Numbered from the stretch's first letter, positions 1 to 64,000 are shown. The stretch is 64,000 nt of DNA from an uncultured Methanoregulaceae archaeon (GCA_963701095.1 OY969564.1:640001-704000); one strand, 5' to 3'. Program-made: numbers and translations. Notes: generated by a model from the letters alone, not told the origin.

Positions 1-915
1 GAATAGCAGGGACGGTGATAACAGCCAGATCGACCGGGGCAGGAATTGCCGTAATCGTTGGATATGCTTTGAGCCCCTGGATCTCTGACCGTTTGTTGTT
101 AACCGGGTATAATTGTCCCGGAAAATGGAGGAGGTTGTGCATAACCGCGTACCCCATTTTTGATGAGTCCTGAGATGCACCGATAACAGCGATTGAACGG
201 GGCGTGAAATATTCTATTGGTACAGGTAGCCGGTCTTTAGGTTCTGGTTTATGGATGAGCTCCGAAACAATAACTCTTGCATCCACGGCACAGGCACCGG
301 ATTCGTACAACCGGAGTGGGTTAACGTCAAACTCAACAATATGCTCATTTTCCAGGAAGAAGCGGCTGACATTGGCAATGATCTTTACAAGTGTCTCCTC
401 ATCACGGGGTTTTGCACCCCGGTAACCTGCAATTAACGGATATGCATTGATCTCGTGGATCATCTGCCGGATTTCAGCCTCAGTCACCGGCAGGATGCGC
501 AGCGTTATATCCTTCATGAGTTCCACCATTGTTCCACCCATGCCAAAGGTGATTACCTTGCCAAAAGCCGGATCAGTTCGCCCTCCGATAATCAGCTCAA
601 GGCCGGGTTCTGCCTGCTGCTCGACCATGACCCCGTCAATCTGCGCTTCCCCATTGTAGGCCTTTGCGTTATCGATGATCTTGGTAAATGCGCCCAATGC
701 AGCCTTCCTACTGCCGATACCGACCATCACGCCTCCCGCATCACTCTTGTGAACAATCTGCGGGGATATGATCTTCATCACCACCGGGCATCCCATCTTC
801 TCGGCCGCAATAGCCGCATCCTCACCATTCTTGACGATCTGGTACTGGGGACCGGGATCTCGTATTTTCTTAAAATGTCATATCCTTCCGCTTCTGAGAG
901 CATCTTCTGGGTCAA
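1..915 (-). CDS. acd: Acetate--CoA ligase (ADP-forming), fused ATP-grasp (beta) + CoA-binding (alpha) protein; runs off the window start, frameshift near 850
   Basis: MLSEAEGYDILRKYEIPVP, then in another frame PVVMKIISPQIVHKSDAGGV...DPAFGKVITFGMGG...FDVNPL, then PRSIAVIGASQDSSKMG (CoA-binding). TTG start preceded by GAGGTGA. Confidence 0.85.
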
Positions 916-1188
916 ATGTTCACCTCGAATCATGAGTAAGGGGATTTCAACTTTTAGTTTCCCCGGATAAATCTGGCGTACAGGAAAAAGGCCCTTAAAA
1001 GGACGCGGCTGCACACCCCTGTTTCATTATGTGATAACAAATTTGGCGAGACCTCATTTAAATGTGCTGAATTGTAAGTAATGCGCGATATAGGATAAAC
1101 GGGCAGATATTTGGGCGAATTTTCCCATTCTAACCGCAAAGATTAACTTTGATTCATCATTATTGATAATGTAGATTAAAGGTGCATT

Positions 1189-3083
1189 ATGGGTAAAAGC
1201 GCAGATGACGGAAAAGGGTCCGGCTATTATACACCGGACCCATCATACCGTGTGCACAGCTGGATGGGTGATTATACCTGGACCTACAATGAATTTGTCA
1301 AGGATCCGGAAAAATTCTGGGATCATATCGCCCAGAAGCTTCACTGGTTTTCTCCCTATGACAAGGTCAGTGAATGGCAGTACCCGTATGCGAAATGGTT
1401 CGTGAACGGTAAGACCAACATCACCTATAACTGTCTCGACCGGCATGTACTCGGAGACCGGCGTAATAAGGTGGCACTGATCTGGAAAGGTGAGTTTCCC
1501 GAGGAAGAACGGGTCTTCACGTACCGCCAGCTGTACCGTGAGGTACAGCGGTTCGCAAACGGTCTCAAAAAACTCGGTGTCACGAAGGGCGACCGGGTCT
1601 GCATCTATATGCCGGTCATCCCCGAACAGATCATCGCCATGCTCGCTTGTACCAGGATAGGCGCGATACATTCGGTGGTTTTCGGGGGATACGGTGCTGC
1701 AGCCCTCAACCAGCGGATCGTAGGTGCAGGCGCAAAAATCGTTATAACCGCAGACATGGCGATTCGCCGGGGCAAAGCCATCCAGCTCAAAAACGTAATT
1801 GAAGAAGCTGTGATCAACGCTCCTACCGTTGAAACTCTCATTATTCTGCGCCGGGAACAGCGAACACCGGTTGAACTCCACAGCGAATTGGAAGTTGATT
1901 TCTATGAACTGATGGCTGACGTGGACTCCGACTGCCCGGCAGAAGTTATGGACTCCGAAGATCCGCTGTTCATTCTCTACACAAGCGGTACCACAGGCGC
2001 TCCCAAAGGCATTGTCCATACCTGTGGAGGCTATATGGTCGGAGCGTTCTATACAACCAAGTATATCTTCGATATCAAAGAGCACGATGTTTACTGGTGT
2101 ACGGCAGACCCCGGCTGGATCACCGGGCATACATACGTCGTCTACGGTCCGCTCTCCGTCGGTGCTACTATTCTTATTGCCGAAAATACCCCCGATTACC
2201 CGGACCGGGCACCTGGTGGAAAATCGTCGAGGAATATGGGGTTAATATTCTCTATACCGCACCTACCGCAATCCGGATGTTCATGAAACTGGGGCGAGAA
2301 TGGCCGGATAAATACAACCTCAGCAGCCTGCGGGTTCTGGGATCGGTCGGTGAACCGCTCAATCCTGAAGCTTTCGAATGGTTCTACCACGTGATAGGAA
2401 AGGACCGGTGCCCCATTGTCGATACCTGGTGGCAGACGGAGACAGGGATGCATATGGTGACAACCGTACTGGGAGAACCGATGCGGCCGGGTTACGTGGG
2501 TAAATCAATTCCCGGTGTTGTAGCCGATGTCGTCGATAAAGACGGCAAAAGTGTCGGTCCCGGGGAAAGCGGGTTCCTTGTGATCCGGCAGCCGTGGCCT
2601 GCGATGATGCGGACAATCTATAACAACGATGAACGATATCGCAAATACTGGGAAACCCTTCCCGGCTGCTACGTTGTTGGTGACCTCGCGATAAAAGGAG
2701 ATGACGGCTATATTATGGTGATCGGAAGATCCGACGACCTCATCATCGTCTCCGGCCACAACATCGGCACTGCAGAAGTGGAGAGTTCGCTTGTTTCCCA
2801 TAAGGCAGTCGCAGAAGCTGCAGTTATAGGAAAACCCGATCCGGTTAAGGGAAACACCATCAAAGCCTTTGTTACGCTCCGTGTCGGCCATACCCCAAGC
2901 GACAAACTCAAAAACGAACTTATCTATCACGTGCGAATCACGCTTGGCCCTATTGCCATGCCCTCGGAGATCGAGTTCACGGAATCGCTGCCTAAAACCC
3001 GTAGCGGTAAAATTGTCCGGCGTATCTTAAAAGCAAAAGAGATGGGCATGGATCCAGGCGACATCTCCACACTCGATGAATGA
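1189..3083 (+). CDS. acs: Acetyl-CoA synthetase (AMP-forming); split by a 1-bp deletion at about 2205
   Basis: Motifs [45 protein letters not shown]. ORFs 1189-2286 and 2097-3083 join at PDYPD(P)GTWW. Confidence 0.93.
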
Positions 3084-3112
3084 GACCTGTATACCGGTCT
3101 CCCTGTTTTTCT
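3082..3112 (+). terminator. Candidate terminator after acs
   Basis: gagacc-N7-ggtctc hairpin followed by a T-tract right after the stop. Confidence 0.4.
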
Positions 3113-3237
3113 TCGGTAATACCCGATGCCTTTTTATACAGTGCACCCCTTTCTTTATATGCTTTATATACGGGGACACCGATCCTAGGATCTCCCCGTC
3201 CTTAAAAAAATTGGGAAAAAGTAAAGGTGATGATACC

Positions 3238-3798
3238 ATGAAGGTTAATCCAGAGGACTCACTGAAAATAGAAAATATCGTTGCTTCCGCAAAGGTTTGC
3301 GATTATCTCGACCTACCGGCACTTGCATCCAAGATCAAAGACGCTGAATACAATAAGAAACGATTCCCCGGCGTTGTCCTGCGGATGCAGAACCCGAAGA
3401 TCGCCGCGCTCGTCTTTGGATCGGGAAAAGTAGTCCTTACCGGGGCAAAGAGTGTCGACAGCCTTTCAAAAGGCCTAACGATTCTTGGAAACCAGCTCCG
3501 GAGTCTGGATATTGACATCCCAAAGAAACTTACCTATAAGATCCAGAATATTGTCACTTCCGCTGATCTTGCAACAGCGATAAATCTCAACAAGATTGCC
3601 GTGGGATTTAATCTCGACAGGATCGAATATGAACCGGAACAATTCCCGGGCCTCGTGTACCGTCTTGAGAACCCCAAAGTTGTTGTCCTGCTCTTTGGGT
3701 CAGGAAGACTCATTATAACAGGTGGCAAGGAACCTGAAGATGCAAAAAAGGCCGTTATCAAGATCCTCGCTGATCTGCGAAGTCTCGGTCTTATGTAA
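3238..3798 (+). CDS. tbp: TATA-box-binding protein
   Basis: Two TBP repeats: IENIVASA...YNKKRFPGVVLRMQNPKIAALVFGSGKVVLTGAKS and IQNIVTSA...YEPEQFPGLVYRL. AAGGTGA RBS; TTTATATA at about 3163. Confidence 0.97.
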   Translation: MKVNPEDSLKIENIVASAKVCDYLDLPALASKIKDAEYNKKRFPGVVLRMQNPKIAALVFGSGKVVLTGAKSVDSLSKGLTILGNQLRSLDIDIPKKLTYKIQNIVTSADLATAINLNKIAVGFNLDRIEYEPEQFPGLVYRLENPKVVVLLFGSGRLIITGGKEPEDAKKAVIKILADLRSLGLM

Positions 3799-3970
3799 CC
3801 TTTTTTGGTAACAGTGATACTTTAATTTTAGATGAAGTGTAATATATCAAGCAACCCATTCACTTGGGCATATAAAAGTTGTGTTTGTTGTTTATCAATA
3901 ACAGAGGATATATATCGCAGGTATGATAAATTATGGTCAAAGAAAGGAAAAAAATGACGGAGGAATGTGC

Positions 3971-4345
3971 ATGAGAACAGAAAATGTAATGTATTTTACG
4001 GAAAAAGAAGAGGAATTCGCAAATCTTCTTGTAGAGATCGGCACGAAGAAGAACGTTGCTAAAGTGCTGGTATTTTTAGCAAATATTCCCGAAGCAACCT
4101 CGCGGGCAATCGAACGTGGAACAGACCTTCGTCAACCAGAGGTTAGTATCGCTATGCGGTACCTGATGGACCAGGGATGGATCACCAGCCGCGAGAGCAA
4201 AGCCGAAAGCAAGGGACGCCCGGTTAAGATCTATGAACTGGCAAAACCCATAACCGATATTATGGACAGTATCGAGAAAGAAAAGAAGAAAGAAGCGACC
4301 AACCAGCTCGCAATGATCCAGAAATTACGTGATTATATCCGCTGA
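3971..4345 (+). CDS. Winged-HTH transcriptional regulator (COG4738-like, ArsR/MarR fold)
   Basis: SRAIERGTDLRQPEVSIAMRYL...KGRPVKIYELAKP, typical of this methanogen family. Confidence 0.8.
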   Translation: MRTENVMYFTEKEEEFANLLVEIGTKKNVAKVLVFLANIPEATSRAIERGTDLRQPEVSIAMRYLMDQGWITSRESKAESKGRPVKIYELAKPITDIMDSIEKEKKKEATNQLAMIQKLRDYIR

Positions 4346-5038
4346 ATTAAAAACCCCACATTTTTTATCATCGCCGACGATTACCGTCGTGTTTCCTAGG
4401 AACCGGGTAAAAAGACCACTCTCGACCACACCGGGGATTGCCGCAATTGCTGCTTCGATGGCAGCCGGGTCCCCGATTTCGTTGAATTGGCAGTCAACAA
4501 TAAAATTTCCATTATCCGTTATTACCGGGCCATCCTTTTTTACCGCTTCGCGAATGAAAGGCCGGCAGCCCAGTCCCCGAAGTTGTGCCATTGCCGGCTT
4601 CGTTGCAAAGGGAAGCGTCTCAACCGGCACTGTACCGGAGAGTTTAGGAACCATCTTCGACTCGTCCACAACAACGATGAACCGGAAAGCCGCTGCAGCC
4701 ACGCATTTTTCCCGGGTAAGCGCTGCTCCTCGTCCCTTGATCATACGGAAGCCGGGATCCACCTGGTCTGCGCCGTCAATAGCGAGATCGAGTACCGGGT
4801 TGTCATCAAGTGTAGTCAGGGGAATGCCGTATTCCCGTGCCCGCATCGCAGTCTGGTAGGATGTGGGAATACCGTAAACCGACAGACCGTCCCGGATCCT
4901 GCCGGAAAGGCATTCGATGGTATGATAGACCGTGGAACCTGTCCCAAGGCCGATGACCATCCCGTCCTCCACCATTCCTGCCGCCATATATCCTGCAGCC
5001 CGTTTCGCCGCGGCAGCTGTATCTGTTATGTCAGCCAT
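4325..5038 (-). CDS. rpiA: Ribose-5-phosphate isomerase A
   Basis: GLGTGST, DGADQVD, IKGRGAALTREK, VITDNGNFIVD. Confidence 0.96.
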   Translation of the reverse strand: MADITDTAAAAKRAAGYMAAGMVEDGMVIGLGTGSTVYHTIECLSGRIRDGLSVYGIPTSYQTAMRAREYGIPLTTLDDNPVLDLAIDGADQVDPGFRMIKGRGAALTREKCVAAAAFRFIVVVDESKMVPKLSGTVPVETLPFATKPAMAQLRGLGCRPFIREAVKKDGPVITDNGNFIVDCQFNEIGDPAAIEAAIAAIPGVVESGLFTRFLGNTTVIVGDDKKCGVFNSADIIT

Positions 5039-5108
5039 ACTGATGATAGGATTGGGGTGCCGGATAATTAAAACTGGTGAAGACCGGGTACCCGGCGGAG
5101 AGGATCGG

Positions 5109-5891
5109 TTAATCCTGGAAAATTTTCCTTGTACAGGTATCAGCCGCATGGGCTGTACAGTCCAGCGTGATAGGCGTAATCGAGATGTTACCCTTCCTGA
5201 CCGCATGCACATCGGTACCTTCCTCAGCATCTTCAAGGAGGGGTCCATTGATCCAGAAGTATGGCCTCCCCCGGGGATCGAGTCTTTTCTCGACACCGGT
5301 ACGAAAGAGTTTTCGTGCAAGCCGGGTTACTTCGTAGCCGCCTTTAATCTTCGAGGGGATATTTACATTAATGACATCGGCATCCGGGCAGAAACCCGCT
5401 GAAAGCACACGCTCGACCACATCCCGCACAACTTTTTTTGCCTCATCAAAACTCTGGGCTGACTGGCCGGGATCATCGAACTTGTCTCCCTGGTCTTCTA
5501 CCTGCAACGAGAAAGCAATTCCTTTGGTTCCCTGGTTTGATGCTTCCAGAGCTGCACCCATCGTACCTGATGTCATAATCGATTCATACGAGAGATTTTC
5601 GCCTATATTAATACCGCTTACCACAAGCGTGGGTGCAAGCTTGAGTGCATACAACCCGATAATGACTGCATCGGTAGGTTTCCCGGCAACTGCCCAGGCA
5701 GGGATACCGTTGATCCGGATACTGTTTGCCCGGATAGGTTCGAAGATCGAGATCGAGCGGCCAACCGCGCTCTGCTGGGTAGCCGGGGCAACGACCGTAA
5801 CGTCAGCAATGGGGCAAAGCGCCTCATAAGCCGCCCATATACCAAGGGAGTTCACACCGTCGTCATTGGTGAGCAGGATCGCGGGTCTCAT
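5109..5891 (-). CDS. surE: 5'/3'-nucleotidase SurE
   Basis: ILLTNDDG, SGINIGEN, SGTMGAA, NVNIP. Confidence 0.96.
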   Translation of the reverse strand: MRPAILLTNDDGVNSLGIWAAYEALCPIADVTVVAPATQQSAVGRSISIFEPIRANSIRINGIPAWAVAGKPTDAVIIGLYALKLAPTLVVSGINIGENLSYESIMTSGTMGAALEASNQGTKGIAFSLQVEDQGDKFDDPGQSAQSFDEAKKVVRDVVERVLSAGFCPDADVINVNIPSKIKGGYEVTRLARKLFRTGVEKRLDPRGRPYFWINGPLLEDAEEGTDVHAVRKGNISITPITLDCTAHAADTCTRKIFQD

Positions 5892-6003
5892 AACACGGTA
5901 CTCTTGGAGCAACCTTGCCAAATAACTGATCGATCCGTGCAGATCGCCAATTGGGCATAAACGGATAGGGTAATTTCCTGTAACGTCACAATAGTACCCG
6001 GCT

Positions 6004-6891
6004 ATGAAAGTCCTTCTTGCCGAGTATGCTACGTTCCGTGACCCTGTCCTTGCTTCTGAAGGAAAGGCGATGCTTGATGTCCTGCACCAGAGTTTTACCC
6101 GGTGCGGTTATGAAGTAATTCTTCCCGGTCCCGGGGATTTTCTTGAAGAGATACAACGGCTTTCGCTTACCTGTGAGATGGGCCTTGTAATTGCCCCGGA
6201 TTGCCTGCTTTCGAAATGTACGTTCCCGGTCGAACAGCACTCCCATAACCTTGGCTGCGGCAGCATGAATGCTGCACTCTGCGCTAACAAGGTCACGACC
6301 GGCCGGATCCTCAAAACCCATGGAATTCCAGTCCCGGCAGACGCGCCTTCAGGGAAACACGTCGTTAAACCCATTGCCGGTTGCGGTGCTCAGGGGGTCC
6401 GGCTAACCACCGATGCCCCCCGAAAGGATGAGTTTGCCCAGGAATATATCGAGGGTGAGCACTACTCGGTAAGCATCGTAATAAGCCGGGTCATCGGCGA
6501 AGCCTGCCTGTACTTTTCCGGCAATCCACCACTTATCCTCGCTGTCAACCGGCAGTTTGTAGCCCTCAATGCAGACGGCACGTTCACTTATTCAGGAGGT
6601 GAAACGCCCGTCCATCCCCAGCGGGAACAGGAGATCACTGAAACCGCAGTAAAAGCCGCTGCGATTCTTGGCTGCCAGGGTTACTGCGGCGTCGATGTAG
6701 TGGTCGGAGACCGTGTCTATGTTGTGGACGTAAACCCGAGGATCACTACAAGTCTTGTCGGTATTGCTGCCTGCATGAACGAAGAGATCGCTGCACTGCT
6801 GGTCGGCGCCTCACAGGGAAACATCCCGGACAAAGTGACCTATCGGAGCAGGGTGCGTTTCGACCGGAGCGGGACGGTCACCCCGTTATGA
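6004..6891 (+). CDS. mfnD: ATP-grasp protein, probable tyramine--L-glutamate ligase (methanofuran biosynthesis)
   Basis: MKVLLAEY...EGKAML, VKPIAGCGA, QEYIEGEHYSVS, VVDVNPRITTS. Overlaps the mfnF-like gene. Confidence 0.75.
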   Translation: MKVLLAEYATFRDPVLASEGKAMLDVLHQSFTRCGYEVILPGPGDFLEEIQRLSLTCEMGLVIAPDCLLSKCTFPVEQHSHNLGCGSMNAALCANKVTTGRILKTHGIPVPADAPSGKHVVKPIAGCGAQGVRLTTDAPRKDEFAQEYIEGEHYSVSIVISRVIGEACLYFSGNPPLILAVNRQFVALNADGTFTYSGGETPVHPQREQEITETAVKAAAILGCQGYCGVDVVVGDRVYVVDVNPRITTSLVGIAACMNEEIAALLVGASQGNIPDKVTYRSRVRFDRSGTVTPL

Positions 6892-7823
6892 TCGGTATTG
6901 ACGTCGGCGGGGCAAACCTCAAGGTCGCTGACGATAATGGGATCCACATTCACTATTGCCCTCTCTGGTCCGGGGCACCAATTGCCGGGATCCTTTGCCA
7001 GTACTCCAAGGAGAGGAATACCGGGGCCGCTGTCGTCATGAGCGGTGAACTTGCCGATTGTTTTGAGAACAAGACCCAAGGCATCGCATTCATTGTCAAT
7101 GCAGTCCGGGAGGTTTTTCCAGCAGCCCGGTTCTACGGCACCGACGCCACATTCCATGATCGTCCGGTACCGGAGCTTGCAGCAGCAAACTGGCTCGCTT
7201 CGGCCGATTTTCTGCGTGAAAAATACCCGGATGCCTTGCTTCTCGACATCGGCAGTACGACCGCCGACTTTATCCCGCTCTCCCGTTTTTCTTCCCTTAA
7301 AGGCCTTTCAGACCTCGCACGGCTTCAAAAAGGATACCTTGTGTACACCGGCATGCTCCGGACACCGGTAGCTACCCTTCTTTCTTCCGTAGACCTTGAC
7401 GGGATACCAACCCCGGTCAGCACCGAATATTTTGCTGCGAGTGGCGATGCTCATCTCGTGCTTGGCCATATCAGGGAAAACGATTACAGCTGCGATACCC
7501 CGGACCACAAAGAAAAGACCCGTGGAGCCAGCCTGCGCCGGCTTGCCCGGGTAGTCTGCGCAGACCTCGAAGAGATAGGTGAAAATGGTGCCCGGCAGAT
7601 AGCAGAAGCATTCTGGGAACGGCAGCAGGCGCTGGTTTGTGATGCGGTGCACAGGGTTACGAAAGAGACAGAGACTACCACGGTAGTCGTGGCCGGTTTA
7701 GGTTCGGCACTCTTTGCCCGGGTATTGCGAGGTATTGATCTTTCACAGGAGATAGGACCAGCCGCAGATGCGCTCCCAGCATATGCCGTCAGGGAGGTGG
7801 CACTACGGAAGCATGGAAACTGA
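6888..7823 (+). CDS. mfnF: Hydantoinase/oxoprolinase-family protein, probable MfnF (methanofuran biosynthesis)
   Basis: IGIDVGGANLK, VMSGELADCF, LAAANW, DIGSTTAD, LVYTGMLRT. Confidence 0.82.
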   Translation: MIGIDVGGANLKVADDNGIHIHYCPLWSGAPIAGILCQYSKERNTGAAVVMSGELADCFENKTQGIAFIVNAVREVFPAARFYGTDATFHDRPVPELAAANWLASADFLREKYPDALLLDIGSTTADFIPLSRFSSLKGLSDLARLQKGYLVYTGMLRTPVATLLSSVDLDGIPTPVSTEYFAASGDAHLVLGHIRENDYSCDTPDHKEKTRGASLRRLARVVCADLEEIGENGARQIAEAFWERQQALVCDAVHRVTKETETTTVVVAGLGSALFARVLRGIDLSQEIGPAADALPAYAVREVALRKHGN

Positions 7824-7879
7824 GCCTTGGTCTCCTTGCCGGTTCAATCGGCATTACAGCTGTTCTTTGGAGTTTGCAT

Positions 7880-8497
7880 CTACCGTTCTTTTTCCTTTTT
7901 CTCTGCATCCCGATCTTCCCCTTCCTGGGGAAGCGTCAGGTCAAACGCTGTCCGGTGTGTGGATGGGAAACCACAGGCAGCGAGAACTTCTGCCCCGCGG
8001 ACGGGACTGCCCTTCTCGGCCCGGGAGGAGACGGAAGACAATGAGATTACCGAAAGCGGCATCCGGATACCGAAAAGATCCGTGGACGGTACAATGTGAA
8101 CCTGCTTCTGTACATACTGCCGGCAGCTGGTCCGGTCAACAATAATATCCACCGCGTCAAGCCATGCCGCAGTCCGGTTGACCGGCATCATGGTTGCAAG
8201 CGTCAGGCAGAGGTCAACAACCGGTGATCCGATCCGGGTGCCCGGGTAGAACGGTTCATCGGCGTTGACAATACGGCCGCATGAATGGCAGGAAAATCGT
8301 TTGACAGACACGGTGAGGGAACGTTCGTGATCATTTTCACGGACAACAGCAAACACTTTTTTCCGGGTATCGTATCCAGAAACCGCCCCACCACAGACCG
8401 GACAGGAGGCAAGCTCGCTGAAGGTTACCCTGTCAACAGCCAAAAGCCCAGCCTGGACGATCATTGCAAGCATAGGTGGGATGCGGGGACTTTTCAT
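7880..8497 (-). CDS. Hypothetical protein with a zinc-ribbon (CPVCGG...CHSCG)
   Basis: 205-aa ORF with two CxxC pairs, divergent from the fdhA-like gene. Confidence 0.7.
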   Translation of the reverse strand: MKSPRIPPMLAMIVQAGLLAVDRVTFSELASCPVCGGAVSGYDTRKKVFAVVRENDHERSLTVSVKRFSCHSCGRIVNADEPFYPGTRIGSPVVDLCLTLATMMPVNRTAAWLDAVDIIVDRTSCRQYVQKQVHIVPSTDLFGIRMPLSVISLSSVSSRAEKGSPVRGAEVLAACGFPSTHRTAFDLTLPQEGEDRDAEKKEKER

Positions 8498-8635
8498 CAG
8501 GACGCCTTCTTATGACAGGTTAAAATTCAGCACGCAAAAACTGCCCTGAAACCCACCATTAATCATCATATTTTGTAGCGTTTTGATCACCCTTAAATAC
8601 TCCGGTAACAGACCTTTTTTGTTCGAGGTTAGAAC

Positions 8636-10492
8636 ATGGACTTTAAATATGTACCAAGCACCTGTCCCTACTGTGGCAACGGGTGTGGTGTCAACCTTGT
8701 CGTAAAAGACGGCAAAGTTGTCGGGCTCTCCCCGTGGCACCGCAACCCGGTCAACGAGGGAAAGGTCTGTATCCGCGGGAACAAGCCATATGAGTTTGTC
8801 AACAGCCCGGACCGGATTATGGCTCCGCTCGTGAAAAAGGGCGACAAGTTCGAAGAAGTCAGCTGGGAAGACGCCTACAAGGAGATCGCCGCTGCTTTTA
8901 AGGCAGTCAAGGGCGACGCCATCGGTGTTGTCGCTTCTGCAAGGAACAGCAACGAAGACTCTTTTGTCTTAAAACACTTCGCGTCGGACGTGCTCAAGAC
9001 GGCAAACATCGATTACTGCGGCCGCCGGTGTAATGCTGACGCCGTTAAAGGTCTTACCGATGCATTCGGGAATGGTGCAACCACGAATTCGCTTGCCGAT
9101 CTTGAACAGGCAAAGGCAATCCTCATCGTGGGAGCAAACCCGCTCGAAGAGAACCCGCTTGCAGGCCGAAGGGTTATCATTGCCAAACAAAACGGTGCAA
9201 AGATAATCGTCGCCGACTCCCGTAACACGGCAACGGCAAAGCTTGCCGACATCCATATTACCTGCAACCCGGGCACGGGTGTGGCGCTGGTCAACGGTAT
9301 TATCACTGCCATCATCAAGGCAGGTAAAGAGAACAAGGATTACATTGCAAAGCACACCAAGGACTTTGAAAAGGCAAAGGCGGCAGCAGCAGCCTGCACA
9401 CCGGAAGCGGTCGCAAAGGCAGCTGGTATCAGCGCTGATGTTGTCACCCAGGTGGCCGAGATCTTTGCCTCAACACAGCCAGCGGCAGTAGTTACCTCAG
9501 CAGGCGCAGGTGCAGGAGACCTTATCCGGGCCCTTGCAAACCTCCAGATGGTCACCGGTAACGTCGGCAAAGCCGGTGCAGGTGTCAATCTCCTCCGCGG
9601 CAAAAGCAATGCCCAGGGAGCAGCCGATGTCGGCGCAGTTCCCGGAGAGGGCGGTCTCACCGTTCCGGCCATGATCGACGCGGCAGCAGCCGGTAAAATC
9701 AAGGCACTCTATGTAGTCGGTGAAAATATTGCATCCGCAGGTCCTCATGTAGCTGACGCCCTGGCAAAGCTTGACTTCCTGGTTGTCCAGGACCTCTTCA
9801 TGACTGCGACTGCCGCAAAGGCAAACGTTGTCCTGCCCTCAGCCTCTTTTGCAGAGCGCGACGGGACCGTCACCAATGCCGAGCGCCGTGTCCAGCGGGT
9901 CAGGAAAGCCATCGAACCTATCGGCTCCTCCAAACCCGACTGGCAGATTATAAGCGAGATTGCAAAGGCAATGGGTCACGAGAAGGACTTTGCATTCAAG
10001 GACGCAGAAGCTATCTTTAACGAGATTGCAAAGACTGTCCCTGCCTATGCAGGTATCACCTATGCAAAACTCGAAAAACCAGAAGCTGTCCAGTGGCCTG
10101 CCGCCGGGGGCGTGTTTGGCACTCAAATCCTGTACACGGACAAGTTTGGTACAAAGGACGGAAAGGCGGCATTCGCGGCCGTCGAGTACAAGGCCGTCGA
10201 AGCAGCTGGCGGGGAGTTCCCGTTTGCGGCAGCTGCCGTCTGGCCCATGGGCACACTTTCTGCCCACACTTCATCTATCATACGCGAGTGGCCGGTGCCA
10301 AGAGTCGAGATTAACAAAGACGATGCAAAAGCACTGGGTATCCTTGACGGATCATTTGTCAAGGTCACCGGAAAAGCCGGGTCAATTACCCTTACCGCTG
10401 ATGTGACCAAGGATATCAAGAAAGGTGTCGTCGGTTTGCCCGCGAACGTTGGCGCTGCTGTCAAGCTTGAGAAATCCACAGGAGGGAACTAA
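8636..10492 (+). CDS. fdhA: Formate dehydrogenase alpha-like molybdopterin oxidoreductase family protein with degenerate active-site and cofactor motifs
   Basis: N-terminal CPYCGNGC...C [4Fe-4S] motif; LDFLVVQDLF, VVLPSASFAERDGTVTNAERRVQ. Active-site segment reads DYCGRRCNA rather than DHCARLCH. Confidence 0.85.
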   Translation: MDFKYVPSTCPYCGNGCGVNLVVKDGKVVGLSPWHRNPVNEGKVCIRGNKPYEFVNSPDRIMAPLVKKGDKFEEVSWEDAYKEIAAAFKAVKGDAIGVVASARNSNEDSFVLKHFASDVLKTANIDYCGRRCNADAVKGLTDAFGNGATTNSLADLEQAKAILIVGANPLEENPLAGRRVIIAKQNGAKIIVADSRNTATAKLADIHITCNPGTGVALVNGIITAIIKAGKENKDYIAKHTKDFEKAKAAAAACTPEAVAKAAGISADVVTQVAEIFASTQPAAVVTSAGAGAGDLIRALANLQMVTGNVGKAGAGVNLLRGKSNAQGAADVGAVPGEGGLTVPAMIDAAAAGKIKALYVVGENIASAGPHVADALAKLDFLVVQDLFMTATAAKANVVLPSASFAERDGTVTNAERRVQRVRKAIEPIGSSKPDWQIISEIAKAMGHEKDFAFKDAEAIFNEIAKTVPAYAGITYAKLEKPEAVQWPAAGGVFGTQILYTDKFGTKDGKAAFAAVEYKAVEAAGGEFPFAAAAVWPMGTLSAHTSSIIREWPVPRVEINKDDAKALGILDGSFVKVTGKAGSITLTADVTKDIKKGVVGLPANVGAAVKLEKSTGGN

Positions 10493-10494
10493 CC

Positions 10495-11748
10495 ATGACA
10501 AAGAAAGGCGATATGCTCTACGCATGGACCAACGACGCTGAGATCCAGAAGAAAGCCGAACTTGGCGGTGCGGTCACGTCCCTCTGGAAGCACGCGCTTG
10601 AATCCAAGACCATCGACGGCGTCCTCGTCATTTCCAAAGGTAAGGATCTCTACGATGCAAAACCCACGCTCGTAACCGATCCGGCACAGCTTGCAAACAC
10701 GGCAGGCTCACTCCACTGCGGTACGCTCCTCCTGCCCAAACTGATCAAGAAGTACTTTGACGGTGCGGCAAACACCAGAATTGGCGTTACCGTAAAAGGC
10801 TGCGATGCAATGGCGTTCTACGAACTTGCCAAGCGCAAGCAGATCAATCTCGACAATATCTTTATGATCGGTGTCAACTGCGGAGGATCCGTCAGCCCGG
10901 TACTCGCCCGCAAGATGATCGCTGACAAGTACGGTGTTGACCCGGACACGGTCCACAAGGAAGAGATCGACAAGGGCCAGTTTATCATCGAATACGAAGG
11001 CGGCCACAAGGGAATAACCGTCGACGAACTCGAAGAACACGGTTACGGACGCCGGTCCAACTGCCGCCGCTGCAAGATGAAAGTGCCCCGGCAGGCAGAC
11101 CTTGCCTGCGGTAACTGGGGTGTTATCGGGCCCCGTGCCGGCAAAGCGACATTTGTTGAAGTATGCAGCGAGAAAGGTGCAAACCTTCTGGACAGCGCAG
11201 TCAAGAAAGGTATCCTTGCGACAGAAGCAGCAAACCCCAAGGGTCTTGAGATCCGCGGTAAAGTCGAAGGTGCCATGCTCAAGCTCGGCGAGAAGTGGCG
11301 AACCAAAGACTTCACTGGTCTTGGCGAAGGAAAAGAACGCCTCAAGAAGATCATGACCGAAACCTCACGGTGCATCAAGTGCTACTCGTGCATCTCCGCC
11401 TGCCCGATCTGTTACTGTGTTGACTGCACGACCAAGAACCCGGTCTACGTAAAACCCGGCGAAGTCCCGCCAAATTTCATGTTCCACCTTATCCGGTTTG
11501 CCCATATTGCAGACTCCTGCGTGAACTGCGGCCAGTGCCAGGAACTCTGTCCAGCAGAGATTCCGAATGCGCTTTTCATGCACGCCCAGCAGGTCGAACT
11601 CGAAAAGATGTTTGGCCATGTTCCGGGTATCAACATGGAACTTCCGTTGATGGCGTTTGTTGAAGAACGCGAAGAACGCGCCCGGCTTTCAAACACCGGA
11701 AGCGACATGATCTACCAGAACGTGTTCAACCCGGTTCCCAAGAAATAA
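10495..11748 (+). CDS. fdhB: Formate dehydrogenase beta subunit (F420-binding FrhB/FdhB family with C-terminal ferredoxin domain)
   Basis: GGAVTSL, GSLHCG, KGCD, GVNCGG, RRSNCRRC, ADLACGNWG, CIKCYSCISACPICYC, CVNCGQCQELCP. Confidence 0.95.
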   Translation: MTKKGDMLYAWTNDAEIQKKAELGGAVTSLWKHALESKTIDGVLVISKGKDLYDAKPTLVTDPAQLANTAGSLHCGTLLLPKLIKKYFDGAANTRIGVTVKGCDAMAFYELAKRKQINLDNIFMIGVNCGGSVSPVLARKMIADKYGVDPDTVHKEEIDKGQFIIEYEGGHKGITVDELEEHGYGRRSNCRRCKMKVPRQADLACGNWGVIGPRAGKATFVEVCSEKGANLLDSAVKKGILATEAANPKGLEIRGKVEGAMLKLGEKWRTKDFTGLGEGKERLKKIMTETSRCIKCYSCISACPICYCVDCTTKNPVYVKPGEVPPNFMFHLIRFAHIADSCVNCGQCQELCPAEIPNALFMHAQQVELEKMFGHVPGINMELPLMAFVEEREERARLSNTGSDMIYQNVFNPVPKK

Positions 11749-11770
11749 TCTCTTTTTTTTTAAAACCATT

Positions 11771-12823
11771 TCAACAACATTCTGTGAAACAGCGTTTAGC
11801 GGGCACGGTCGTTGGTAATACCGTGCAGTTTCCGGAACATCCGTACCGCGCCCGGGTCGTAGCAGAGGGTTCCGGCAGGGGATCGGTGAACCGCCTGCCA
11901 TCTACGGACTCAAGGATGGCATTAATAGCCGCAGGGTTGCCCGGCCCGTACCCTCCTTCAAGGACAAAGGCGGGTGAAAGACCCGTTGCATCCAGAAGAA
12001 GGCTTGTCAGGGTTCCGTAATCTTCCGGAACAAGACCCATGACACTGAGGGGATCATCGAAAAGCATGTCCTGGCCGGCCGAGACCAGGATAAGATCCGG
12101 ATGCACCCGTTCCAGCACCGGGAAAAAAGATCCGTGAAAACATGGGCAACATCTCCGATCGTGCTTCCCGGCATAAGCGGGGCGTTAACCGTGTAGCCGG
12201 CACCGGGGCCGGTGCCAATTTCCACTGCCGCTCCGGAGTAGGGGAACAATCCCTCTGCATGGACCGAACAGTACACTACCCGGTCGCTTTTTACAAAAAT
12301 TTCCTGGGTACCGTTCCCATGGTGCAGGTCCCAGTCAATAATAGCGACTTTGTCGACGGAATCCAGAGCCCGTGCAGCCGCAACAGCAACATTATTGATA
12401 ATGCAAAACCCCATTGCCCACCCGGGAAGGGCATGATGGCCCGGTGGCCGGACAAAGGCAAAACAGCTCTCCCCGTCCCGTGCACGATCCGCTGCCCTGC
12501 ATGCGGCTCCTGCTGCGTAGGTTGCAACGTCGTAGGACCATGGCGTGATGTACGTATCAGCATCGATAAACCACTGTATTGCCGCAAGGTCCGGGTCTTT
12601 GGTAGTGCCGGTAACGGGAAACGGGCTCAGACTTCGCAGCCATGAGAGGTAGCCGGCCTTGTGGACCCGGCCCAGATCCTCTGCCGTTGCCGCCACAGGA
12701 TCGAGCACCGGAATACCAGACCGGCAAATGCGCAGCAATCGTATGAAGACGTTGAGCAGATTCAGGATGGCCCGGGCAGTCGTGGCGATCATAGACCGGC
12801 CCGGTAATAACGGAGCATTTCAT
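11771..12823 (-). CDS. Histone deacetylase / AcuC-family Zn-dependent deacetylase; 2-3 frameshifts
   Basis: GHPESAQRL, RPPGHHA, GFCIINN, DWDLHHGNGTQ, SAGQD, LEGGY spread over three frames. One shift lies in an A7 run at about 12125. Confidence 0.88.
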
Positions 12824-12960
12824 ACTGCACCATCGGCCCCGATTCGGACACGGAGATGATATGTTTGTGAGCTGATGAATATTACGACACACACCGTAAT
12901 CAGGACAATCTCAAAAGGAATAGAGAGAGATAAAACGTTAAAAAAGAAAACAAACCCTTT

Positions 12961-13281
12961 CTATTCTTTTGACTTCCGTATCATCTGGACTTTCTGAAGG
13001 GTAATCTGGCCATGCTCGATGTATTTTTCGATCTCCGGGAGAACCGCCATAATTTTCTCTTCTTCATCAACAATCTCAAGGGTAACCGGCAGATCGAGGG
13101 AGAGCCCGATCACGTCGACCGTATGGACAACGCTCTCGTGGCCAAACCCTGCCATCCCCCGATAAACGGTACATCCCGGAAACCCCTTTTCCTTGAAATA
13201 GTTCACCAGGAATTTGTATGCGGGCCGGTCTTCAATCTTGGCCGATTCAGCGATATAAATTTTGAGTAATATCCCGTCCAT
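12961..13281 (-). CDS. DUF190 (PII-like) protein
   Basis: LKIYIAES...GCTVYRGMAGFG...LSLDLPVTLEIVD; the usual neighbour of crcB genes. Confidence 0.9.
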   Translation of the reverse strand: MDGILLKIYIAESAKIEDRPAYKFLVNYFKEKGFPGCTVYRGMAGFGHESVVHTVDVIGLSLDLPVTLEIVDEEEKIMAVLPEIEKYIEHGQITLQKVQMIRKSKE

Positions 13282-13305
13282 TATCATACGATAACCTCCG
13301 TTTTT

Positions 13306-13662
13306 TTAGATTGCCCACCAGGTGCAAATAAGATATCCAGCTGCCACAGCAGCAAGGCCGCCTCCGACACTAATCGCACTATATGTCGCAAGAGTGCGAT
13401 AATCATGATCCTCCAACATACGAAACGTCTCATACGAAAATGTTGAAAACGTCGTAAAACCACCAAGACCGCCGGTCCCGATAAGATAATACAGGTCGCC
13501 TTTGACCAGTGAAAATACCAGCAGGGAAAATGCGAAACTTCCTATAATGTTGACAAGAAACGTCCCGGTAGGAATGCCCCGGATTGGCTCGATGCGTGAG
13601 AAGACAAAGCGGAGTACCGATCCTGCCGCCCCGCCCACGCCGACAAGGAGAACCGGATCCAT
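13306..13662 (-). CDS. crcB: Fluoride channel Fluc/CrcB
   Basis: GGAAGSVLRF, GTFLVNIIGSF, GGFTTFSTF. Confidence 0.95.
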   Translation of the reverse strand: MDPVLLVGVGGAAGSVLRFVFSRIEPIRGIPTGTFLVNIIGSFAFSLLVFSLVKGDLYYLIGTGGLGGFTTFSTFSYETFRMLEDHDYRTLATYSAISVGGGLAAVAAGYLICTWWAI

Positions 13663-14064
13663 TCAAAATCTCCGGTAAAGGATAACAAGTCTCCCCAGCC
13701 ATATGGCGCCAAAACCCAGTAGCAGTGTGACCACGAGATTTAAAACGCCGATGAGCGGACCTGCTGCAAAGGACTGGACTTCAAGAGCAGAGAAGGTAGT
13801 GTACGATCCGATAATACCGACCGCACAGAACTGCCGGGTAGTTTGCGAAAACCTTCCCAGGTACATCGATTCGTACATGAATATTCCAAGGAAAAAGCAG
13901 CCGGTGGTGTTGACAAACAAGGTTCCGGGAAGGGTGAAGACGATGCCGGTATCGACAAGGTACCGTAGCACAGCACCGATAAAACCTCCGATGGCCACCG
14001 CGGCAAACGCAACGCACGACTCAACAGAAGGTAAAAACGCCGTATGAAGGCTTCCGGACGACAA
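13663..14064 (-). CDS. crcB: Fluoride channel Fluc/CrcB (second subunit of a probable heterodimer)
   Basis: GGFIGAVLRY, GTLFVNTTGCF, GSYTTFSAL. Confidence 0.92.
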   Translation of the reverse strand: MSSGSLHTAFLPSVESCVAFAAVAIGGFIGAVLRYLVDTGIVFTLPGTLFVNTTGCFFLGIFMYESMYLGRFSQTTRQFCAVGIIGSYTTFSALEVQSFAAGPLIGVLNLVVTLLLGFGAIWLGRLVILYRRF

Positions 14065-14098
14065 CGAATTAATTCCCCCAAATCACCGTTCGTTTTTT

Positions 14099-14152
14099 GT
14101 AGAAGTCATCAGTCACGCGAATCGGTGGCGGTTGGAGGCGGACTTCATCGCC
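14099..14152 (-). ncRNA. Fluoride riboswitch (crcB motif)
   Basis: The minus strand reads GGCGATGAAGTCCGCC-TCCAACCGCCACCGATTCGCGTGA-CTGATGACTTCTAC, matching the GGCGAUG...CGCC...CUGAUG...CUAC consensus with the GAAGTC/GACTTC pseudoknot pairing. It lies 35 nt upstream of crcB. Confidence 0.93.
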
Positions 14153-14219
14153 GTTATCATAGATTGGTTTTCAGTGTTTTTGAATCTGGCGAAAAAAGCT
14201 TCAGTAATATGGCTTACAT

Positions 14220-14298
14220 CCACCCGGATCAGCCGATCTGCTGCCACCAAACTGATCTCTTTTGCCTCTTTCCGGTATTCTTTTATAATGCGTGGCAT
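14220..14298 (-). pseudogene. Possible N-terminal relic of a TetR-family regulator
   Basis: MPRIIKEYRKEAKEISLVAA resembles methanogen TetR N-termini, then the similarity stops. Confidence 0.35.
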
Positions 14299-14480
14299 GA
14301 TTTTTTGTAGTCCAAGGCGTAGAGTAAAAATGGTAGAGCGAGTAATATTTATGACATTGGGAAGCGCGTTCCGAAAGGTTATGATACAATTATACCTGTC
14401 AACACACAAACATTGACATATATTCCGGCATCTTTTCGAACGCTGAAAAAAAATCCAAACGAGAACAAAAAAGGAAAACC

Positions 14481-15746
14481 ATGAGATCCAGTACTATCGT
14501 TATTTGCATCCTCCTCTCTGCCCTGATGGCCATGGCAGTTATGCCGGTCTTCGCCGATGATATCCCAACGGTGAACGTTGGTAGTTTTGAGGTAAATCCT
14601 TCAGTGCTCTTGCCCGGCAGCTTTGGCACGATAACGATTACGGTAAACAATACTGCCCAGAGTGCCTCTCTCACCCAGGAATCCGGGGAGCTCCAGTCAA
14701 CTACCTATACCCAGGTAAGAACCAACGATATCAGCGTCAATATCCAGAATGTTCATCTTGAAGGAGACGGTATCACGGTTTTAACCGATGATTTCAACCG
14801 AATTGGCGATTTAGGCCCGGGCAAGTCCATTCCTCTTACCTTCTCCATACAGGCCCCGGACCAACCAGGCATATATTATCCCGAGATCTGGATCGATACC
14901 CAGGGCGGGCAGAGCACGCGGTTCCCGATCCCGGTCAATGTTGATACTGCAGTCGGCATCCAGAAACAGGCCATCCTTATCATGAACAGTGATATTAACA
15001 GCACTGTCAACCCCGGAGATGAGATCCCGGTAACGCTGACAATCAGTAACGCAGGCCAGCTTCTCGCAGACGATGTTACCCTGAAAATATCAAACGTGAG
15101 TACAGACATTGCTCCCGAGAATACCGATACCTACAATATCGGCCTTCTCAACCCGGCCGACCAGAAAACGATCGATGTTGTCCTTCTTTCAGATAAGCTG
15201 ACACCCCCCGGCCTTATCCAGATACCGGTAACGATAAAGTACGCAACAATTGACGGAACCCAGATAACGCAGGCTTCAAGTATCGATCTTACGCTCGAGG
15301 GAAAGGCGGAACTCGGCATCGTTTCCATAGATACAAACCCGTCACCGCTTGTCGCAGCAACCCCGTTTGATCTTACGATCCGTATAGAAAACACCGGCAC
15401 CGGTGATGCAAAACAGGTCGCGGCGACCGTGGATCTTCCTGCTGAGGGGACGAAAAAGGCATTTATCGGGAAGATCGCCCCGGGTGATGACGCACCCGCA
15501 CTATTCCAGATCGAAAACATGAAAGGCGGTACGTACCCGTATAACCTCACCGTAAATTACACCGATGATTTGGGTTTTCATTCCTATACCCAGCCAATGA
15601 GTCTCCGGGTGCCACCTTCTGATTCTGTTGGAGGCGTTATCTTCGGGCTTATCGTCCTTGTGATCCTCGGGTTCCTCGGGTACCGCTACTGGTACCTGCC
15701 CCATAAAAAAGGCGACGGGACATTCCCATGGGTAAAAAAGAACTAA
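14481..15746 (+). CDS. COG1361 S-layer-like secreted multi-Ig protein with C-terminal TM anchor
   Basis: Signal peptide, repeated beta-sandwich segments (IGDLGPGKS, NAGQLLADDV, IENTGTGDAK), C-terminal TM helix. Confidence 0.82.
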   Translation: MRSSTIVICILLSALMAMAVMPVFADDIPTVNVGSFEVNPSVLLPGSFGTITITVNNTAQSASLTQESGELQSTTYTQVRTNDISVNIQNVHLEGDGITVLTDDFNRIGDLGPGKSIPLTFSIQAPDQPGIYYPEIWIDTQGGQSTRFPIPVNVDTAVGIQKQAILIMNSDINSTVNPGDEIPVTLTISNAGQLLADDVTLKISNVSTDIAPENTDTYNIGLLNPADQKTIDVVLLSDKLTPPGLIQIPVTIKYATIDGTQITQASSIDLTLEGKAELGIVSIDTNPSPLVAATPFDLTIRIENTGTGDAKQVAATVDLPAEGTKKAFIGKIAPGDDAPALFQIENMKGGTYPYNLTVNYTDDLGFHSYTQPMSLRVPPSDSVGGVIFGLIVLVILGFLGYRYWYLPHKKGDGTFPWVKKN

Positions 15747-16945
15747 AGGTCGCCTTCCTGCTCGCTATTCGTTCTCTCCAACGAGGGGGCAGGACAAGTG
15801 TGATCCTGACCGTCCTGATTGTGGGGATGTGTTTTACCAACATGATCTTCCTGCCGTCCCTGTTTAGCGGGATCGAGCAAAGCATCACGACCCAGCTTGT
15901 TGACTACGAAGTGGGAAATGTTTTCGTGAGCCCCGAATTAGGCTACCAGTATATCACGAACCTGACAGACACGCTTGGTCTTATTAACGGTATGCCCGGC
16001 GTGGAACGGGCAACGCCCCATATATCAGAAGGTGCGACTCTCAAATACCGGCAACGTATCCTCGGAGTCTCGGTCCGAGCCATCATGCCCAATGACGAGA
16101 AATACGTCTCACCGTTGTACACAAAGATAATAACGGGCAACTATCTCGGCAACACGGATACCGGTGAGGTTATCATCGGGAAACCGGTAGCCGGTAATCC
16201 TGCAATCCGGGCAGAAGATGAATTCCAACCGTCGCTCGGCGGTGTCCGTGTCGGCGATTCGATCACGATCGCGTATGCAAACGGGTATACAAAAAATTAC
16301 ATCGTAAAAGGGATCTATTCCACCGGCTGGAGCGAAGCGGACAGTTCAGTCTATGTAAGCTGGACTGATATGGAACAGGTGCTGGGCCAGCAGCCCCTCA
16401 ATTATGCGGATGATATTACCGTTAAGACGGCACCGGGGTATACTGATGAGTTTGTCAAAGATGAACTCACCCAGTACGGGGTTTCGCAGAAAGTCCAGAC
16501 AACAAACGACCTGCTTGGAAAGAGCCTGGGCGCTGCATTCCAGAGTTTTGCCATCATTAACGACGTATCCCTGATTGTAAGTATCATCATTACAACAGTC
16601 GTGCTCTTCATTGTTATCACGATTAAGACCCTCAACAGCCGAAAACAGATCGGGATCCTCAAGGCAATCGGTGTCGATAAGGAAGTGATCATGCACAGTT
16701 ACGGGTTCCAGGTCATGATCCTTGCAGTCCTTGGCATTATCCTTGGTATAATTGTCACGTCGTTACTCGCAGTCTATATGGCCCTTCACCCCATCGTAAC
16801 TCCCGCATGGTCTGCAACCCTGTACCTGACCCCTATGGACCTGTTTACCAATTCCCTGATCCTCTTTATCGCCGCTATTGTTGCCGGGTATGTCCCGGCG
16901 TACCAGGTATCGCGTGAAGATATCCAGTCGGCAATGAGGACCTGA
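15728..16945 (+). CDS. ABC transporter permease (MacB/FtsX/LolE family)
   Basis: N-terminal TM, large extracytoplasmic loop, RKQIGILKAIG, three C-terminal TMs. Confidence 0.9.
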   Translation: MGKKELKVAFLLAIRSLQRGGRTSVILTVLIVGMCFTNMIFLPSLFSGIEQSITTQLVDYEVGNVFVSPELGYQYITNLTDTLGLINGMPGVERATPHISEGATLKYRQRILGVSVRAIMPNDEKYVSPLYTKIITGNYLGNTDTGEVIIGKPVAGNPAIRAEDEFQPSLGGVRVGDSITIAYANGYTKNYIVKGIYSTGWSEADSSVYVSWTDMEQVLGQQPLNYADDITVKTAPGYTDEFVKDELTQYGVSQKVQTTNDLLGKSLGAAFQSFAIINDVSLIVSIIITTVVLFIVITIKTLNSRKQIGILKAIGVDKEVIMHSYGFQVMILAVLGIILGIIVTSLLAVYMALHPIVTPAWSATLYLTPMDLFTNSLILFIAAIVAGYVPAYQVSREDIQSAMRT

Positions 16946-16946
16946 A

Positions 16947-17660
16947 ATGATCGAGATCCTCGATTTGCAGAAAATCTACCGTATGGGAAATGTCGAGGTC
17001 AGGGCCCTTGACGGTGTCACTCTCACTATTGAAAAAGGAGAGTTCCTCGGTATTATGGGTGCAAGCGGCAGTGGCAAGACTACGCTCCTGCACATGCTGG
17101 GTCTCCTTGATACACCCACCTCCGGTAAGATCCTGATTGACGGGATGGACATTTCCCTTTTCAGTGATTATGAGAAAACCATGTTCCGGCTCTATAAGCT
17201 CGGCTATGTTTTTCAGGATTACGCACTGGTCCCCGATCTCACGGTTATGGAAAATGTGTCGATTCCTGCAATGCTCCGGCAGGACCGTACCGATGAACAG
17301 ACAACAAAGGACACCCTTGAAATACTGGAACGTATCGGCCTGCGTGACCGGAAAGACCACCTTCCCCGGGAACTCTCGGGCGGCCAGCAGCAGCGGGTTT
17401 CGATAGCCAGATCTATTGTCAATAAGCCGGATATCCTCTTTGCCGATGAACCCTGTGCGAACCTAGACACGGAAAACTCAAAGATTGTTCTCGATCTGTT
17501 CCGGGAGATCAACCGGGAAATGCAGCAGACTATCGTGATGGTCTCGCATGAAGAATGGCACAAGGATTATTTCCACCGTATTGTGCAGCTTCGGGACGGA
17601 AAAGTCGTCAGCGATGATATGCACGAGGAGAGAAAAACTTCAGCCGGTTTTCAACAATAA
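16947..17660 (+). CDS. ABC transporter ATP-binding protein (LolD/MacB-type)
   Basis: [22 protein letters not shown]. Confidence 0.95.
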   Translation: MIEILDLQKIYRMGNVEVRALDGVTLTIEKGEFLGIMGASGSGKTTLLHMLGLLDTPTSGKILIDGMDISLFSDYEKTMFRLYKLGYVFQDYALVPDLTVMENVSIPAMLRQDRTDEQTTKDTLEILERIGLRDRKDHLPRELSGGQQQRVSIARSIVNKPDILFADEPCANLDTENSKIVLDLFREINREMQQTIVMVSHEEWHKDYFHRIVQLRDGKVVSDDMHEERKTSAGFQQ

Positions 17661-17681
17661 TCATAATACTTTACCGGGAAA

Positions 17682-18302
17682 ATGAACAGTATGTATTATG
17701 AATTCAAGGAACTGCTTTTTTCCCCACGTGCATTTTTCTCCAAAAAAACAGGACCTGCATTCAACCTCCTGGTACCCACGCTAATTGTTTTAACAGGCGG
17801 TGTTTTTGGACTTATAACACCGTATGTTATCAGTTATTTTTCACATGAAGGACTGGCACCGGTAAACGCGATTTTACCTGTCTTCGCGGTTCCTCTCTAT
17901 ATATTAGGACCGTTTGTTGCCTGGTTCCTTTTTTCCGGTATTCTCTATGGGATCTGCAAATTGTTCTTCTCAGGCACCGGGACGTTTATCCTTACCCTCC
18001 AGAATACCGGCTATGCCGTCCTGCCCCTCACCATTATTTCACTTGTCCCGCTGATCCAGGCTCTGTTCTTCAGTAAAATCGGGGAAATTCCCGGGACCTA
18101 TGATGTGTTGATCCTGTTCGGGTTCAACATACTTTCCCTCTTGTTTATCATCTGGACCGGCTACCTCTGGGCCGCTGCAATGGAAAAAACGCATGCCATC
18201 ACCCGGAGCAGATCCCTGGTGGCAGCCTCCGTTACGGTGCTGATATACCTGGCGTACCACCTGATCGTTTTGTTTGTTATGGCAAGCCGGTTGCTTTCCT
18301 GA
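17682..18302 (+). CDS. Yip1-domain membrane protein
   Basis: LLFSPRAFF start, about 5 TM helices, GTGTFILTLQNTGYAVLP. Confidence 0.75.
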   Translation: MNSMYYEFKELLFSPRAFFSKKTGPAFNLLVPTLIVLTGGVFGLITPYVISYFSHEGLAPVNAILPVFAVPLYILGPFVAWFLFSGILYGICKLFFSGTGTFILTLQNTGYAVLPLTIISLVPLIQALFFSKIGEIPGTYDVLILFGFNILSLLFIIWTGYLWAAAMEKTHAITRSRSLVAASVTVLIYLAYHLIVLFVMASRLLS

Positions 18303-18353
18303 TTTTTATTCCAAAAGAATAATTTTAAGTAGCCTTTCCGGTTACTACCTAAT

Positions 18354-19685
18354 ATGGCTGTGATCGATCTGGAACGGGTGGACAGGATCAAACAGATACT
18401 CAAGTGGAATCCGCGGGGCATGACCATTTCGGATCTCACTAAAAAAATGCAGATCAACCGGAACCTCATCGCCAAAAACCTGGACATGCTGGTGATCTCG
18501 GGTCAGGTTGAGATGCAGCCCATCGGGACCGCTAAAGTGTATTTTCTCTCAAAACGCGTTCCTGTCTCGTCAATGCTCGAATTTTCATCTGATCTGGTGA
18601 TCATGGTCGACCAGCAGGGAAAGATCGTGTATACCAACGAACACGTTCCTGCACTCCTGGACATCAGCCGGGAAGACCTGATCGGAAAAAAGATCGACGC
18701 AATCGATCATCCCTTCCTGCGGGATCTCTCGCGGAGTGTACAGGATCGGGATCCCAAAGACCGGACCGGTAAAGAAGACATCGGGCAGATAAGCAGCAGT
18801 ATACGGAACGTGCACCGGTATTTCCGCACAAAAAAAGTGCCTACGGCGTTTGAAGACGGAAGCCAGGGATTTACTTTTATTATTGAAGATATCACAGCGC
18901 AGATAACCTACCAGCAGAAGCTCGAGCTGAGTGAAGCCCAGTACCGGGGCCTGGTGAGGTCGTCCGGTGAAGCAATCATCGGGAGCACGGAGGAGGGTAA
19001 GATCACCAGCTGGAACCATGCGGCACAACGGGTCTTTGGTTATACCGAAACGGAGATCGTGGAACAGCATTTCAGCCAGCTGGTACCAGCAAAGACCCAT
19101 GCGGATCTTGACCGGCTCCTGCAGGATATTCGCAATGGTGACTGTGTCCAGCGGCGTGAGATGAAGATGGTCCGAAAAGATGGAAACGTGATTGATACCC
19201 TGATCACCATCTGTCCTATCCGGGACGAGCAGGGGACTATCACCGGTGCGTCATCGATCGTCCAGGATATTACCTACGAGAAACTCGGTGAACGGGCACG
19301 CGAATACGAAGACCGGTACCGTACCCTCGTTGAGGATATGAATGTCGGCGTCTACCGGAGTACCGGTGATCCTCGCGGAAGGTTTGTCTGGGGAAATACG
19401 GCACTCCTCCAAATCCTGGGCTTTGGCTCCATGGACGATCTCAAAGAGATCGATGTCACCGATGTTTTCTCTGAACCGGACGGGCGATCCCGGCTTCTTG
19501 ATGAATTACACCGGCAGGGGTTTGTTAAAAACCGGATCCTTTCCCTGAAACGCACCAACGGTTCGCCGGTAACCGTCAGCGTCACCGCTCTTGCCGAATT
19601 TAACGATGACAATAACCTGGTATTCGTCAACGGTATTGTCCAGGACATTTCCGGTTTTGTGAACCAGTCTGCTGAGACGGGATAA
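18354..19685 (+). CDS. wHTH + three PAS-domain one-component regulator
   Basis: NPRGMTISDLTKKMQINRNLIAKNLDML HTH, followed by PAS/PAC repeats (ITSWNHAAQRVFGY, IVQDIT); no kinase domain. Confidence 0.85.
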   Translation: MAVIDLERVDRIKQILKWNPRGMTISDLTKKMQINRNLIAKNLDMLVISGQVEMQPIGTAKVYFLSKRVPVSSMLEFSSDLVIMVDQQGKIVYTNEHVPALLDISREDLIGKKIDAIDHPFLRDLSRSVQDRDPKDRTGKEDIGQISSSIRNVHRYFRTKKVPTAFEDGSQGFTFIIEDITAQITYQQKLELSEAQYRGLVRSSGEAIIGSTEEGKITSWNHAAQRVFGYTETEIVEQHFSQLVPAKTHADLDRLLQDIRNGDCVQRREMKMVRKDGNVIDTLITICPIRDEQGTITGASSIVQDITYEKLGERAREYEDRYRTLVEDMNVGVYRSTGDPRGRFVWGNTALLQILGFGSMDDLKEIDVTDVFSEPDGRSRLLDELHRQGFVKNRILSLKRTNGSPVTVSVTALAEFNDDNNLVFVNGIVQDISGFVNQSAETG

Positions 19686-19945
19686 GTATCCGTAAGTTTT
19701 ACCAGAGGCTGACATGTCCCTGCTCCGAGCAGAAGTAGCCATGCACCTCTGCCTTGCATTAATTAATGTTTATTCTTTTAGTAGGATAGTTTGATCACGT
19801 TTCTCCTGCCTATCGGAGATTTCATTGATTCGGAAAATGTGTATCCAACCACGGGATTACGTGGGCGCTAGTACAGATTCTCCACTCCTGCCATCAGGAT
19901 TGTAGACAATTCATGGGAGTTGGATTTGGTTTAAGGGAGGATAAA

Positions 19946-22063
19946 ATGGTTAAATCAATCGGACTGTTCTCAACCAGGATACTATCTATCATTCACATCC
20001 CCAGAAGTACTTCTCTGGATAAAAAAGAGGCCTCACACCGGGTATTGGCTGAATATGACGGCGAAACACATAGGAAGAGGAAACGGTATGTTCTTGTTCT
20101 TGTCGGATTGTTGATGATCATTGCGCTGGTAATGGTGATGCCGGTATCTGCATCGGTCTGGACACAAGTCAGTGGTTCCTCCGGAGTGCCGTTTGCCGGG
20201 ATTCCCGAAGGTACGCTCATCTCCGGCGGGACACTCTATGCCTGGACGGATGGAGACGGCGTGTGGGCGTGGAACGACACTTCCTGGTCACAGGTTGGGG
20301 GTTCTTCTGGATTGACGGGTTATTCCAGGGTTGTCCAGGGTATGATCAGCTCCGGCGGGATGCTCTATGCCGCGACTGATAACGGCGTGTGGGTGTGGGA
20401 TGGTAGAACATGGTCGCTGGTCGGCAGTTCTCAGCCGTTTTATTCTAATAATGGAGGGCTTAACATTCCCGGACCGCTGGTCAGTTCCGGCGGGACGCTC
20501 TATGTAGTATATGGCGACGACTTGTGGTCATGGAACAGCACAATGTGGTCTCAAGTCGGAACATTCCCACAGACGACTCCCGTTGTCAGTTTTGTCATTT
20601 ACAATGGAGCATTCTATTTCGGCTCGTGGCAAAGCGTGTGGACAAGGCATGGCACCTCCTGGATACAGGTCGGAGATTCCGTAGGTGACGGGTGGGTTTA
20701 TAACCTTGTCAGTTCCGGCGGGACGCTCTATGGTGGGACTGAAAACGGTGTGTGGGCGTGGAATGGCACAACCTGGACCGAGGTGGGAGGTTACTCCGGA
20801 CTGACAGGGAATGCAGCATTTATCATGTCCCTGATCAGTTCCGGCGGGTCACTCTATGCCGGAACTGATGGAGGTGGTGTATGGACGTGGAACGGCGTCT
20901 CCTGGTCGCAGATGGCTGGACCCTCCGGAATGACATCTGGCATTATCTTTAGTCTTCTCAGTTCTGGCAGTACACTCTATGCCGGGACGTATAATGGCGT
21001 GTGGGCTACGACTCTGACTCCACTGTCCCCTCCGGTTATAACCGGTATTTCACCTTCGAATGGACCTGCATCCGGAGGAACATCTGTGACAATTACCGGA
21101 TCCGGATTAAGCGGGGCAACCGGGGTTTCATTTGGATCAATTCCTGCAACCAGTTTCACGGTGGTCTCTGACACCCAGATTAACGCCACGTCACCGGCCG
21201 GTTCTGCCGGAATGGTTCATGTAACCGTTACTACTCCGGGTGGGACCAGCGCAACTTCATCTGCCGATGAGTTCACCTATTTCTATCCAGCACCGGTCGT
21301 AACTAATATCTCTCCGGATAACGGACCCGTTGCCGGGGGAACATCGGTGACCGTTTCCGGTTCCGGGTTTACCGGGGCAACCGGGGTTTTATTTGGATCA
21401 ATTCCGGCCACGGGTTTCACAATAAACTCAGATTCTCATATCACCGCCACATCGCCGGCCGGGTCGGGAATTGTTGATGTAATCGTAACTTCTCCGGGAG
21501 GAACCAGCACTGTATCGTCTGGTGACCAATTCACCTATACCACCAATATAGTCAATCTCATCACGACAACAGGTATCCTGATTACCCTGTCGAGCAGTCC
21601 GGGGACCACTCTCTCGAACGTTGAAGCAATTGCGAACCCTTCACCATCAAATACCCCGGCAAATATTACATGGCCACTGGGGTTCATCAGTTTCGATGTC
21701 AACAATGTCCCGGTTGGCGGGTCGGCTACGGTTACTATCACCATGCCAGTCGGTACGATTGTGAACACCTACTACAAGTATGGTCCGACTCCGGACGATG
21801 CAACACCGCACTGGTACCCGTTCATGTACGATGGCCAATCCGGTGCCCAGATTAAAGGTAATGTTATTACCCTCCACTTCGTTGATGGAAAACGTGGCGA
21901 TAACGACATCGCGGCTAACGGGGTAATCTCTGATGCCGGTGGCCCGGGGTATAATGCAAATATCCCATTAGTTCCCGAATTCCCCTCGCTTGTTTTACCC
22001 GTGACCATGATCATTGGTATACTGGGAACGGCCCTCTTCCTCAGGAGAACCAGGGAAAACTGA
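19946..22063 (+). CDS. Surface protein: beta-propeller-like repeats + 2 IPT/TIG + choice-of-anchor-U-like domain + PEF-CTERM
   Basis: About 6 repeats of SSGGTLYAGTxGGVWxWNG; two ISPxNGPxxGGTSVTI domains; YYKYGPTPD...ITLHFVDGKRGDND; tail VPEFP-TM-RRTREN. Confidence 0.85.
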   Translation: MVKSIGLFSTRILSIIHIPRSTSLDKKEASHRVLAEYDGETHRKRKRYVLVLVGLLMIIALVMVMPVSASVWTQVSGSSGVPFAGIPEGTLISGGTLYAWTDGDGVWAWNDTSWSQVGGSSGLTGYSRVVQGMISSGGMLYAATDNGVWVWDGRTWSLVGSSQPFYSNNGGLNIPGPLVSSGGTLYVVYGDDLWSWNSTMWSQVGTFPQTTPVVSFVIYNGAFYFGSWQSVWTRHGTSWIQVGDSVGDGWVYNLVSSGGTLYGGTENGVWAWNGTTWTEVGGYSGLTGNAAFIMSLISSGGSLYAGTDGGGVWTWNGVSWSQMAGPSGMTSGIIFSLLSSGSTLYAGTYNGVWATTLTPLSPPVITGISPSNGPASGGTSVTITGSGLSGATGVSFGSIPATSFTVVSDTQINATSPAGSAGMVHVTVTTPGGTSATSSADEFTYFYPAPVVTNISPDNGPVAGGTSVTVSGSGFTGATGVLFGSIPATGFTINSDSHITATSPAGSGIVDVIVTSPGGTSTVSSGDQFTYTTNIVNLITTTGILITLSSSPGTTLSNVEAIANPSPSNTPANITWPLGFISFDVNNVPVGGSATVTITMPVGTIVNTYYKYGPTPDDATPHWYPFMYDGQSGAQIKGNVITLHFVDGKRGDNDIAANGVISDAGGPGYNANIPLVPEFPSLVLPVTMIIGILGTALFLRRTREN

Positions 22064-22109
22064 CTTTTTTTATTTAATCCGGCTTTTTGAAACCAGGATG
22101 AAATGAGAT

Positions 22110-22943
22110 TTATGTTTTTTGAGATTTTTTAGCGACCAGGTAGATCCGGTTAAACGTTAGGTTCACCATACCATATTCATCGGCCTGTTCTTTAAAAGCG
22201 GTTTTCATCAGGCTCCGGAAGGTCTCAACGTATTCATCCGTCAGGGGAACGGAATAAAATGACTGGTTTAAATAACCGTTTTCCGCACCCGACTGATAAA
22301 TGCCATATACCTGATCTACGGTATACCGGGCTGACTCTTCGACTATGGTGCATTTTTCAACGTCAAATCCGGATTTCTCAAAAAGCGTACGGTAATCATC
22401 TTCTCTTTCCAGAAACATCCATGGATTTTTAAAAAAGCCGAAGGTTTTTCTGGTGGCCGGATTATTACAGACTTGTTCAATAGCGCTCACAAAATTGGGA
22501 CAGTACATCGCGGTGGCAGGAGCCTGGATACCCATGCGGCCGTTGGGTTTTAGCGCTGCAAAACATTGTTTGAGCACTTTTTTAGGATGTGAGAACCACT
22601 GGAAAGCAGAATTGCAATAGATTACATCAAATGAGTTCGAAATGCCCAGACACTCAGCATCTTTTACGAGAAAACTCACATTTGGCTGGCCGGCGTTCTT
22701 GCTGATGGCTTCGTTGATCATGCTCCCGGAAATATCTGTGCCCACGACGATACCCTCTGTACAGCGGGCAATTTCCCGGGTTGTGCGACCGGATCCACAC
22801 CCAAGGTCAAGGACATTTTCATCTTCCCGGATGGACATCAGCCCCAGCAAAACATCCGACGCCGATTTCTGGACCAGAGCCTTTTGTTCATACACGGAAG
22901 CTTTACTGTCGAAATTAATGTCCACCATCACTTTATCTCCCAC
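22110..22943 (-). CDS. Class I SAM-dependent methyltransferase (Tam/BioC-like)
   Basis: VLDLGCGSG, FDVIYCNSAFQW, LKPNG. Confidence 0.88.
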   Translation of the reverse strand: MGDKVMVDINFDSKASVYEQKALVQKSASDVLLGLMSIREDENVLDLGCGSGRTTREIARCTEGIVVGTDISGSMINEAISKNAGQPNVSFLVKDAECLGISNSFDVIYCNSAFQWFSHPKKVLKQCFAALKPNGRMGIQAPATAMYCPNFVSAIEQVCNNPATRKTFGFFKNPWMFLEREDDYRTLFEKSGFDVEKCTIVEESARYTVDQVYGIYQSGAENGYLNQSFYSVPLTDEYVETFRSLMKTAFKEQADEYGMVNLTFNRIYLVAKKSQKT

Positions 22944-22957
22944 ATCAATGCGTATTT

Positions 22958-24584
22958 TCAGGAAAATCCTGTCGAAAGACCGTCCCGGATATCCTGTTTC
23001 TTTTCTGCATTCAAAACCGTAAGGTAATCCTCGAACTTGTGGATCCGGGTGCTGACCGGGAAGGGGATCGAGAGGGTACTGATAATTGCCTCGCCCCGGT
23101 CCAGGGTCTGGATCTCGACTTCCATCCGGGACAGGTCCTGTTTGGCACTCCCCATCACAATATCCCGGTCGCCCCGGTCGCCAAGGCCCATGATGACAAA
23201 GGTGTTAATCTGGGCGAGCACTTTGGGATCCACGTTTTTTGGCTGTTGCGTGATGACGCAGAGCCCGACCCCGAACTTCCGGCCTTCCATGGCACATTCC
23301 CGGAACACCTGGGTCGATGATCCGCCGCTCGCAAGCACCCGTTGCGCTTCGTCAATGGCTATGAGGATCTGGTGCTGTTCTACCGATTCGTCCTCGATAC
23401 CGAACTCTTCTGCGGTTTTCCGGTGTTCGTGCAGGATACGCCGGGTGATCATGGAGAGGATGAAGAGTTCGCTCCGTTCACTCATCCGGGGGATATCGAT
23501 GAGGACAACCTTGTGATCGTGGAGGGCGTTGATAATTTCCTGGATTGCGGATCCCTTGGAACGGAAGAACCGTTCATTACCGTGCGCAATAATTTTTACT
23601 TTTCTCTGGATAGACTGGAGCGTTGAAGGGTGGAAAGCTTTGAGCCGGTCTGCGATCTCAGGGTAAATCCCCCGGTACGTCCCGTCTTTTACCTGGTCCG
23701 GGAGGCTTTCAATATCTTCTACGGCTAGGAAAAAGGAGATGGTCTTGCTGCCGGAGAACTCTTCCAAGGCTTCGATGGCTTCTGCCTGGGCTGGTGAAAG
23801 TTCATAGAGAAGGCTGAGGTCACCCATCCGGAAATCGTCGTATTCCAGCCAGAGTCTGGTTTGCCCCGTATTTTTTCTGGTTGTTTTTATCGATAGAGAA
23901 AATGGCAAGCCCCTCTTTTCCCGACGAGTAGTGCGGCAGTCCCTTGCGGGTCTCCCCGGAAATGGACTTTCCGCCTCGGACGTATTCACCGTGGGGATCG
24001 ACAATCAAAAGGCCGAACTGCCGGGCTTTCATGGACGAGGCACAGAACACCCGCATGAAATTGCTTTTTCCCATACCGGTCGTTGCAAAGACGCCCATGT
24101 GCTGGGGGAGGACAGCACTGGGGATCTTCACGGGGACACCTTTGAGATCTTCCTGGCCGGTCCGGATAACGCCGACTTCGATATCGCCCATGACTTTTTT
24201 CAGGAAATCAAAGTCTTCAGCCGCCGGGATACTGACCCGGGAGAATTTCACGGGGACCGTCCGGGGTTTCCGGAAGATGCTGGTTTCATCGATAAAGCCG
24301 AGCGGGACTGCTTCGACCCCGATAAAGACATCCTCGCCAAGGTCATAGAACTGTTCGCTGTAGGGTCTGGTATCCCAGTTCTGGTCAGAAAAATTGCTCT
24401 CGTGGAAGAGGTCGGTGACTTTGGCAAAGAAGGTATACTTTTTCTTATCGTCTTCGATCTTGATGATGTCACCCACAAAAAGACCTGCATCATGGGGAAC
24501 GATGAAACGGTACGCGAGAACGCTTTTGCCGATGAGCCGGAATTTCGTTTTATCTGTCGTTTCAATATCGTTCAAAGTCATCAT
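22958..24584 (-). CDS. herA: HerA helicase/ATPase; frameshift at about 23858
   Basis: HAS-barrel N-terminus, HMGVFATTGMGKS, IVDPHGEY, IDEAQR, EGRKFGVGLCVITQQP. Last gene of the mre11 operon. Confidence 0.9.
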
Positions 24585-25584
24585 GGAGGTCACCAAAGAG
24601 CATATCAAACATTTCCTTGTTCAATCCCCGGACGGAAAATCCTTTCATTAAGTCCTGCCGGACGTGTTCGATTAAGGGATCGTCAATTACCACGGTACGG
24701 TGTGCATCAAGGAGCGGGTACGGGTATCCCGGTATTCTCCCGTCATCGGCACAGGATGCAATGGCACCCATTATTTTTTTAACGGTCTGGTCATCCGTGT
24801 CGCTCGGCAGCTCAAGCCGGAAGGGCACATTTTTGGACGGGTGAAACGAGGCCACGTACAGGTCACCGAGCTTGTCCCGGACGGGACTGTCCGGGATGCG
24901 TTCATCGATCTTTATCCACCAGGGACCGGTCATGCCGAACTTTTTTGCAAGGCCGGCCATTGCCGGAAGGAGAGGATGTACTCCTCCCCACATGGCGTTT
25001 GTCCGTTTTGCAATCGCTGCAATAAGGACACCCCGGTTCTGTGTGGTCTGGATGATTTCCTGCATGACTGGCTCATGGTTGGCGTCCGTGACCCGGAAGG
25101 TGCCGTCTAGGAGGAGCAGCGATCCTTCCGGGAGGGTTCGTGCCTGGTTTAAGGCTACGCCGTATTCCAGCGTGTCCCGGAGAATGGCAGAAACCCGGAG
25201 CACATCCTTGTTTTTCAGGCCTTTTGCAGGAATGATCCCGAAACACTCGTTCATGAGGATGAGATAATCCTCGTTCTCATGCTCAGGGCCGATGGTGACG
25301 ATCCGGAGCGGCGTGATCGCCCGGGAGCGCCGTTCCCCCGCAAAAAAGGTGGTGTGTGCCGCTCGGACGGCAGCAAGAGCAAAACCGCCCGATTCCGCAA
25401 TTGTCACGTTGCTCCCGTCAACGGCAGAGATAACGCCCCGGAATGTTCCGGTAATGGGGTGGATATCGTCTGCGGTCAAGGTACTCTGGGCAGCAAATTT
25501 CTCCACCATGTTGTCTCCCACCTGCCGGTAAATCTGGTCGAGGACGTGGGCAAGGGAATCTTCATACAACGGATCGGTCGGCAT
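24562..25584 (-). CDS. nurA: NurA 5'-3' nuclease
   Basis: AVDGS, LLLDGT, IAKRT, GYPYPLLDAH. Confidence 0.92.
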   Translation of the reverse strand: MPTDPLYEDSLAHVLDQIYRQVGDNMVEKFAAQSTLTADDIHPITGTFRGVISAVDGSNVTIAESGGFALAAVRAAHTTFFAGERRSRAITPLRIVTIGPEHENEDYLILMNECFGIIPAKGLKNKDVLRVSAILRDTLEYGVALNQARTLPEGSLLLLDGTFRVTDANHEPVMQEIIQTTQNRGVLIAAIAKRTNAMWGGVHPLLPAMAGLAKKFGMTGPWWIKIDERIPDSPVRDKLGDLYVASFHPSKNVPFRLELPSDTDDQTVKKIMGAIASCADDGRIPGYPYPLLDAHRTVVIDDPLIEHVRQDLMKGFSVRGLNKEMFDMLFGDLHDDFERY

Positions 25585-28022
25585 TATTCCACCACCTTGA
25601 CCCGGCTTGCGAGGTCTGCGCCCATCTCGACGACCAGCGTGGTTTCAAACTCGCCCTGCATTTCCGGGATATGGGAGATAAGGATAATCTGCGGGAACCG
25701 GGATTCCTGGGTCCGTAATGCGGTAAGCAGGTTGTTTCTCCGTTCTTCGTCCTGGCTCCCGAATATTTCATCGAAGATGAGGAGCGTGCTTTCATGGACA
25801 TTGTGGAGCTCGGCAAGGTACCGGGAGAGGGCGATTCTCAGTGCTACTGCGATGTCGTCCTGTTCGCCGCCACTGAACCGGTCGATGGCGTAATCGGCGT
25901 CGATGTCCCGGATACTGAGGTTAAAATCATCGTCTAAAAGGACCTGTTCGTACCGGCCACCGGTGATTTCGCTGACAATGCGGCTGACTTCACCTTCGAT
26001 CCGGTTCCGGACGACCTGCATGAGGTAGACAACGTATTCGGCGATGATTGATCTCGTTAGTTTCAACAGTTCGATCTCTTCGGACGCGGCTTTGATGCGG
26101 ACTTCAAGCTCTGCGAGTTTTGCCTGCTCACTTTTAATTGTTGCAATCTTTTCCTCGGCATGCCGGACCTGTTCGGTGGCCCGGGCATGTCCGGTGTCTG
26201 CTTCCCGCTGAGCTTCAGTGACCTGTGCGAGCTGTTCCTCAAGCATGTACTCATGTGCCGGATCGAAGGGGTTTCTGGCGATCAGGGCATCTGTTTCTTT
26301 TTGCGCCGCTTCATTTTCTGCGATCCGTGTTTTTACGGCGGTCAGTTGTGTCTGGATCTCGCCAGCCTGTGCCAGCTGCCGGGCAAGCTCATTGTATCGC
26401 GTTTGTACCTTTTCAAGGTCGGTGACTGCTTTTTCTATTGCCGTGAAAGCCACAATATCGAAATGGCACGCCCTCATTTTTTCGGCGATTTGCTTTTCGG
26501 CTGTTTCCTTTTCGTGCAGCGTTTTCAGGAGATCAGCCAGTTCTTTTTCGATAGCGGGTAACCGTGCCTGAGCTTCAGCATATTTCCGGAGGCCGACAAG
26601 TTTCGGGACAATACTCTCCAGGACTGATTTCTCTTTTTTGAGTTTCTCCCAGGAGGCAAGGACCGTGATCGCTTCGTCTTGGATTACGGCAAGCTGGGAT
26701 GCGAACTCCTGTTCGATTTCGGTGTAATGCTCGCCGAGTTTCTGCCGGCACAGGGGGCATGTGCCATTTTCACCAGCGGCCTGGAGTGTGTCGCGGTCGC
26801 TGATGAGTTTGGCCTGGTCTTTCTCAAGGCGTTTCTGCCGTTCTCCGAAGGTTCCAAGCGAACGGTCGATCTCCTGGTTCTTTGCGGCAACGAGCGTTTC
26901 AAGATTCGCATCCGGGACGGTCCCGACGATCCGGAGCCCGGTCCGGATCTCAGCCCGGAGTTTGTCTGCTTTTTCTGCATCTTTCCGGATTTCTGCGACC
27001 TGTTCCTGGTGTTTGGCAATTCGAATGGAAAGATCGCCACATTGCTGACGGGCAAACTGTTGTTCTGCGGTGAGCCGGTCTACCTGACCTTTGAGATTTC
27101 TCAGGTTCTCGAGCTGCCGCTTTTTCTCCGGGTATGCTGCGACCTGTGCTTCAAGGGAACGGCATTCCTGTTCCCGGGCAGATAATGAGGTGAGACGGTG
27201 CGCCAGATCGTCCTGCTGGTGCCTGAGTCCGGTCATTTCCCGGACCAGCGTATTCTTTGTTTCTGTCCGCCGGGTATGCTCGTCCCTTTGCGCATTGAAT
27301 TCCCGTATCGCTTTATAAACCGTATCTTTTTTTATCGTCAGTGATGCTCGTTCTTTTTCGTACGCCGCAATTTGTGTCCGGGTCGACATTAACTCGGCAT
27401 GGAGCCGGGGGAGGTCTTCCGGATTCTGTCTTCCACGGATACCAATAAGTTCTCCTTCGAGGAGCCGGAGACCGGATTCTGCAGCATCAACCCGTTCTTT
27501 GAGGATCTTCTGGGACTCAGCGCTGAGGTAATCGATGCCGAGTGCCTTGAGGAACCATTCCTTTCTCTTGCCCGGCGTGCTTTCAAGGAGGGTTAAAAGG
27601 TCTTTCTGGCCGGCATAAATGGTATTTTTGAAATCCACCGGGCCCATGCCAAGGGTCCGGCGGACTTCGGCTTCGACGGGACCTACTTCTTTTGCCACGA
27701 GCTTTCCGTTCCGGTAGAACTCTGCATCGTGCTGGACGCTCTTTCCCTTTTTGAATGTCCGGATGACGGTGTAGTGTTCGCCACCGACGGAAAATTCGAG
27801 CTTTACTTCGCACTTGTCTTTTGGTGCAGCAAATGAGGAGACGATGTACTCCGGGGCAATGCCGGTTGCCCGGACGCCATAGAGGGCAAAGAAGATTGCC
27901 TGGACGATGCTGGATTTTCCTGTACCGTTGTTCCCGAGGATGCCGGTGATGCCATCAGTGAATTCAATGGTCTCGTTCCGGAACCGTTTGAAGTTCCGTA
28001 CCGTGAGCCGGTCAATGATCAT
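25584..28022 (-). CDS. rad50: Rad50 ATPase (SMC family)
   Basis: GNNGTGKSS, coiled coil with CPLC zinc hook, FSGGE, FDEIFGSQD, ISH. Confidence 0.96.
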   Translation of the reverse strand: MIIDRLTVRNFKRFRNETIEFTDGITGILGNNGTGKSSIVQAIFFALYGVRATGIAPEYIVSSFAAPKDKCEVKLEFSVGGEHYTVIRTFKKGKSVQHDAEFYRNGKLVAKEVGPVEAEVRRTLGMGPVDFKNTIYAGQKDLLTLLESTPGKRKEWFLKALGIDYLSAESQKILKERVDAAESGLRLLEGELIGIRGRQNPEDLPRLHAELMSTRTQIAAYEKERASLTIKKDTVYKAIREFNAQRDEHTRRTETKNTLVREMTGLRHQQDDLAHRLTSLSAREQECRSLEAQVAAYPEKKRQLENLRNLKGQVDRLTAEQQFARQQCGDLSIRIAKHQEQVAEIRKDAEKADKLRAEIRTGLRIVGTVPDANLETLVAAKNQEIDRSLGTFGERQKRLEKDQAKLISDRDTLQAAGENGTCPLCRQKLGEHYTEIEQEFASQLAVIQDEAITVLASWEKLKKEKSVLESIVPKLVGLRKYAEAQARLPAIEKELADLLKTLHEKETAEKQIAEKMRACHFDIVAFTAIEKAVTDLEKVQTRYNELARQLAQAGEIQTQLTAVKTRIAENEAAQKETDALIARNPFDPAHEYMLEEQLAQVTEAQREADTGHARATEQVRHAEEKIATIKSEQAKLAELEVRIKAASEEIELLKLTRSIIAEYVVYLMQVVRNRIEGEVSRIVSEITGGRYEQVLLDDDFNLSIRDIDADYAIDRFSGGEQDDIAVALRIALSRYLAELHNVHESTLLIFDEIFGSQDEERRNNLLTALRTQESRFPQIILISHIPEMQGEFETTLVVEMGADLASRVKVVE

Positions 28023-29161
28023 TCCGGCTCCTCCCGGTGCTGTTCCATGACTTCGGCAAGGACGGTTTTACCGGTCCGGGCAACAAACTCCTTCTGCTTT
28101 GTGCTGAGCTGTTGTTTTTCAACAAACGTCCCGAATTCGGCAAGGTAATCTATTGCCCGTACGTCCTGATTGATTGAAACCGGGGACTCTTCTCCGGCGG
28201 CAACGACCCGGATCTTAAGGTCTAATAGTTGTTCCCGGATGGGAGCTAATACACGCATATCGATGCCTTTGTCATGTTCACGGGAGATGCGGTCCAGGGT
28301 TATTTGTACGAGGGAGAACTTTTCCGGACACTTTTTTTCAATTCTCTTGATGATCTCCTCAGTAATTTCTGTTACATGGCGACCGGCGCAGGCGATGGTG
28401 CCACAGTCGTACATGGGTGTATGGGGAAGGTCAAGGTGGTCGACGGTGTGTTTGCCGGGGTTTATCACAAGACCACCTTTGATGTCCCGGATCTCGCCAT
28501 AGGTGAGGTATTCGGTGGAGCCGGAGTACCACGCGTTTTCAGCTATCTGCACCTGGTTGTGGTAGTGGCCAAGGGCAATGTAATCGAAGTCTGCCGAGAG
28601 GATGGTGCTGTCGAGCTCGTGTTCAGCGACGGTCGCAAGGCGCTTGTCCTTTATGGTTGTTGCAAGACCGTGGGTGACCAGCACATTGTTCTTACACTTG
28701 TCGAGTTCGACCTGATCGTATGCTGTCCGGTAGTCTTCAACCCGGAGCATGTTGGGGATCAGGTGGAAGACGGTATCGCCAATTTCGACTTTTTCGTACT
28801 TGAACTGGTATGCCGCGTGAATTTCCGCTGGGTAGTAGGTGAGGAGGACAAGCGGCGATGTGGTGTACCTGGTCTTGACCATGCTGTGGTTGCCGGTGAC
28901 GACCACAAGTGCGATACCTGCATCCTTAAGCCGGGTAAGTGCATCAAGGACAGTTTTGAATGCCCGGGTCTTTGGCTTGACGGTATCGAAAAGGTCGCCG
29001 GCGTGCACGAGTACATCCGGTTTTTCGCAGATGATCTGATCTATCGCAGTAAGGAAGTTATCGTAGATCTGCTTCTCGCGAAGGTTCATTCCTGACTCAG
29101 GATCGAGTCGGGAAAATGCGGAAAGGCCGAGATGGGTATCTGCGATATGGACGAGCTTCAT
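28019..29161 (-). CDS. mre11: Mre11 nuclease
   Basis: HIADTHLG, AGDLFD, GNH, ALGHYH, YSGS. Confidence 0.96.
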   Translation of the reverse strand: MKLVHIADTHLGLSAFSRLDPESGMNLREKQIYDNFLTAIDQIICEKPDVLVHAGDLFDTVKPKTRAFKTVLDALTRLKDAGIALVVVTGNHSMVKTRYTTSPLVLLTYYPAEIHAAYQFKYEKVEIGDTVFHLIPNMLRVEDYRTAYDQVELDKCKNNVLVTHGLATTIKDKRLATVAEHELDSTILSADFDYIALGHYHNQVQIAENAWYSGSTEYLTYGEIRDIKGGLVINPGKHTVDHLDLPHTPMYDCGTIACAGRHVTEITEEIIKRIEKKCPEKFSLVQITLDRISREHDKGIDMRVLAPIREQLLDLKIRVVAAGEESPVSINQDVRAIDYLAEFGTFVEKQQLSTKQKEFVARTGKTVLAEVMEQHREEPE

Positions 29162-29368
29162 TTTCTTAAGGAGTTAGATGGGGTGTACTGGGATATAAGG
29201 GGAAGGGGAGGACGGTGAAAATGGAATAAACAACCGAAGATTAAACCGGCTCAAATTTTCTTCTCCCTACTTGTGTACGGTTATAACCCAACATAAATAC
29301 GAGTTTGTGAGGGGTTATATCCTTACACTTTTGAAGGAATATCAAGGGGTATAACCTGACATTATCGA

Positions 29369-29428
29369 CCGCTCTTTGATGATCCAATCAATCCCGGCAA
29401 GGGAGTTATCGTAGATCTGCTTCTCGCG
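29369..29428 (-). pseudogene. Fragment of a second mre11 allele
   Basis: Encodes REKQIYDNSLAGIDWIIKER versus REKQIYDNFLTAIDQIICEK in mre11. 29404-29428 is identical to 29056-29080 (25 bp). Confidence 0.8.
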
Positions 29429-29487
29429 TAAGGCTCATCCGCCTCAAAAAGAGCGTGAGATTTAACCCCGCTGCCACTATCGAGGAC
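29423..29487 (-). repeat. Gene-3'-end repeat, copy 1 (partial)
   Basis: ctcgcgtaaggctcatccgcctcaaaaagagcgtgagatttaacc...cgaggac matches the copies at 38730 and 44734. Confidence 0.85.
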
Positions 29488-29734
29488 AACGGAGGGATTG
29501 AGGAGGATATTTTATTTCGAAATCTGTTATTAGGATTTTTTTGGCTGGTATGAAAAAATGCCATCAAAGAGGGAACGTATCTTCGTTTTTCATAATCATT
29601 CAAACAATAATATTAAATTCAATAAAAAAAGAATTCAAAATGACGTAAATGAAACATACTTTTGATAGTTATTCGTGTTTTGAGAGGTGGAATAATACCA
29701 AAGCAAATTATGTCGCTCACTGGAGGGATATCTA

Positions 29735-30199
29735 ATGAGTCTTTCTGATGAGGATGAAAACGAACTGCGTCAAATAGATGCTGATACTGAGGAATATCAG
29801 GACCATATAAGGGAATCGGAACACGGTCGTATTAGACGACTAAAACCGATAAATCCCATCTACATCGTATTTTTCGTTATCTTTTTTATTGTTGCCTTTG
29901 CCTATAGCTTTGGCATGTTCGATCCATTATTAACTTCTCATCTGACAGAAAAAGTAATTGGGAAAGAGCGGATTTCGGGATTCAAGGGGAGTTCAGTATA
30001 TGTGATTTACACCCTTGATCAGCAAATATTTGAAGTAAATGATAATTTTTTTGTCGGGGCGACGAATGCACAGAACATCTATAATGAAATTCAAGCCGAA
30101 CATACGTATAATATGACCGTAATCGGTTGGGATATTCCGATACTCCATGTGGCTGGTGGGGGATACCCCAATGTTATCCAGGTTCAGGAAGTCAATTAA
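29735..30199 (+). CDS. Membrane-anchored protein, DUF1523-like (phage-associated family)
   Basis: One TM, then KER...YVIYT...FEVNDNFF...IYNEIQ...YNMTVIGWDIP...YPNVI. Confidence 0.55.
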   Translation: MSLSDEDENELRQIDADTEEYQDHIRESEHGRIRRLKPINPIYIVFFVIFFIVAFAYSFGMFDPLLTSHLTEKVIGKERISGFKGSSVYVIYTLDQQIFEVNDNFFVGATNAQNIYNEIQAEHTYNMTVIGWDIPILHVAGGGYPNVIQVQEVN

Positions 30200-30433
30200 T
30201 AAAAGAATTTTTTTATTCCTTCCCACCGATTGTGAAAAAATTGAAAAAGCGGACTGATCAATTTATTCGGCAAAATCTCAAGGAAAATGGAGAGAATGCA
30301 AAAAAGGGAGCGAAATTTGTGGATTTCTGGGCCTTTGGTGATTATTTATTAGTCCCACAGATGCACCCAAACTAACTAAAATTTAATATATACAAAACCT
30401 TGAATAATAAATAGAATCGAGTGAGGAATAAAC

Positions 30434-30712
30434 ATGGTATTCGACTTGGATATCGTTAATCTCCTTAATTTAGTGCTTTGTATTGTTATCATAATTCTGG
30501 GAGTAATTGTCTTCACGCGAAAGGACGAACTGGGCGCATTGATTATCAGTCTTGCTTTCTTTCTTTTTGGCATTTCCCATCTTTATACTCTGTTGGGGCT
30601 GGGATCAACCTGGGAAGCCGCTACGATCTCTGCCCGGACTGTAGGCTATATGTTGATAATCTTTGCGTTATACTTATTCTTAAATCATGGAATCGATAAA
30701 GGAGAGGAATAA
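30434..30712 (+). CDS. Small 3-TM membrane protein
   Basis: Hydrophobic 92-aa ORF with GAGGA RBS and an upstream TTTAATATATA. Confidence 0.75.
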   Translation: MVFDLDIVNLLNLVLCIVIIILGVIVFTRKDELGALIISLAFFLFGISHLYTLLGLGSTWEAATISARTVGYMLIIFALYLFLNHGIDKGEE

Positions 30713-30951
30713 ACAGGAGCTCTCTGTTGGCCTCGATTATATGGTGAGGGTCCGGCATTACGGTAAAACCTCAATACTGTCCATTTTCTTTTGCCACATC
30801 AGGTTGTCTGGAGTGCAGCATTGCCATTATCGTTGCCTCATCGAGATTGCCATAAGTTCCAGTTTCCGATGGATTGTTGCCGGGCTATCGCCCATTGCCC
30901 GGATAAGAAAGCAACTTCATCGAATACAGCAGCGAATTTCTGAAAATAGGA

Positions 30952-31010
30952 CATTGAATATATTGGTGTTTTACGGGATTATAGCCGAGTATGAATTCGG
31001 CAAAATCGCG
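30952..31010 (-). repeat. 59-bp promoter/leader-like repeat, copy 1
   Basis: Identical to 40665-40723; ends exactly at an ATG on the minus strand. Confidence 0.85.
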
Positions 31011-31037
31011 GGGAAAATGGAAGAATTGGAAAAAAGG

Positions 31038-32114
31038 TTAATGTTCTATGGTTCTCCTGATGAAGAGAACCGTTCCCAATAATCCGATGATCACGATAAC
31101 TGGAATCACTGGCGAGGGAAATTCTGGGATAACCGATGTATAGGAGAATTCGTCAGTAGGCGAAGTTGCAGATGTGCCGTACGGTGTCGTTACCGTAACG
31201 TCTACAACACCGGCAGTTTGGGCCGGGCTCACCGCGGTGATTGATGTATCCCCGTTAAAAGTGAAGGATGTTGCCGGTCTCGTGCCGAACGTTACGGCCG
31301 TTGCCCCGGTAAAGCCGGTGCCGTTGATGGATACTGATGTTCCACCGGCTGTAGGGCCGGAGATCGGTGAAATCGAGGTGACGGTCGGAATTATTAAACT
31401 AGAAGATACGGAAGCTAATTGCCAAATTGCTTGGTTGGGACCCGGTCCATCATTAGGATATCCTTCATACTGTCCCAGTATCAAGTAGAGAGGAGCTGTT
31501 CCTGCATTGACATTATCGAGTGTACCGAGTATATTGTTCCCGTGAGACAGCGTGATGTTCGCCTTCCCGTTTTTATCGACAGTAATTGTGAATGAATAGA
31601 AGATGTTATTTTGGGGATGGGCGTCTAAACAAGTGTCCTGATCATGATATTGAGAATTTCCAGCCCAAATACCCGTGTAACCGCTATTCGGATCAGTGTC
31701 TCCGAAGATTAGTACTTTATTCTGAAGGTCACGACTTACGAGAAATATTGTAAATGGGTTACCCGTTGCGACATTCCCTTCAACCGTTGTCTGAACAGTA
31801 AAAGGAGGAGTGAAATTGTTGTTGGATTGCATACCCGTCATCTGATATAGTCCATTAACACCTCCCATTGTCATACCCGTTTTGCTGAAACTCAATTGAA
31901 GACTAACGAAATTTTCTCCCAAGGATGAAGCTGTATTTTGAAGTACCGGCCCATTCATGGTCCAAAGTTGAGTGTTCAAACTAGTATCATTTGAAAAAAT
32001 ATCGGACACGTTTTTTCCATCAACCGAGACCGGCATACAGATAACGATTAAAAAAACAACAATGGGCAGGATGAATATCATCCTGTTCGTGAAATGCCCG
32101 TTTTGTTTACCCAT
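31038..32114 (-). CDS. Surface protein: beta-sandwich + IPT/TIG + PEF-CTERM
   Basis: Signal peptide; PTVTSISPISGPTAGGTSVSING; tail IPEFPSPVIP-TM-RRTIEH. Confidence 0.85.
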   Translation of the reverse strand: MGKQNGHFTNRMIFILPIVVFLIVICMPVSVDGKNVSDIFSNDTSLNTQLWTMNGPVLQNTASSLGENFVSLQLSFSKTGMTMGGVNGLYQMTGMQSNNNFTPPFTVQTTVEGNVATGNPFTIFLVSRDLQNKVLIFGDTDPNSGYTGIWAGNSQYHDQDTCLDAHPQNNIFYSFTITVDKNGKANITLSHGNNILGTLDNVNAGTAPLYLILGQYEGYPNDGPGPNQAIWQLASVSSSLIIPTVTSISPISGPTAGGTSVSINGTGFTGATAVTFGTRPATSFTFNGDTSITAVSPAQTAGVVDVTVTTPYGTSATSPTDEFSYTSVIPEFPSPVIPVIVIIGLLGTVLFIRRTIEH

Positions 32115-32636
32115 GATTTCTCACACCAGAAATTCTATGAGGATTCGAGTAGAGTCTCTCAAATGCTTTCATCCCAAGAACAGAAAATATGAAATCCTAA
32201 TGAGCGGTCATTGTGGTTATCCAGACAGATAACTAAGAGGCTTAGGATACGCAATAATAATGTAAATGTTATATATAATAACTCGGAAATAGCTCATTTT
32301 TCACGGATGACAAACGATCCGGGGGTTGCTGTTGATACCGGGCTTGCTGCTATACTCGGCGCTGGCACCTACTGTTCAGTTTATGCAAATAAAAGGAAAA
32401 CAATGCTGTTTCATCTACTTTGGTAAATTTTCCACATCTGAAGAGTGAACAAATTAACTGTAAACACAATAAATCTCCTTGAGCCGAATAGTACCACTGT
32501 TCATCTCAAATTTTGTTTTTTGCGTCAACGTCGAAAGGAGATATCAAAGTATTCTTTTTTTTTAATAAAGTTGCAGTAAAAAGGGTTCATCGAACCTTCC
32601 TCCTCGTGTAAATAGCATTTTTTGCTGGTAATTCTA

Positions 32637-32804
32637 TCATACTAAGCGCCTTTCAACTAACGTGAGGATCCCCTCAATGGCTCTGGTACTATCCAGGCAT
32701 GGTTGGGATCCCTCCTTCTCAAGAATTCGGAGAGACCTGCGTATTTCGTCAATTTCCTCCGAAGTGATAAGAACCCACGGGTTTTTATGTGGCATTATTA
32801 TCAT
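32637..32804 (-). CDS. Small hypothetical protein (about 55 aa, below the ORF-track cutoff)
   Basis: MIIMPHKNPWVLITSEEIDEIRRSLRILEKEGSQPCLDSTRAIEGILTLVERRLV*, read by hand downstream of the ABC permease. Confidence 0.5.
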   Translation of the reverse strand: MIIMPHKNPWVLITSEEIDEIRRSLRILEKEGSQPCLDSTRAIEGILTLVERRLV

Positions 32805-32901
32805 CTCTTCCCGGATCTGTTCTCCTACAAACTGGTGCCAGAGATCTACATAGGTAAAACATATCGTTGGTCCTTTGATTTCCTGCAGTTATCATCACGG
32901 A

Positions 32902-34113
32902 TCACTCGTGCCTCAGCGCATCAATCGGGTTAAGGTTAGCCGCCTGCACGGACGGATATACCCCGCAGAGAAGGCAGACGATAATACCAAATCCTACTCC
33001 TTCGACAACTGATGTCATGCTTGCCACCGTGAAGAGATACTTCGTAGTGCCAAGAAACAGAGCACTTACCAAATATCCGGCAAGGATACAGAGAATCCCC
33101 CCGATCAAGCTCCCCATCACACCGATGATAGCAGCTTCGTAGACAAACATGCTCATAACTTCCCTTTTTTGTGTGCCAATACTACGCATGATTCCGATCT
33201 CTTTGATCCTTTCGTTGACCGACATGATCATGATGTTAAAGATGGAAACACCCGCGACGATCATTGAGATACCCCCTATGGCCTCGACAAATGTCGTGAC
33301 CGAACTAAAGGTCGAATAGACGGTGGCAAGTGTTGCCTTGCTGTCCGTCACAGAAACAGTCTTATCCCTGGTGTTCCGGTTGAGCTGATTCTCAATGGTC
33401 GTTGTTACAGCCGCCGTAGTGCCGCTGGTGACCTTGACGACCACTTCATTATATTCACCCTGCTCATTGTAGGTACTCTCAAACCAATCTTGCGTCACGA
33501 CAATTGCACTATCGGTGCTGATATCAAAGCTCATTCCCCGTTCCACGATAATACCGGTCACTCTGAGCGTGCCGTATTGCCCATCGGTTCCGATAGAAAT
33601 GCGCGAACCGACCTTGATATTATGATCCGATGCAAATGTCGAACCTACCAGACAGCCGGAGTTTGCATTGTTGTAACCCCCTGCTTGGAGATTGGGTAAG
33701 AGAACGGATTCATCATCTGTCGGGATGCCGTAAATGGTCGCCACGATATCGTTGCTTCCGACACCCACTTGCATATGTTCGGATGTTGAAAGAACAGGAA
33801 TCGCCACGTTCGGGGCAACTACCCGTTTGATCAGCTGGAAATTTTGATCGGTAAGCATCAGGTTTGCAGAGCTTGAACCTCCACCGCCTCCGCTTGGGCC
33901 CATGCCTCCCCCTCCTCCGCTATATGGAGTGACAATTACCGAGTCCCCCACAGACGAGAGACTCGAGCTGATCTCCTGTGTAATACTATTTCCAAGGACA
34001 CCCATAGCACCGATGGCGACGACACCGATAATTATACCGAGCATTGCCAAAGTCGAACGGAGCATGTGGATCCGAATATTTCGTTTGGAGATCTCCCAGA
34101 ATATCGTATTCAT
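32902..34113 (-). CDS. ABC transporter permease (MacB-like)
   Basis: RSTLAMLGIIIGV, SVNERIKEIGIMRSIG, AANLNPIDALRHE. Confidence 0.94.
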   Translation of the reverse strand: MNTIFWEISKRNIRIHMLRSTLAMLGIIIGVVAIGAMGVLGNSITQEISSSLSSVGDSVIVTPYSGGGGGMGPSGGGGGSSSANLMLTDQNFQLIKRVVAPNVAIPVLSTSEHMQVGVGSNDIVATIYGIPTDDESVLLPNLQAGGYNNANSGCLVGSTFASDHNIKVGSRISIGTDGQYGTLRVTGIIVERGMSFDISTDSAIVVTQDWFESTYNEQGEYNEVVVKVTSGTTAAVTTTIENQLNRNTRDKTVSVTDSKATLATVYSTFSSVTTFVEAIGGISMIVAGVSIFNIMIMSVNERIKEIGIMRSIGTQKREVMSMFVYEAAIIGVMGSLIGGILCILAGYLVSALFLGTTKYLFTVASMTSVVEGVGFGIIVCLLCGVYPSVQAANLNPIDALRHE

Positions 34114-34781
34114 GCTGCAATTCTCCCGTCAACGATCCTGATGATCCGATTGGTATATTCAGCAACGAGGGGATCGTGAGTAACAACGATGACGGTTGAG
34201 CCCTTCCTGTTCAGTTCCGTCAGGAGTTCCATGATACTCGCGCCGGTCTTTGAATCGAGATTTCCCGTCGGTTCATCGCACAGCAGGATATCGGGATCAT
34301 TGATAAGCGCCCGTGCAACCGCAACACGCTGTTGCTGTCCCCCCGAAAGTTCGAGGGGAGTGTGTGAGAAGAGATTTTCATCGAGCTGGACTGCACGAAG
34401 CACTTCCCGCGCCTTGTCCTCATTAACTCCTTTACCGGATTTGAGCATCTGGGGAAAGCTGACATTCTCGATGATGTTGAGCAGGGGAAAGAGGTTGAAG
34501 TACTGGAAAATGAACCCGATACGATCCCGTCTCAGGTTCGTGAGTTCGATATCGCTCATATCGCCGACTCCTATCCCACTTATGAAGATATCACCGGTGG
34601 TTGGTGTATCAAGGCATCCCATCAGGTTCAGCAGTGTTGACTTGCCGGATCCCGATGGCCCCATGATCGATATGAACTCCCCCCGTTCCACTTCAAATGA
34701 GACGTGGTTAAGGGCAGTCACATCTCCGGCCTTGAGCGGATAGATTTTAACCACGTCGGAAAACTGGATGACCGGTTGCAT
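34110..34781 (-). CDS. ABC transporter ATP-binding protein (MacB/LolD-type)
   Basis: [29 protein letters not shown]. Confidence 0.95.
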
Positions 34782-34797
34782 GATGCACCGTCCTCCT

Positions 34798-36060
34798 TTA
34801 CTGTTTCTTTCGCTTCTTCATGTAGAGATACCCGCCTGTACCAAGCACAATTATAATGACAATAATCAGTAACGGAAGCATGCTTGGTTGTGAACCAGTC
34901 TGAGTTGTAGCCTTTGTTAGGTCGATATTCTGGACGGAGGTGATAATATTGCCATTACTGTCTCTGAAAGATTGCTGGAGGGGTACGCTTGTCGTGCCTT
35001 CAGGCACCGTAAAGGTGAGCTCGAAACTGCCGAAGTCATCCGGTTTGAGTGCACCGATAACATAATTCACGTCAGGTTCCTGCGGCACTGCGGGAGAAAG
35101 TGATGTGACCGTGACACCATTTGCGTTCGAGAGACCGGCATTGGTTAAATCTCCGGTGAGGTCGTAAGTCCCGTTGTTGAATGCGATAACAATATTGCTC
35201 ATCACCGGATCGGCCTGCACTTTGTCGGTTGTAAACAGGATCGGCAGAGTGGTATTGATCGTATGGTCGTTGTCCCCGTTCCCGTAATCGACCTGCATGG
35301 AAAGTGAAGTGGGGGAATCCGGTGTAACAGTAAAATTGACCAACGTACTGGTCCCGGCAGGCAGATACCCGATATATGTCTTCGAAGGCGTAAGGGTGGC
35401 ATCGTTCCCGGTAACATCAAAGATGACATTTTTCACATCGTTATCACGGGGATTTGAGATTTGAACACTGATAGTCGCTTTAACTCCTTGGTTGAATGAA
35501 TCCGGCTGGTTAGCAATGGTCATTACAAGGGGTGTATTGTCCACCTTGACCGGTGTTTTTGAATACATTCCATTCCCGGCGACAAAGTTCAAAGAGAATG
35601 AAGGATAGTAGGTACTCGCAGATTTATCCGTTTTAATAGAGAATACAAACGACTGGGTCTGGAGAGGCCCAATGTTGACATTGGTGTCATACGTGCCGCT
35701 GATAAGGTGGATATCGTCATCACCGAAGGTAGCATGGTTGACCATGACGCTTTGGTTTGCATTCCCGTTGGTGACGTAAAACGTTGCAGTTGCAGTATCC
35801 CCGGTAAAGAGGACTGCCGGATCGAGCGTATAGTTTGATAAATATACGTTGTTTGCAGCCTGAACAGCATCAGTTATGGCGTCAGCATTTGCCGGAAGAA
35901 TCAAAAATCCCATGGCCAGGAAAAGAAACACGAGCACCACGTATGCGGAACGCGGCATCCGAGCGAAAATGCTTTTCCTTGCTCCTGAATGAGCCGGCCT
36001 GTGGTCTGCTAAAAAATTCCGATTATCCGGATATGATGGTAGATATTTCATTCTGAACAT
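34798..36060 (-). CDS. COG1361 S-layer-like protein with C-terminal TM
   Basis: Hydrophobic signal, Ig-like segments, IGALKPDDFGSFELTF, TM followed by KKRKKQ. The start position is uncertain. Confidence 0.82.
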   Translation of the reverse strand: MFRMKYLPSYPDNRNFLADHRPAHSGARKSIFARMPRSAYVVLVFLFLAMGFLILPANADAITDAVQAANNVYLSNYTLDPAVLFTGDTATATFYVTNGNANQSVMVNHATFGDDDIHLISGTYDTNVNIGPLQTQSFVFSIKTDKSASTYYPSFSLNFVAGNGMYSKTPVKVDNTPLVMTIANQPDSFNQGVKATISVQISNPRDNDVKNVIFDVTGNDATLTPSKTYIGYLPAGTSTLVNFTVTPDSPTSLSMQVDYGNGDNDHTINTTLPILFTTDKVQADPVMSNIVIAFNNGTYDLTGDLTNAGLSNANGVTVTSLSPAVPQEPDVNYVIGALKPDDFGSFELTFTVPEGTTSVPLQQSFRDSNGNIITSVQNIDLTKATTQTGSQPSMLPLLIIVIIIVLGTGGYLYMKKRKKQ

Positions 36061-36078
36061 TCGCAATTCCCCAAATGA

Positions 36079-36167
36079 GTAGTAAAATATTTTACTACAA
36101 TTTTTACATGAGTTTGACCCAGGACTTATAAAAAAGTATTCATCGTAGTAGTTAAATTATTAACAAC
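36079..36167. promoter_or_regulatory. Divergent promoter with two operator-like palindromes
   Basis: Perfect palindrome GTAGTAAAATATTTTACTAC (36079-36098) and a 15/20 copy GTAGTTAAATTATTAACAAC (36148-36167) flank TTATAAAA (about 36126). Confidence 0.7.
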
Positions 36168-36187
36168 TCCGTGAACACTATATTCAT

Positions 36188-37018
36188 ATGGAAAGCATCC
36201 CCGCATCTCTCGTAAAATCGCTCAATAATCTCGGGTTGTCCAATAATGAAGCGAATGTTTATGCCGCGCTGGTCATGTTCGATAATGCAGATGCAAAAGA
36301 TCTTATTGAATATCTCTCTATCTCAAAGCCAAGCGTATACGAGGCTCTGGATCACCTGGCGGAAATGGGACTTGCGGTAAAAAGAATCACCAAACCGGCA
36401 CGATATAGCGCGGTTTCACCTCACATGGCCATTGACCTGCTCATGGGCAACCATAAAAAGTCAGCCAAACTGGCACTGGAAAAACTGGAAAAACTGGAAC
36501 TGGAAAAGGTGCGCACCGATAAGGAGGAGGCTCTCTGGACCATATATGGAGATAAGAGCGTCGAATATAAGTTTCGTGACCTTTTCGGTAAGGCAAAAAA
36601 TCATATCCGGTGCATGATCGGTGAGCGATACCTTCCGTTGGTTGAAAATATACAAATTAAGGATATTTCCCTGTCGCTTATCGTAATATCTGATGCTCCG
36701 GGTCTTGAGAAAAAATTGCGGGCTCAGTTCCCGGGAAAGAACGCGGATATCCATGTGATCACTTCGAAAAAGTTTGCTACTCCCCCACCCTTTGCTCCTC
36801 CGGAATTTGAAGAGCTCCATAAACTGATGAGAGTCGAAAACACGCTGGAACTGATTGTTGATGATGAGGAACTTCTCATGATCCCGCCGTTTTACTCTGA
36901 CACGGTTTCAGTCCTCAATACCCGGAACAAGGGGGCCGTTCTCCAGTTGAAACTCTTCAGCCAGTTTAATTTGAAGCGATTTACTGATGGAATGGATTTT
37001 TCACCGACTGCTCAGTAG
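36188..37018 (+). CDS. TrmB-family transcriptional regulator
   Basis: LNNLGLSNNEANVYAAL...ISKPSVYEALDHLAEMGL...PARYSAVSP, LWTIYG. Confidence 0.9.
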   Translation: MESIPASLVKSLNNLGLSNNEANVYAALVMFDNADAKDLIEYLSISKPSVYEALDHLAEMGLAVKRITKPARYSAVSPHMAIDLLMGNHKKSAKLALEKLEKLELEKVRTDKEEALWTIYGDKSVEYKFRDLFGKAKNHIRCMIGERYLPLVENIQIKDISLSLIVISDAPGLEKKLRAQFPGKNADIHVITSKKFATPPPFAPPEFEELHKLMRVENTLELIVDDEELLMIPPFYSDTVSVLNTRNKGAVLQLKLFSQFNLKRFTDGMDFSPTAQ

Positions 37019-37803
37019 GTGCAGGTGGCGGTGCCATCTCCGTCCCTTCCGGCTCGGCAACTATAACCTCTTCTATATTCACCAATTGCTCGGCAGGTGG
37101 GGGCGGCGCTATCTTTTCAAACAACGCGATAACCATAACCTCTTCGACATTCACCGACTGCTCGGCATACTTCGGCGGCGCCATCGCTACCGGCCCGGCA
37201 ACCATGACCTCCTCGACATTTACCGGGTGCTCAGCAATAGAAGGCGGCGCCATCTTTAATGACGGCGGCACTATGCATTTTTGTCGGATTTATAACGATA
37301 CCGGAATAGCGGTATATAATAACGGTGTCTATTCATTCGATGCATCAGACAACTGGTGGGGCAGCAACAGCGATCCCTCTAGATACACGAGCGGAAACGT
37401 CATCAGCAGTCCATGGTTGGTGCTCGGTGTGATGGCGTCCCCATCCACCATCAACCCTACACAGACCTCTACAATCTCGGCAAACCTGACGGACAATTCC
37501 GCCAGAAACACGCTTTTTGGGACCTATGTTCCCGACAATATCCCGGTCTCTTTTTCAAGTACCGGCGGTACTGTTAATCCCTCAAAGGGTTCGACCCAAA
37601 ACGGTGTGTCCAAGACGACCTTCACACCCTCATCAACCGGTACCGCCTCTGTCACCGCGTCCGTTGACGGTCAGAGCATGACAGCGCCGGTCACGGTGAT
37701 TTCGGGGGGTCTGCCCGAATTTCCCTCTCCTGTGATACCAGCGATTCTAATCATCGGATTGCTGGGAACGGTTCTGTTCATCCGGCGAATCCGAGAATAC
37801 TAA
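37000..37803 (+). pseudogene. 5'-truncated surface protein gene (GGAI/FxxC polymorphic repeats, Ig-like domain, PEF-CTERM)
   Basis: The frame is open from about 37000 (FTDCSVGAGGGAIS...FTNCSAGGGGAIF...), then DASDNWWGSN and LPEFPSPVIP-TM-RRIREY. No start or signal peptide; it overlaps the trmB end. Confidence 0.8.
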
Positions 37804-37875
37804 CTTTTTTTTAATCAATCTTTCTCCGTATGACCGCGTTTTAGATTATGAAAAAAGTGAATTAAGATCAAATTA

Positions 37876-38042
37876 TCATTTTCCCGCTTGGCCTTCCCGG
37901 GCGGTACCCTCTCTGCCTCTGGTAACAGACTCTCCCCACCCGGAACCACAACCGCCATTCACCCCATAATATACTCGCTGGCATAAGGCTCGTCTGCCTC
38001 AAAAAGAGCATGGACTTTAACCACGCTTCCATCAGCGAGGAC
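37876..38042 (-). repeat. Gene-3'-end repeat, copy 2 (full length)
   Basis: Encodes VLADGSVVKVHALFEADEPYASEYIMG*MAVVVPGGESLLP...RPGRPSGK with an internal stop and indels. Confidence 0.9.
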
Positions 38043-38134
38043 AAGTGTATTCTTAAAGTCCTGAGAACGGGATAGAACTTTTTTATCGAAAAACTCATAA
38101 TCTAAGAATCTTATATTCTAAGTTGTGAGTGCAT

Positions 38135-38350
38135 ATGTCTGATACGACACTTATCAAGGTCTCGTCAAAGGGACTCGTCACCCTCCCGAAAAAGATCCGG
38201 TCAAAACTCGGCATCAATGACGGCGATTATCTGGCGATATCTTCGAATAAAGACCAGATTATCTTCCGGAAAGCGAAGATCGAAATCGATTATGAAAACC
38301 CGGATGATGCATGGAAGGAGTACTCAAAGAAAAGGTTAGCACATGACTGA
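38135..38350 (+). CDS. AbrB/MazE-family antitoxin, copy 1
   Basis: KVSSKGLVTLPKKIRSKLGINDGDYL. Confidence 0.9.
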   Translation: MSDTTLIKVSSKGLVTLPKKIRSKLGINDGDYLAISSNKDQIIFRKAKIEIDYENPDDAWKEYSKKRLAHD

Positions 38351-38694
38351 ACCGGCACAGGGATCCATTGTCCTTGTGGATTTTTCCTATTCCGACCAGG
38401 TCCAGTCCAAAATGCGTCCGGGCGCTTGTCGTGAGTAACTCCCGGTATAACAGGATCTCCCGTGATGTAATTGTCATGAAAATCACCTCCAGAAAGCCAA
38501 AACTCATGGAGGTCAGTTTGAAAAACGATGATCTTCTGGCCGGATCGTTGGATCATCCCAGCTACGTTCAGGCTGATGGGATCTATGCTCTGGAAAAAGA
38601 ACTCATCTGCAAATCCATCGGTGTTGTTCGGCCAGAGAAGATGCAGGAAATCAGGGGCCTGGTTTTGGATCTCTTCTCTCCTGACAGGGAGTAA
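38343..38694 (+). CDS. mazF: PemK/MazF-family toxin, copy 1; +1 frameshift at about 38420
   Basis: QGSIVLVDFSYSDQVQSKMRP / ALVVSN...DVIVMKITS. One extra G relative to the intact copy at 46048. Confidence 0.85.
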
Positions 38695-38729
38695 TTTTCC
38701 CGGAGAAAAAGCGGTAATGTGTCCTCTAT

Positions 38730-38857
38730 TCATCCGGTAACACATTATCCTCACCCGGTACCGCAACCGCAATCCTTCCCTTGATATACTCACTCGCGTA
38801 AGGCCCATCCGCTTCAAAAAGAGCGTGGGATTTAACCACGCTGCCATCAGCGAGGAC
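38730..38857 (-). repeat. Gene-3'-end repeat, copy 3
   Basis: VLADGSVVKSHALFEADGPYASEYIKGRIAVAVPGEDNVLPDE. Confidence 0.9.
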
Positions 38858-38936
38858 GGAAGTCACCAACACAACAGCACGTAAGTTGCAAAGGTTAATA
38901 ATTCGCTCCGACAAGTGAGTCTTCCGGGACGGTATT

Positions 38937-39548
38937 ATGAGGAAGATAATTGTTCTTTCGTTTGTAACGCTTGATGGCGTTATGCAAGCTCCGGGAGGAC
39001 CGGAGGAAGATCCATCCGGAGGCTTTCGGTACGGGGGCTGGATGGTACCCTATGGCGATGAATTCATGGGAAAAGAGATGATCCGTCAGGTGAGCAGGCC
39101 GTTCGATTTACTCCTCGGGAGAAAGACCTATGAGATTTTTGCAGCGTACTGGCCGAACGCGACAAACCCCAGTGATCCCATAGCCGTGGGATTTAACCAT
39201 GCAACGAAGTACGTTGTCTCAAAAACCCTGACAGCACCCGGATGGAACAAGTCTGTTGTTATCAGCGGGGATGTGGTCGAGGAGATCAAACGGCTCAAGG
39301 AACGCGACGGACCTCAGTTGCAGGTTCACGGAAGCGGAAACCTCATCCAGACACTCATGAAACATGACTTAGTCGATGAATTGTGGCTGAAAATATTTCC
39401 CATCACGCTTGGCCCGGGAAAGCGCCTGTTTGCTGACGGCACTATCCCCGCAGCATTCAAACTGCAGGAATGCAAGACCTCTCCGAGCGGGGTTATCATC
39501 GCTTCGTACCAACGTGCGGGAGAGGTAACCACGGGATCTTTTGTCTAG
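38937..39548 (+). CDS. Dihydrofolate reductase-like (RibD C-terminal domain) protein
   Basis: SFVTLDGVMQAPGGPEED, LLLGRKTYEIF, VHGSGNLIQTL, LVDELWL, GPGKRLF. Confidence 0.9.
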   Translation: MRKIIVLSFVTLDGVMQAPGGPEEDPSGGFRYGGWMVPYGDEFMGKEMIRQVSRPFDLLLGRKTYEIFAAYWPNATNPSDPIAVGFNHATKYVVSKTLTAPGWNKSVVISGDVVEEIKRLKERDGPQLQVHGSGNLIQTLMKHDLVDELWLKIFPITLGPGKRLFADGTIPAAFKLQECKTSPSGVIIASYQRAGEVTTGSFV

Positions 39549-39608
39549 AGGTGTGAAGAGCGTTCGTCTCCCGATCCATTTCCTTCAACTATAATTTTTC
39601 AGTTACTG

Positions 39609-39638
39609 TCACCTTTTCCCGCTTGGCCTTCCCGGGCG
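39609..39638 (-). repeat. Gene-3'-end repeat, copy 4 (terminal 30 bp)
   Basis: tcaccttttcccgcttggccttcccgggcg = RPGRPSGKR*. Confidence 0.8.
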
Positions 39639-39839
39639 TGCCGGTTCTGATAGGTTGACAGGACTTCGTGAGAAAATTCAATTAAAAATGAATTATTTCA
39701 ACGTATTGAATTGGAAAAATTATCAGAGGTCCCGGGAAGTTATCAGCTCCTTTGATTGAATAGTTTCAACGAGGTGAAATATTCGTTCATCAACCTCAGG
39801 CGCTAAACAGATCCAATAATCATCGTCTTTGCTGTTGCT

Positions 39840-40451
39840 TTAGGGAATTTTAAAGAAAACCTTCTTTTCCCGGACATCATGGCAATAGCGACATTCGGTA
39901 GAGCATTTTTCAGCCTGGTAAACAGCATCTCCGTCGCGAACTTTTCCTGCTTGCTTTTCGAATAGAGCGAAATCTCTTCCACAATGCTCACACCGTGACA
40001 TACAATAGTAAATGAGTGAATCCAAAACCACGATGAAAATTGCCAATGCAATAAGCCCGAGGATTAAAATTTCTATGCCATATTTGGGAAATCTCGGTAG
40101 TAATCCAATAAAGGTCGATCGCGTAAATTGATTCGGGGGTATGTTAATGATAGATGCAATACCTATGGGAATTACCAAAAAGAACGAAATGAATGCTATC
40201 AAATCAATGATAATACTCCCTTTAAAACCGACTACACTCATTAAAACTTTTGCAATAACTTCAATATTTGAGGGATCCGCAGGTGCAGTTTCAAATTCCC
40301 GTGATGTATCCTGGATGGAACAGGTATTCTGCTCGATTTTTGATCCATGACCAATTACCGCCTCGTTCTTAAATGTAGTGCCATTGCCGGTTTTTATGGA
40401 ATGATCGTCAATGATATTATTTTGAGGATCCTTATTTTTCAAGATTTGCAC
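39840..40451 (-). CDS. AT-rich hypothetical membrane protein with C-terminal zinc ribbon
   Basis: Two TMs, then CEHCG...CRYC; GGAGG RBS before a GTG start. Confidence 0.65.
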   Translation of the reverse strand: MQILKNKDPQNNIIDDHSIKTGNGTTFKNEAVIGHGSKIEQNTCSIQDTSREFETAPADPSNIEVIAKVLMSVVGFKGSIIIDLIAFISFFLVIPIGIASIINIPPNQFTRSTFIGLLPRFPKYGIEILILGLIALAIFIVVLDSLIYYCMSRCEHCGRDFALFEKQAGKVRDGDAVYQAEKCSTECRYCHDVREKKVFFKIP

Positions 40452-40664
40452 CCCCTCCTATGACACCATCTATCCCGAATATATTTTCGTTTGCAAAAGT
40501 AATACTATCGTCCTGAACACAGAAAAACAGGGTTCTGTCACGTCTTCAGGTAGTTGCATCAAGCCTTCGTCGAGGAAAATATGTCGCCAGTCACGGACTT
40601 AACCGAGCCCCGCCCTGCATTCCGGAAGCATTCAGGTTAACCTGACGGTGTTAGCGCCTGCTTC

Positions 40665-40723
40665 CATTGAATATATTGGTGTTTTACGGGATTATAGCCG
40701 AGTATGAATTCGGCAAAATCGCG
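40665..40723 (-). repeat. 59-bp promoter/leader-like repeat, copy 2
   Basis: Identical to 30952-31010. Confidence 0.85.
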
Positions 40724-40775
40724 CAGATAATGAAAGGATTGGGAAAAAAGTGGCGAGCAGCGCCAGAAAATTTCA

Positions 40776-41452
40776 TTACCAGATAAAGGGAATAAGCCGA
40801 TAGTGGACATTCTGTGTATACTCGCGGTAGCCTTCCACTCCTTGGCTAGCATCTTTTCTTCCCCAATTATCCTTGCCATCAAAAGAACCATAAGAACAAG
40901 ACCTACAAGCACACCAAAGGATGAACTTAAAAGCAGCGGTGCCCCGATCATCATCAGGATTGCGCCAAGGTACATTGGATGCCTGACAAACCTATAAACA
41001 CCGGTCGATATAACCTGCTGCTTCCGGTCGTTCTGGATTCTTACCAGGGGTGAGAGGAATGAATTATCGGCAAATGACCGGAAGAACAGTATGAAGGATC
41101 CGACCAACCCGGCTCCTCCAAGGAGATTCAGCCAGACAGGGAATGCGGGAGACCAGCCAAACCGTTTTGCATCAAGTGGCATAATGACAATCCAGAGCGT
41201 AAACCCGGTTATGAGTCCGTAGACAACGTACCGGTCCCAACCTTCCTGATTGCCGGTACCAGGTTTCTTATATCTTTCTTCCAACAGCGCCGGGTTTTTC
41301 CGGTACAAGGAGAGGATCGTCGAAAAACAGAGAACAATAAACCAGATGCAAAAAACCCAACCTGCAATCCAGAGAAGATCTCCAGAAAGTACGAGGATGA
41401 GAGCAGGAAACAGAAGAATATACAGAAATGTGAAGACGGTCTTCTTCTCCAT
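40776..41452 (-). CDS. Isoprenylcysteine carboxyl methyltransferase (ICMT/PEMT) family; frameshift near 40838
   Basis: VISTGVYRFVRHPMYLG, RIIGEEKML; the true end EGYREYTQNVHYRLIPFIW* is in the adjacent frame. Confidence 0.87.
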
Positions 41453-41729
41453 GAAAACTATTATGTGCAGTCGAAGTATTAATCAGTCGCCTCGTTTGTA
41501 GTTCGATCCGTTTTACAGTACTGGTGCGTTAACGGGACTCGAATGAAAATGGCATCGTCGAAATCCATAGAAGTTGATTTTTTAATAGTCCCGCCATCTC
41601 AGAACCTGAATAAATCATCCGCTTTCACGACTAAAGGCGCGACCGTGCAGATAACGCCGTCACGTCCGGGATCCACGTATTGAAATAATCCTGGAGTTTC
41701 TCAGCTATCCCCGTTACAATCTTCGGCGG

Positions 41730-41805
41730 AATAGCCATCCTCCCCTTGATATATTCACTAGCGAAAGGCGCGTCTGCCTCAAAAATATCATGGGATTTAA
41801 CCACG
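41730..41805 (-). repeat. Gene-3'-end repeat, copy 5 (internal part)
   Basis: VVKSHDIFEADAPFASEYIKGRMAI. Confidence 0.85.
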
Positions 41806-41963
41806 ATGCGAAGCAAAGTTGCATTGCATCGTTTTATAATTTGCAGGAAATTAATAAATTCAATTAAGGGGCCCGGGACAAGCTCCAGCTGACTATCTTT
41901 TTGCATTCACTCTTCGAGAAAGCCATTCAGTCTTGATCCTAAGGCAAAAGAATGGTGAGTTAG

Positions 41964-43379
41964 ATGAAATCAATTCGAATAATACTCGTAGTGGCCATAC
42001 TTCTTTTCCTTCTGATTTTTATTCAGGGCGTGATGGCTGCGGAAACGTATGGGTATGTGACACAATGGGGTTCCGTTGACTCGGGCAATGGAACGTTTAA
42101 CAATCCCAATGGAGTAGCAGTCGATACATCCGGCTATGTCTATGTTGCTGATATCGGGAATGACAGGATCGAGAAATTTGATTCCAATGGGATTTATCAA
42201 ACTCAATTTGGCACACCTGGCTCGGGTAATGGGCAATTTGAGGGACCCAGAAGTGTAGCAGTCGATAGTTCTGGCAACGTTTATGTAGGTGATGATACTA
42301 GAATTCAGGAATTTGATTCGAATGGGAATTATTTGATGAATATAACTCTCACCGGATATGGCAGCCAAAACACAGATTTTATTCCATGGGGTTTGGCTGT
42401 CGATACATCAGGGAATATCTACGCTGTCGATGGAAACTCGGTTCTGTTAAAATTTGATTCGAATGGAAACTATATCGCGAACTGGAGTATTAGTCTTCCA
42501 ACCGGAGTTGCCGTTGACACTTCAGGAAATGTGTACGTCTCGCAGATGTGGGGGAACATCCAAAAAAATGGAAACTTCTTAGTACTCTTTGGGGAGAATG
42601 GAGATACTAGTAGGTACCCTATGGGTCTTGCTGTTGATGGAACCGGTAACATTTATGTGACGGAAGGAGTCGATAACCGGATTAATGAATTCGATTCAAA
42701 AGGGAATTTTGTAACCCAATGGGGCACCAGGGGTTCTGGAAAAGGTCAGTTCTTTGAACCCAATGGTATTGCCGTGGATGCATCCGGCAATGTATACGTT
42801 GCGGATTCAGGGAACAACAGGATCCAGAAGTTTGCTCCATCTCAGCCCGGCGCTATTACTGTGACTTCTGAGCCGGCTGGTGCCGAGATTTATCTCGATA
42901 GTGAAAACACAACACAGGTAACACCGTACACGTTCGAAAATCTCAACCCGGCTGACTACGATGTTTATGTCGTCCTTAACGGGTATTCTGTACCAGACGT
43001 TCAGACCGTCGATGTGACAGAAGGTTCAACTGCAACCGCCGATTTCCCGCTCCACACACTGGTGAACGGATCTATCTCAGTGATTGCTGCAATAAATGGT
43101 GCTGAAATCTGGATCAACAATGTTGACACCGGACATGTGGCCCCGTTTACCTTTGAGAACATGCCTTGGGGATCCTATCTGATCGAAATAAAATCTTATG
43201 CGTGCTATCAAATGCCGCTGGATGTAACCATTTCGCCAGCTGATCCTGTCGCAACGGCTGACTTCTCCTCTTGCATGCCTCCTATGTTACCCGAATTTCC
43301 CTCGCCGGTCATACCGGCGATTATGATCATCGGATTCCTTGGAGCCGTATTGTTCATCCAACGAACCAGAGAACACTAA
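41964..43379 (+). CDS. NHL-repeat beta-propeller + PEGA domains + PEF-CTERM surface protein
   Basis: Repeats FNNPNGVAVDTSGYVYVADIGNDRI; VTSEPAGAEIYLD (PEGA); LPEFPSPVIP-TM-QRTREH. Confidence 0.92.
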   Translation: MKSIRIILVVAILLFLLIFIQGVMAAETYGYVTQWGSVDSGNGTFNNPNGVAVDTSGYVYVADIGNDRIEKFDSNGIYQTQFGTPGSGNGQFEGPRSVAVDSSGNVYVGDDTRIQEFDSNGNYLMNITLTGYGSQNTDFIPWGLAVDTSGNIYAVDGNSVLLKFDSNGNYIANWSISLPTGVAVDTSGNVYVSQMWGNIQKNGNFLVLFGENGDTSRYPMGLAVDGTGNIYVTEGVDNRINEFDSKGNFVTQWGTRGSGKGQFFEPNGIAVDASGNVYVADSGNNRIQKFAPSQPGAITVTSEPAGAEIYLDSENTTQVTPYTFENLNPADYDVYVVLNGYSVPDVQTVDVTEGSTATADFPLHTLVNGSISVIAAINGAEIWINNVDTGHVAPFTFENMPWGSYLIEIKSYACYQMPLDVTISPADPVATADFSSCMPPMLPEFPSPVIPAIMIIGFLGAVLFIQRTREH

Positions 43380-43891
43380 TTTTTTCAATCTTTAAAAATC
43401 CGGCTCCGGAATTTGAGAGGTTTTAGTCCCCTTTTTTGATGCCCCTGCTCGCTTCAGGCGATTATGGTTCATCCGTACAACCATTCCAGTGGAAGTATCC
43501 CCGGCGGGCATTCCCGTTTTTATCATCAGTTTCAGAAGGCCGGTTATCCGTCGTTTTACTAAAGTGGCAGCGCAAAGAATCTTCCTGCCGGGTGCGACCT
43601 ACACAACCGCAGGTGTCCTCCAGTCAGGAACTGACATAGTACCAGTTGAATTTACGGCTAACTTTTACTATTCAGGAGTTACAGGCAATTATGATCTCAC
43701 GGTTCGCGAGATTGGGCCGTAATAATTTTCTCTTCAACCGGGACTGGTTTTTTGACCAAAAGGAGAGTTTCATTATGCACGGCTATTGCTTCTTCAGACG
43801 ACATTCTTTTTCGTTATGTGCCGATACCGCATCAGCATTGCAGAGAGATACTTTTATATACAATCATCGTAACTTCTGGTCAGTGAGATTT

Positions 43892-44533
43892 ATGAAAAAC
43901 CATATCCTTGTTGTTCCGGTTCTGTTTCTGGTTCTTATGTGTGTAATTATGATTTCCGGATGTACGTCAAACACCGGTAATAGTGCAGTTACGACGGTAC
44001 CTACAACGCTGCCTGTGGCTACCGCTGCAGGACCACAGTACCTGACCTATACCAATCCAACATATCAACTGACGATGTCGTATCCTTCTGACTGGCGGGA
44101 ACAGGATGTTGCTCCAGCGACCTGTTTGGCAGCACGTCCCTATGGCAAAACTACCTGTAATATTGTTAATTTCTTTTCCCCGACGGTTAATGGAAAATAT
44201 ACTACCTTCAGTATTGACGTAGATAATCCGACAACATCGACTCTTGGAACGTATTTTAACAATGTTACCGGTGCAATAGAGAACTATTACCCGGGCGTGC
44301 AGGTCGTTCAAACCTCTCTCCAGGAGGAAATTTCCGGCAATCCTTCATATGAGCTTGTCTATACTACAGGTCAGGAGGGGAAAACAAATCCAGTACCGGC
44401 GATTGTGGAAGTCACTTTTGGAAATACTAACGTCCCGTATATTATTTCCTATTCTGCATTAGATGATCAGACATTCGATTATATGGTCAAATCTATCCAG
44501 ATAGCGACGGTACCCCCCACACAAGGCCGGTGA
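43892..44533 (+). CDS. Lipoprotein with PsbP-like domain
   Basis: Lipobox-like ISGC; YLTYTNPTYQLTMSYPSDW...FDYMVKSIQI. Confidence 0.75.
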   Translation: MKNHILVVPVLFLVLMCVIMISGCTSNTGNSAVTTVPTTLPVATAAGPQYLTYTNPTYQLTMSYPSDWREQDVAPATCLAARPYGKTTCNIVNFFSPTVNGKYTTFSIDVDNPTTSTLGTYFNNVTGAIENYYPGVQVVQTSLQEEISGNPSYELVYTTGQEGKTNPVPAIVEVTFGNTNVPYIISYSALDDQTFDYMVKSIQIATVPPTQGR

Positions 44534-44733
44534 ACTTTTTTTTATTTTTTTGCAGGACTACAAGAAACGTGACCTGCACCGGGAAACCTATTATTCCGGA
44601 TTGAATATTCTCTCATCATAAAGACCAGCACGATTGCCGTTGAGGATACTCCCGAGAACCGACAGATCTGTATGAAGTACTGCGATGCATGCTCGAGCTA
44701 CCAGGAGAACAATCCTGGACAAAACCGCCATCC

Positions 44734-44898
44734 TCATCTTTTCCCGCTTGGCCTTCCCAGGCGCCCTCTCTTCATCCATTAATACAGTCTCCCCTCCTGG
44801 AACCGCGACCGCCATTTTTCCCCGGATATACTCACTCGCGTAAGGCTCGTCGCCTCGAAAATATCGTGGGATTTAGCACAAATAACATCAGCGAGGAC
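44734..44898 (-). repeat. Gene-3'-end repeat, copy 6 (full length)
   Basis: VLAD...KSHDIFE..EPYASEYIRGKMAVAVPGGETVLMDE...GRPSGKR*. Confidence 0.9.
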
Positions 44899-44971
44899 GA
44901 TCCTTCTTAATAGTCCAGGTAATCGAAATTCACAAAAATAAGAATAAAAATTATATCGTAACCAAGTATCT

Positions 44972-45238
44972 TCAATACTCGAAATTCTTCTTTTTTCCGA
45001 TAGTGATTATTTCAATGAGCAGCATATCATGATGGATAAAAAACGTCACCCGGTAATCTCCAACGCGAAGGCGGTACCGGGGCATTATCCTCGGACTGTC
45101 CCGGACTTTTACAACGTCATGACGCAGATCCGGGTTTTCAGCAAATCGCTCTAAGGCAAGTTCGATGTGGATACGAAAATCCCGGGGAATTGACCTCAGG
45201 TCTTTTTCTGCCCGCCGTGAAAGTTTTATCTGGTACAC
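44972..45238 (-). CDS. relE: RelE/ParE-family toxin
   Basis: YQIKLSRRAEKDLRSI...YRLRVGDYRVTF...IITIGKKKNFEY. Confidence 0.9.
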   Translation of the reverse strand: MYQIKLSRRAEKDLRSIPRDFRIHIELALERFAENPDLRHDVVKVRDSPRIMPRYRLRVGDYRVTFFIHHDMLLIEIITIGKKKNFEY

Positions 45239-45242
45239 GCCA

Positions 45243-45503
45243 TCACAGGTTCCGGGCTTTGATTACTTCGTCGTCACCCAGATCCTTCATGACATCCCGA
45301 AGCGAGCGTACCCTTCCCGCCTTAATGTCGGCTATTCCTTCCTCCATTGCATCAATCTCATCTTTGGTAAGGGGCTCATCATCATACGCTAATTTAGCCA
45401 GGCGGCGAACAACATCATCATAGGTCTCCCGGGGGTTGATCTTCAGATCGTCCAGAAGCGCCTTCGTATCTGTCCGCATTCGTACGGTTGTAACTTCTGA
45501 CAT
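45243..45503 (-). CDS. Cognate antitoxin (RHH-like archaeal family)
   Basis: TTVRMRTDTKALLDDLKINPRETYDDVVRRL...IADIKAGRVRSL, directly upstream of relE. Confidence 0.85.
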   Translation of the reverse strand: MSEVTTVRMRTDTKALLDDLKINPRETYDDVVRRLAKLAYDDEPLTKDEIDAMEEGIADIKAGRVRSLRDVMKDLGDDEVIKARNL

Positions 45504-45518
45504 ATACATGAGTATATG
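45501..45518. promoter_or_regulatory. Candidate autoregulatory operator of the antitoxin-relE operon
   Basis: Inverted repeat CATATAC-atga-GTATATG overlapping the antitoxin start codon. Confidence 0.5.
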
Positions 45519-45581
45519 CATATATACTGTAATAAATGGATCACTTTGGGGTAAAAAAATTTCTCTGTTTTATCGTTATCC

Positions 45582-45747
45582 TTATTGTTTCCCGCTTGGT
45601 CTTCCCGGTCGCACCCTCTTGTCATCCGGTAACACATTCTCCCCTCCCGGAACCACAATAGCATCTTCCCTTGATATACTCGCTGGCATACGGCTTGCCA
45701 GCCTCAAAAATGTCATGGGATTTATCCACGCTTCCATCCGCGAGGAC
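45582..45747 (-). repeat. Gene-3'-end repeat, copy 7 (full length)
   Basis: VLADGSVDKSHDIFEAGKPYASEYIKGR.../VVPGGENVLPDDKRVRPGRPSGKQ*. Confidence 0.9.
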
Positions 45748-45839
45748 ACGCGTATTCTTAAAGTCCTGAGAAATTAACAAAACCTTTGCACCGAAAAAAT
45801 CATAATCTAATAATCTTATATTCTAAGTTGTGAGTGCAT

Positions 45840-46055
45840 ATGTCTGATACGACACTTGTCAAGGTCTCGTCAAAAGGGCTTGTCACCCTCCCGAAAAAGA
45901 TCCGGTCAAAACTCGGCATAAATGACGGGGATTATCTGGCAATATCATCGAATAAAGACCAGATTATCTTCCGGAAAGCGAAGATCGAAATCGATTATGA
46001 AAACCCGGATGATGCATGGAAAGAGTACTCAAAGAAAAAGTTAGCACATGACTGA
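45840..46055 (+). CDS. AbrB/MazE-family antitoxin, copy 2
   Basis: Differs from copy 1 by two residues. Confidence 0.9.
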   Translation: MSDTTLVKVSSKGLVTLPKKIRSKLGINDGDYLAISSNKDQIIFRKAKIEIDYENPDDAWKEYSKKKLAHD

Positions 46056-46398
46056 TCCGGCACAGGGATCCATCGTCCTTGTGGATTTTTCCTATTCCGA
46101 CCAGATCCAGTCCAAAATGCGTCCCGCACTTGTAGTGAGTAATACCCGGTATAACAGGATCTCCCGTGATTTTATCGTCATTAAAATCACCTCCAGAAAA
46201 CCAAAACTGATGGAGGTCAGTCTGAAAAACGATGACCTTCTCGCCGGATCGCTTGACCATCCCAGCTATATTCAGGCTGATGGGATCTACGCTCTGGAAA
46301 AAGAGTTAATTTGCAAATCCATTGGTGATGTTCGACCAGAGAAGATGCAGGAGATCAGGAACCGGGTTTTGGATCTCTTCTCTCCAGATGAGGAGTAA
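46048..46398 (+). CDS. mazF: PemK/MazF-family toxin, copy 2 (intact)
   Basis: QGSIVLVDFSYSDQIQSKMRPALVVSN...IVIKITS...PSYIQADGIYAL. Confidence 0.92.
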   Translation: MTDPAQGSIVLVDFSYSDQIQSKMRPALVVSNTRYNRISRDFIVIKITSRKPKLMEVSLKNDDLLAGSLDHPSYIQADGIYALEKELICKSIGDVRPEKMQEIRNRVLDLFSPDEE

Positions 46399-46430
46399 TT
46401 TTCCCGGAATCCAATATTTTACTGTTAATC

Positions 46431-46452
46431 TCATTTTTTCCCGCTTGCCTTC
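46431..46452 (-). repeat. Gene-3'-end repeat, copy 8 (terminal remnant)
   Basis: tcattttttcccgcttgccttc = SGKK*. Confidence 0.65.
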
Positions 46453-46856
46453 AATTTATGAACGGTATATTGCCTCGATCCCGTAACGGTCCTGCCTGGA
46501 ATGCAGATTATGTTACAGGATTGAACGTTTATTTTTTTGCGGCTGGAATATCCCCCTTCAAAAATTTTTGCAAGTCGTTTAACAATTTCTTTTGTTCTTT
46601 CGATCCGTTTTGGGTTTTCTTCAAGAGTTTTGATATCCGTGCAATAGCCGCCTCCTTACTGTCGCGTTCATCTTTCTGCATGTGTATCACCCGATCCTGT
46701 TAGTCAAGGTGGGCTGTTTATCGCATACCCTCTTAATGGCTGGTATTTTCCCGTGTTGGAATGATGACACCATACAAGAAGCAATTTCATCATCAACCGT
46801 TTCCGGACCCAAAACTCCATCAGGTTAATGAACTTCCGGAACATTCCGTAAATTAC

Positions 46857-47984
46857 ATGCAGATCCAGAGATTCGTTGTCCAGACAACTGACGAACTCGA
46901 TGAGAAGATCAGGAAATACCAGAAGGATTTTCGGCCCACTCTCGCATTTCTCTTCACCACACCTTTTCTCGGAATTGAGGACTGCGTCGGGGTATTCGGG
47001 AGCACCGGTGTTGAAGTTTTTGGTTGTACAACTGCCGGAGAGATCATGACGGACACAGGAAGTTCTCCGGTCCACGAACTTTCAGCAGTATGTTGCCTCC
47101 TTGATCCCCCCCCTTCTGCCATCTCAGTACGCCTTTTCGAACGTGGGGAGGGGGGTTCTGCCGCACTCGGGCACCAGATCGGCATCTGGGGTTCCTCGCT
47201 CTTTTCACGCCCCGCGTTCCTTATAGCAATCTCCGGTCTTACCAATGATGGCGAGGCGATCATCCGGGGCATACAGGAAGCCATTCCGGAAGGGACCACC
47301 ATTGTTGGAGGCATCGCCGGCGATGATAATGCGTTTGAGGAGACAACGGCATTTTCCAAAAACGGCCTGTCCCATGACGGCGCAGTGGTTCTTGCCCTTG
47401 ATACCGATCAGATTGAACTCTCCAGTTTTACCACAAGCGGCTGGCAGGGTGTGGGAACCGAGATGGTCGTGACGTCATCGGAAGGAAATGTGGTGAAGTC
47501 CATAGACGGGAGGCTGCCAATCGATCTGGTTACGGAGTACCTCAATATCCCCAAAGAGGAAATCATTGCCACTGCACTCAGTTTTCCCATGCTGGTCACG
47601 CGGCCCGACGGAACCAAAACCCTCCGGACCGCACTCTCCGCGGATTTCGAAACCGGATATCTCACGTATGCAGGAACTATACCGGAAGGTTCGATCCTCA
47701 GGTTCTCCAGCTCGTTCGGATTTGAAACGATAGCGGCTACCACGCGTGAACTGAAAGAATACCATCAGAAGAAACCAGATGCTGATCTCATAATCATTTT
47801 TGACTGTTGTGCCCGCCATCAGGCTGCAGGCAAAAAGGTGAACGAAGAGATCCAGGCTATAGCAGACAACTGGAATGTCCCGGTTGTAGGATTCTTCACT
47901 TACGGGGAGATCGGGCATACGGAAGCCGGGTCATGTGACGTGTTCAACGAAACCCTCTCGTTAGCGCTCCTGAAATTCCGGTGA
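46857..47984 (+). CDS. FIST (FIST_N/FIST_C, NosP-like) sensory protein
   Basis: FGCTTAGEI, IVGGIAGDD, GWQGVG, FDCCAR, GFFTYGEIG. Confidence 0.9.
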   Translation: MQIQRFVVQTTDELDEKIRKYQKDFRPTLAFLFTTPFLGIEDCVGVFGSTGVEVFGCTTAGEIMTDTGSSPVHELSAVCCLLDPPPSAISVRLFERGEGGSAALGHQIGIWGSSLFSRPAFLIAISGLTNDGEAIIRGIQEAIPEGTTIVGGIAGDDNAFEETTAFSKNGLSHDGAVVLALDTDQIELSSFTTSGWQGVGTEMVVTSSEGNVVKSIDGRLPIDLVTEYLNIPKEEIIATALSFPMLVTRPDGTKTLRTALSADFETGYLTYAGTIPEGSILRFSSSFGFETIAATTRELKEYHQKKPDADLIIIFDCCARHQAAGKKVNEEIQAIADNWNVPVVGFFTYGEIGHTEAGSCDVFNETLSLALLKFR

Positions 47985-47990
47985 ACCCTG

Positions 47991-50338
47991 ATGAGTGAAA
48001 TCAATGAGCTCAGGGATCTGCTCAAATCGTCCCTCAACCAGATTGAGAAACACGACGCAGACAGGGTAGAACGACTCCTCCGGCGCCTCGAAACCAGGAC
48101 CGAGATGCTTGAGAAGAAATACAACCGTGCCACCCAGGACCGGCAGGCCGGCCATTCGCTCCTGAAAAAGACATCGGATGACCTTATCCAGCGATACCTG
48201 GCCATCTTCGAACATTCCGGTAATCCTATGGTAGTCATTGAGAACGATGGCACCATTGTTCTTGTAAACAATCTTTTCTGCACATTAACGGGCCAGAATG
48301 CTGAGGATATCCAGAACAGGAGCAATATTACCGATTACCTTACCGGAGAAATGGGAGGGCTTATGCCCGCTGACACGACCCAGACAGGCCAGGCTCCCGT
48401 TACCACGGAAACCACCACCGGCAGAATGCATCTTCCTGATGGAAGGATAGTCGATGTAATAATCAGCATGGGATCGTTCTCCGGCAGCTCGCAGCGGAGC
48501 GTCACCTTTCTCGATATAACTGAACGCAACCGGCTGGAACGGGAACTGATGGAGACAACCGAGCTCCTCACCGGTATCCTCAAAGCTTCGCCTGTCGGGT
48601 TCCATAAAACTGACACCGAGGGAAAGATCGTCTATATTAACGATACGTGGACGCGTATTACCGGGTTCTCCCGCGAGGAAATGCTGGGTAAATTCTACGC
48701 AATTATAGTTCACCCGGAGGATCGCGAGAACGTCATTCAGGGAGTACGGGAGAGTGCAGAAAGGAAAGAGAGTATGGTAATCGATACACGCATCGTCCGG
48801 CAGGATGGCGTGATACGCTGGATCTCGGCCCAGGCAGTACCTGTTGTGGATCCGGGCAACAACATAACCGGGTGGGTAGGTGCGATACGGGACATCACAC
48901 AAAGGCGTGAAGCAGAAGAGGCACTCCATAAAAGCGAGCTCAGGTTCCGGGAGCTTACTGATCTTCTCCCTCAAACTATCTTTGAACTGGATTTGCGAGG
49001 GAGTATCACCTATGTTAACCGTGCCGGTCTTGAAATATTCGGTATTAACGAGGAGAAAATCCAGAACGGCGTAAACGTCCGCGAATATATCAGCCCCGGA
49101 GATCTCGAACGTATGAATACGGGACTGGCAAGAGTGGGTGCTGGTGCAAAATCCCAGGGAGAGGTCGTTCATCTCACGAGGCTTGACGGAACACTGATGA
49201 ACGCTATTGTTTATACCGGTCCCATCATTCGGAACGATGCGGTGATCGGGTTCCGCGGTATTGTGATCGATGTCACTGAACGGTTGAAACTCGAAGATGC
49301 ACTCAAAGAGAGCGAGGAAAAATACCGGGCTCTTACGGAAAATACCCCGGATATACTCTTTTCTACGGATATGAACGGGATTATTACCTATGCCTCACCA
49401 CAAATCGCAAAATATGGATTTCTTGAAGATGATGTAATGGGAAAACCATTTCATATTTTCGTCCACCCCTCAGATGTTCATGACGTGGAAAGTAATCTTT
49501 CCCGGGAATTGAAAGAGAATGCGCAATTTGTTTCCCGGTTCAGGATCCTGGACAAATGGGGTATTACGAACTGGTTTGAGGAGAAAAGTTCCCTGCGGCT
49601 TGACATATCAGGAAAACCGATCGGGATCTATGGCATCCTTCGGGATATCACAGAACGAAAAAAGGTTGAAGATGCAATCGAAATTGCCAATAAAAAACTA
49701 AACCTGATGAACCAGATCACCCGTCACGATATTATCAACACCATTACCGGGGTATCGGATGCTTAGACATGGCAAAATCTACAACTGAACCTGAAATGAA
49801 GGAGCAGCTTCTTGATGATATCAGGGAACTTACCCGGGTTATCCAGCGCCATATTACGTTTACCCGGGAGTACCAGGAAGTCGGTGTCCATCTGCCGCAA
49901 TGGCAGAATGTCAATGATCTTATCGATAAAACAATTAAGAATTTCACAAAATCGGGTATCATATTTCAATCAGATTTCGAAAATATTGAGGTCTACGCGG
50001 ATCCTTTACTGGAAAAAGTGTTTTACAATCTGGTAGATAATGCCATAAGGTACGGGAAAAAACTTACAACTATTGCGATATATCCAAAGATTTCCGATAC
50101 GGATTTCTCGCTCATTTTTGAGGACAATGGTGTTGGTGTCGAACCTGACATGAAACGCGAGATCTTCAAACGCGGAGTTGGAAAGAATACCGGGATGGGA
50201 TTGTTCCTGACCGCTGAGATCCTGGCAATTACCGGAATATCAATAGAAGAAGCCGGAACGTATGGGAAGGGTGCCTGTTTCGAGATCCGAATCCCGGCAG
50301 GATACTGGCGTTTTGTGACGGAAGAACACGCACGGTAA
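47991..50338 (+). CDS. Multi-PAS sensor histidine kinase; frameshift at about 49750
   Basis: Four PAS/PAC domains, ITRHDIIN H-box, then in the next frame NLVDNAIRYG, DNGVG, GMGLFL. Confidence 0.9.
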
Positions 50339-50452
50339 CTATTTCAGCGAACCGGTACGTTGTATAGACATTTCGTTACCTTCTGCAACTGTTCTGTGGT
50401 TAGTTGTGCCCTGATTGTAAAATAATGCTGCAGGATTGATTCAAAAAAAAAG

Positions 50453-51472
50453 TTAATGTTGTCTGGTTTGCCGGAGGTAAAACATGACTCCAAGGAATCC
50501 GATAATCATAACAGTTGGTAAGACCGGTGAGGGGAATTCAGGAATCTCTGATACCCACATAATTGTTGAAAAACCTGACGAGATCGTAGATCCTGCTGGA
50601 TCAATATAACTGGCAACCACTGAATCAGTGCCAACTGCATTATTGGTATAGGTGAACGTTGCCTGGCCGGAGGCATCAGATCGTGAAGTGCCATCCTTGC
50701 CGGCATCAGGCCCCGAAATGATTCTGAACGTAACAAGTGTACCAACTACCGGCTTCTCTGAATCATCCAATACCAACGCAGTCAACTTATTAGATTCATA
50801 AACCCGGGCTATTTCTTCAGGAGGCGTTAAAACAAGTATGGGGCCTCCAGGTCCTACAGTGACTGTGCTGGTTACGGGAGCCGTCTCAAAGACAACCTGC
50901 CCGCAGGGAGGCGGAGGAGAGAAGTACCGGAAAGTCCCGGAACTTGTAATAAGGGTCCCCGGGGGTGTTTCCGGAGAAATTATGCCAGAAATCTGGAGAG
51001 GATTTTCATTACCATTCGGTACCCATCCGCTATCAAACCACCATCCGGTACCAAACATCCCCGTGGGTTTACAAATTACTGAATTGCCGGTGATCCTGCA
51101 CACTACATTGAAAAGGGGAGTATTATCGGTGACATATTGGATATTTGAATCGAGGGTAAATGTTGCGCAGGAGATTGCGATAGATCCCGGATAATGGGGC
51201 GGATAATGTTGTGGTGGAAAAATCCCCCCAAATTGGTACGTAATTCTATCTCCAGGAGCATAGACTGTTTTATCGGGAGTCATATTGAACGAGAAAGATC
51301 CCAAGGGACTCAAAGGGCTGAACTGTACATATCCTCCGCAATTCGCACCAAACGCCAGGACAGATCCGGTACAAAGTACCAGAACAATGAGTGCTATGAC
51401 TCCGATTTTAACGAGAAATATGTTTCTACCCATCATATTAATCACGTTTTTTATCTTGGTTTCCTTACACAC
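50453..51472 (-). CDS. Surface protein with Ig-like (Big_1-type) domain + PEF-CTERM
   Basis: Signal peptide; VTFRIISGPDAG...SDASGQATFTYT; IPEFPSPVLP-TM-RQTRQH. Confidence 0.82.
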   Translation of the reverse strand: MCKETKIKNVINMMGRNIFLVKIGVIALIVLVLCTGSVLAFGANCGGYVQFSPLSPLGSFSFNMTPDKTVYAPGDRITYQFGGIFPPQHYPPHYPGSIAISCATFTLDSNIQYVTDNTPLFNVVCRITGNSVICKPTGMFGTGWWFDSGWVPNGNENPLQISGIISPETPPGTLITSSGTFRYFSPPPPCGQVVFETAPVTSTVTVGPGGPILVLTPPEEIARVYESNKLTALVLDDSEKPVVGTLVTFRIISGPDAGKDGTSRSDASGQATFTYTNNAVGTDSVVASYIDPAGSTISSGFSTIMWVSEIPEFPSPVLPTVMIIGFLGVMFYLRQTRQH

Positions 51473-51499
51473 CGACCTGAAAGAAATTAATCTAAAAGT

Positions 51500-52084
51500 T
51501 TAGTTTTCTCTGGTTCGCCGGATGAAGAGCACGGCACCCAGGAATCCGATAACGAGGACTACTGGGAATATTGCTGAAGGGAACTCTGGAATTGGCATTC
51601 CAATGACCTTCGCAGTATTCGAAGCACTGGCAGGATCCATAGGGTTTCCATCCTCATCATATCCGGCAAATGTACAGGAGCTCACCAGTTTTGTGCCTCC
51701 CGCAATTGTCCCCGAGATTTTGAGACCGGGGTACCCGCCAAATCCCCAACCCGGTCCACCCACCTCATTGCAAGTTACGGTATTCCCGCTAACACTACAA
51801 GTGACCAAATCATCCCACCCATAATCCTCCCAAGTGATATGCTTGATGTCTGGAGACAACAAAACCTCACCCCAAACGATGTGATCAACAGGACCACCTC
51901 CTCCGATGGTGTAGGTTATTGTATCCCCTACATGATACACAGATTTATCAGAAGACATTTGCACCTGCCACTCTTGAGCGAATGCCGGTGCACCAATACC
52001 AGACGCTAATGCTACAATACAAACAACACACAGGATGAATACAATCCTGCATCCAATCCTGACTTTATTTGTTGAAGTAACCAT
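51500..52084 (-). CDS. Small surface protein + PEF-CTERM
   Basis: Signal peptide; SDKSVYHVGDTITYTI; IPEFPSAIFP-TM-RRTREN. N-domain resembles the neighbouring gene (TPDKTVYAPGDRITY). Confidence 0.82.
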   Translation of the reverse strand: MVTSTNKVRIGCRIVFILCVVCIVALASGIGAPAFAQEWQVQMSSDKSVYHVGDTITYTIGGGGPVDHIVWGEVLLSPDIKHITWEDYGWDDLVTCSVSGNTVTCNEVGGPGWGFGGYPGLKISGTIAGGTKLVSSCTFAGYDEDGNPMDPASASNTAKVIGMPIPEFPSAIFPVVLVIGFLGAVLFIRRTREN

Positions 52085-52388
52085 GGTCTCTACCGTCCTC
52101 GATTCACCTCTCTGGCACTGGAGAAGGCAGAGGGGGTTAAAAACGCAGATTCTGGAACGGTGTCAGCAGGATGAATCTGAAAATATATCTTCTAAAATAA
52201 TACACTTATTAATATGCAATGCGCAGATGCATGGCGTTCTTATATAAAATGAAAAAGATTTTCTAAAATTTCATCCCGATTGAAACATGCTCATTCCTCA
52301 CTATTTGTTATTTACCAAAAATCAATCTATGAAAAAGTACATTTAATTGGGGTTAGAACTGCTATCCTCTAAAGTTAAGCTGGATGAA

Positions 52389-53075
52389 ATGTCGGCTAAA
52401 GACTATTATGCAATACTCGACGTTAAAAGAGATGCATCAGCCGATGAGATAAAAAAGGCGTATCGTACCCTTGCAGTAAAGTACCATCCTGATTTATGTA
52501 AAGATCCCGGCGCGGAGGAAAAATTTAAAGAAATTAATGAAGCGTACGCGATACTTAAAGATCCAACGAAAAAAAGATCCTATGATGAATTAGATAAAAT
52601 TGGAGGTACACCACCCAAGGAACCTCCTTGTTATACGGCCCAAAAGGAATATCCCCGTTATGCAAGTACCGAGGAAGTTCCTCTGTATAAACCGCCACGG
52701 GAAGACAAAAAACACCACGACTTCTCTCTAGAAGCTCCACTACTTTTTTCTTTCTTTGGAATTGGATTAAAAATGTTCGGCTTTACGCGGTACGTTACCT
52801 TTTTCTTTATCCCGATATTACCGATAGACCGGTACATATATTTCGTCGAAGATGATGGAAGGACCTTAACATTTTATGCGAAATTAAGCGTTCGTATCTC
52901 GCAAAGGATATGGCAGATAGCTGTTGGAATTTTCATAATATGGGTTATATTATGGATCTTTTTTTTCCATCTGGACCTGACAGCCATATACTCCTCTCTG
53001 CAAGCAATGATGAAATTTTTCCAACCGCACCGGGCTTTGCCACCGGGACGAAGATATGAGGCTCCCGGAATGTAA
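52389..53075 (+). CDS. J-domain protein with C-terminal membrane region
   Basis: DYYAILDV...[15 protein letters not shown]...[11 protein letters not shown]; no G/F-rich or Zn-finger region; [15 protein letters not shown] plus a TM. Confidence 0.85.
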
Positions 53076-53552
53076 GATAACGCTGCCGGATTAGTTTCAC
53101 GGCGCCCGGCTGCTTTTCATCTCCTCTTTCAACACACACTGATGGATGAATTACCCCTATTCATCGTGCCTTGTGTCCTGCCGTCACTGTAAGCACGAAT
53201 GGACGTATATGGGTTCACGTCTCGCCAGTCTGAGACGATCCAGAAAACCGGTCAAGGTTCAATGTCCGAGATGTCATACGCGGATAATACTTGATGTGAA
53301 AAACGCTGTATGATTAAACAAATCTCATCATAAGGCAGTCAATACCATCCTTTCCCATCTTACGCTGTCTTTTCCCACACACGGAACCAAGCCCGCGGTA
53401 TGATTGGATTCTTTCAATAACGCCAGTTTGGTATGTCGGCAACACATTCGTTTTTCCCATACTTCCGGGTTGGGAATCCAGATTGATAAAAAGAGAGTTG
53501 ATGATGTGAAAATGTCCTGTTTATAGACAGATGCAGAGGAATTAAAAAAAGA

Positions 53553-54271
53553 TTAGTTTTCCCTGGTTCTCTGGATATAGAACACGGCTCCAAATAATCC
53601 GATAATCATGGTCACAGGCAAGGCTGGTGACGGGAACTGGGGGCAGGTGTTTGGGACGACGTATATTGAATTGTTGCCGTATAGAGCAACGCACTGGGAT
53701 TAAACCCATTGACATCACCTAATGCAAAATTACGCACGACAAAGGACAGGGTGTTAGATCCGGCGTGAGGAGTAAAACTCGTGGAAAATGCTCTTGAATA
53801 ATCAGAATAATCGTTCGGGTTCACACCGTATACTTCTTCGGGTGAGGTGGTCGCGATTTGTACGCCATTCAGGTAGACATCTGCTGCATTGTCAGCAGTA
53901 AATGCAAGTTGAGCGGAGTTAATCGTGGCTCCTGACGGAATAGTGAAATTATCGTTGAATAACCTCCATTGGTTATCGGTACTCAATCCTTCCCGTGTCG
54001 CTGCGCTGGATATCCACACAGCACCAGACCCGAAGGGAGCCTGGGTAGGTAAATACCATGTTGATGCAATATCCGTTGAAGGAACCGCGGGATTCCAGGA
54101 GCCACCGTAATCTGCAGGATTCAGGGGACTTGATGGTTGTATCGTTGTATATCCAGCTGAAAGGGTACCTGTGCCACTCACGAGCACCAAGGTCTGCGCT
54201 GATGCCAAGGCCGGGAGAAGAGCAACAATTAATACACACAGAATAATACAGATTCTCGCATTGAATTTCAT
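53553..54271 (-). CDS. Surface protein (beta-sandwich/lectin-like) + PEF-CTERM; frameshift at about 53640
   Basis: Signal peptide; FTADNAADVYLNG...GSNTLSFVVRN; the tail (P)QFPSPALPVTMIIGLFGAVFYIQRTREN* is in the adjacent frame. Confidence 0.8.
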
Positions 54272-54984
54272 AACACAAACACTCCAATATGTCGGTTTTC
54301 CCATCTTTTCAAGGAGGATATTTATAAGGATGCAATGCACCGGTGCATGGCATACCAGAGCAGGTTCTTATATCGCAAAAAGAAGCCCGGTTGAATTGAA
54401 GAGGGGTATACTTACCTGACTGAAACTGGTTTTGAAGGTGATGGCAATTAACTTATATTCTTTTTGAGCATTGGGTGATAGGTTTAGGCAAGAATTATTG
54501 AGTAGCAATCCGCACCCATTGCAAACCTTAACTCGTTTAAAGTTTAATGCATCTTTGTATGCCTGATATTAAACACCAAACGCATAAACTCCCGGATCGA
54601 TAGATGCATAAAATGCAAAGGGTATACATACGGCAGGGAAAACGGTATGTCCCGGTCGGCCGGTCGTGCAGGGATTGTGAATACCTGCAACGAGACTGAA
54701 AAACTTCAGGTGACAACTATGGCAAACGATTTTTATAATACAAATTTTACAGGACGAAGAATCAACATAGATTTTGTGAAATGCTTCGGTTCTATACCAA
54801 TGTTTGAACGAATCGGGGAATTACAAAGAAACTGGCGTAAATACGGGAATATTCATTTTATGCTTTCTGGAAGAACTCATGCGTTTGTTGTGGGAAAGTG
54901 GTTTTTTATGTATATCATTGAAAGTTATCGGTAACATTCTGTTTTTTCGAAATATGATATCTTTTTGATTCGGATCACCTGTCG

Positions 54985-55060
54985 GGTTGTGCCCTGATTG
55001 TGGATAGAGGGTGAGGGATTAAAAAAAAGTTTAGTGTTCTCTGGATAGTGAACACCGCTC
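54985..55060 (-). pseudogene. Orphan PEF-CTERM gene tail with downstream T-tract
   Basis: ttagtgttctctggatagtgaacaccgctc resembles the ...AVF.IQR(TR)EH* tail. The flank gttgtgccctgattgt is shared with 50403-50418. Confidence 0.6.
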
Positions 55061-55156
55061 GGTTCTGTCAAGTCTTCGACAGGTTATCATGTATGTCCGG
55101 TGTGAAATAATTCGAAACTGCTCACAACCTGTAAGAGCCCTCAAAAAAGATGTTTT

Positions 55157-55372
55157 TTATTTTTTCATAAAAAACTTTTTCGCCTTTGTCCCTTCAAAGG
55201 CAAAAACAATTATGCAGGACATCAAATACCAGAAGATAATACCAATTACCCAACTCCCAGCCGAATACGTGCTGAAAACGGTCTGGTAAAAGAAGAAGCT
55301 CAAGATTGCCACTATCACAATCGTAACAACTATCTTTCCTATCGTAGGTTTCAGGAAGTCCGTCCAAGTCAT
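55157..55372 (-). CDS. Small 2-TM membrane protein
   Basis: MTWTDFLKPTIGKIV..., hydrophobic, with an upstream TATA-like tract. Confidence 0.65.
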   Translation of the reverse strand: MTWTDFLKPTIGKIVVTIVIVAILSFFFYQTVFSTYSAGSWVIGIIFWYLMSCIIVFAFEGTKAKKFFMKK

Positions 55373-55533
55373 AAAATAATCGTGTGTATCAAGGATTTAA
55401 AGTATATAAAATCCACCACTTTTTACATTTTTTATAACTACATTTTTACGAACCAGACATGAGAAAATCCACATAGTCCGGATTGATCGGTTTCGGCAGG
55501 CCTGGCAGTCAAATGAAAAGAGGGGCTGGTTTT

Positions 55534-55563
55534 GGGTCTCCCGCATGACCGCCCGGGAGACCC
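55534..55563. terminator. GC-rich hairpin downstream of the beta-propeller gene
   Basis: GGGTCTCCCG-N10-CGGGAGACCC, a perfect 10-bp stem. Confidence 0.4.
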
Positions 55564-55594
55564 TCAATTACCACGGGTCTATGAAGGGTCCCGC

Positions 55595-57790
55595 CTAAAT
55601 CCCTTGTGGTGCCGGATACATTACCTCGCTGGTGCCGGGAAGGGGAATCGTTGTGATTGTCGTGTTAATATCGTCAAACGAGTTTGCCTTGATCTGTTTT
55701 GCTGACATCGTATAGAGAACATTGCCAATATAGAGAGAACGTGTGACATCGGCGGGTGAGGACCCGTAATAATAGTAGCCGTATTCACCGGTCCCGTGCT
55801 GGACTGTTCCCCTGAGGGTAAAGCCGGTACCCGGGGTGACGCCGAATACATATGCCCCATACCAGACCTGCTGCTGATTGTTGTAATAATTCCCTTTTAT
55901 TACCTGGGATGAAGATACCGCCGCGACCGGGATCACAAGGAGGTTCTTTGCCTGGTCAAAGAGGAACGCATGGGGGTCCGTGAGTGCTGCCGAATCGGAG
56001 CCTGCGTCACCGATCTGCACTTTGGCAAGTTGTTGGGGGTTTGAGACATCAGACACATCGTAGAGAGCCAGCTGGATCCCGCTTGTCGAGACACTGCCCC
56101 AGTCATCGGTCGCCGTCTGTTTACCAATGCCGATGAGATGTGTCGTGTCATATGGGTACAGGTAATCGGAATACCCGGTGACATTGAGTTCCCCGAGAAT
56201 CTTCGGCGTCTCCGGTGTCGAGACGTCGATAACAAACAGAGGGTCTATCCGGTTAAAGGTCACCATGTACAGCCGGTCGCCAATGAACCGGGTCGCATAG
56301 ATCGATTCCTGTTCTGCAACATGGGTTAAAGAACCGGTGGTGTTCATGTTCCCGTCAAGTACATACACATTGTTGTAGGTGTACTCGCCTGCCGATGTTG
56401 AGATGCTCGACGTAGTCGCAAGGCGGAGGTTGTTGTTGTATTCATCCATTGAGTACTGGTTGTCGAGCGTTCCCTGCACTTCACCTTCTGCGACATAGGT
56501 AATTGTGCCATCCCGGAGGGCGATCTTATGGATAACGGTGGTAGTCTGGTCGGCTTCCTTCAGCTGGATCACCTCCTGCTCAGCGTTCCGGAGACTATTG
56601 AGGATCGCCTGCCTCTGTGCATCGGTCATGGTATTGAAGTCGGAGGGGACTGGAGCGAGGGGGACTGCCGTGTTTACGGAGTATGACACTCCTGACGATG
56701 ATGATCCGGGCGCGTTCACCGGAGCCGAAACTCCGGCCGATCCGCTCGATCCCATACCCCCGCTGGCGACACCCGGCTGAGGCGGAATACCGTTACTGCT
56801 TACACCCTGCTCCGGGTAGATCACCGGGTGATATTTCTGGTAACTCACGTACATCGCATCGGGCGATACATAGAGAATATTCCCGGTTCCAAGGAGGTAC
56901 GTCTGGGCGTCTATCTCGTTCCCGCTTACTGCGTCAAAGGAGGTGATGGTGGTAAACGTATACTGGGATTCAGGGTAGTCGAAATACCAGACATCGGGCT
57001 GGACAACGGTCGTGGTCCCTTCGCGGAGAGCAGGGACGACTACCTGGTCACTGGCGTAGGGATAGATCTGTTCCTGGGTGACCATGTACACGGTTGAGCC
57101 AATCATCCGGGCGTCAATATAATCTCCGTCCATTGTGTAGTCCTTTATTACTTTGGGGTTTTTCCGGTCACTGATATCGTACATACGTGCGTGCGTGGAC
57201 GGTGAACTATAACCCACGGGCTGTGCCACTATCATCGGCCCGGAGGCTGGCTGGGCACTCCCCGGGGGTATTGCATTACCCGTTGTTTCCGTTGCCGTGG
57301 TGAAGAGCACAAGGCGGTCACCGGTAACAAAGATATCTTTTGGCGTGTCGGTAAGAGCGGTTGTTGAAACAACCGATGCACCCGCTGCCGGGTAGGCATC
57401 AATAATGACGAGGGATGACCCGGATATCGTGTAAATATACGTACCATCATTTTTTATGATATCCGGTTCATCGACTCCGGCAACCTGAACATTCGTCTGT
57501 GAGTACCCGACAGTACCAGACAGGGCCGGATTCCCCTGCGTCGCCGGTTGCGCGACATTCACGCCGGTGCTCGTCCCGGTTGAGGAGGACTGGCCAGACG
57601 GGTTTCCGTTCTGCTGCGCTACGGCCATCGAAGTCCGGAGATACTGCTCTATATCGGCTGTCGAGTTGAACTTTTTCAGATCGGACGTAACAGGGTGAGT
57701 GGTCACCGGGGTGCTTACGCAACCTGTCGCAAAGACTGCGATAAGAATAAGCGAAACACAGAATACAGGGATGTATATTCTAGATGACAT
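55595..57790 (-). CDS. Secreted lipoprotein with beta-propeller domain (Beta_propel / COG4880 family)
   Basis: Lipobox ATGC; YSQTNVQVAGVDEPDIIKNDG, LDNQYSMDEY, IYATRFIGDRLYMVTF...DPLFVID, GYSDYLYP. Confidence 0.9.
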   Translation of the reverse strand: MSSRIYIPVFCVSLILIAVFATGCVSTPVTTHPVTSDLKKFNSTADIEQYLRTSMAVAQQNGNPSGQSSSTGTSTGVNVAQPATQGNPALSGTVGYSQTNVQVAGVDEPDIIKNDGTYIYTISGSSLVIIDAYPAAGASVVSTTALTDTPKDIFVTGDRLVLFTTATETTGNAIPPGSAQPASGPMIVAQPVGYSSPSTHARMYDISDRKNPKVIKDYTMDGDYIDARMIGSTVYMVTQEQIYPYASDQVVVPALREGTTTVVQPDVWYFDYPESQYTFTTITSFDAVSGNEIDAQTYLLGTGNILYVSPDAMYVSYQKYHPVIYPEQGVSSNGIPPQPGVASGGMGSSGSAGVSAPVNAPGSSSSGVSYSVNTAVPLAPVPSDFNTMTDAQRQAILNSLRNAEQEVIQLKEADQTTTVIHKIALRDGTITYVAEGEVQGTLDNQYSMDEYNNNLRLATTSSISTSAGEYTYNNVYVLDGNMNTTGSLTHVAEQESIYATRFIGDRLYMVTFNRIDPLFVIDVSTPETPKILGELNVTGYSDYLYPYDTTHLIGIGKQTATDDWGSVSTSGIQLALYDVSDVSNPQQLAKVQIGDAGSDSAALTDPHAFLFDQAKNLLVIPVAAVSSSQVIKGNYYNNQQQVWYGAYVFGVTPGTGFTLRGTVQHGTGEYGYYYYGSSPADVTRSLYIGNVLYTMSAKQIKANSFDDINTTITTIPLPGTSEVMYPAPQGI

Positions 57791-57966
57791 AGACTTGGAT
57801 GGATATTGGCAGAGGGTATCATCAACTTACTGTTAACTACGAATATTTTCTTAGTCATCGGGCAGTAAGGTTCTGTTCCATCGTTGTGGGGTGATACATG
57901 TCGGTTGTTCGATCTTCAAACAAAAGTCCGATAATAATATCTCCTTGCATAACAAAAAGGCGCTTT

Positions 57967-58458
57967 ATGAACCGCAATCAATGGATTATTGGTTGTATAT
58001 TAATAGCCCTCCTCATTGGTTATATGATTTTTGAGAAGGGGGTCACAAATCAGGGAATCAGGGGAATACTTCCCAATTATATTTTAATTTCAACGGCAAT
58101 TTTTACGGTCACATTTGTTGTATATATCCTGGGACGGCAAATTTTCGAAGAGCTTGAACACGAATTAGGGGAGGCTTACGCAGAGATTAATCACAGAAAT
58201 TTGGTTCATTCTGTATTAAACAAGGTAGATCGTAATAGAAAGATGTCAAAATCGAATAATTTGGTTTTCATTTTTTCAATGCTTTGTATTATTTCAAGTA
58301 TTTTGGCGCTTATTTTTAGTAATTTAACTGAAGATTCCAGTAATGCCGCAATTATTCTGTTTTATTTGGCAACAATTTTTGTTATCTGTTCAATATTTGA
58401 AATGCTTGCTTTAGCATGGAAACTTTCTTCAGTGGGGATCAAAAAACCTGATATTTGA
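57967..58458 (+). CDS. AT-rich hypothetical membrane protein (4 TM)
   Basis: Hydrophobic ORF with low GC content. Confidence 0.6.
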   Translation: MNRNQWIIGCILIALLIGYMIFEKGVTNQGIRGILPNYILISTAIFTVTFVVYILGRQIFEELEHELGEAYAEINHRNLVHSVLNKVDRNRKMSKSNNLVFIFSMLCIISSILALIFSNLTEDSSNAAIILFYLATIFVICSIFEMLALAWKLSSVGIKKPDI

Positions 58459-58598
58459 GATGTGGAGGTATGTGCCCGGTTTACCGGTTCCTGTCCGTGA
58501 CATCCCTTATCGATGCACTTCTGGTTGTCTTCATCGCCATACTTATTGCTTAATAAAGACATATAAAAACGAAACGGATTCTCTTGAGTTGAAAATTT

Positions 58599-61500
58599 AC
58601 GATACCTGTTCTTTACGTCGACGACGAGCCTGCACTTCTGGATGTTGGCAAATTTTTCCTTGAGGAGACCGGCGAATTTACCGTAGTTACTGCATCATCC
58701 GCGTCTGTTGCTCTCGACCGATTAAAATCCAATGATATCAAAGCCATCGTTTCCGATTACCAGATGCCAGACATCGATGGTATCGAGTTCTTAAAACGGG
58801 TACGGGCAAAGGATAAGGCCATCCCGTTCATTTTGTTTACCGGCAGGGGCAGGGAAGAGATCGCTATCCAGGCATTTGAAAACGGTGCCGATTATTATCT
58901 CCAGAAAGGCGGGGATCCAACATCGCAGTTTGCCGAGCTTACCCATAAGATCAAGAGAGTCTGTCGATCACATCCGGGATGAAACACAGGTTGCCACTCT
59001 TAACCGTCTCTATTCAGTGCTTTCCGCATCAAACAAGGCTATCGTTCATATTCATGATAAAAAAGAACTGCTGACCGAGCTTTGCCGGATTGTTGTTGAT
59101 ATCGGTGGTTTTGCCATGGCATGGGCAGGTATCGTTAATGAAAAAACCCATATCATAGAACCCGTTTCCGCATGTGGTCATGTTGATCACTACCTCGATA
59201 ATATCTCAATATCGACTGATGATATACCCCGCGGACAGGGTCCGACCGGAACTGCATTCCGTACGGGAAAATTCAGTGTCTCTAATGATATCGAACACGA
59301 TCCTAAGATGGCACCGTGGCGCAAAGGTGCACTTGACCGGGGCTATCGTTCACTTGCCGCATTCCCCTTCGCACTTGATTCCAAAAATGCCGGGGTTATT
59401 ACCTTCTATGCCTCCGAACCGGGGTTTTTTAACGACCAGATCATCCGGCTTCTTGAAGAACAGTCCGGGGATATCTCGTTTGCCCTCATTACACTTGATC
59501 ATGAAGAGAAACGAAGAGCTGCCGAAAATGATCTGAAAAAGTCCGAACTTCAGTACCGTCGGTTGTTCGAGACAGCACAGGATGCGATTCTGATTCTTAA
59601 CGGAGTTTCCGGTGAAATAATCGATGCGAATAAGTTCATCATCGATATGCTGGGATATCCGCTGGAGTACTTTAAAGGAAAACATCTCTGGGAGCTTGGC
59701 TTTCTTAAAGACAAAACCCTTGCACAGGACGCGTTTCTGAAGCTGAAAACGGACGGGTATATCCGGTATGAAGATATCCCTCTTGAAACAAAACAGGGCA
59801 GGGAGATGCGCGTGGAATTTGTCAGCAATGTCTACCTCGTAGACGATAAGCCGATTATCCAGTGCAATATCAGGGATATCACCGAACGAAAACAGACAGA
59901 GGATGCACTGCGCGAGAGCGAGAACCGATATCGCGACACGTTTGATCTCAACAACGCGGTCATGCTCATTATCAACCCGGAGACCGGCAGCATCGTTGAC
60001 GCAAATTCTGCAGCAAGCCGTTACTACGGTTATAGCCATGAGGAATTTTCCCGGCTAAAGATCATGGATATTAACATTGCTAAACCGTCGACCATAAAAA
60101 GTGATATGTCTGCAGCTCTGGGAAATCATGGTGAACTTTTCACGTTCCGGCACAGGAAAAAGAGCGGGGAGATCCGCACGGTCGAAGTGTTCAGCGGACC
60201 AATCATGTTCGATGGCAAACAATTTCTCCATTCGATCATCCATGATGTGACCGAGCGCAATCGGGCAGAAGTTGCACTCAAGGAAAGCGAGAAGAAATAC
60301 CGTTCCCTGTTTGAACAGATGCTTGAGGGATTTGCCTACTGCCAGATGATCTATGATGAGAAGGGCCAACCCGCTGACTGGGTATACCTGAATGTGAATA
60401 CCGCCTTTGAGAGGATCACCGGCCTCGAAAATATTACCGGAAAAAGGGTTTCGGATGTAATACCGGATATCCGTAAACAGACACCTGAGCTCTTTGATAT
60501 TTATGGCCGGGTGGCATCCACAGGGATACCAGAGACGTTTGAGATCAATTTTAAACCCCTGACCTTGTGGCTAAGAATCTCCGTCTTCAGCCCGGAGAAA
60601 GGCTATTTCGGTGCGATCTTTGAGGATATCACGGTGCGCAAACGGACTGATGAAAGACTCAACCATCTTGCGGCCATAGTCACTTCATCAGAGAATGCTA
60701 TAATCGGGAAGACTCTGGAGGGTATCATCACTTCATGGAATGCCAGTGCCGAGAGGATCTATGGCTATACGGCAAGTGAAACCATAGGCAAACCGATCTC
60801 AATGCTGGTACCACCGGGTGAACGGGATGAAATCCCGATGATCCTGGAAAAGATCCGGGCCGGGGAGACGATCCGCTCCTTTGAAACAAAGCGCATGGCA
60901 AAAGACGGGAGGATTATTAACGTATCCCTGATAGTCTCGCCGATAAAGAACGATAAGGGGATCATCACGGGGGCATCGACTATTGGCCAGGACATCACCG
61001 AACGTAAACATGCAGAGAATGCCTTGGCGCTTGCAAACAGGAAACTGAATCTTTTATCGGGCATTACACGGCATGATATCCTTAACCAGCTTACGGCACT
61101 TAAAACATATATCGAGCTTTCCAAAGATATGCAGGATAAAGAAACGCTTGCAAAATATATCAGCACCGAAGAAAAAATTGCAGATACTCTTGAAAGACAG
61201 ATTAATTTCACCCGTGAGTACCAGGATCTTGGGGTGACCGTCCCGGTCTGGCAGAACGTACGGGTGTGTATCGAGAAAGCGGTAGCTTCGTTACCTATGA
61301 GGAATGTTACCGTGAAAATGGACTTTGTTGATTGCGAAATATTTGCCGATCTCCTCTTTGACAAGGTGTTTTACAACCTTATCGACAATGCCCTTAAATA
61401 TGGCGGTAATACGATGACGTTCATACGTATTTCGTCCTTTGTATCAGGGAAGGGCATAACGCTTGTGTGCGAGGATAATGGTGCGGGGATATCAGAAGAT

Positions 61501-61689
61501 GATAAAAAACACCTGTTCACCCGTGGTTTTGGCAAACATACTGGTCTTGGCCTCTTTCTTTCAAGAGAAATTCTTTCGATTACCGGCATAACCATTACAG
61601 AGAATGGGGAAGCCGGTAAAGGTGCACGGTTCGAAATCACGGTGCCAAAAGAGAATTATCGGGTTGTTGATCTTACGGTAAATACATAA
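58599..61689 (+). CDS. Hybrid sensor: receiver + GAF + 4 PAS + histidine kinase; start reads ACG, frameshift at about 58955
   Basis: IPVLYVDDEP...VSDYQMPDIDG...ILFTGRG (REC), GAF (GQGPTGTAFRTG), PAS repeats, TRHDILN, NLIDNALKYG, GLGLFL. Confidence 0.88.
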
Positions 61690-62113
61690 TAGATTCAGGA
61701 CCATCTGCTCCAAATTCCAATATTAAGCCATTCTTTTAATTCACGGTCGGTTTTGAAATAATTCTCGTGTTTGTCACCTGGACGAGTGCTGAAAATTACT
61801 TCCGTGCATGTGCCTGCACTCGGGCAGCCAGCACATTCATGTGAGCATGTCTCTTTTATGGGTTTTTCGGGGAAATACCGTTCGTTTCCGTTGCCATGTA
61901 TTTTAACCGTGAATTTGAACGGTGATGTATTGTGAGTGCGATTAAAAAATCGTGGCTGTTTTCTATATTTTGGAACGTACGGTTCTGGTTAGGGTGTGGT
62001 ACTTTATCAGAGAATTATCAGATTTCCAACACGGGAAAACAGACGATCCCTCATCATCATATTAGAACAGCTAATACAAATATTAAAATAATATATGATT
62101 TATTTCTACTATT

Positions 62114-63163
62114 ATGTCTGGAAAAAAACCCACAATCCATGACATCTCACCTAAAACCGGATCCCCGGACGGTGGAACAAAAATCACGATCACAGGGACC
62201 GATCTTGAGGGAACTACGGATGTCCATTTTGGCGACACGAAGGGCACTGATTTGAATCTTGTGGATGACACCACAATCACGGTCAAGTCACCCCCCGGTA
62301 AGGCAGGCGGCGTTGATATCATAGTCACGAATTCACAAGGCACGAGCTCTTGCTCGGACAAGGATAAATTCACGTACACAACAACGAAGGATAACGATAC
62401 GGACTCCGATACCGGCTGTATCTGGGTGACTACGGATCCCCCGAAAGCCAGCATCCAGATGGATTGTTTGAATACTGATAAAACGACACCTGCAAAAATT
62501 GACGGCGTTAAGGCAGGATCCCGGACGGTTGGTGTTTCCCTTGCGCTGGATTCAGGTACTTACTACGCCACCAAAACCGTAAATGTTACGGCAAAATCGA
62601 TGACCTCAGTATCCTTTACGCTGCTAACCCCGACTAACAACAACAAGATCCTGCAGATCATTAGCTGGACGATCTTATCCCTAGCCGCATTTATCCTGAT
62701 AGCATTGTATGTAAAAATCTCTGGCATTCCCGGTTCTTCTCTTCCGGGAAACGGGTTACCCGATCTGATCAGAGTAATTGCATACCTTGCCTGTGCCGGT
62801 GGTATCGGCGGGGCTGCATTCAGTATCTATGAGCTCATCGCTCATCTCGGAGATGGGGATTTCTGCCTGAACTTCTTCTGGTGGTACATAGCCCGCCCTA
62901 TCACCGGAGCAGTGTACGGTACTTTTGCCTTTTTCCTCGTTGCCGGTGGATTTATCACATTATCCGGCGTGACCAATCCTGACATTTCGACTATGTTCAC
63001 GACAAAGACAGATATGTTCTACCTTGCCCTTGCGTTCCTTGCCGGGTATTCCGAGGAAGCTCTTTCCCTGAAACTCAAGGATATTGCAGAGGCATTGTTC
63101 AAGAAACCCAGCGACAAGGACGAAACAGTCCAGGGAAGTAAACAAACCAACAAACAACAATGA
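62114..63163 (+). CDS. IPT/TIG + PEGA-like + C-terminal 4-TM domain protein
   Basis: ISPKTGSPDGGTKITITG; VTTDPPKASI; GGIGGAAFSI...WYIARPITGAVYG...LAFLAGYSEE. Confidence 0.75.
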   Translation: MSGKKPTIHDISPKTGSPDGGTKITITGTDLEGTTDVHFGDTKGTDLNLVDDTTITVKSPPGKAGGVDIIVTNSQGTSSCSDKDKFTYTTTKDNDTDSDTGCIWVTTDPPKASIQMDCLNTDKTTPAKIDGVKAGSRTVGVSLALDSGTYYATKTVNVTAKSMTSVSFTLLTPTNNNKILQIISWTILSLAAFILIALYVKISGIPGSSLPGNGLPDLIRVIAYLACAGGIGGAAFSIYELIAHLGDGDFCLNFFWWYIARPITGAVYGTFAFFLVAGGFITLSGVTNPDISTMFTTKTDMFYLALAFLAGYSEEALSLKLKDIAEALFKKPSDKDETVQGSKQTNKQQ

Positions 63164-63395
63164 CTTTTTTACGGGAAACAAGTGTTATCCCACGAATCCA
63201 GAAATTTTTCCTGATTTTGTAACCTGGTTGGAGACAATCAATTTTTTCAGGCTTGAAAAATATACACGTTACCAGAATGCGAAAATCGGGCATTGAATCT
63301 GGTGGAGTATTACAGGAGTATATCAGATTCCAAATTCGGCACAATCGCGAGGAGAATAGAGGAATTTAAGAAAAATAGCGTTCCAAAAAATGGCA

Positions 63396-64000
63396 TTATT
63401 TTATTTTCCACGTCTCCTGTGGTTTTGTTGAAGGTTGCGCTACTGCAGCTAAATCCGCTTTCAACTGTGCAAAGTCAAAACCGGGTGCAAAACCAGGTTT
63501 CTGCGCTTCTGGCGGCAGAAGGGCGTAGGCTTCATCGACGCATTCATCCCACCAACCCCAGGTACCGTTTTGCGTATTTCCCCAAGTCAGAACGGTAACA
63601 CCATTCTGATCGTATGCAACGGCAAATACTGCGTGCCCGTCATTGGTGAGTGGACCCGGGTCCAGGGCTTATGCGACTGGAACTCTTGTTGGCAGTTTTG
63701 CTGGACCTGGAAACCCAGATAAACACCGCCAAAGAGATGAAGGGCCTGCTGTACTTCCGTGTGATTCTTTGGATCAATTTTTGCATACGCGATGAGTTCA
63801 TCACCGGAAACCCGGTTGCTCTGCCAATAATTCAGGACATCAAGTTCGTTCATGCCGCTGTCCACACCGTTGGTCAGCTGTAAATATAACTTTACTACTG
63901 CCGGTGAAGGCATAATCAACTCATTACCGACGAGCCCACGGAAAACTGTCTCTGCGTGCGCCAGAGCGGCAATGGTGCAATCCCCGTAGGTGTCGTTCCC
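63396..64000 (-). CDS. Papain-like (C1/C39-type) cysteine peptidase-like protein; partial, two frameshifts
   Basis: GNDTYGDCTIAA (Cys), then DGHAVFAVAYD...VLTWG (His), then WWDECVDEAYALL, across frames. Confidence 0.65.

Follow-up and report, generated by a model that had tools for sequence, protein, structure and literature searches.

A putative virus-linked array of recombinase-less gene cassettes next to the mre11 operon of a Methanoregulaceae archaeon

Eight broken, co-oriented copies of a small virus gene, here named X, lie next to a DNA-repair operon in the 64,000-nucleotide stretch of an uncultured Methanoregulaceae archaeon that was analyzed (hereafter the window), with small cargo genes between them. 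The array looks like a gene-collecting structure of an unusual, virus-linked and recombinase-less kind, and it is not an integron. Our preferred reading, to which we give a probability of about 0.45, slightly below even, is that of a now stranded and decaying array formed by accretion of virus-linked cassettes without a recombinase of their own, which would have been joined by recombination supplied in trans.

Anatomy and cargo of the array

The ~190-bp unit was recovered by repeat-family detection, nhmmer and motif look-up as eight co-oriented copies on the minus strand (Table 1), within a few bases of the positions given in an initial annotation made from the DNA alone. An X profile built from five copies and run with nhmmer over the entire 2.63-Mb genome returned seven of the window copies, all on the minus strand. 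Outside the window, the same search detected one intact X on the plus strand (genome 821782-821973), together with a pair of degenerate relics (2239363-2239474, plus strand; 2611052-2611154, minus strand), giving 11 genome copies, 8 of them clustered in the array; matches at E 0.058 and 2.5 were left out of this count.

Inspection of frames and alignment showed that all array copies (8/8) are broken, and the reading frames confirmed the stop common to copies 4, 6, 7 and 8. The copies had been taken to encode just the C-terminus of a protein; nearly all of X is covered instead, starting at about codon 4-10 and ending ~20-30 nt beyond the stop, and the 5' limits cluster at X nt ~10-31. Copy 5 (88.6% identical to the X type of the related genome G086) is fused to a module at 41635-41739, whose G086 counterpart is found 2.4 kb downstream of a solo X. 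Of the seven intervals between copies, six measure 0.65-2.9 kb. The first one, described initially as an 8-kb cargo block, is indeed longer, but about 4.1 kb of it is native chromosome.

Table 1. Features of the array and its surroundings (window coordinates).
Feature	Position	Strand	State or evidence
mre11	28019..29161	-	Pfam Metallophos; first gene of mre11-rad50-nurA operon
Upstream-region remnant of AAA_14/DUF4143 ATPase cassette	29271..29377	-	ATPase ORF itself absent; matches G295, G361, G285, G179
61-nt mre11-like fragment (mre11 nt 73-132)	29378..29438	-	85% vs resident gene; blastn E 8.6e-12
X copy 1	29416..29489	-	5' part only; nhmmer E 7.4e-14
Cassette: leader with half Y remnant, 154-aa membrane-protein gene (29735-30199), partial Y (30265-30309)	29490..30309	+	Y by nhmmer
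Y repeat, full copy	30940..31039	+	nhmmer E 8.7e-26
Native block: MacB/FtsX permease, ABC ATPase, CARDB-like protein, TrmB regulator	32902..36990		Pfam
X copy 2	37869..38059	-	near full length; in-frame TGA, shifted tail; nhmmer E 4.9e-57
mazE/abrB-like antitoxin and mazF toxin, first copy	38129..38694	+	Pfam PF04014, PF02452
X copy 3	38719..38873	-	~34-nt deletion, 3' tip lost; premature stop; nhmmer E 2.2e-45; alignment
RibD_C (dihydrofolate-reductase-like) protein	38937..39548	+	Pfam PF01872, E 1e-23
X copy 4	39608..39642	-	3' tip only; nhmmer E 0.019; exact 21-nt tip motif
X tip	39615-39635	-	CCGGGAAGGCCAAGCGGGAAA
203-aa Cys-rich membrane protein	39840-40451	-	no Pfam match
ICMT/PEMT-family methyltransferase	40637-41452	-	Pfam PF04191, PF04140
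Y repeat between the 203-aa-protein and methyltransferase genes	40664..40754	+	nhmmer E 3.9e-23
X copy 5	41729..41809	-	middle part only; nhmmer E 2.9e-18
NHL/PEGA surface protein (PEF-type C-terminal anchor) and PsbP-like lipoprotein	41964..44533	+	Pfam
X copy 6	44728..44905	-	frameshifted, near full length; nhmmer E 4e-50
ParE/RelE-type toxin and DUF7557 antitoxin	44972..45521	-	Pfam PF05016, PF24434
X copy 7	45576..45763	-	2-nt deletion, near full length; nhmmer E 1.3e-54; alignment
mazE/abrB-like antitoxin and mazF toxin, second copy	45834..46398	+	Pfam
X copy 8	46416..46452	-	3' tip only, 1-nt deletion; repeat family D13 and motif look-up

The array unit would consist of cargo and the start-less X copy after it. 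Pfam matches bore out the cargo names proposed earlier (MazE/AbrB-like with PemK/MazF twice, RibD_C, ICMT/PEMT, NHL with PEGA, PsbP-like, ParE/RelE with DUF7557), the former 'Zn-ribbon' product being the 203-aa protein. Cargo lies on the plus strand in four intervals and on the minus strand in two, with up to two genes per unit, which probably have promoters of their own. The two mazEF cargos are 88% identical (repeat families D2 and D3) and the adjoining X copies 2 and 7 80-84%. As had been claimed, the small cargo units carry no recombinase and the window no integrase: a scan of 74 window ORFs (42 + 32) gave neither tyrosine/serine recombinase families (PF00589 included) nor transposase families. 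Since the array encodes no joining enzyme, the reaction would have to come in trans.

The initial annotation had named MITE-like scatter over the genome as counting against it, and such scatter was not seen. A non-autonomous transposable repeat of this kind, or an assembly artefact, might account for the three further copies in both orientations, but we consider either extremely improbable. MITE and IS fragments are found as many dispersed copies in both orientations with non-coding divergence, whereas X numbers only 11 copies, of which 8 form one co-oriented cluster, and diverges in a coding pattern biased to third codon positions; terminal inverted repeats were not noted in passing. Further, independent short-read contigs of run X1, fragmented and with ambiguous joints, bridge copies 1, 4, 5-6 and 8 with no rearrangement. 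These contigs, the sole read data, gave evidence of neither a circular junction nor polymorphism in the order of the cassettes.

Viral home of X

X is a gene of 65-67 aa. Its intact copy belongs to a tailed provirus of 62 kb, located 135 kb from the array in the same genome, where it directly follows the major capsid gene at a distance of 15 nt and has its own start. The provirus encodes terminase, portal, decoration, capsid and tail proteins and an integrase, and its att site is a 42-nt tRNA-Thr repeat far from the array and unrelated to X, to a second repeat (Y) or to mre11. The same contiguity with viral structural genes as at genome 821.8 kb was observed in the metagenome loci L015 and L016, in which capsid gene and X are followed by cargo (two small genes) and then by a second X. 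The usual place of the conserved X gene is behind the major capsid gene of a tailed virus.

The proposal that the copies stem from a larger host gene's 3' end was rejected, as X is a whole small virus gene. When 1.84 billion representative proteins were searched with a profile, none of the 9 matches was a longer parent, nor was one found in 401 genomes of the order; among 108 Methanoregula genomes, X was confined to two, and Y to the same two. An intact parent does exist in the genome as predicted, although on the plus strand within the provirus, whose integrase uses a tRNA-Thr site, rather than at a minus-strand edge of the array.

No viral family, and in particular no capsid, terminase or tail fragment, was recognized among the window ORFs scanned, and the array copies are not contiguous with viral structural genes. 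Because the array touches no viral gene, the argument for its assembly in a virus comes from a single pair of short metagenome contigs. Several whole proviruses could also have integrated in tandem and later lost all but X and the adjacent morons, which would fit X alleles resembling those of different functional viruses and the many accessory genes inserted after X in the resident provirus; tandem proviruses are known in archaea, as described in passages of PMC6563490. We regard this history as improbable, as it requires at least seven deletions of ~50 kb each, all ending at X nt ~10-31, and is at odds with the lack of structural-gene fragments, the distant att site and the mere two small genes that precede the second X in L015/L016.

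Divergence of the X copies and conservation of the 3' tip

Differences among X copies fall at first, second and third codon positions in the proportion 184/201/589 (45 pairs, 38 codons), which confirmed the synonymous variation reported initially. The comparison of selection that had been proposed gave pN/pS values of 0.04-0.57, with pS at 0.32-0.69 between distinct alleles and 0-0.04 among loci L017, L018 and L006. As the copies differ mainly at third codon positions, they derive from different, once-functional alleles; this supports the earlier view that the array copies are diverged alleles brought together and not local duplications. The units would consequently have been joined by recombination between dissimilar X copies, and the viral alleles would already have diverged under protein-level selection beforehand. 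Neighbouring copies are 64-84% identical, and X showed no sharp mosaic breakpoints.

The 21-nt 3' tip of X showed 96% pairwise identity (302/315), a value drawn from few and not independent sequences. Third-position identity reached 92% (97/105) in the tip vs. 59% (322/550) in the X body. The tip is therefore far more conserved than coding requires, a statement based, since X homologues are very few, on six to eight non-independent sequences. Across the genome, the tip motif occurs in X copies only, and a motif search detected no solo tip outside the array. It is kept in five of the eight array copies, two of which (4 and 8) consist of the tip alone, and is missing from three.

In our preferred reading, the most likely route of joining would be a short-core, site-specific-like exchange at this conserved tip. 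The main alternative route would be relaxed homologous recombination, with enzymes of viral or host origin. Taken by itself, the latter makes X a conserved anchor beside a moron insertion site, with no dedicated site or recombinase. X-cargo units would then be stacked as co-infecting viruses or proviruses cross over unequally, a reaction carried out either by host RadA or by an exonuclease/annealing system of the virus. Phage Rad52-type recombinases tolerate diverged partners, and this explanation also draws on the position of conserved X beside variable cargo in two proviruses, on a PD-(D/E)XK, Cas4-like exonuclease (phrog_69) encoded by the provirus, and on an array with neither a recombinase nor a sharp crossover point within X. 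However, the identity between neighbouring copies makes them a poor substrate even for relaxed systems, and the additional nucleotide-level conservation of the tip, the tip-only copies and the clustered 5' limits are left unexplained. Homeologous recombination as the sole process is thus somewhat unlikely.

Comparison with integrons and moron sites

Integrons and CALINs, archaeal ones included, are described in parts of 10.1101/2022.02.06.479319 as tandem short cassettes with co-oriented repeated sites, rich in toxin-antitoxin genes, which may stand without an adjacent integrase and whose sites are variable with a conserved end. The X array shares all these traits. It differs in having neither IntI nor attI and no PF00589 match in the 74 window ORFs; the only integrase examined in the genome is the provirus one with its tRNA-Thr att site. 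Further, the X repeat is a protein-coding virus gene and not a folded site like attC: its consensus fold was weak (RNAalifold, 10 copies; -12.7 kcal/mol, unfavourable covariation term +0.76), with 3 of 26 predicted pairs changed on both sides and the pair kept, and no Rfam family matched 28000-48000 at E <= 0.1. Integron cassettes are mostly co-oriented and promoterless, whereas X cargo occupies both strands and apparently has its own promoters.

Morons are accessory genes that carry promoters of their own and are inserted between the conserved structural genes of tailed phages. The position of X behind the capsid gene, with ~10 kb of cargo on the opposite strand separating X from the provirus tail genes, resembles such a site. 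To our knowledge, morons are not normally bracketed by a repeated neighbouring structural gene or stacked eight deep outside a virus, as the cargo of the X array is.

Cassettes shared with other loci

The cassette at 29490..30309 was 91.5% identical over 798 nt to a counterpart in L016 that sits between two X copies behind the capsid gene. In line with the cross-strain comparison suggested initially, a ~90%-identical relative thus has a common cassette in another setting. Cargo and X travel together, since X copy 2 with mazEF matches X copy 7 with mazEF, and the 154-aa cassette with X matches L016. By analogy with the ~90%-identical relative, a virus or provirus was probably the place of assembly, with the array taking shape behind the capsid gene.

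Y bounds further cassettes common to provirus and chromosome. A Y-flavodoxin-Y unit of the provirus was 92.7% identical to a chromosomal unit in G086, where the flank reached only 82%.

The mre11 hot spot

Rad50-like and NurA genes lie downstream of mre11 (Pfam). Of 59 other Methanoregula genomes in which mre11 was matched, 12 have extra tandem copies of its 5' end, and small, varied, integrase-less cassettes lie between the duplicated ends. Nine of 13 such copies reach the promoter, starting at -46 to -71 (10 loci examined). The mre11 5' end is therefore a genus-wide insertion hot spot, and displacement of gene ends by serial integration, as first supposed for X, holds in the genus for mre11.

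In archaea and bacteria, arrays of tyrosine-recombinase elements form by re-use of one att site, as described in passages of PMC6563490, and these include integrase-less cis-mobilizable elements and tandem ssrA islands (parts of PMC5704250 and PMC3146451). The bracketing of foreign DNA by direct repeats of a gene end, with displaced copies left by serial insertion at a single place, fits the mre11 5' duplications in the 12 genomes and the mre11-like fragment at copy 1. X is different: its repeat is a viral gene and not a host target, its units of 0.65-2.9 kb carry no integrase, and its repeats are ~190 bp long and 64-84% identical instead of short identical cores.

The model of the initial annotation, in which integrase-less mini-elements serially enter the 3' end of one host gene with replacement ends and a recombinase acting in trans, is in keeping with co-oriented, diverged alleles that have a common stop. 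Just such accretion is documented at the mre11 5' end in the 12 genomes, and archaea are known to have arrays at re-used att sites as well as elements integrated 3'-distally in protein genes (passages of PMC6563490). For X the model is unlikely, given that the gene is complete, viral and equipped with a start of its own after the capsid gene, with no longer parent in either search, an intact copy that is not contiguous with the array, and copies covering nearly the whole gene instead of a short att-sized end.

The ATPase-cassette remnant beside mre11 matched, at 80% identity across 159 nt, the sequence that immediately precedes the ATPase gene of G295. G295 also has an isolated mre11 fragment with the same limits (nt 76-131) as the 61-nt piece, and G000 and G295 share this isolated piece of nt ~76-132. 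X copy 1 meets the mre11-like fragment at a common CGCGAG, as read at the junction. Under the accretion reading that we prefer, the array would have joined a pre-existing mre11 5' duplicate at this microhomology, after which deletions would have removed starts, tips and halves of X.

The block at 32902-36990 was 78.8% identical over 4122 nt to one located 5-9 kb upstream of mre11 in G247. As this DNA is native, copy 1 may have a history separate from copies 2-8. The variable island upstream of mre11 that holds the array in this Methanoregula genome has a lower GC content, 0.40-0.52 (mostly 0.40-0.50), compared to 0.52-0.56 in the flanks.

Decayed Alleles of the X Gene in the Array

A repeat search of window 28000-48000 recovered a co-oriented family of the boundary unit X, a gene of 65–67 aa, over 29416-46452 on the minus strand, and a profile built from five copies was searched against the whole 2,625,686-bp genome, of which the window occupies 640001-704000. 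This profile detected seven minus-strand copies in the window (E 4.9e-57 to 0.019), while the eighth, consisting of the last ~35 nt only, was found by the repeat search and a motif look-up. The eight co-oriented copies proposed in the initial annotation were thus confirmed, as were the names of the cargo genes (by Pfam) and the lack of an integrase, none of the 74 scanned window ORFs being a recombinase or transposase. Copies 1, 4, 5-6 and 8 were bridged by short-read contigs of run X1. Outside the window, the profile search detected one plus-strand copy and two degenerate relics; two further matches (E 0.058 and 2.5) were left out.

Over 38 codons of ten X copies, differences at codon positions 1/2/3 numbered 184/201/589, pN/pS was 0.04–0.57 and pS between distinct alleles was 0.32–0.69. 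The third-position excess and low pN/pS bear out the earlier view of different alleles with synonymous variation. Copies from the loci L017, L018 and L006 were near-identical to each other (pS 0–0.04). The array copies run from about X codon 4-10 to 20–30 nt beyond the stop, and the start codon is absent from every one of them. Further, copy 2 carries an in-frame stop, copies 6 and 7 are frameshifted, copy 3 has an early stop and has lost its tip, and copies 1, 4, 5 and 8 are truncated. Since all are broken, the signature of selection must predate their arrival and, as judged from this codon-level variation, the array copies are different, once-functional alleles brought together.

A Hot Spot at the 5' End of mre11

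The X array abuts mre11, the first gene of the mre11-rad50-nurA operon. Copy 1 is a hybrid: X nt ~17-93 meet a 61-nt stretch with 85% identity to mre11 nt 73-132, and CGCGAG is common to both at the junction. Beyond this piece comes the sequence that lies upstream of an AAA_14/DUF4143 ATPase gene, with the ATPase ORF itself missing here, and then intact mre11. The closest relative by Mre11 (G295, 84%) contains the same isolated fragment (mre11 nt 76-131), then the same upstream region and then the ATPase gene, which is present there.

Residues 1-85 of the query Mre11 were compared with 107 other Methanoregula genomes, of which 59 gave matches, and additional mre11 5' copies on the same contig were found in 12 of these 59. 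Ten of the 12 multi-copy loci were analyzed by blastn, yielding 13 extra copies with 77–95% identity to the main gene. Nine reach into the promoter, their starts falling at a TTTCAC motif between -46 and -71, and the remaining four start at -3 to +76, while the ends are scattered from +51 to +316. No integrase was found in the DNA between the mre11 copies at the 10 loci, and the cargo there is diverse (table). These 5' copies with cargo between them indicate that the picture of displaced gene ends, proposed in the initial annotation for X, is right for the mre11 5' end in the genus (12/59 genomes) but not for X itself. Whatever the mechanism, the comparison shows that small cassettes without an integrase have landed repeatedly at the mre11 5' end across Methanoregula.

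The main mre11 copy of one of these genomes (G327) has two frameshifts. An FMN-reductase gene lies directly 3' of a displaced mre11 fragment in G303, G310, G247 and G344 (L027, L028, L035, L036), seemingly placed as if under the duplicated mre11 promoter.

The first interval of the array had been described as a longer 8-kb block. Within it, window 32902-36990 (MacB/ABC/CARDB-like/TrmB) shares 78.8% identity with a block 5–9 kb upstream of mre11 in G247, an ordinary orthologous divergence, and this stretch is therefore native. The GC content of the island is 0.40–0.52 (mostly 0.40–0.50) vs. 0.52–0.56 in the flanks. Two paralogous CARDB-like/MacB-FtsX/ABC-ATPase sets occupy opposite strands of the window (14481-17660 and 32902-36066), and surface-protein genes of the island have a common 96-nt 3' end (81% identical; 37714-37809 and 43290-43385), which presumably encodes a PEF-type C-terminal membrane anchor.

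Coordinates of features and cargo between mre11 copies
Feature	Position or content	Remarks
Intact X	genome 821782-821973	plus strand
Degenerate X relics	genome 2239363-2239474 and 2611052-2611154
Y in window	30265-30309, 30940-31039, 40664-40754, 63280-63377	12 more elsewhere in genome
Tailed provirus	genome 786606-848801, outside window (L024, L001, L002, L040)	tRNA-Thr(GGT), 42-nt att repeat
Copies of the 42-nt repeat	genome 786606-786647 and 848760-848801
Second capsid-like gene	genome 358341-362113
Tandem mre11 promoter-plus-5' segments	L020 (G327:C7), L025-L033, L036	other Methanoregula
Cargo between mre11 copies	AAA_14/DUF4143 ATPase	5 genomes
Cargo between mre11 copies	PIN + AF2212 + PD-(D/E)XK	
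Cargo between mre11 copies	LVIVD protein	
Cargo between mre11 copies	P-type ATPase + FMN reductase	
Cargo between mre11 copies	DsbD-like + DUF4418	
Cargo between mre11 copies	KilA-N	
Cargo between mre11 copies	beta-lactamase-family protein	
Cargo between mre11 copies	flavodoxin	

Intact X in a Tailed Provirus

The plus-strand X copy is an intact 67-aa ORF starting 15 nt past a frameshifted HK97-type capsid gene. An intact copy elsewhere had been predicted on the minus strand; it does exist, on the plus strand and inside a provirus behind the capsid gene. The proposal that the repeat is the 3'-terminal part of some longer gene was not supported, as the copies span X from codon ~4-10 to past its stop and no longer parent was found. 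X relatives formed 8 clusters, its own included, in a set of 5.8 billion proteins, and the X profile gave 9 matches at E <= 0.001 among 1.84 billion representative proteins, none of them a longer parent protein. X was present in 1/102 other genomes of the genus and 0/298 others of the order, and in a single contig (uncultured Methanoregula sp.) in 185,579 species genomes. A first scan of genome contigs for X gave no match, and neither X alone, the X alignment nor the capsid protein retrieved relatives from a viral contig set. Matches to X in a protein Atlas were small tailed-virus proteins only, all under the 0.9 bar, and the AlphaFold2 model of X was poor (mean pLDDT 54.5). An origin of X as a decayed mre11 5' end was rejected, with a best local alignment score of 7 vs. 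a shuffle mean of 8.6.

The provirus encodes small and large terminase, portal, head decoration and capsid proteins, has tail tube, Dit and Gp37-like tail genes 10–19 kb beyond the head genes, and carries a tyrosine integrase at its far left. A 42-nt direct repeat at both ends corresponds to the 3' part of tRNA-Thr(GGT), which sets the provirus at ~62 kb and makes the integrase site an ordinary tRNA. X as a provirus terminus with att repeats was discarded, as there was no repeat between the assumed ends and the tail genes lie 10 kb further. A synteny comparison of the flanks in five relatives revealed histidine-kinase paralogues on one side and no BacA match on the other.

Conservation within X was uneven. 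Pairwise identity reached 96% (302/315) over the 21-nt tip before the stop region, with third positions 92% identical in the tip (97/105) vs. 59% in the X body (322/550). The tip motif occurred nowhere in the genome outside X copies, allowing up to 3 mismatches, and two array copies consist of the tip only. The tip is the best candidate for a cis-acting site.

Repeat Y and Cassette Units Shared Between Loci

A second repeat, Y (~100 nt), has 16 genome copies at E <= 0.01, with 3 inside the array and 5 in the provirus, and was found in 2/108 Methanoregula genomes, the same two that contain X. Accessory units of one to four genes are often bounded by Y. The provirus copies lie beside opposite-strand accessory genes, inserted in the interval that separates X from the tail genes and in the tail module itself, and a whole or half Y precedes cassette-borne X copies in two lineages. 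A Y-flavodoxin-Y unit of the provirus has a counterpart in another Methanoregula genome (G086), with 92.7% identity over 1206 nt. There the unit adjoins a Mo-oxidoreductase gene, whose flank shows just 82% identity to this genome; the matching place in this genome holds a degenerate X relic. As an inverted-repeat core site Y would be a weak lead, the 5-bp arms being kept in only 4/12 full copies and a break point being common to only two partial Ys.

The units [X2 + mazE-mazF] and [X7 + mazE-mazF] are alike throughout (cargo 88%, both X halves 80–84%), which links cargo to the X that comes after it when read in the direction of X. The repeat search had hinted at a sharp mosaic breakpoint near X nt ~98, but this was rejected as the product of a 2-nt indel. 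Further, the copy-1 unit (154-aa membrane protein gene, leader, X) matches the metagenomic locus L016 at 91.5% identity over 798 nt. L016 and a second metagenomic locus, L015, overlap with 99.9% identity and give the order capsid gene, X, 132-aa gene, 154-aa gene, X, the capsid-X part being 89.6% identical to this genome's provirus. A close relative therefore holds the same cassette, X-bounded, directly behind the capsid gene; in this genome the 154-aa cassette is next to mre11, at a distance of 150 kb from the provirus.

In Logan contigs of 4 runs, the joints 38859>39609, 39639>38756 and 31037>29502 were each seen in one contig, with a short side of 31–45 letters at 88% likeness, and could not be distinguished from contigs caused by repeats or stemming from other strains. 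Genome position 835.7 kb also holds a Y-plus-leader junction of this type.

Possible Mechanism and Relation to Known Systems

Neighboring X copies share only 64–84% identity, which makes homologous recombination among the present copies an unlikely route, and stacking of whole proviruses followed by repeated exact deletion would be unparsimonious. Of three routes weighed, exchange at a short core, with the activity supplied in trans to join units, would fit best, since it accounts for tip conservation, tip-only copies and recombinase-less units. Relaxed homologous exchange is still a serious rival to this short-core route, given that the provirus encodes a PD-(D/E)XK exonuclease.

In the way it works, the array resembles an integron array or accreted elements that lack an integrase. 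Compared with integrons as presented by Ghaly et al., it lacks IntI and an attC-like fold, and its cargo lies in mixed orientations, so the integron-like character first assigned to it was not retained; a search for an attC-like fold or known RNA family for X found none. Archaea are known to have arrays formed where an att site is re-used, as well as integration into protein genes (PMC6563490). What is unusual here is that a small gene of a viral structural module forms the boundary, that units comprise one or two genes, that a second modular boundary (Y) exists and that the array is linked to a genus-wide mre11 5' hot spot. No description of such an array was found in the literature by title or abstract start.

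The sequence comparisons are compatible with a previously undescribed cassette-exchange system common to Methanoregula viruses and hosts, to which we assign a probability of about one in four. In it, a putative trans-acting recombinase would shuttle small promoter-bearing cassettes, with the X 3' tip and Y as sites, between proviruses and a small number of chromosomal hot spots, namely those at the mre11 5' end and beside the Mo-oxidoreductase gene. Such a system would be a functional counterpart of integrons in Archaea, borne by viruses and independent of attC. If X/Y-bounded cassettes really move, methanogen viruses would have a modular way to collect and pass on genes, with toxin-antitoxin, surface and enzyme genes gathered without an integron integrase or attC, and genes would thereby flow along a new route in a methanogenic lineage of global importance. 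Concrete candidate recombination sites are the 21-nt tip, Y and mre11 nt ~76-132.

Additional Features of the Provirus

The frameshift in the provirus capsid gene is close to its 3' end, and the structural module holds many inserted opposite-strand accessory genes. The provirus also contains a UG5-type reverse-transcriptase-nitrilase defense gene (DRT; L001:10827-13908, genome ~813.8-816.9 kb), split in two (414-aa and 614-aa ORFs, with PADLOC E values as low as 5e-134) and adjoined by a Cas4-like PD-(D/E)XK nuclease gene. A second, distant capsid-like gene at 358 kb, with no X behind it, is 32% identical to the provirus capsid and adjoins two large upstream ORFs and a 408-aa ORF that by eye resembles a tyrosine recombinase.
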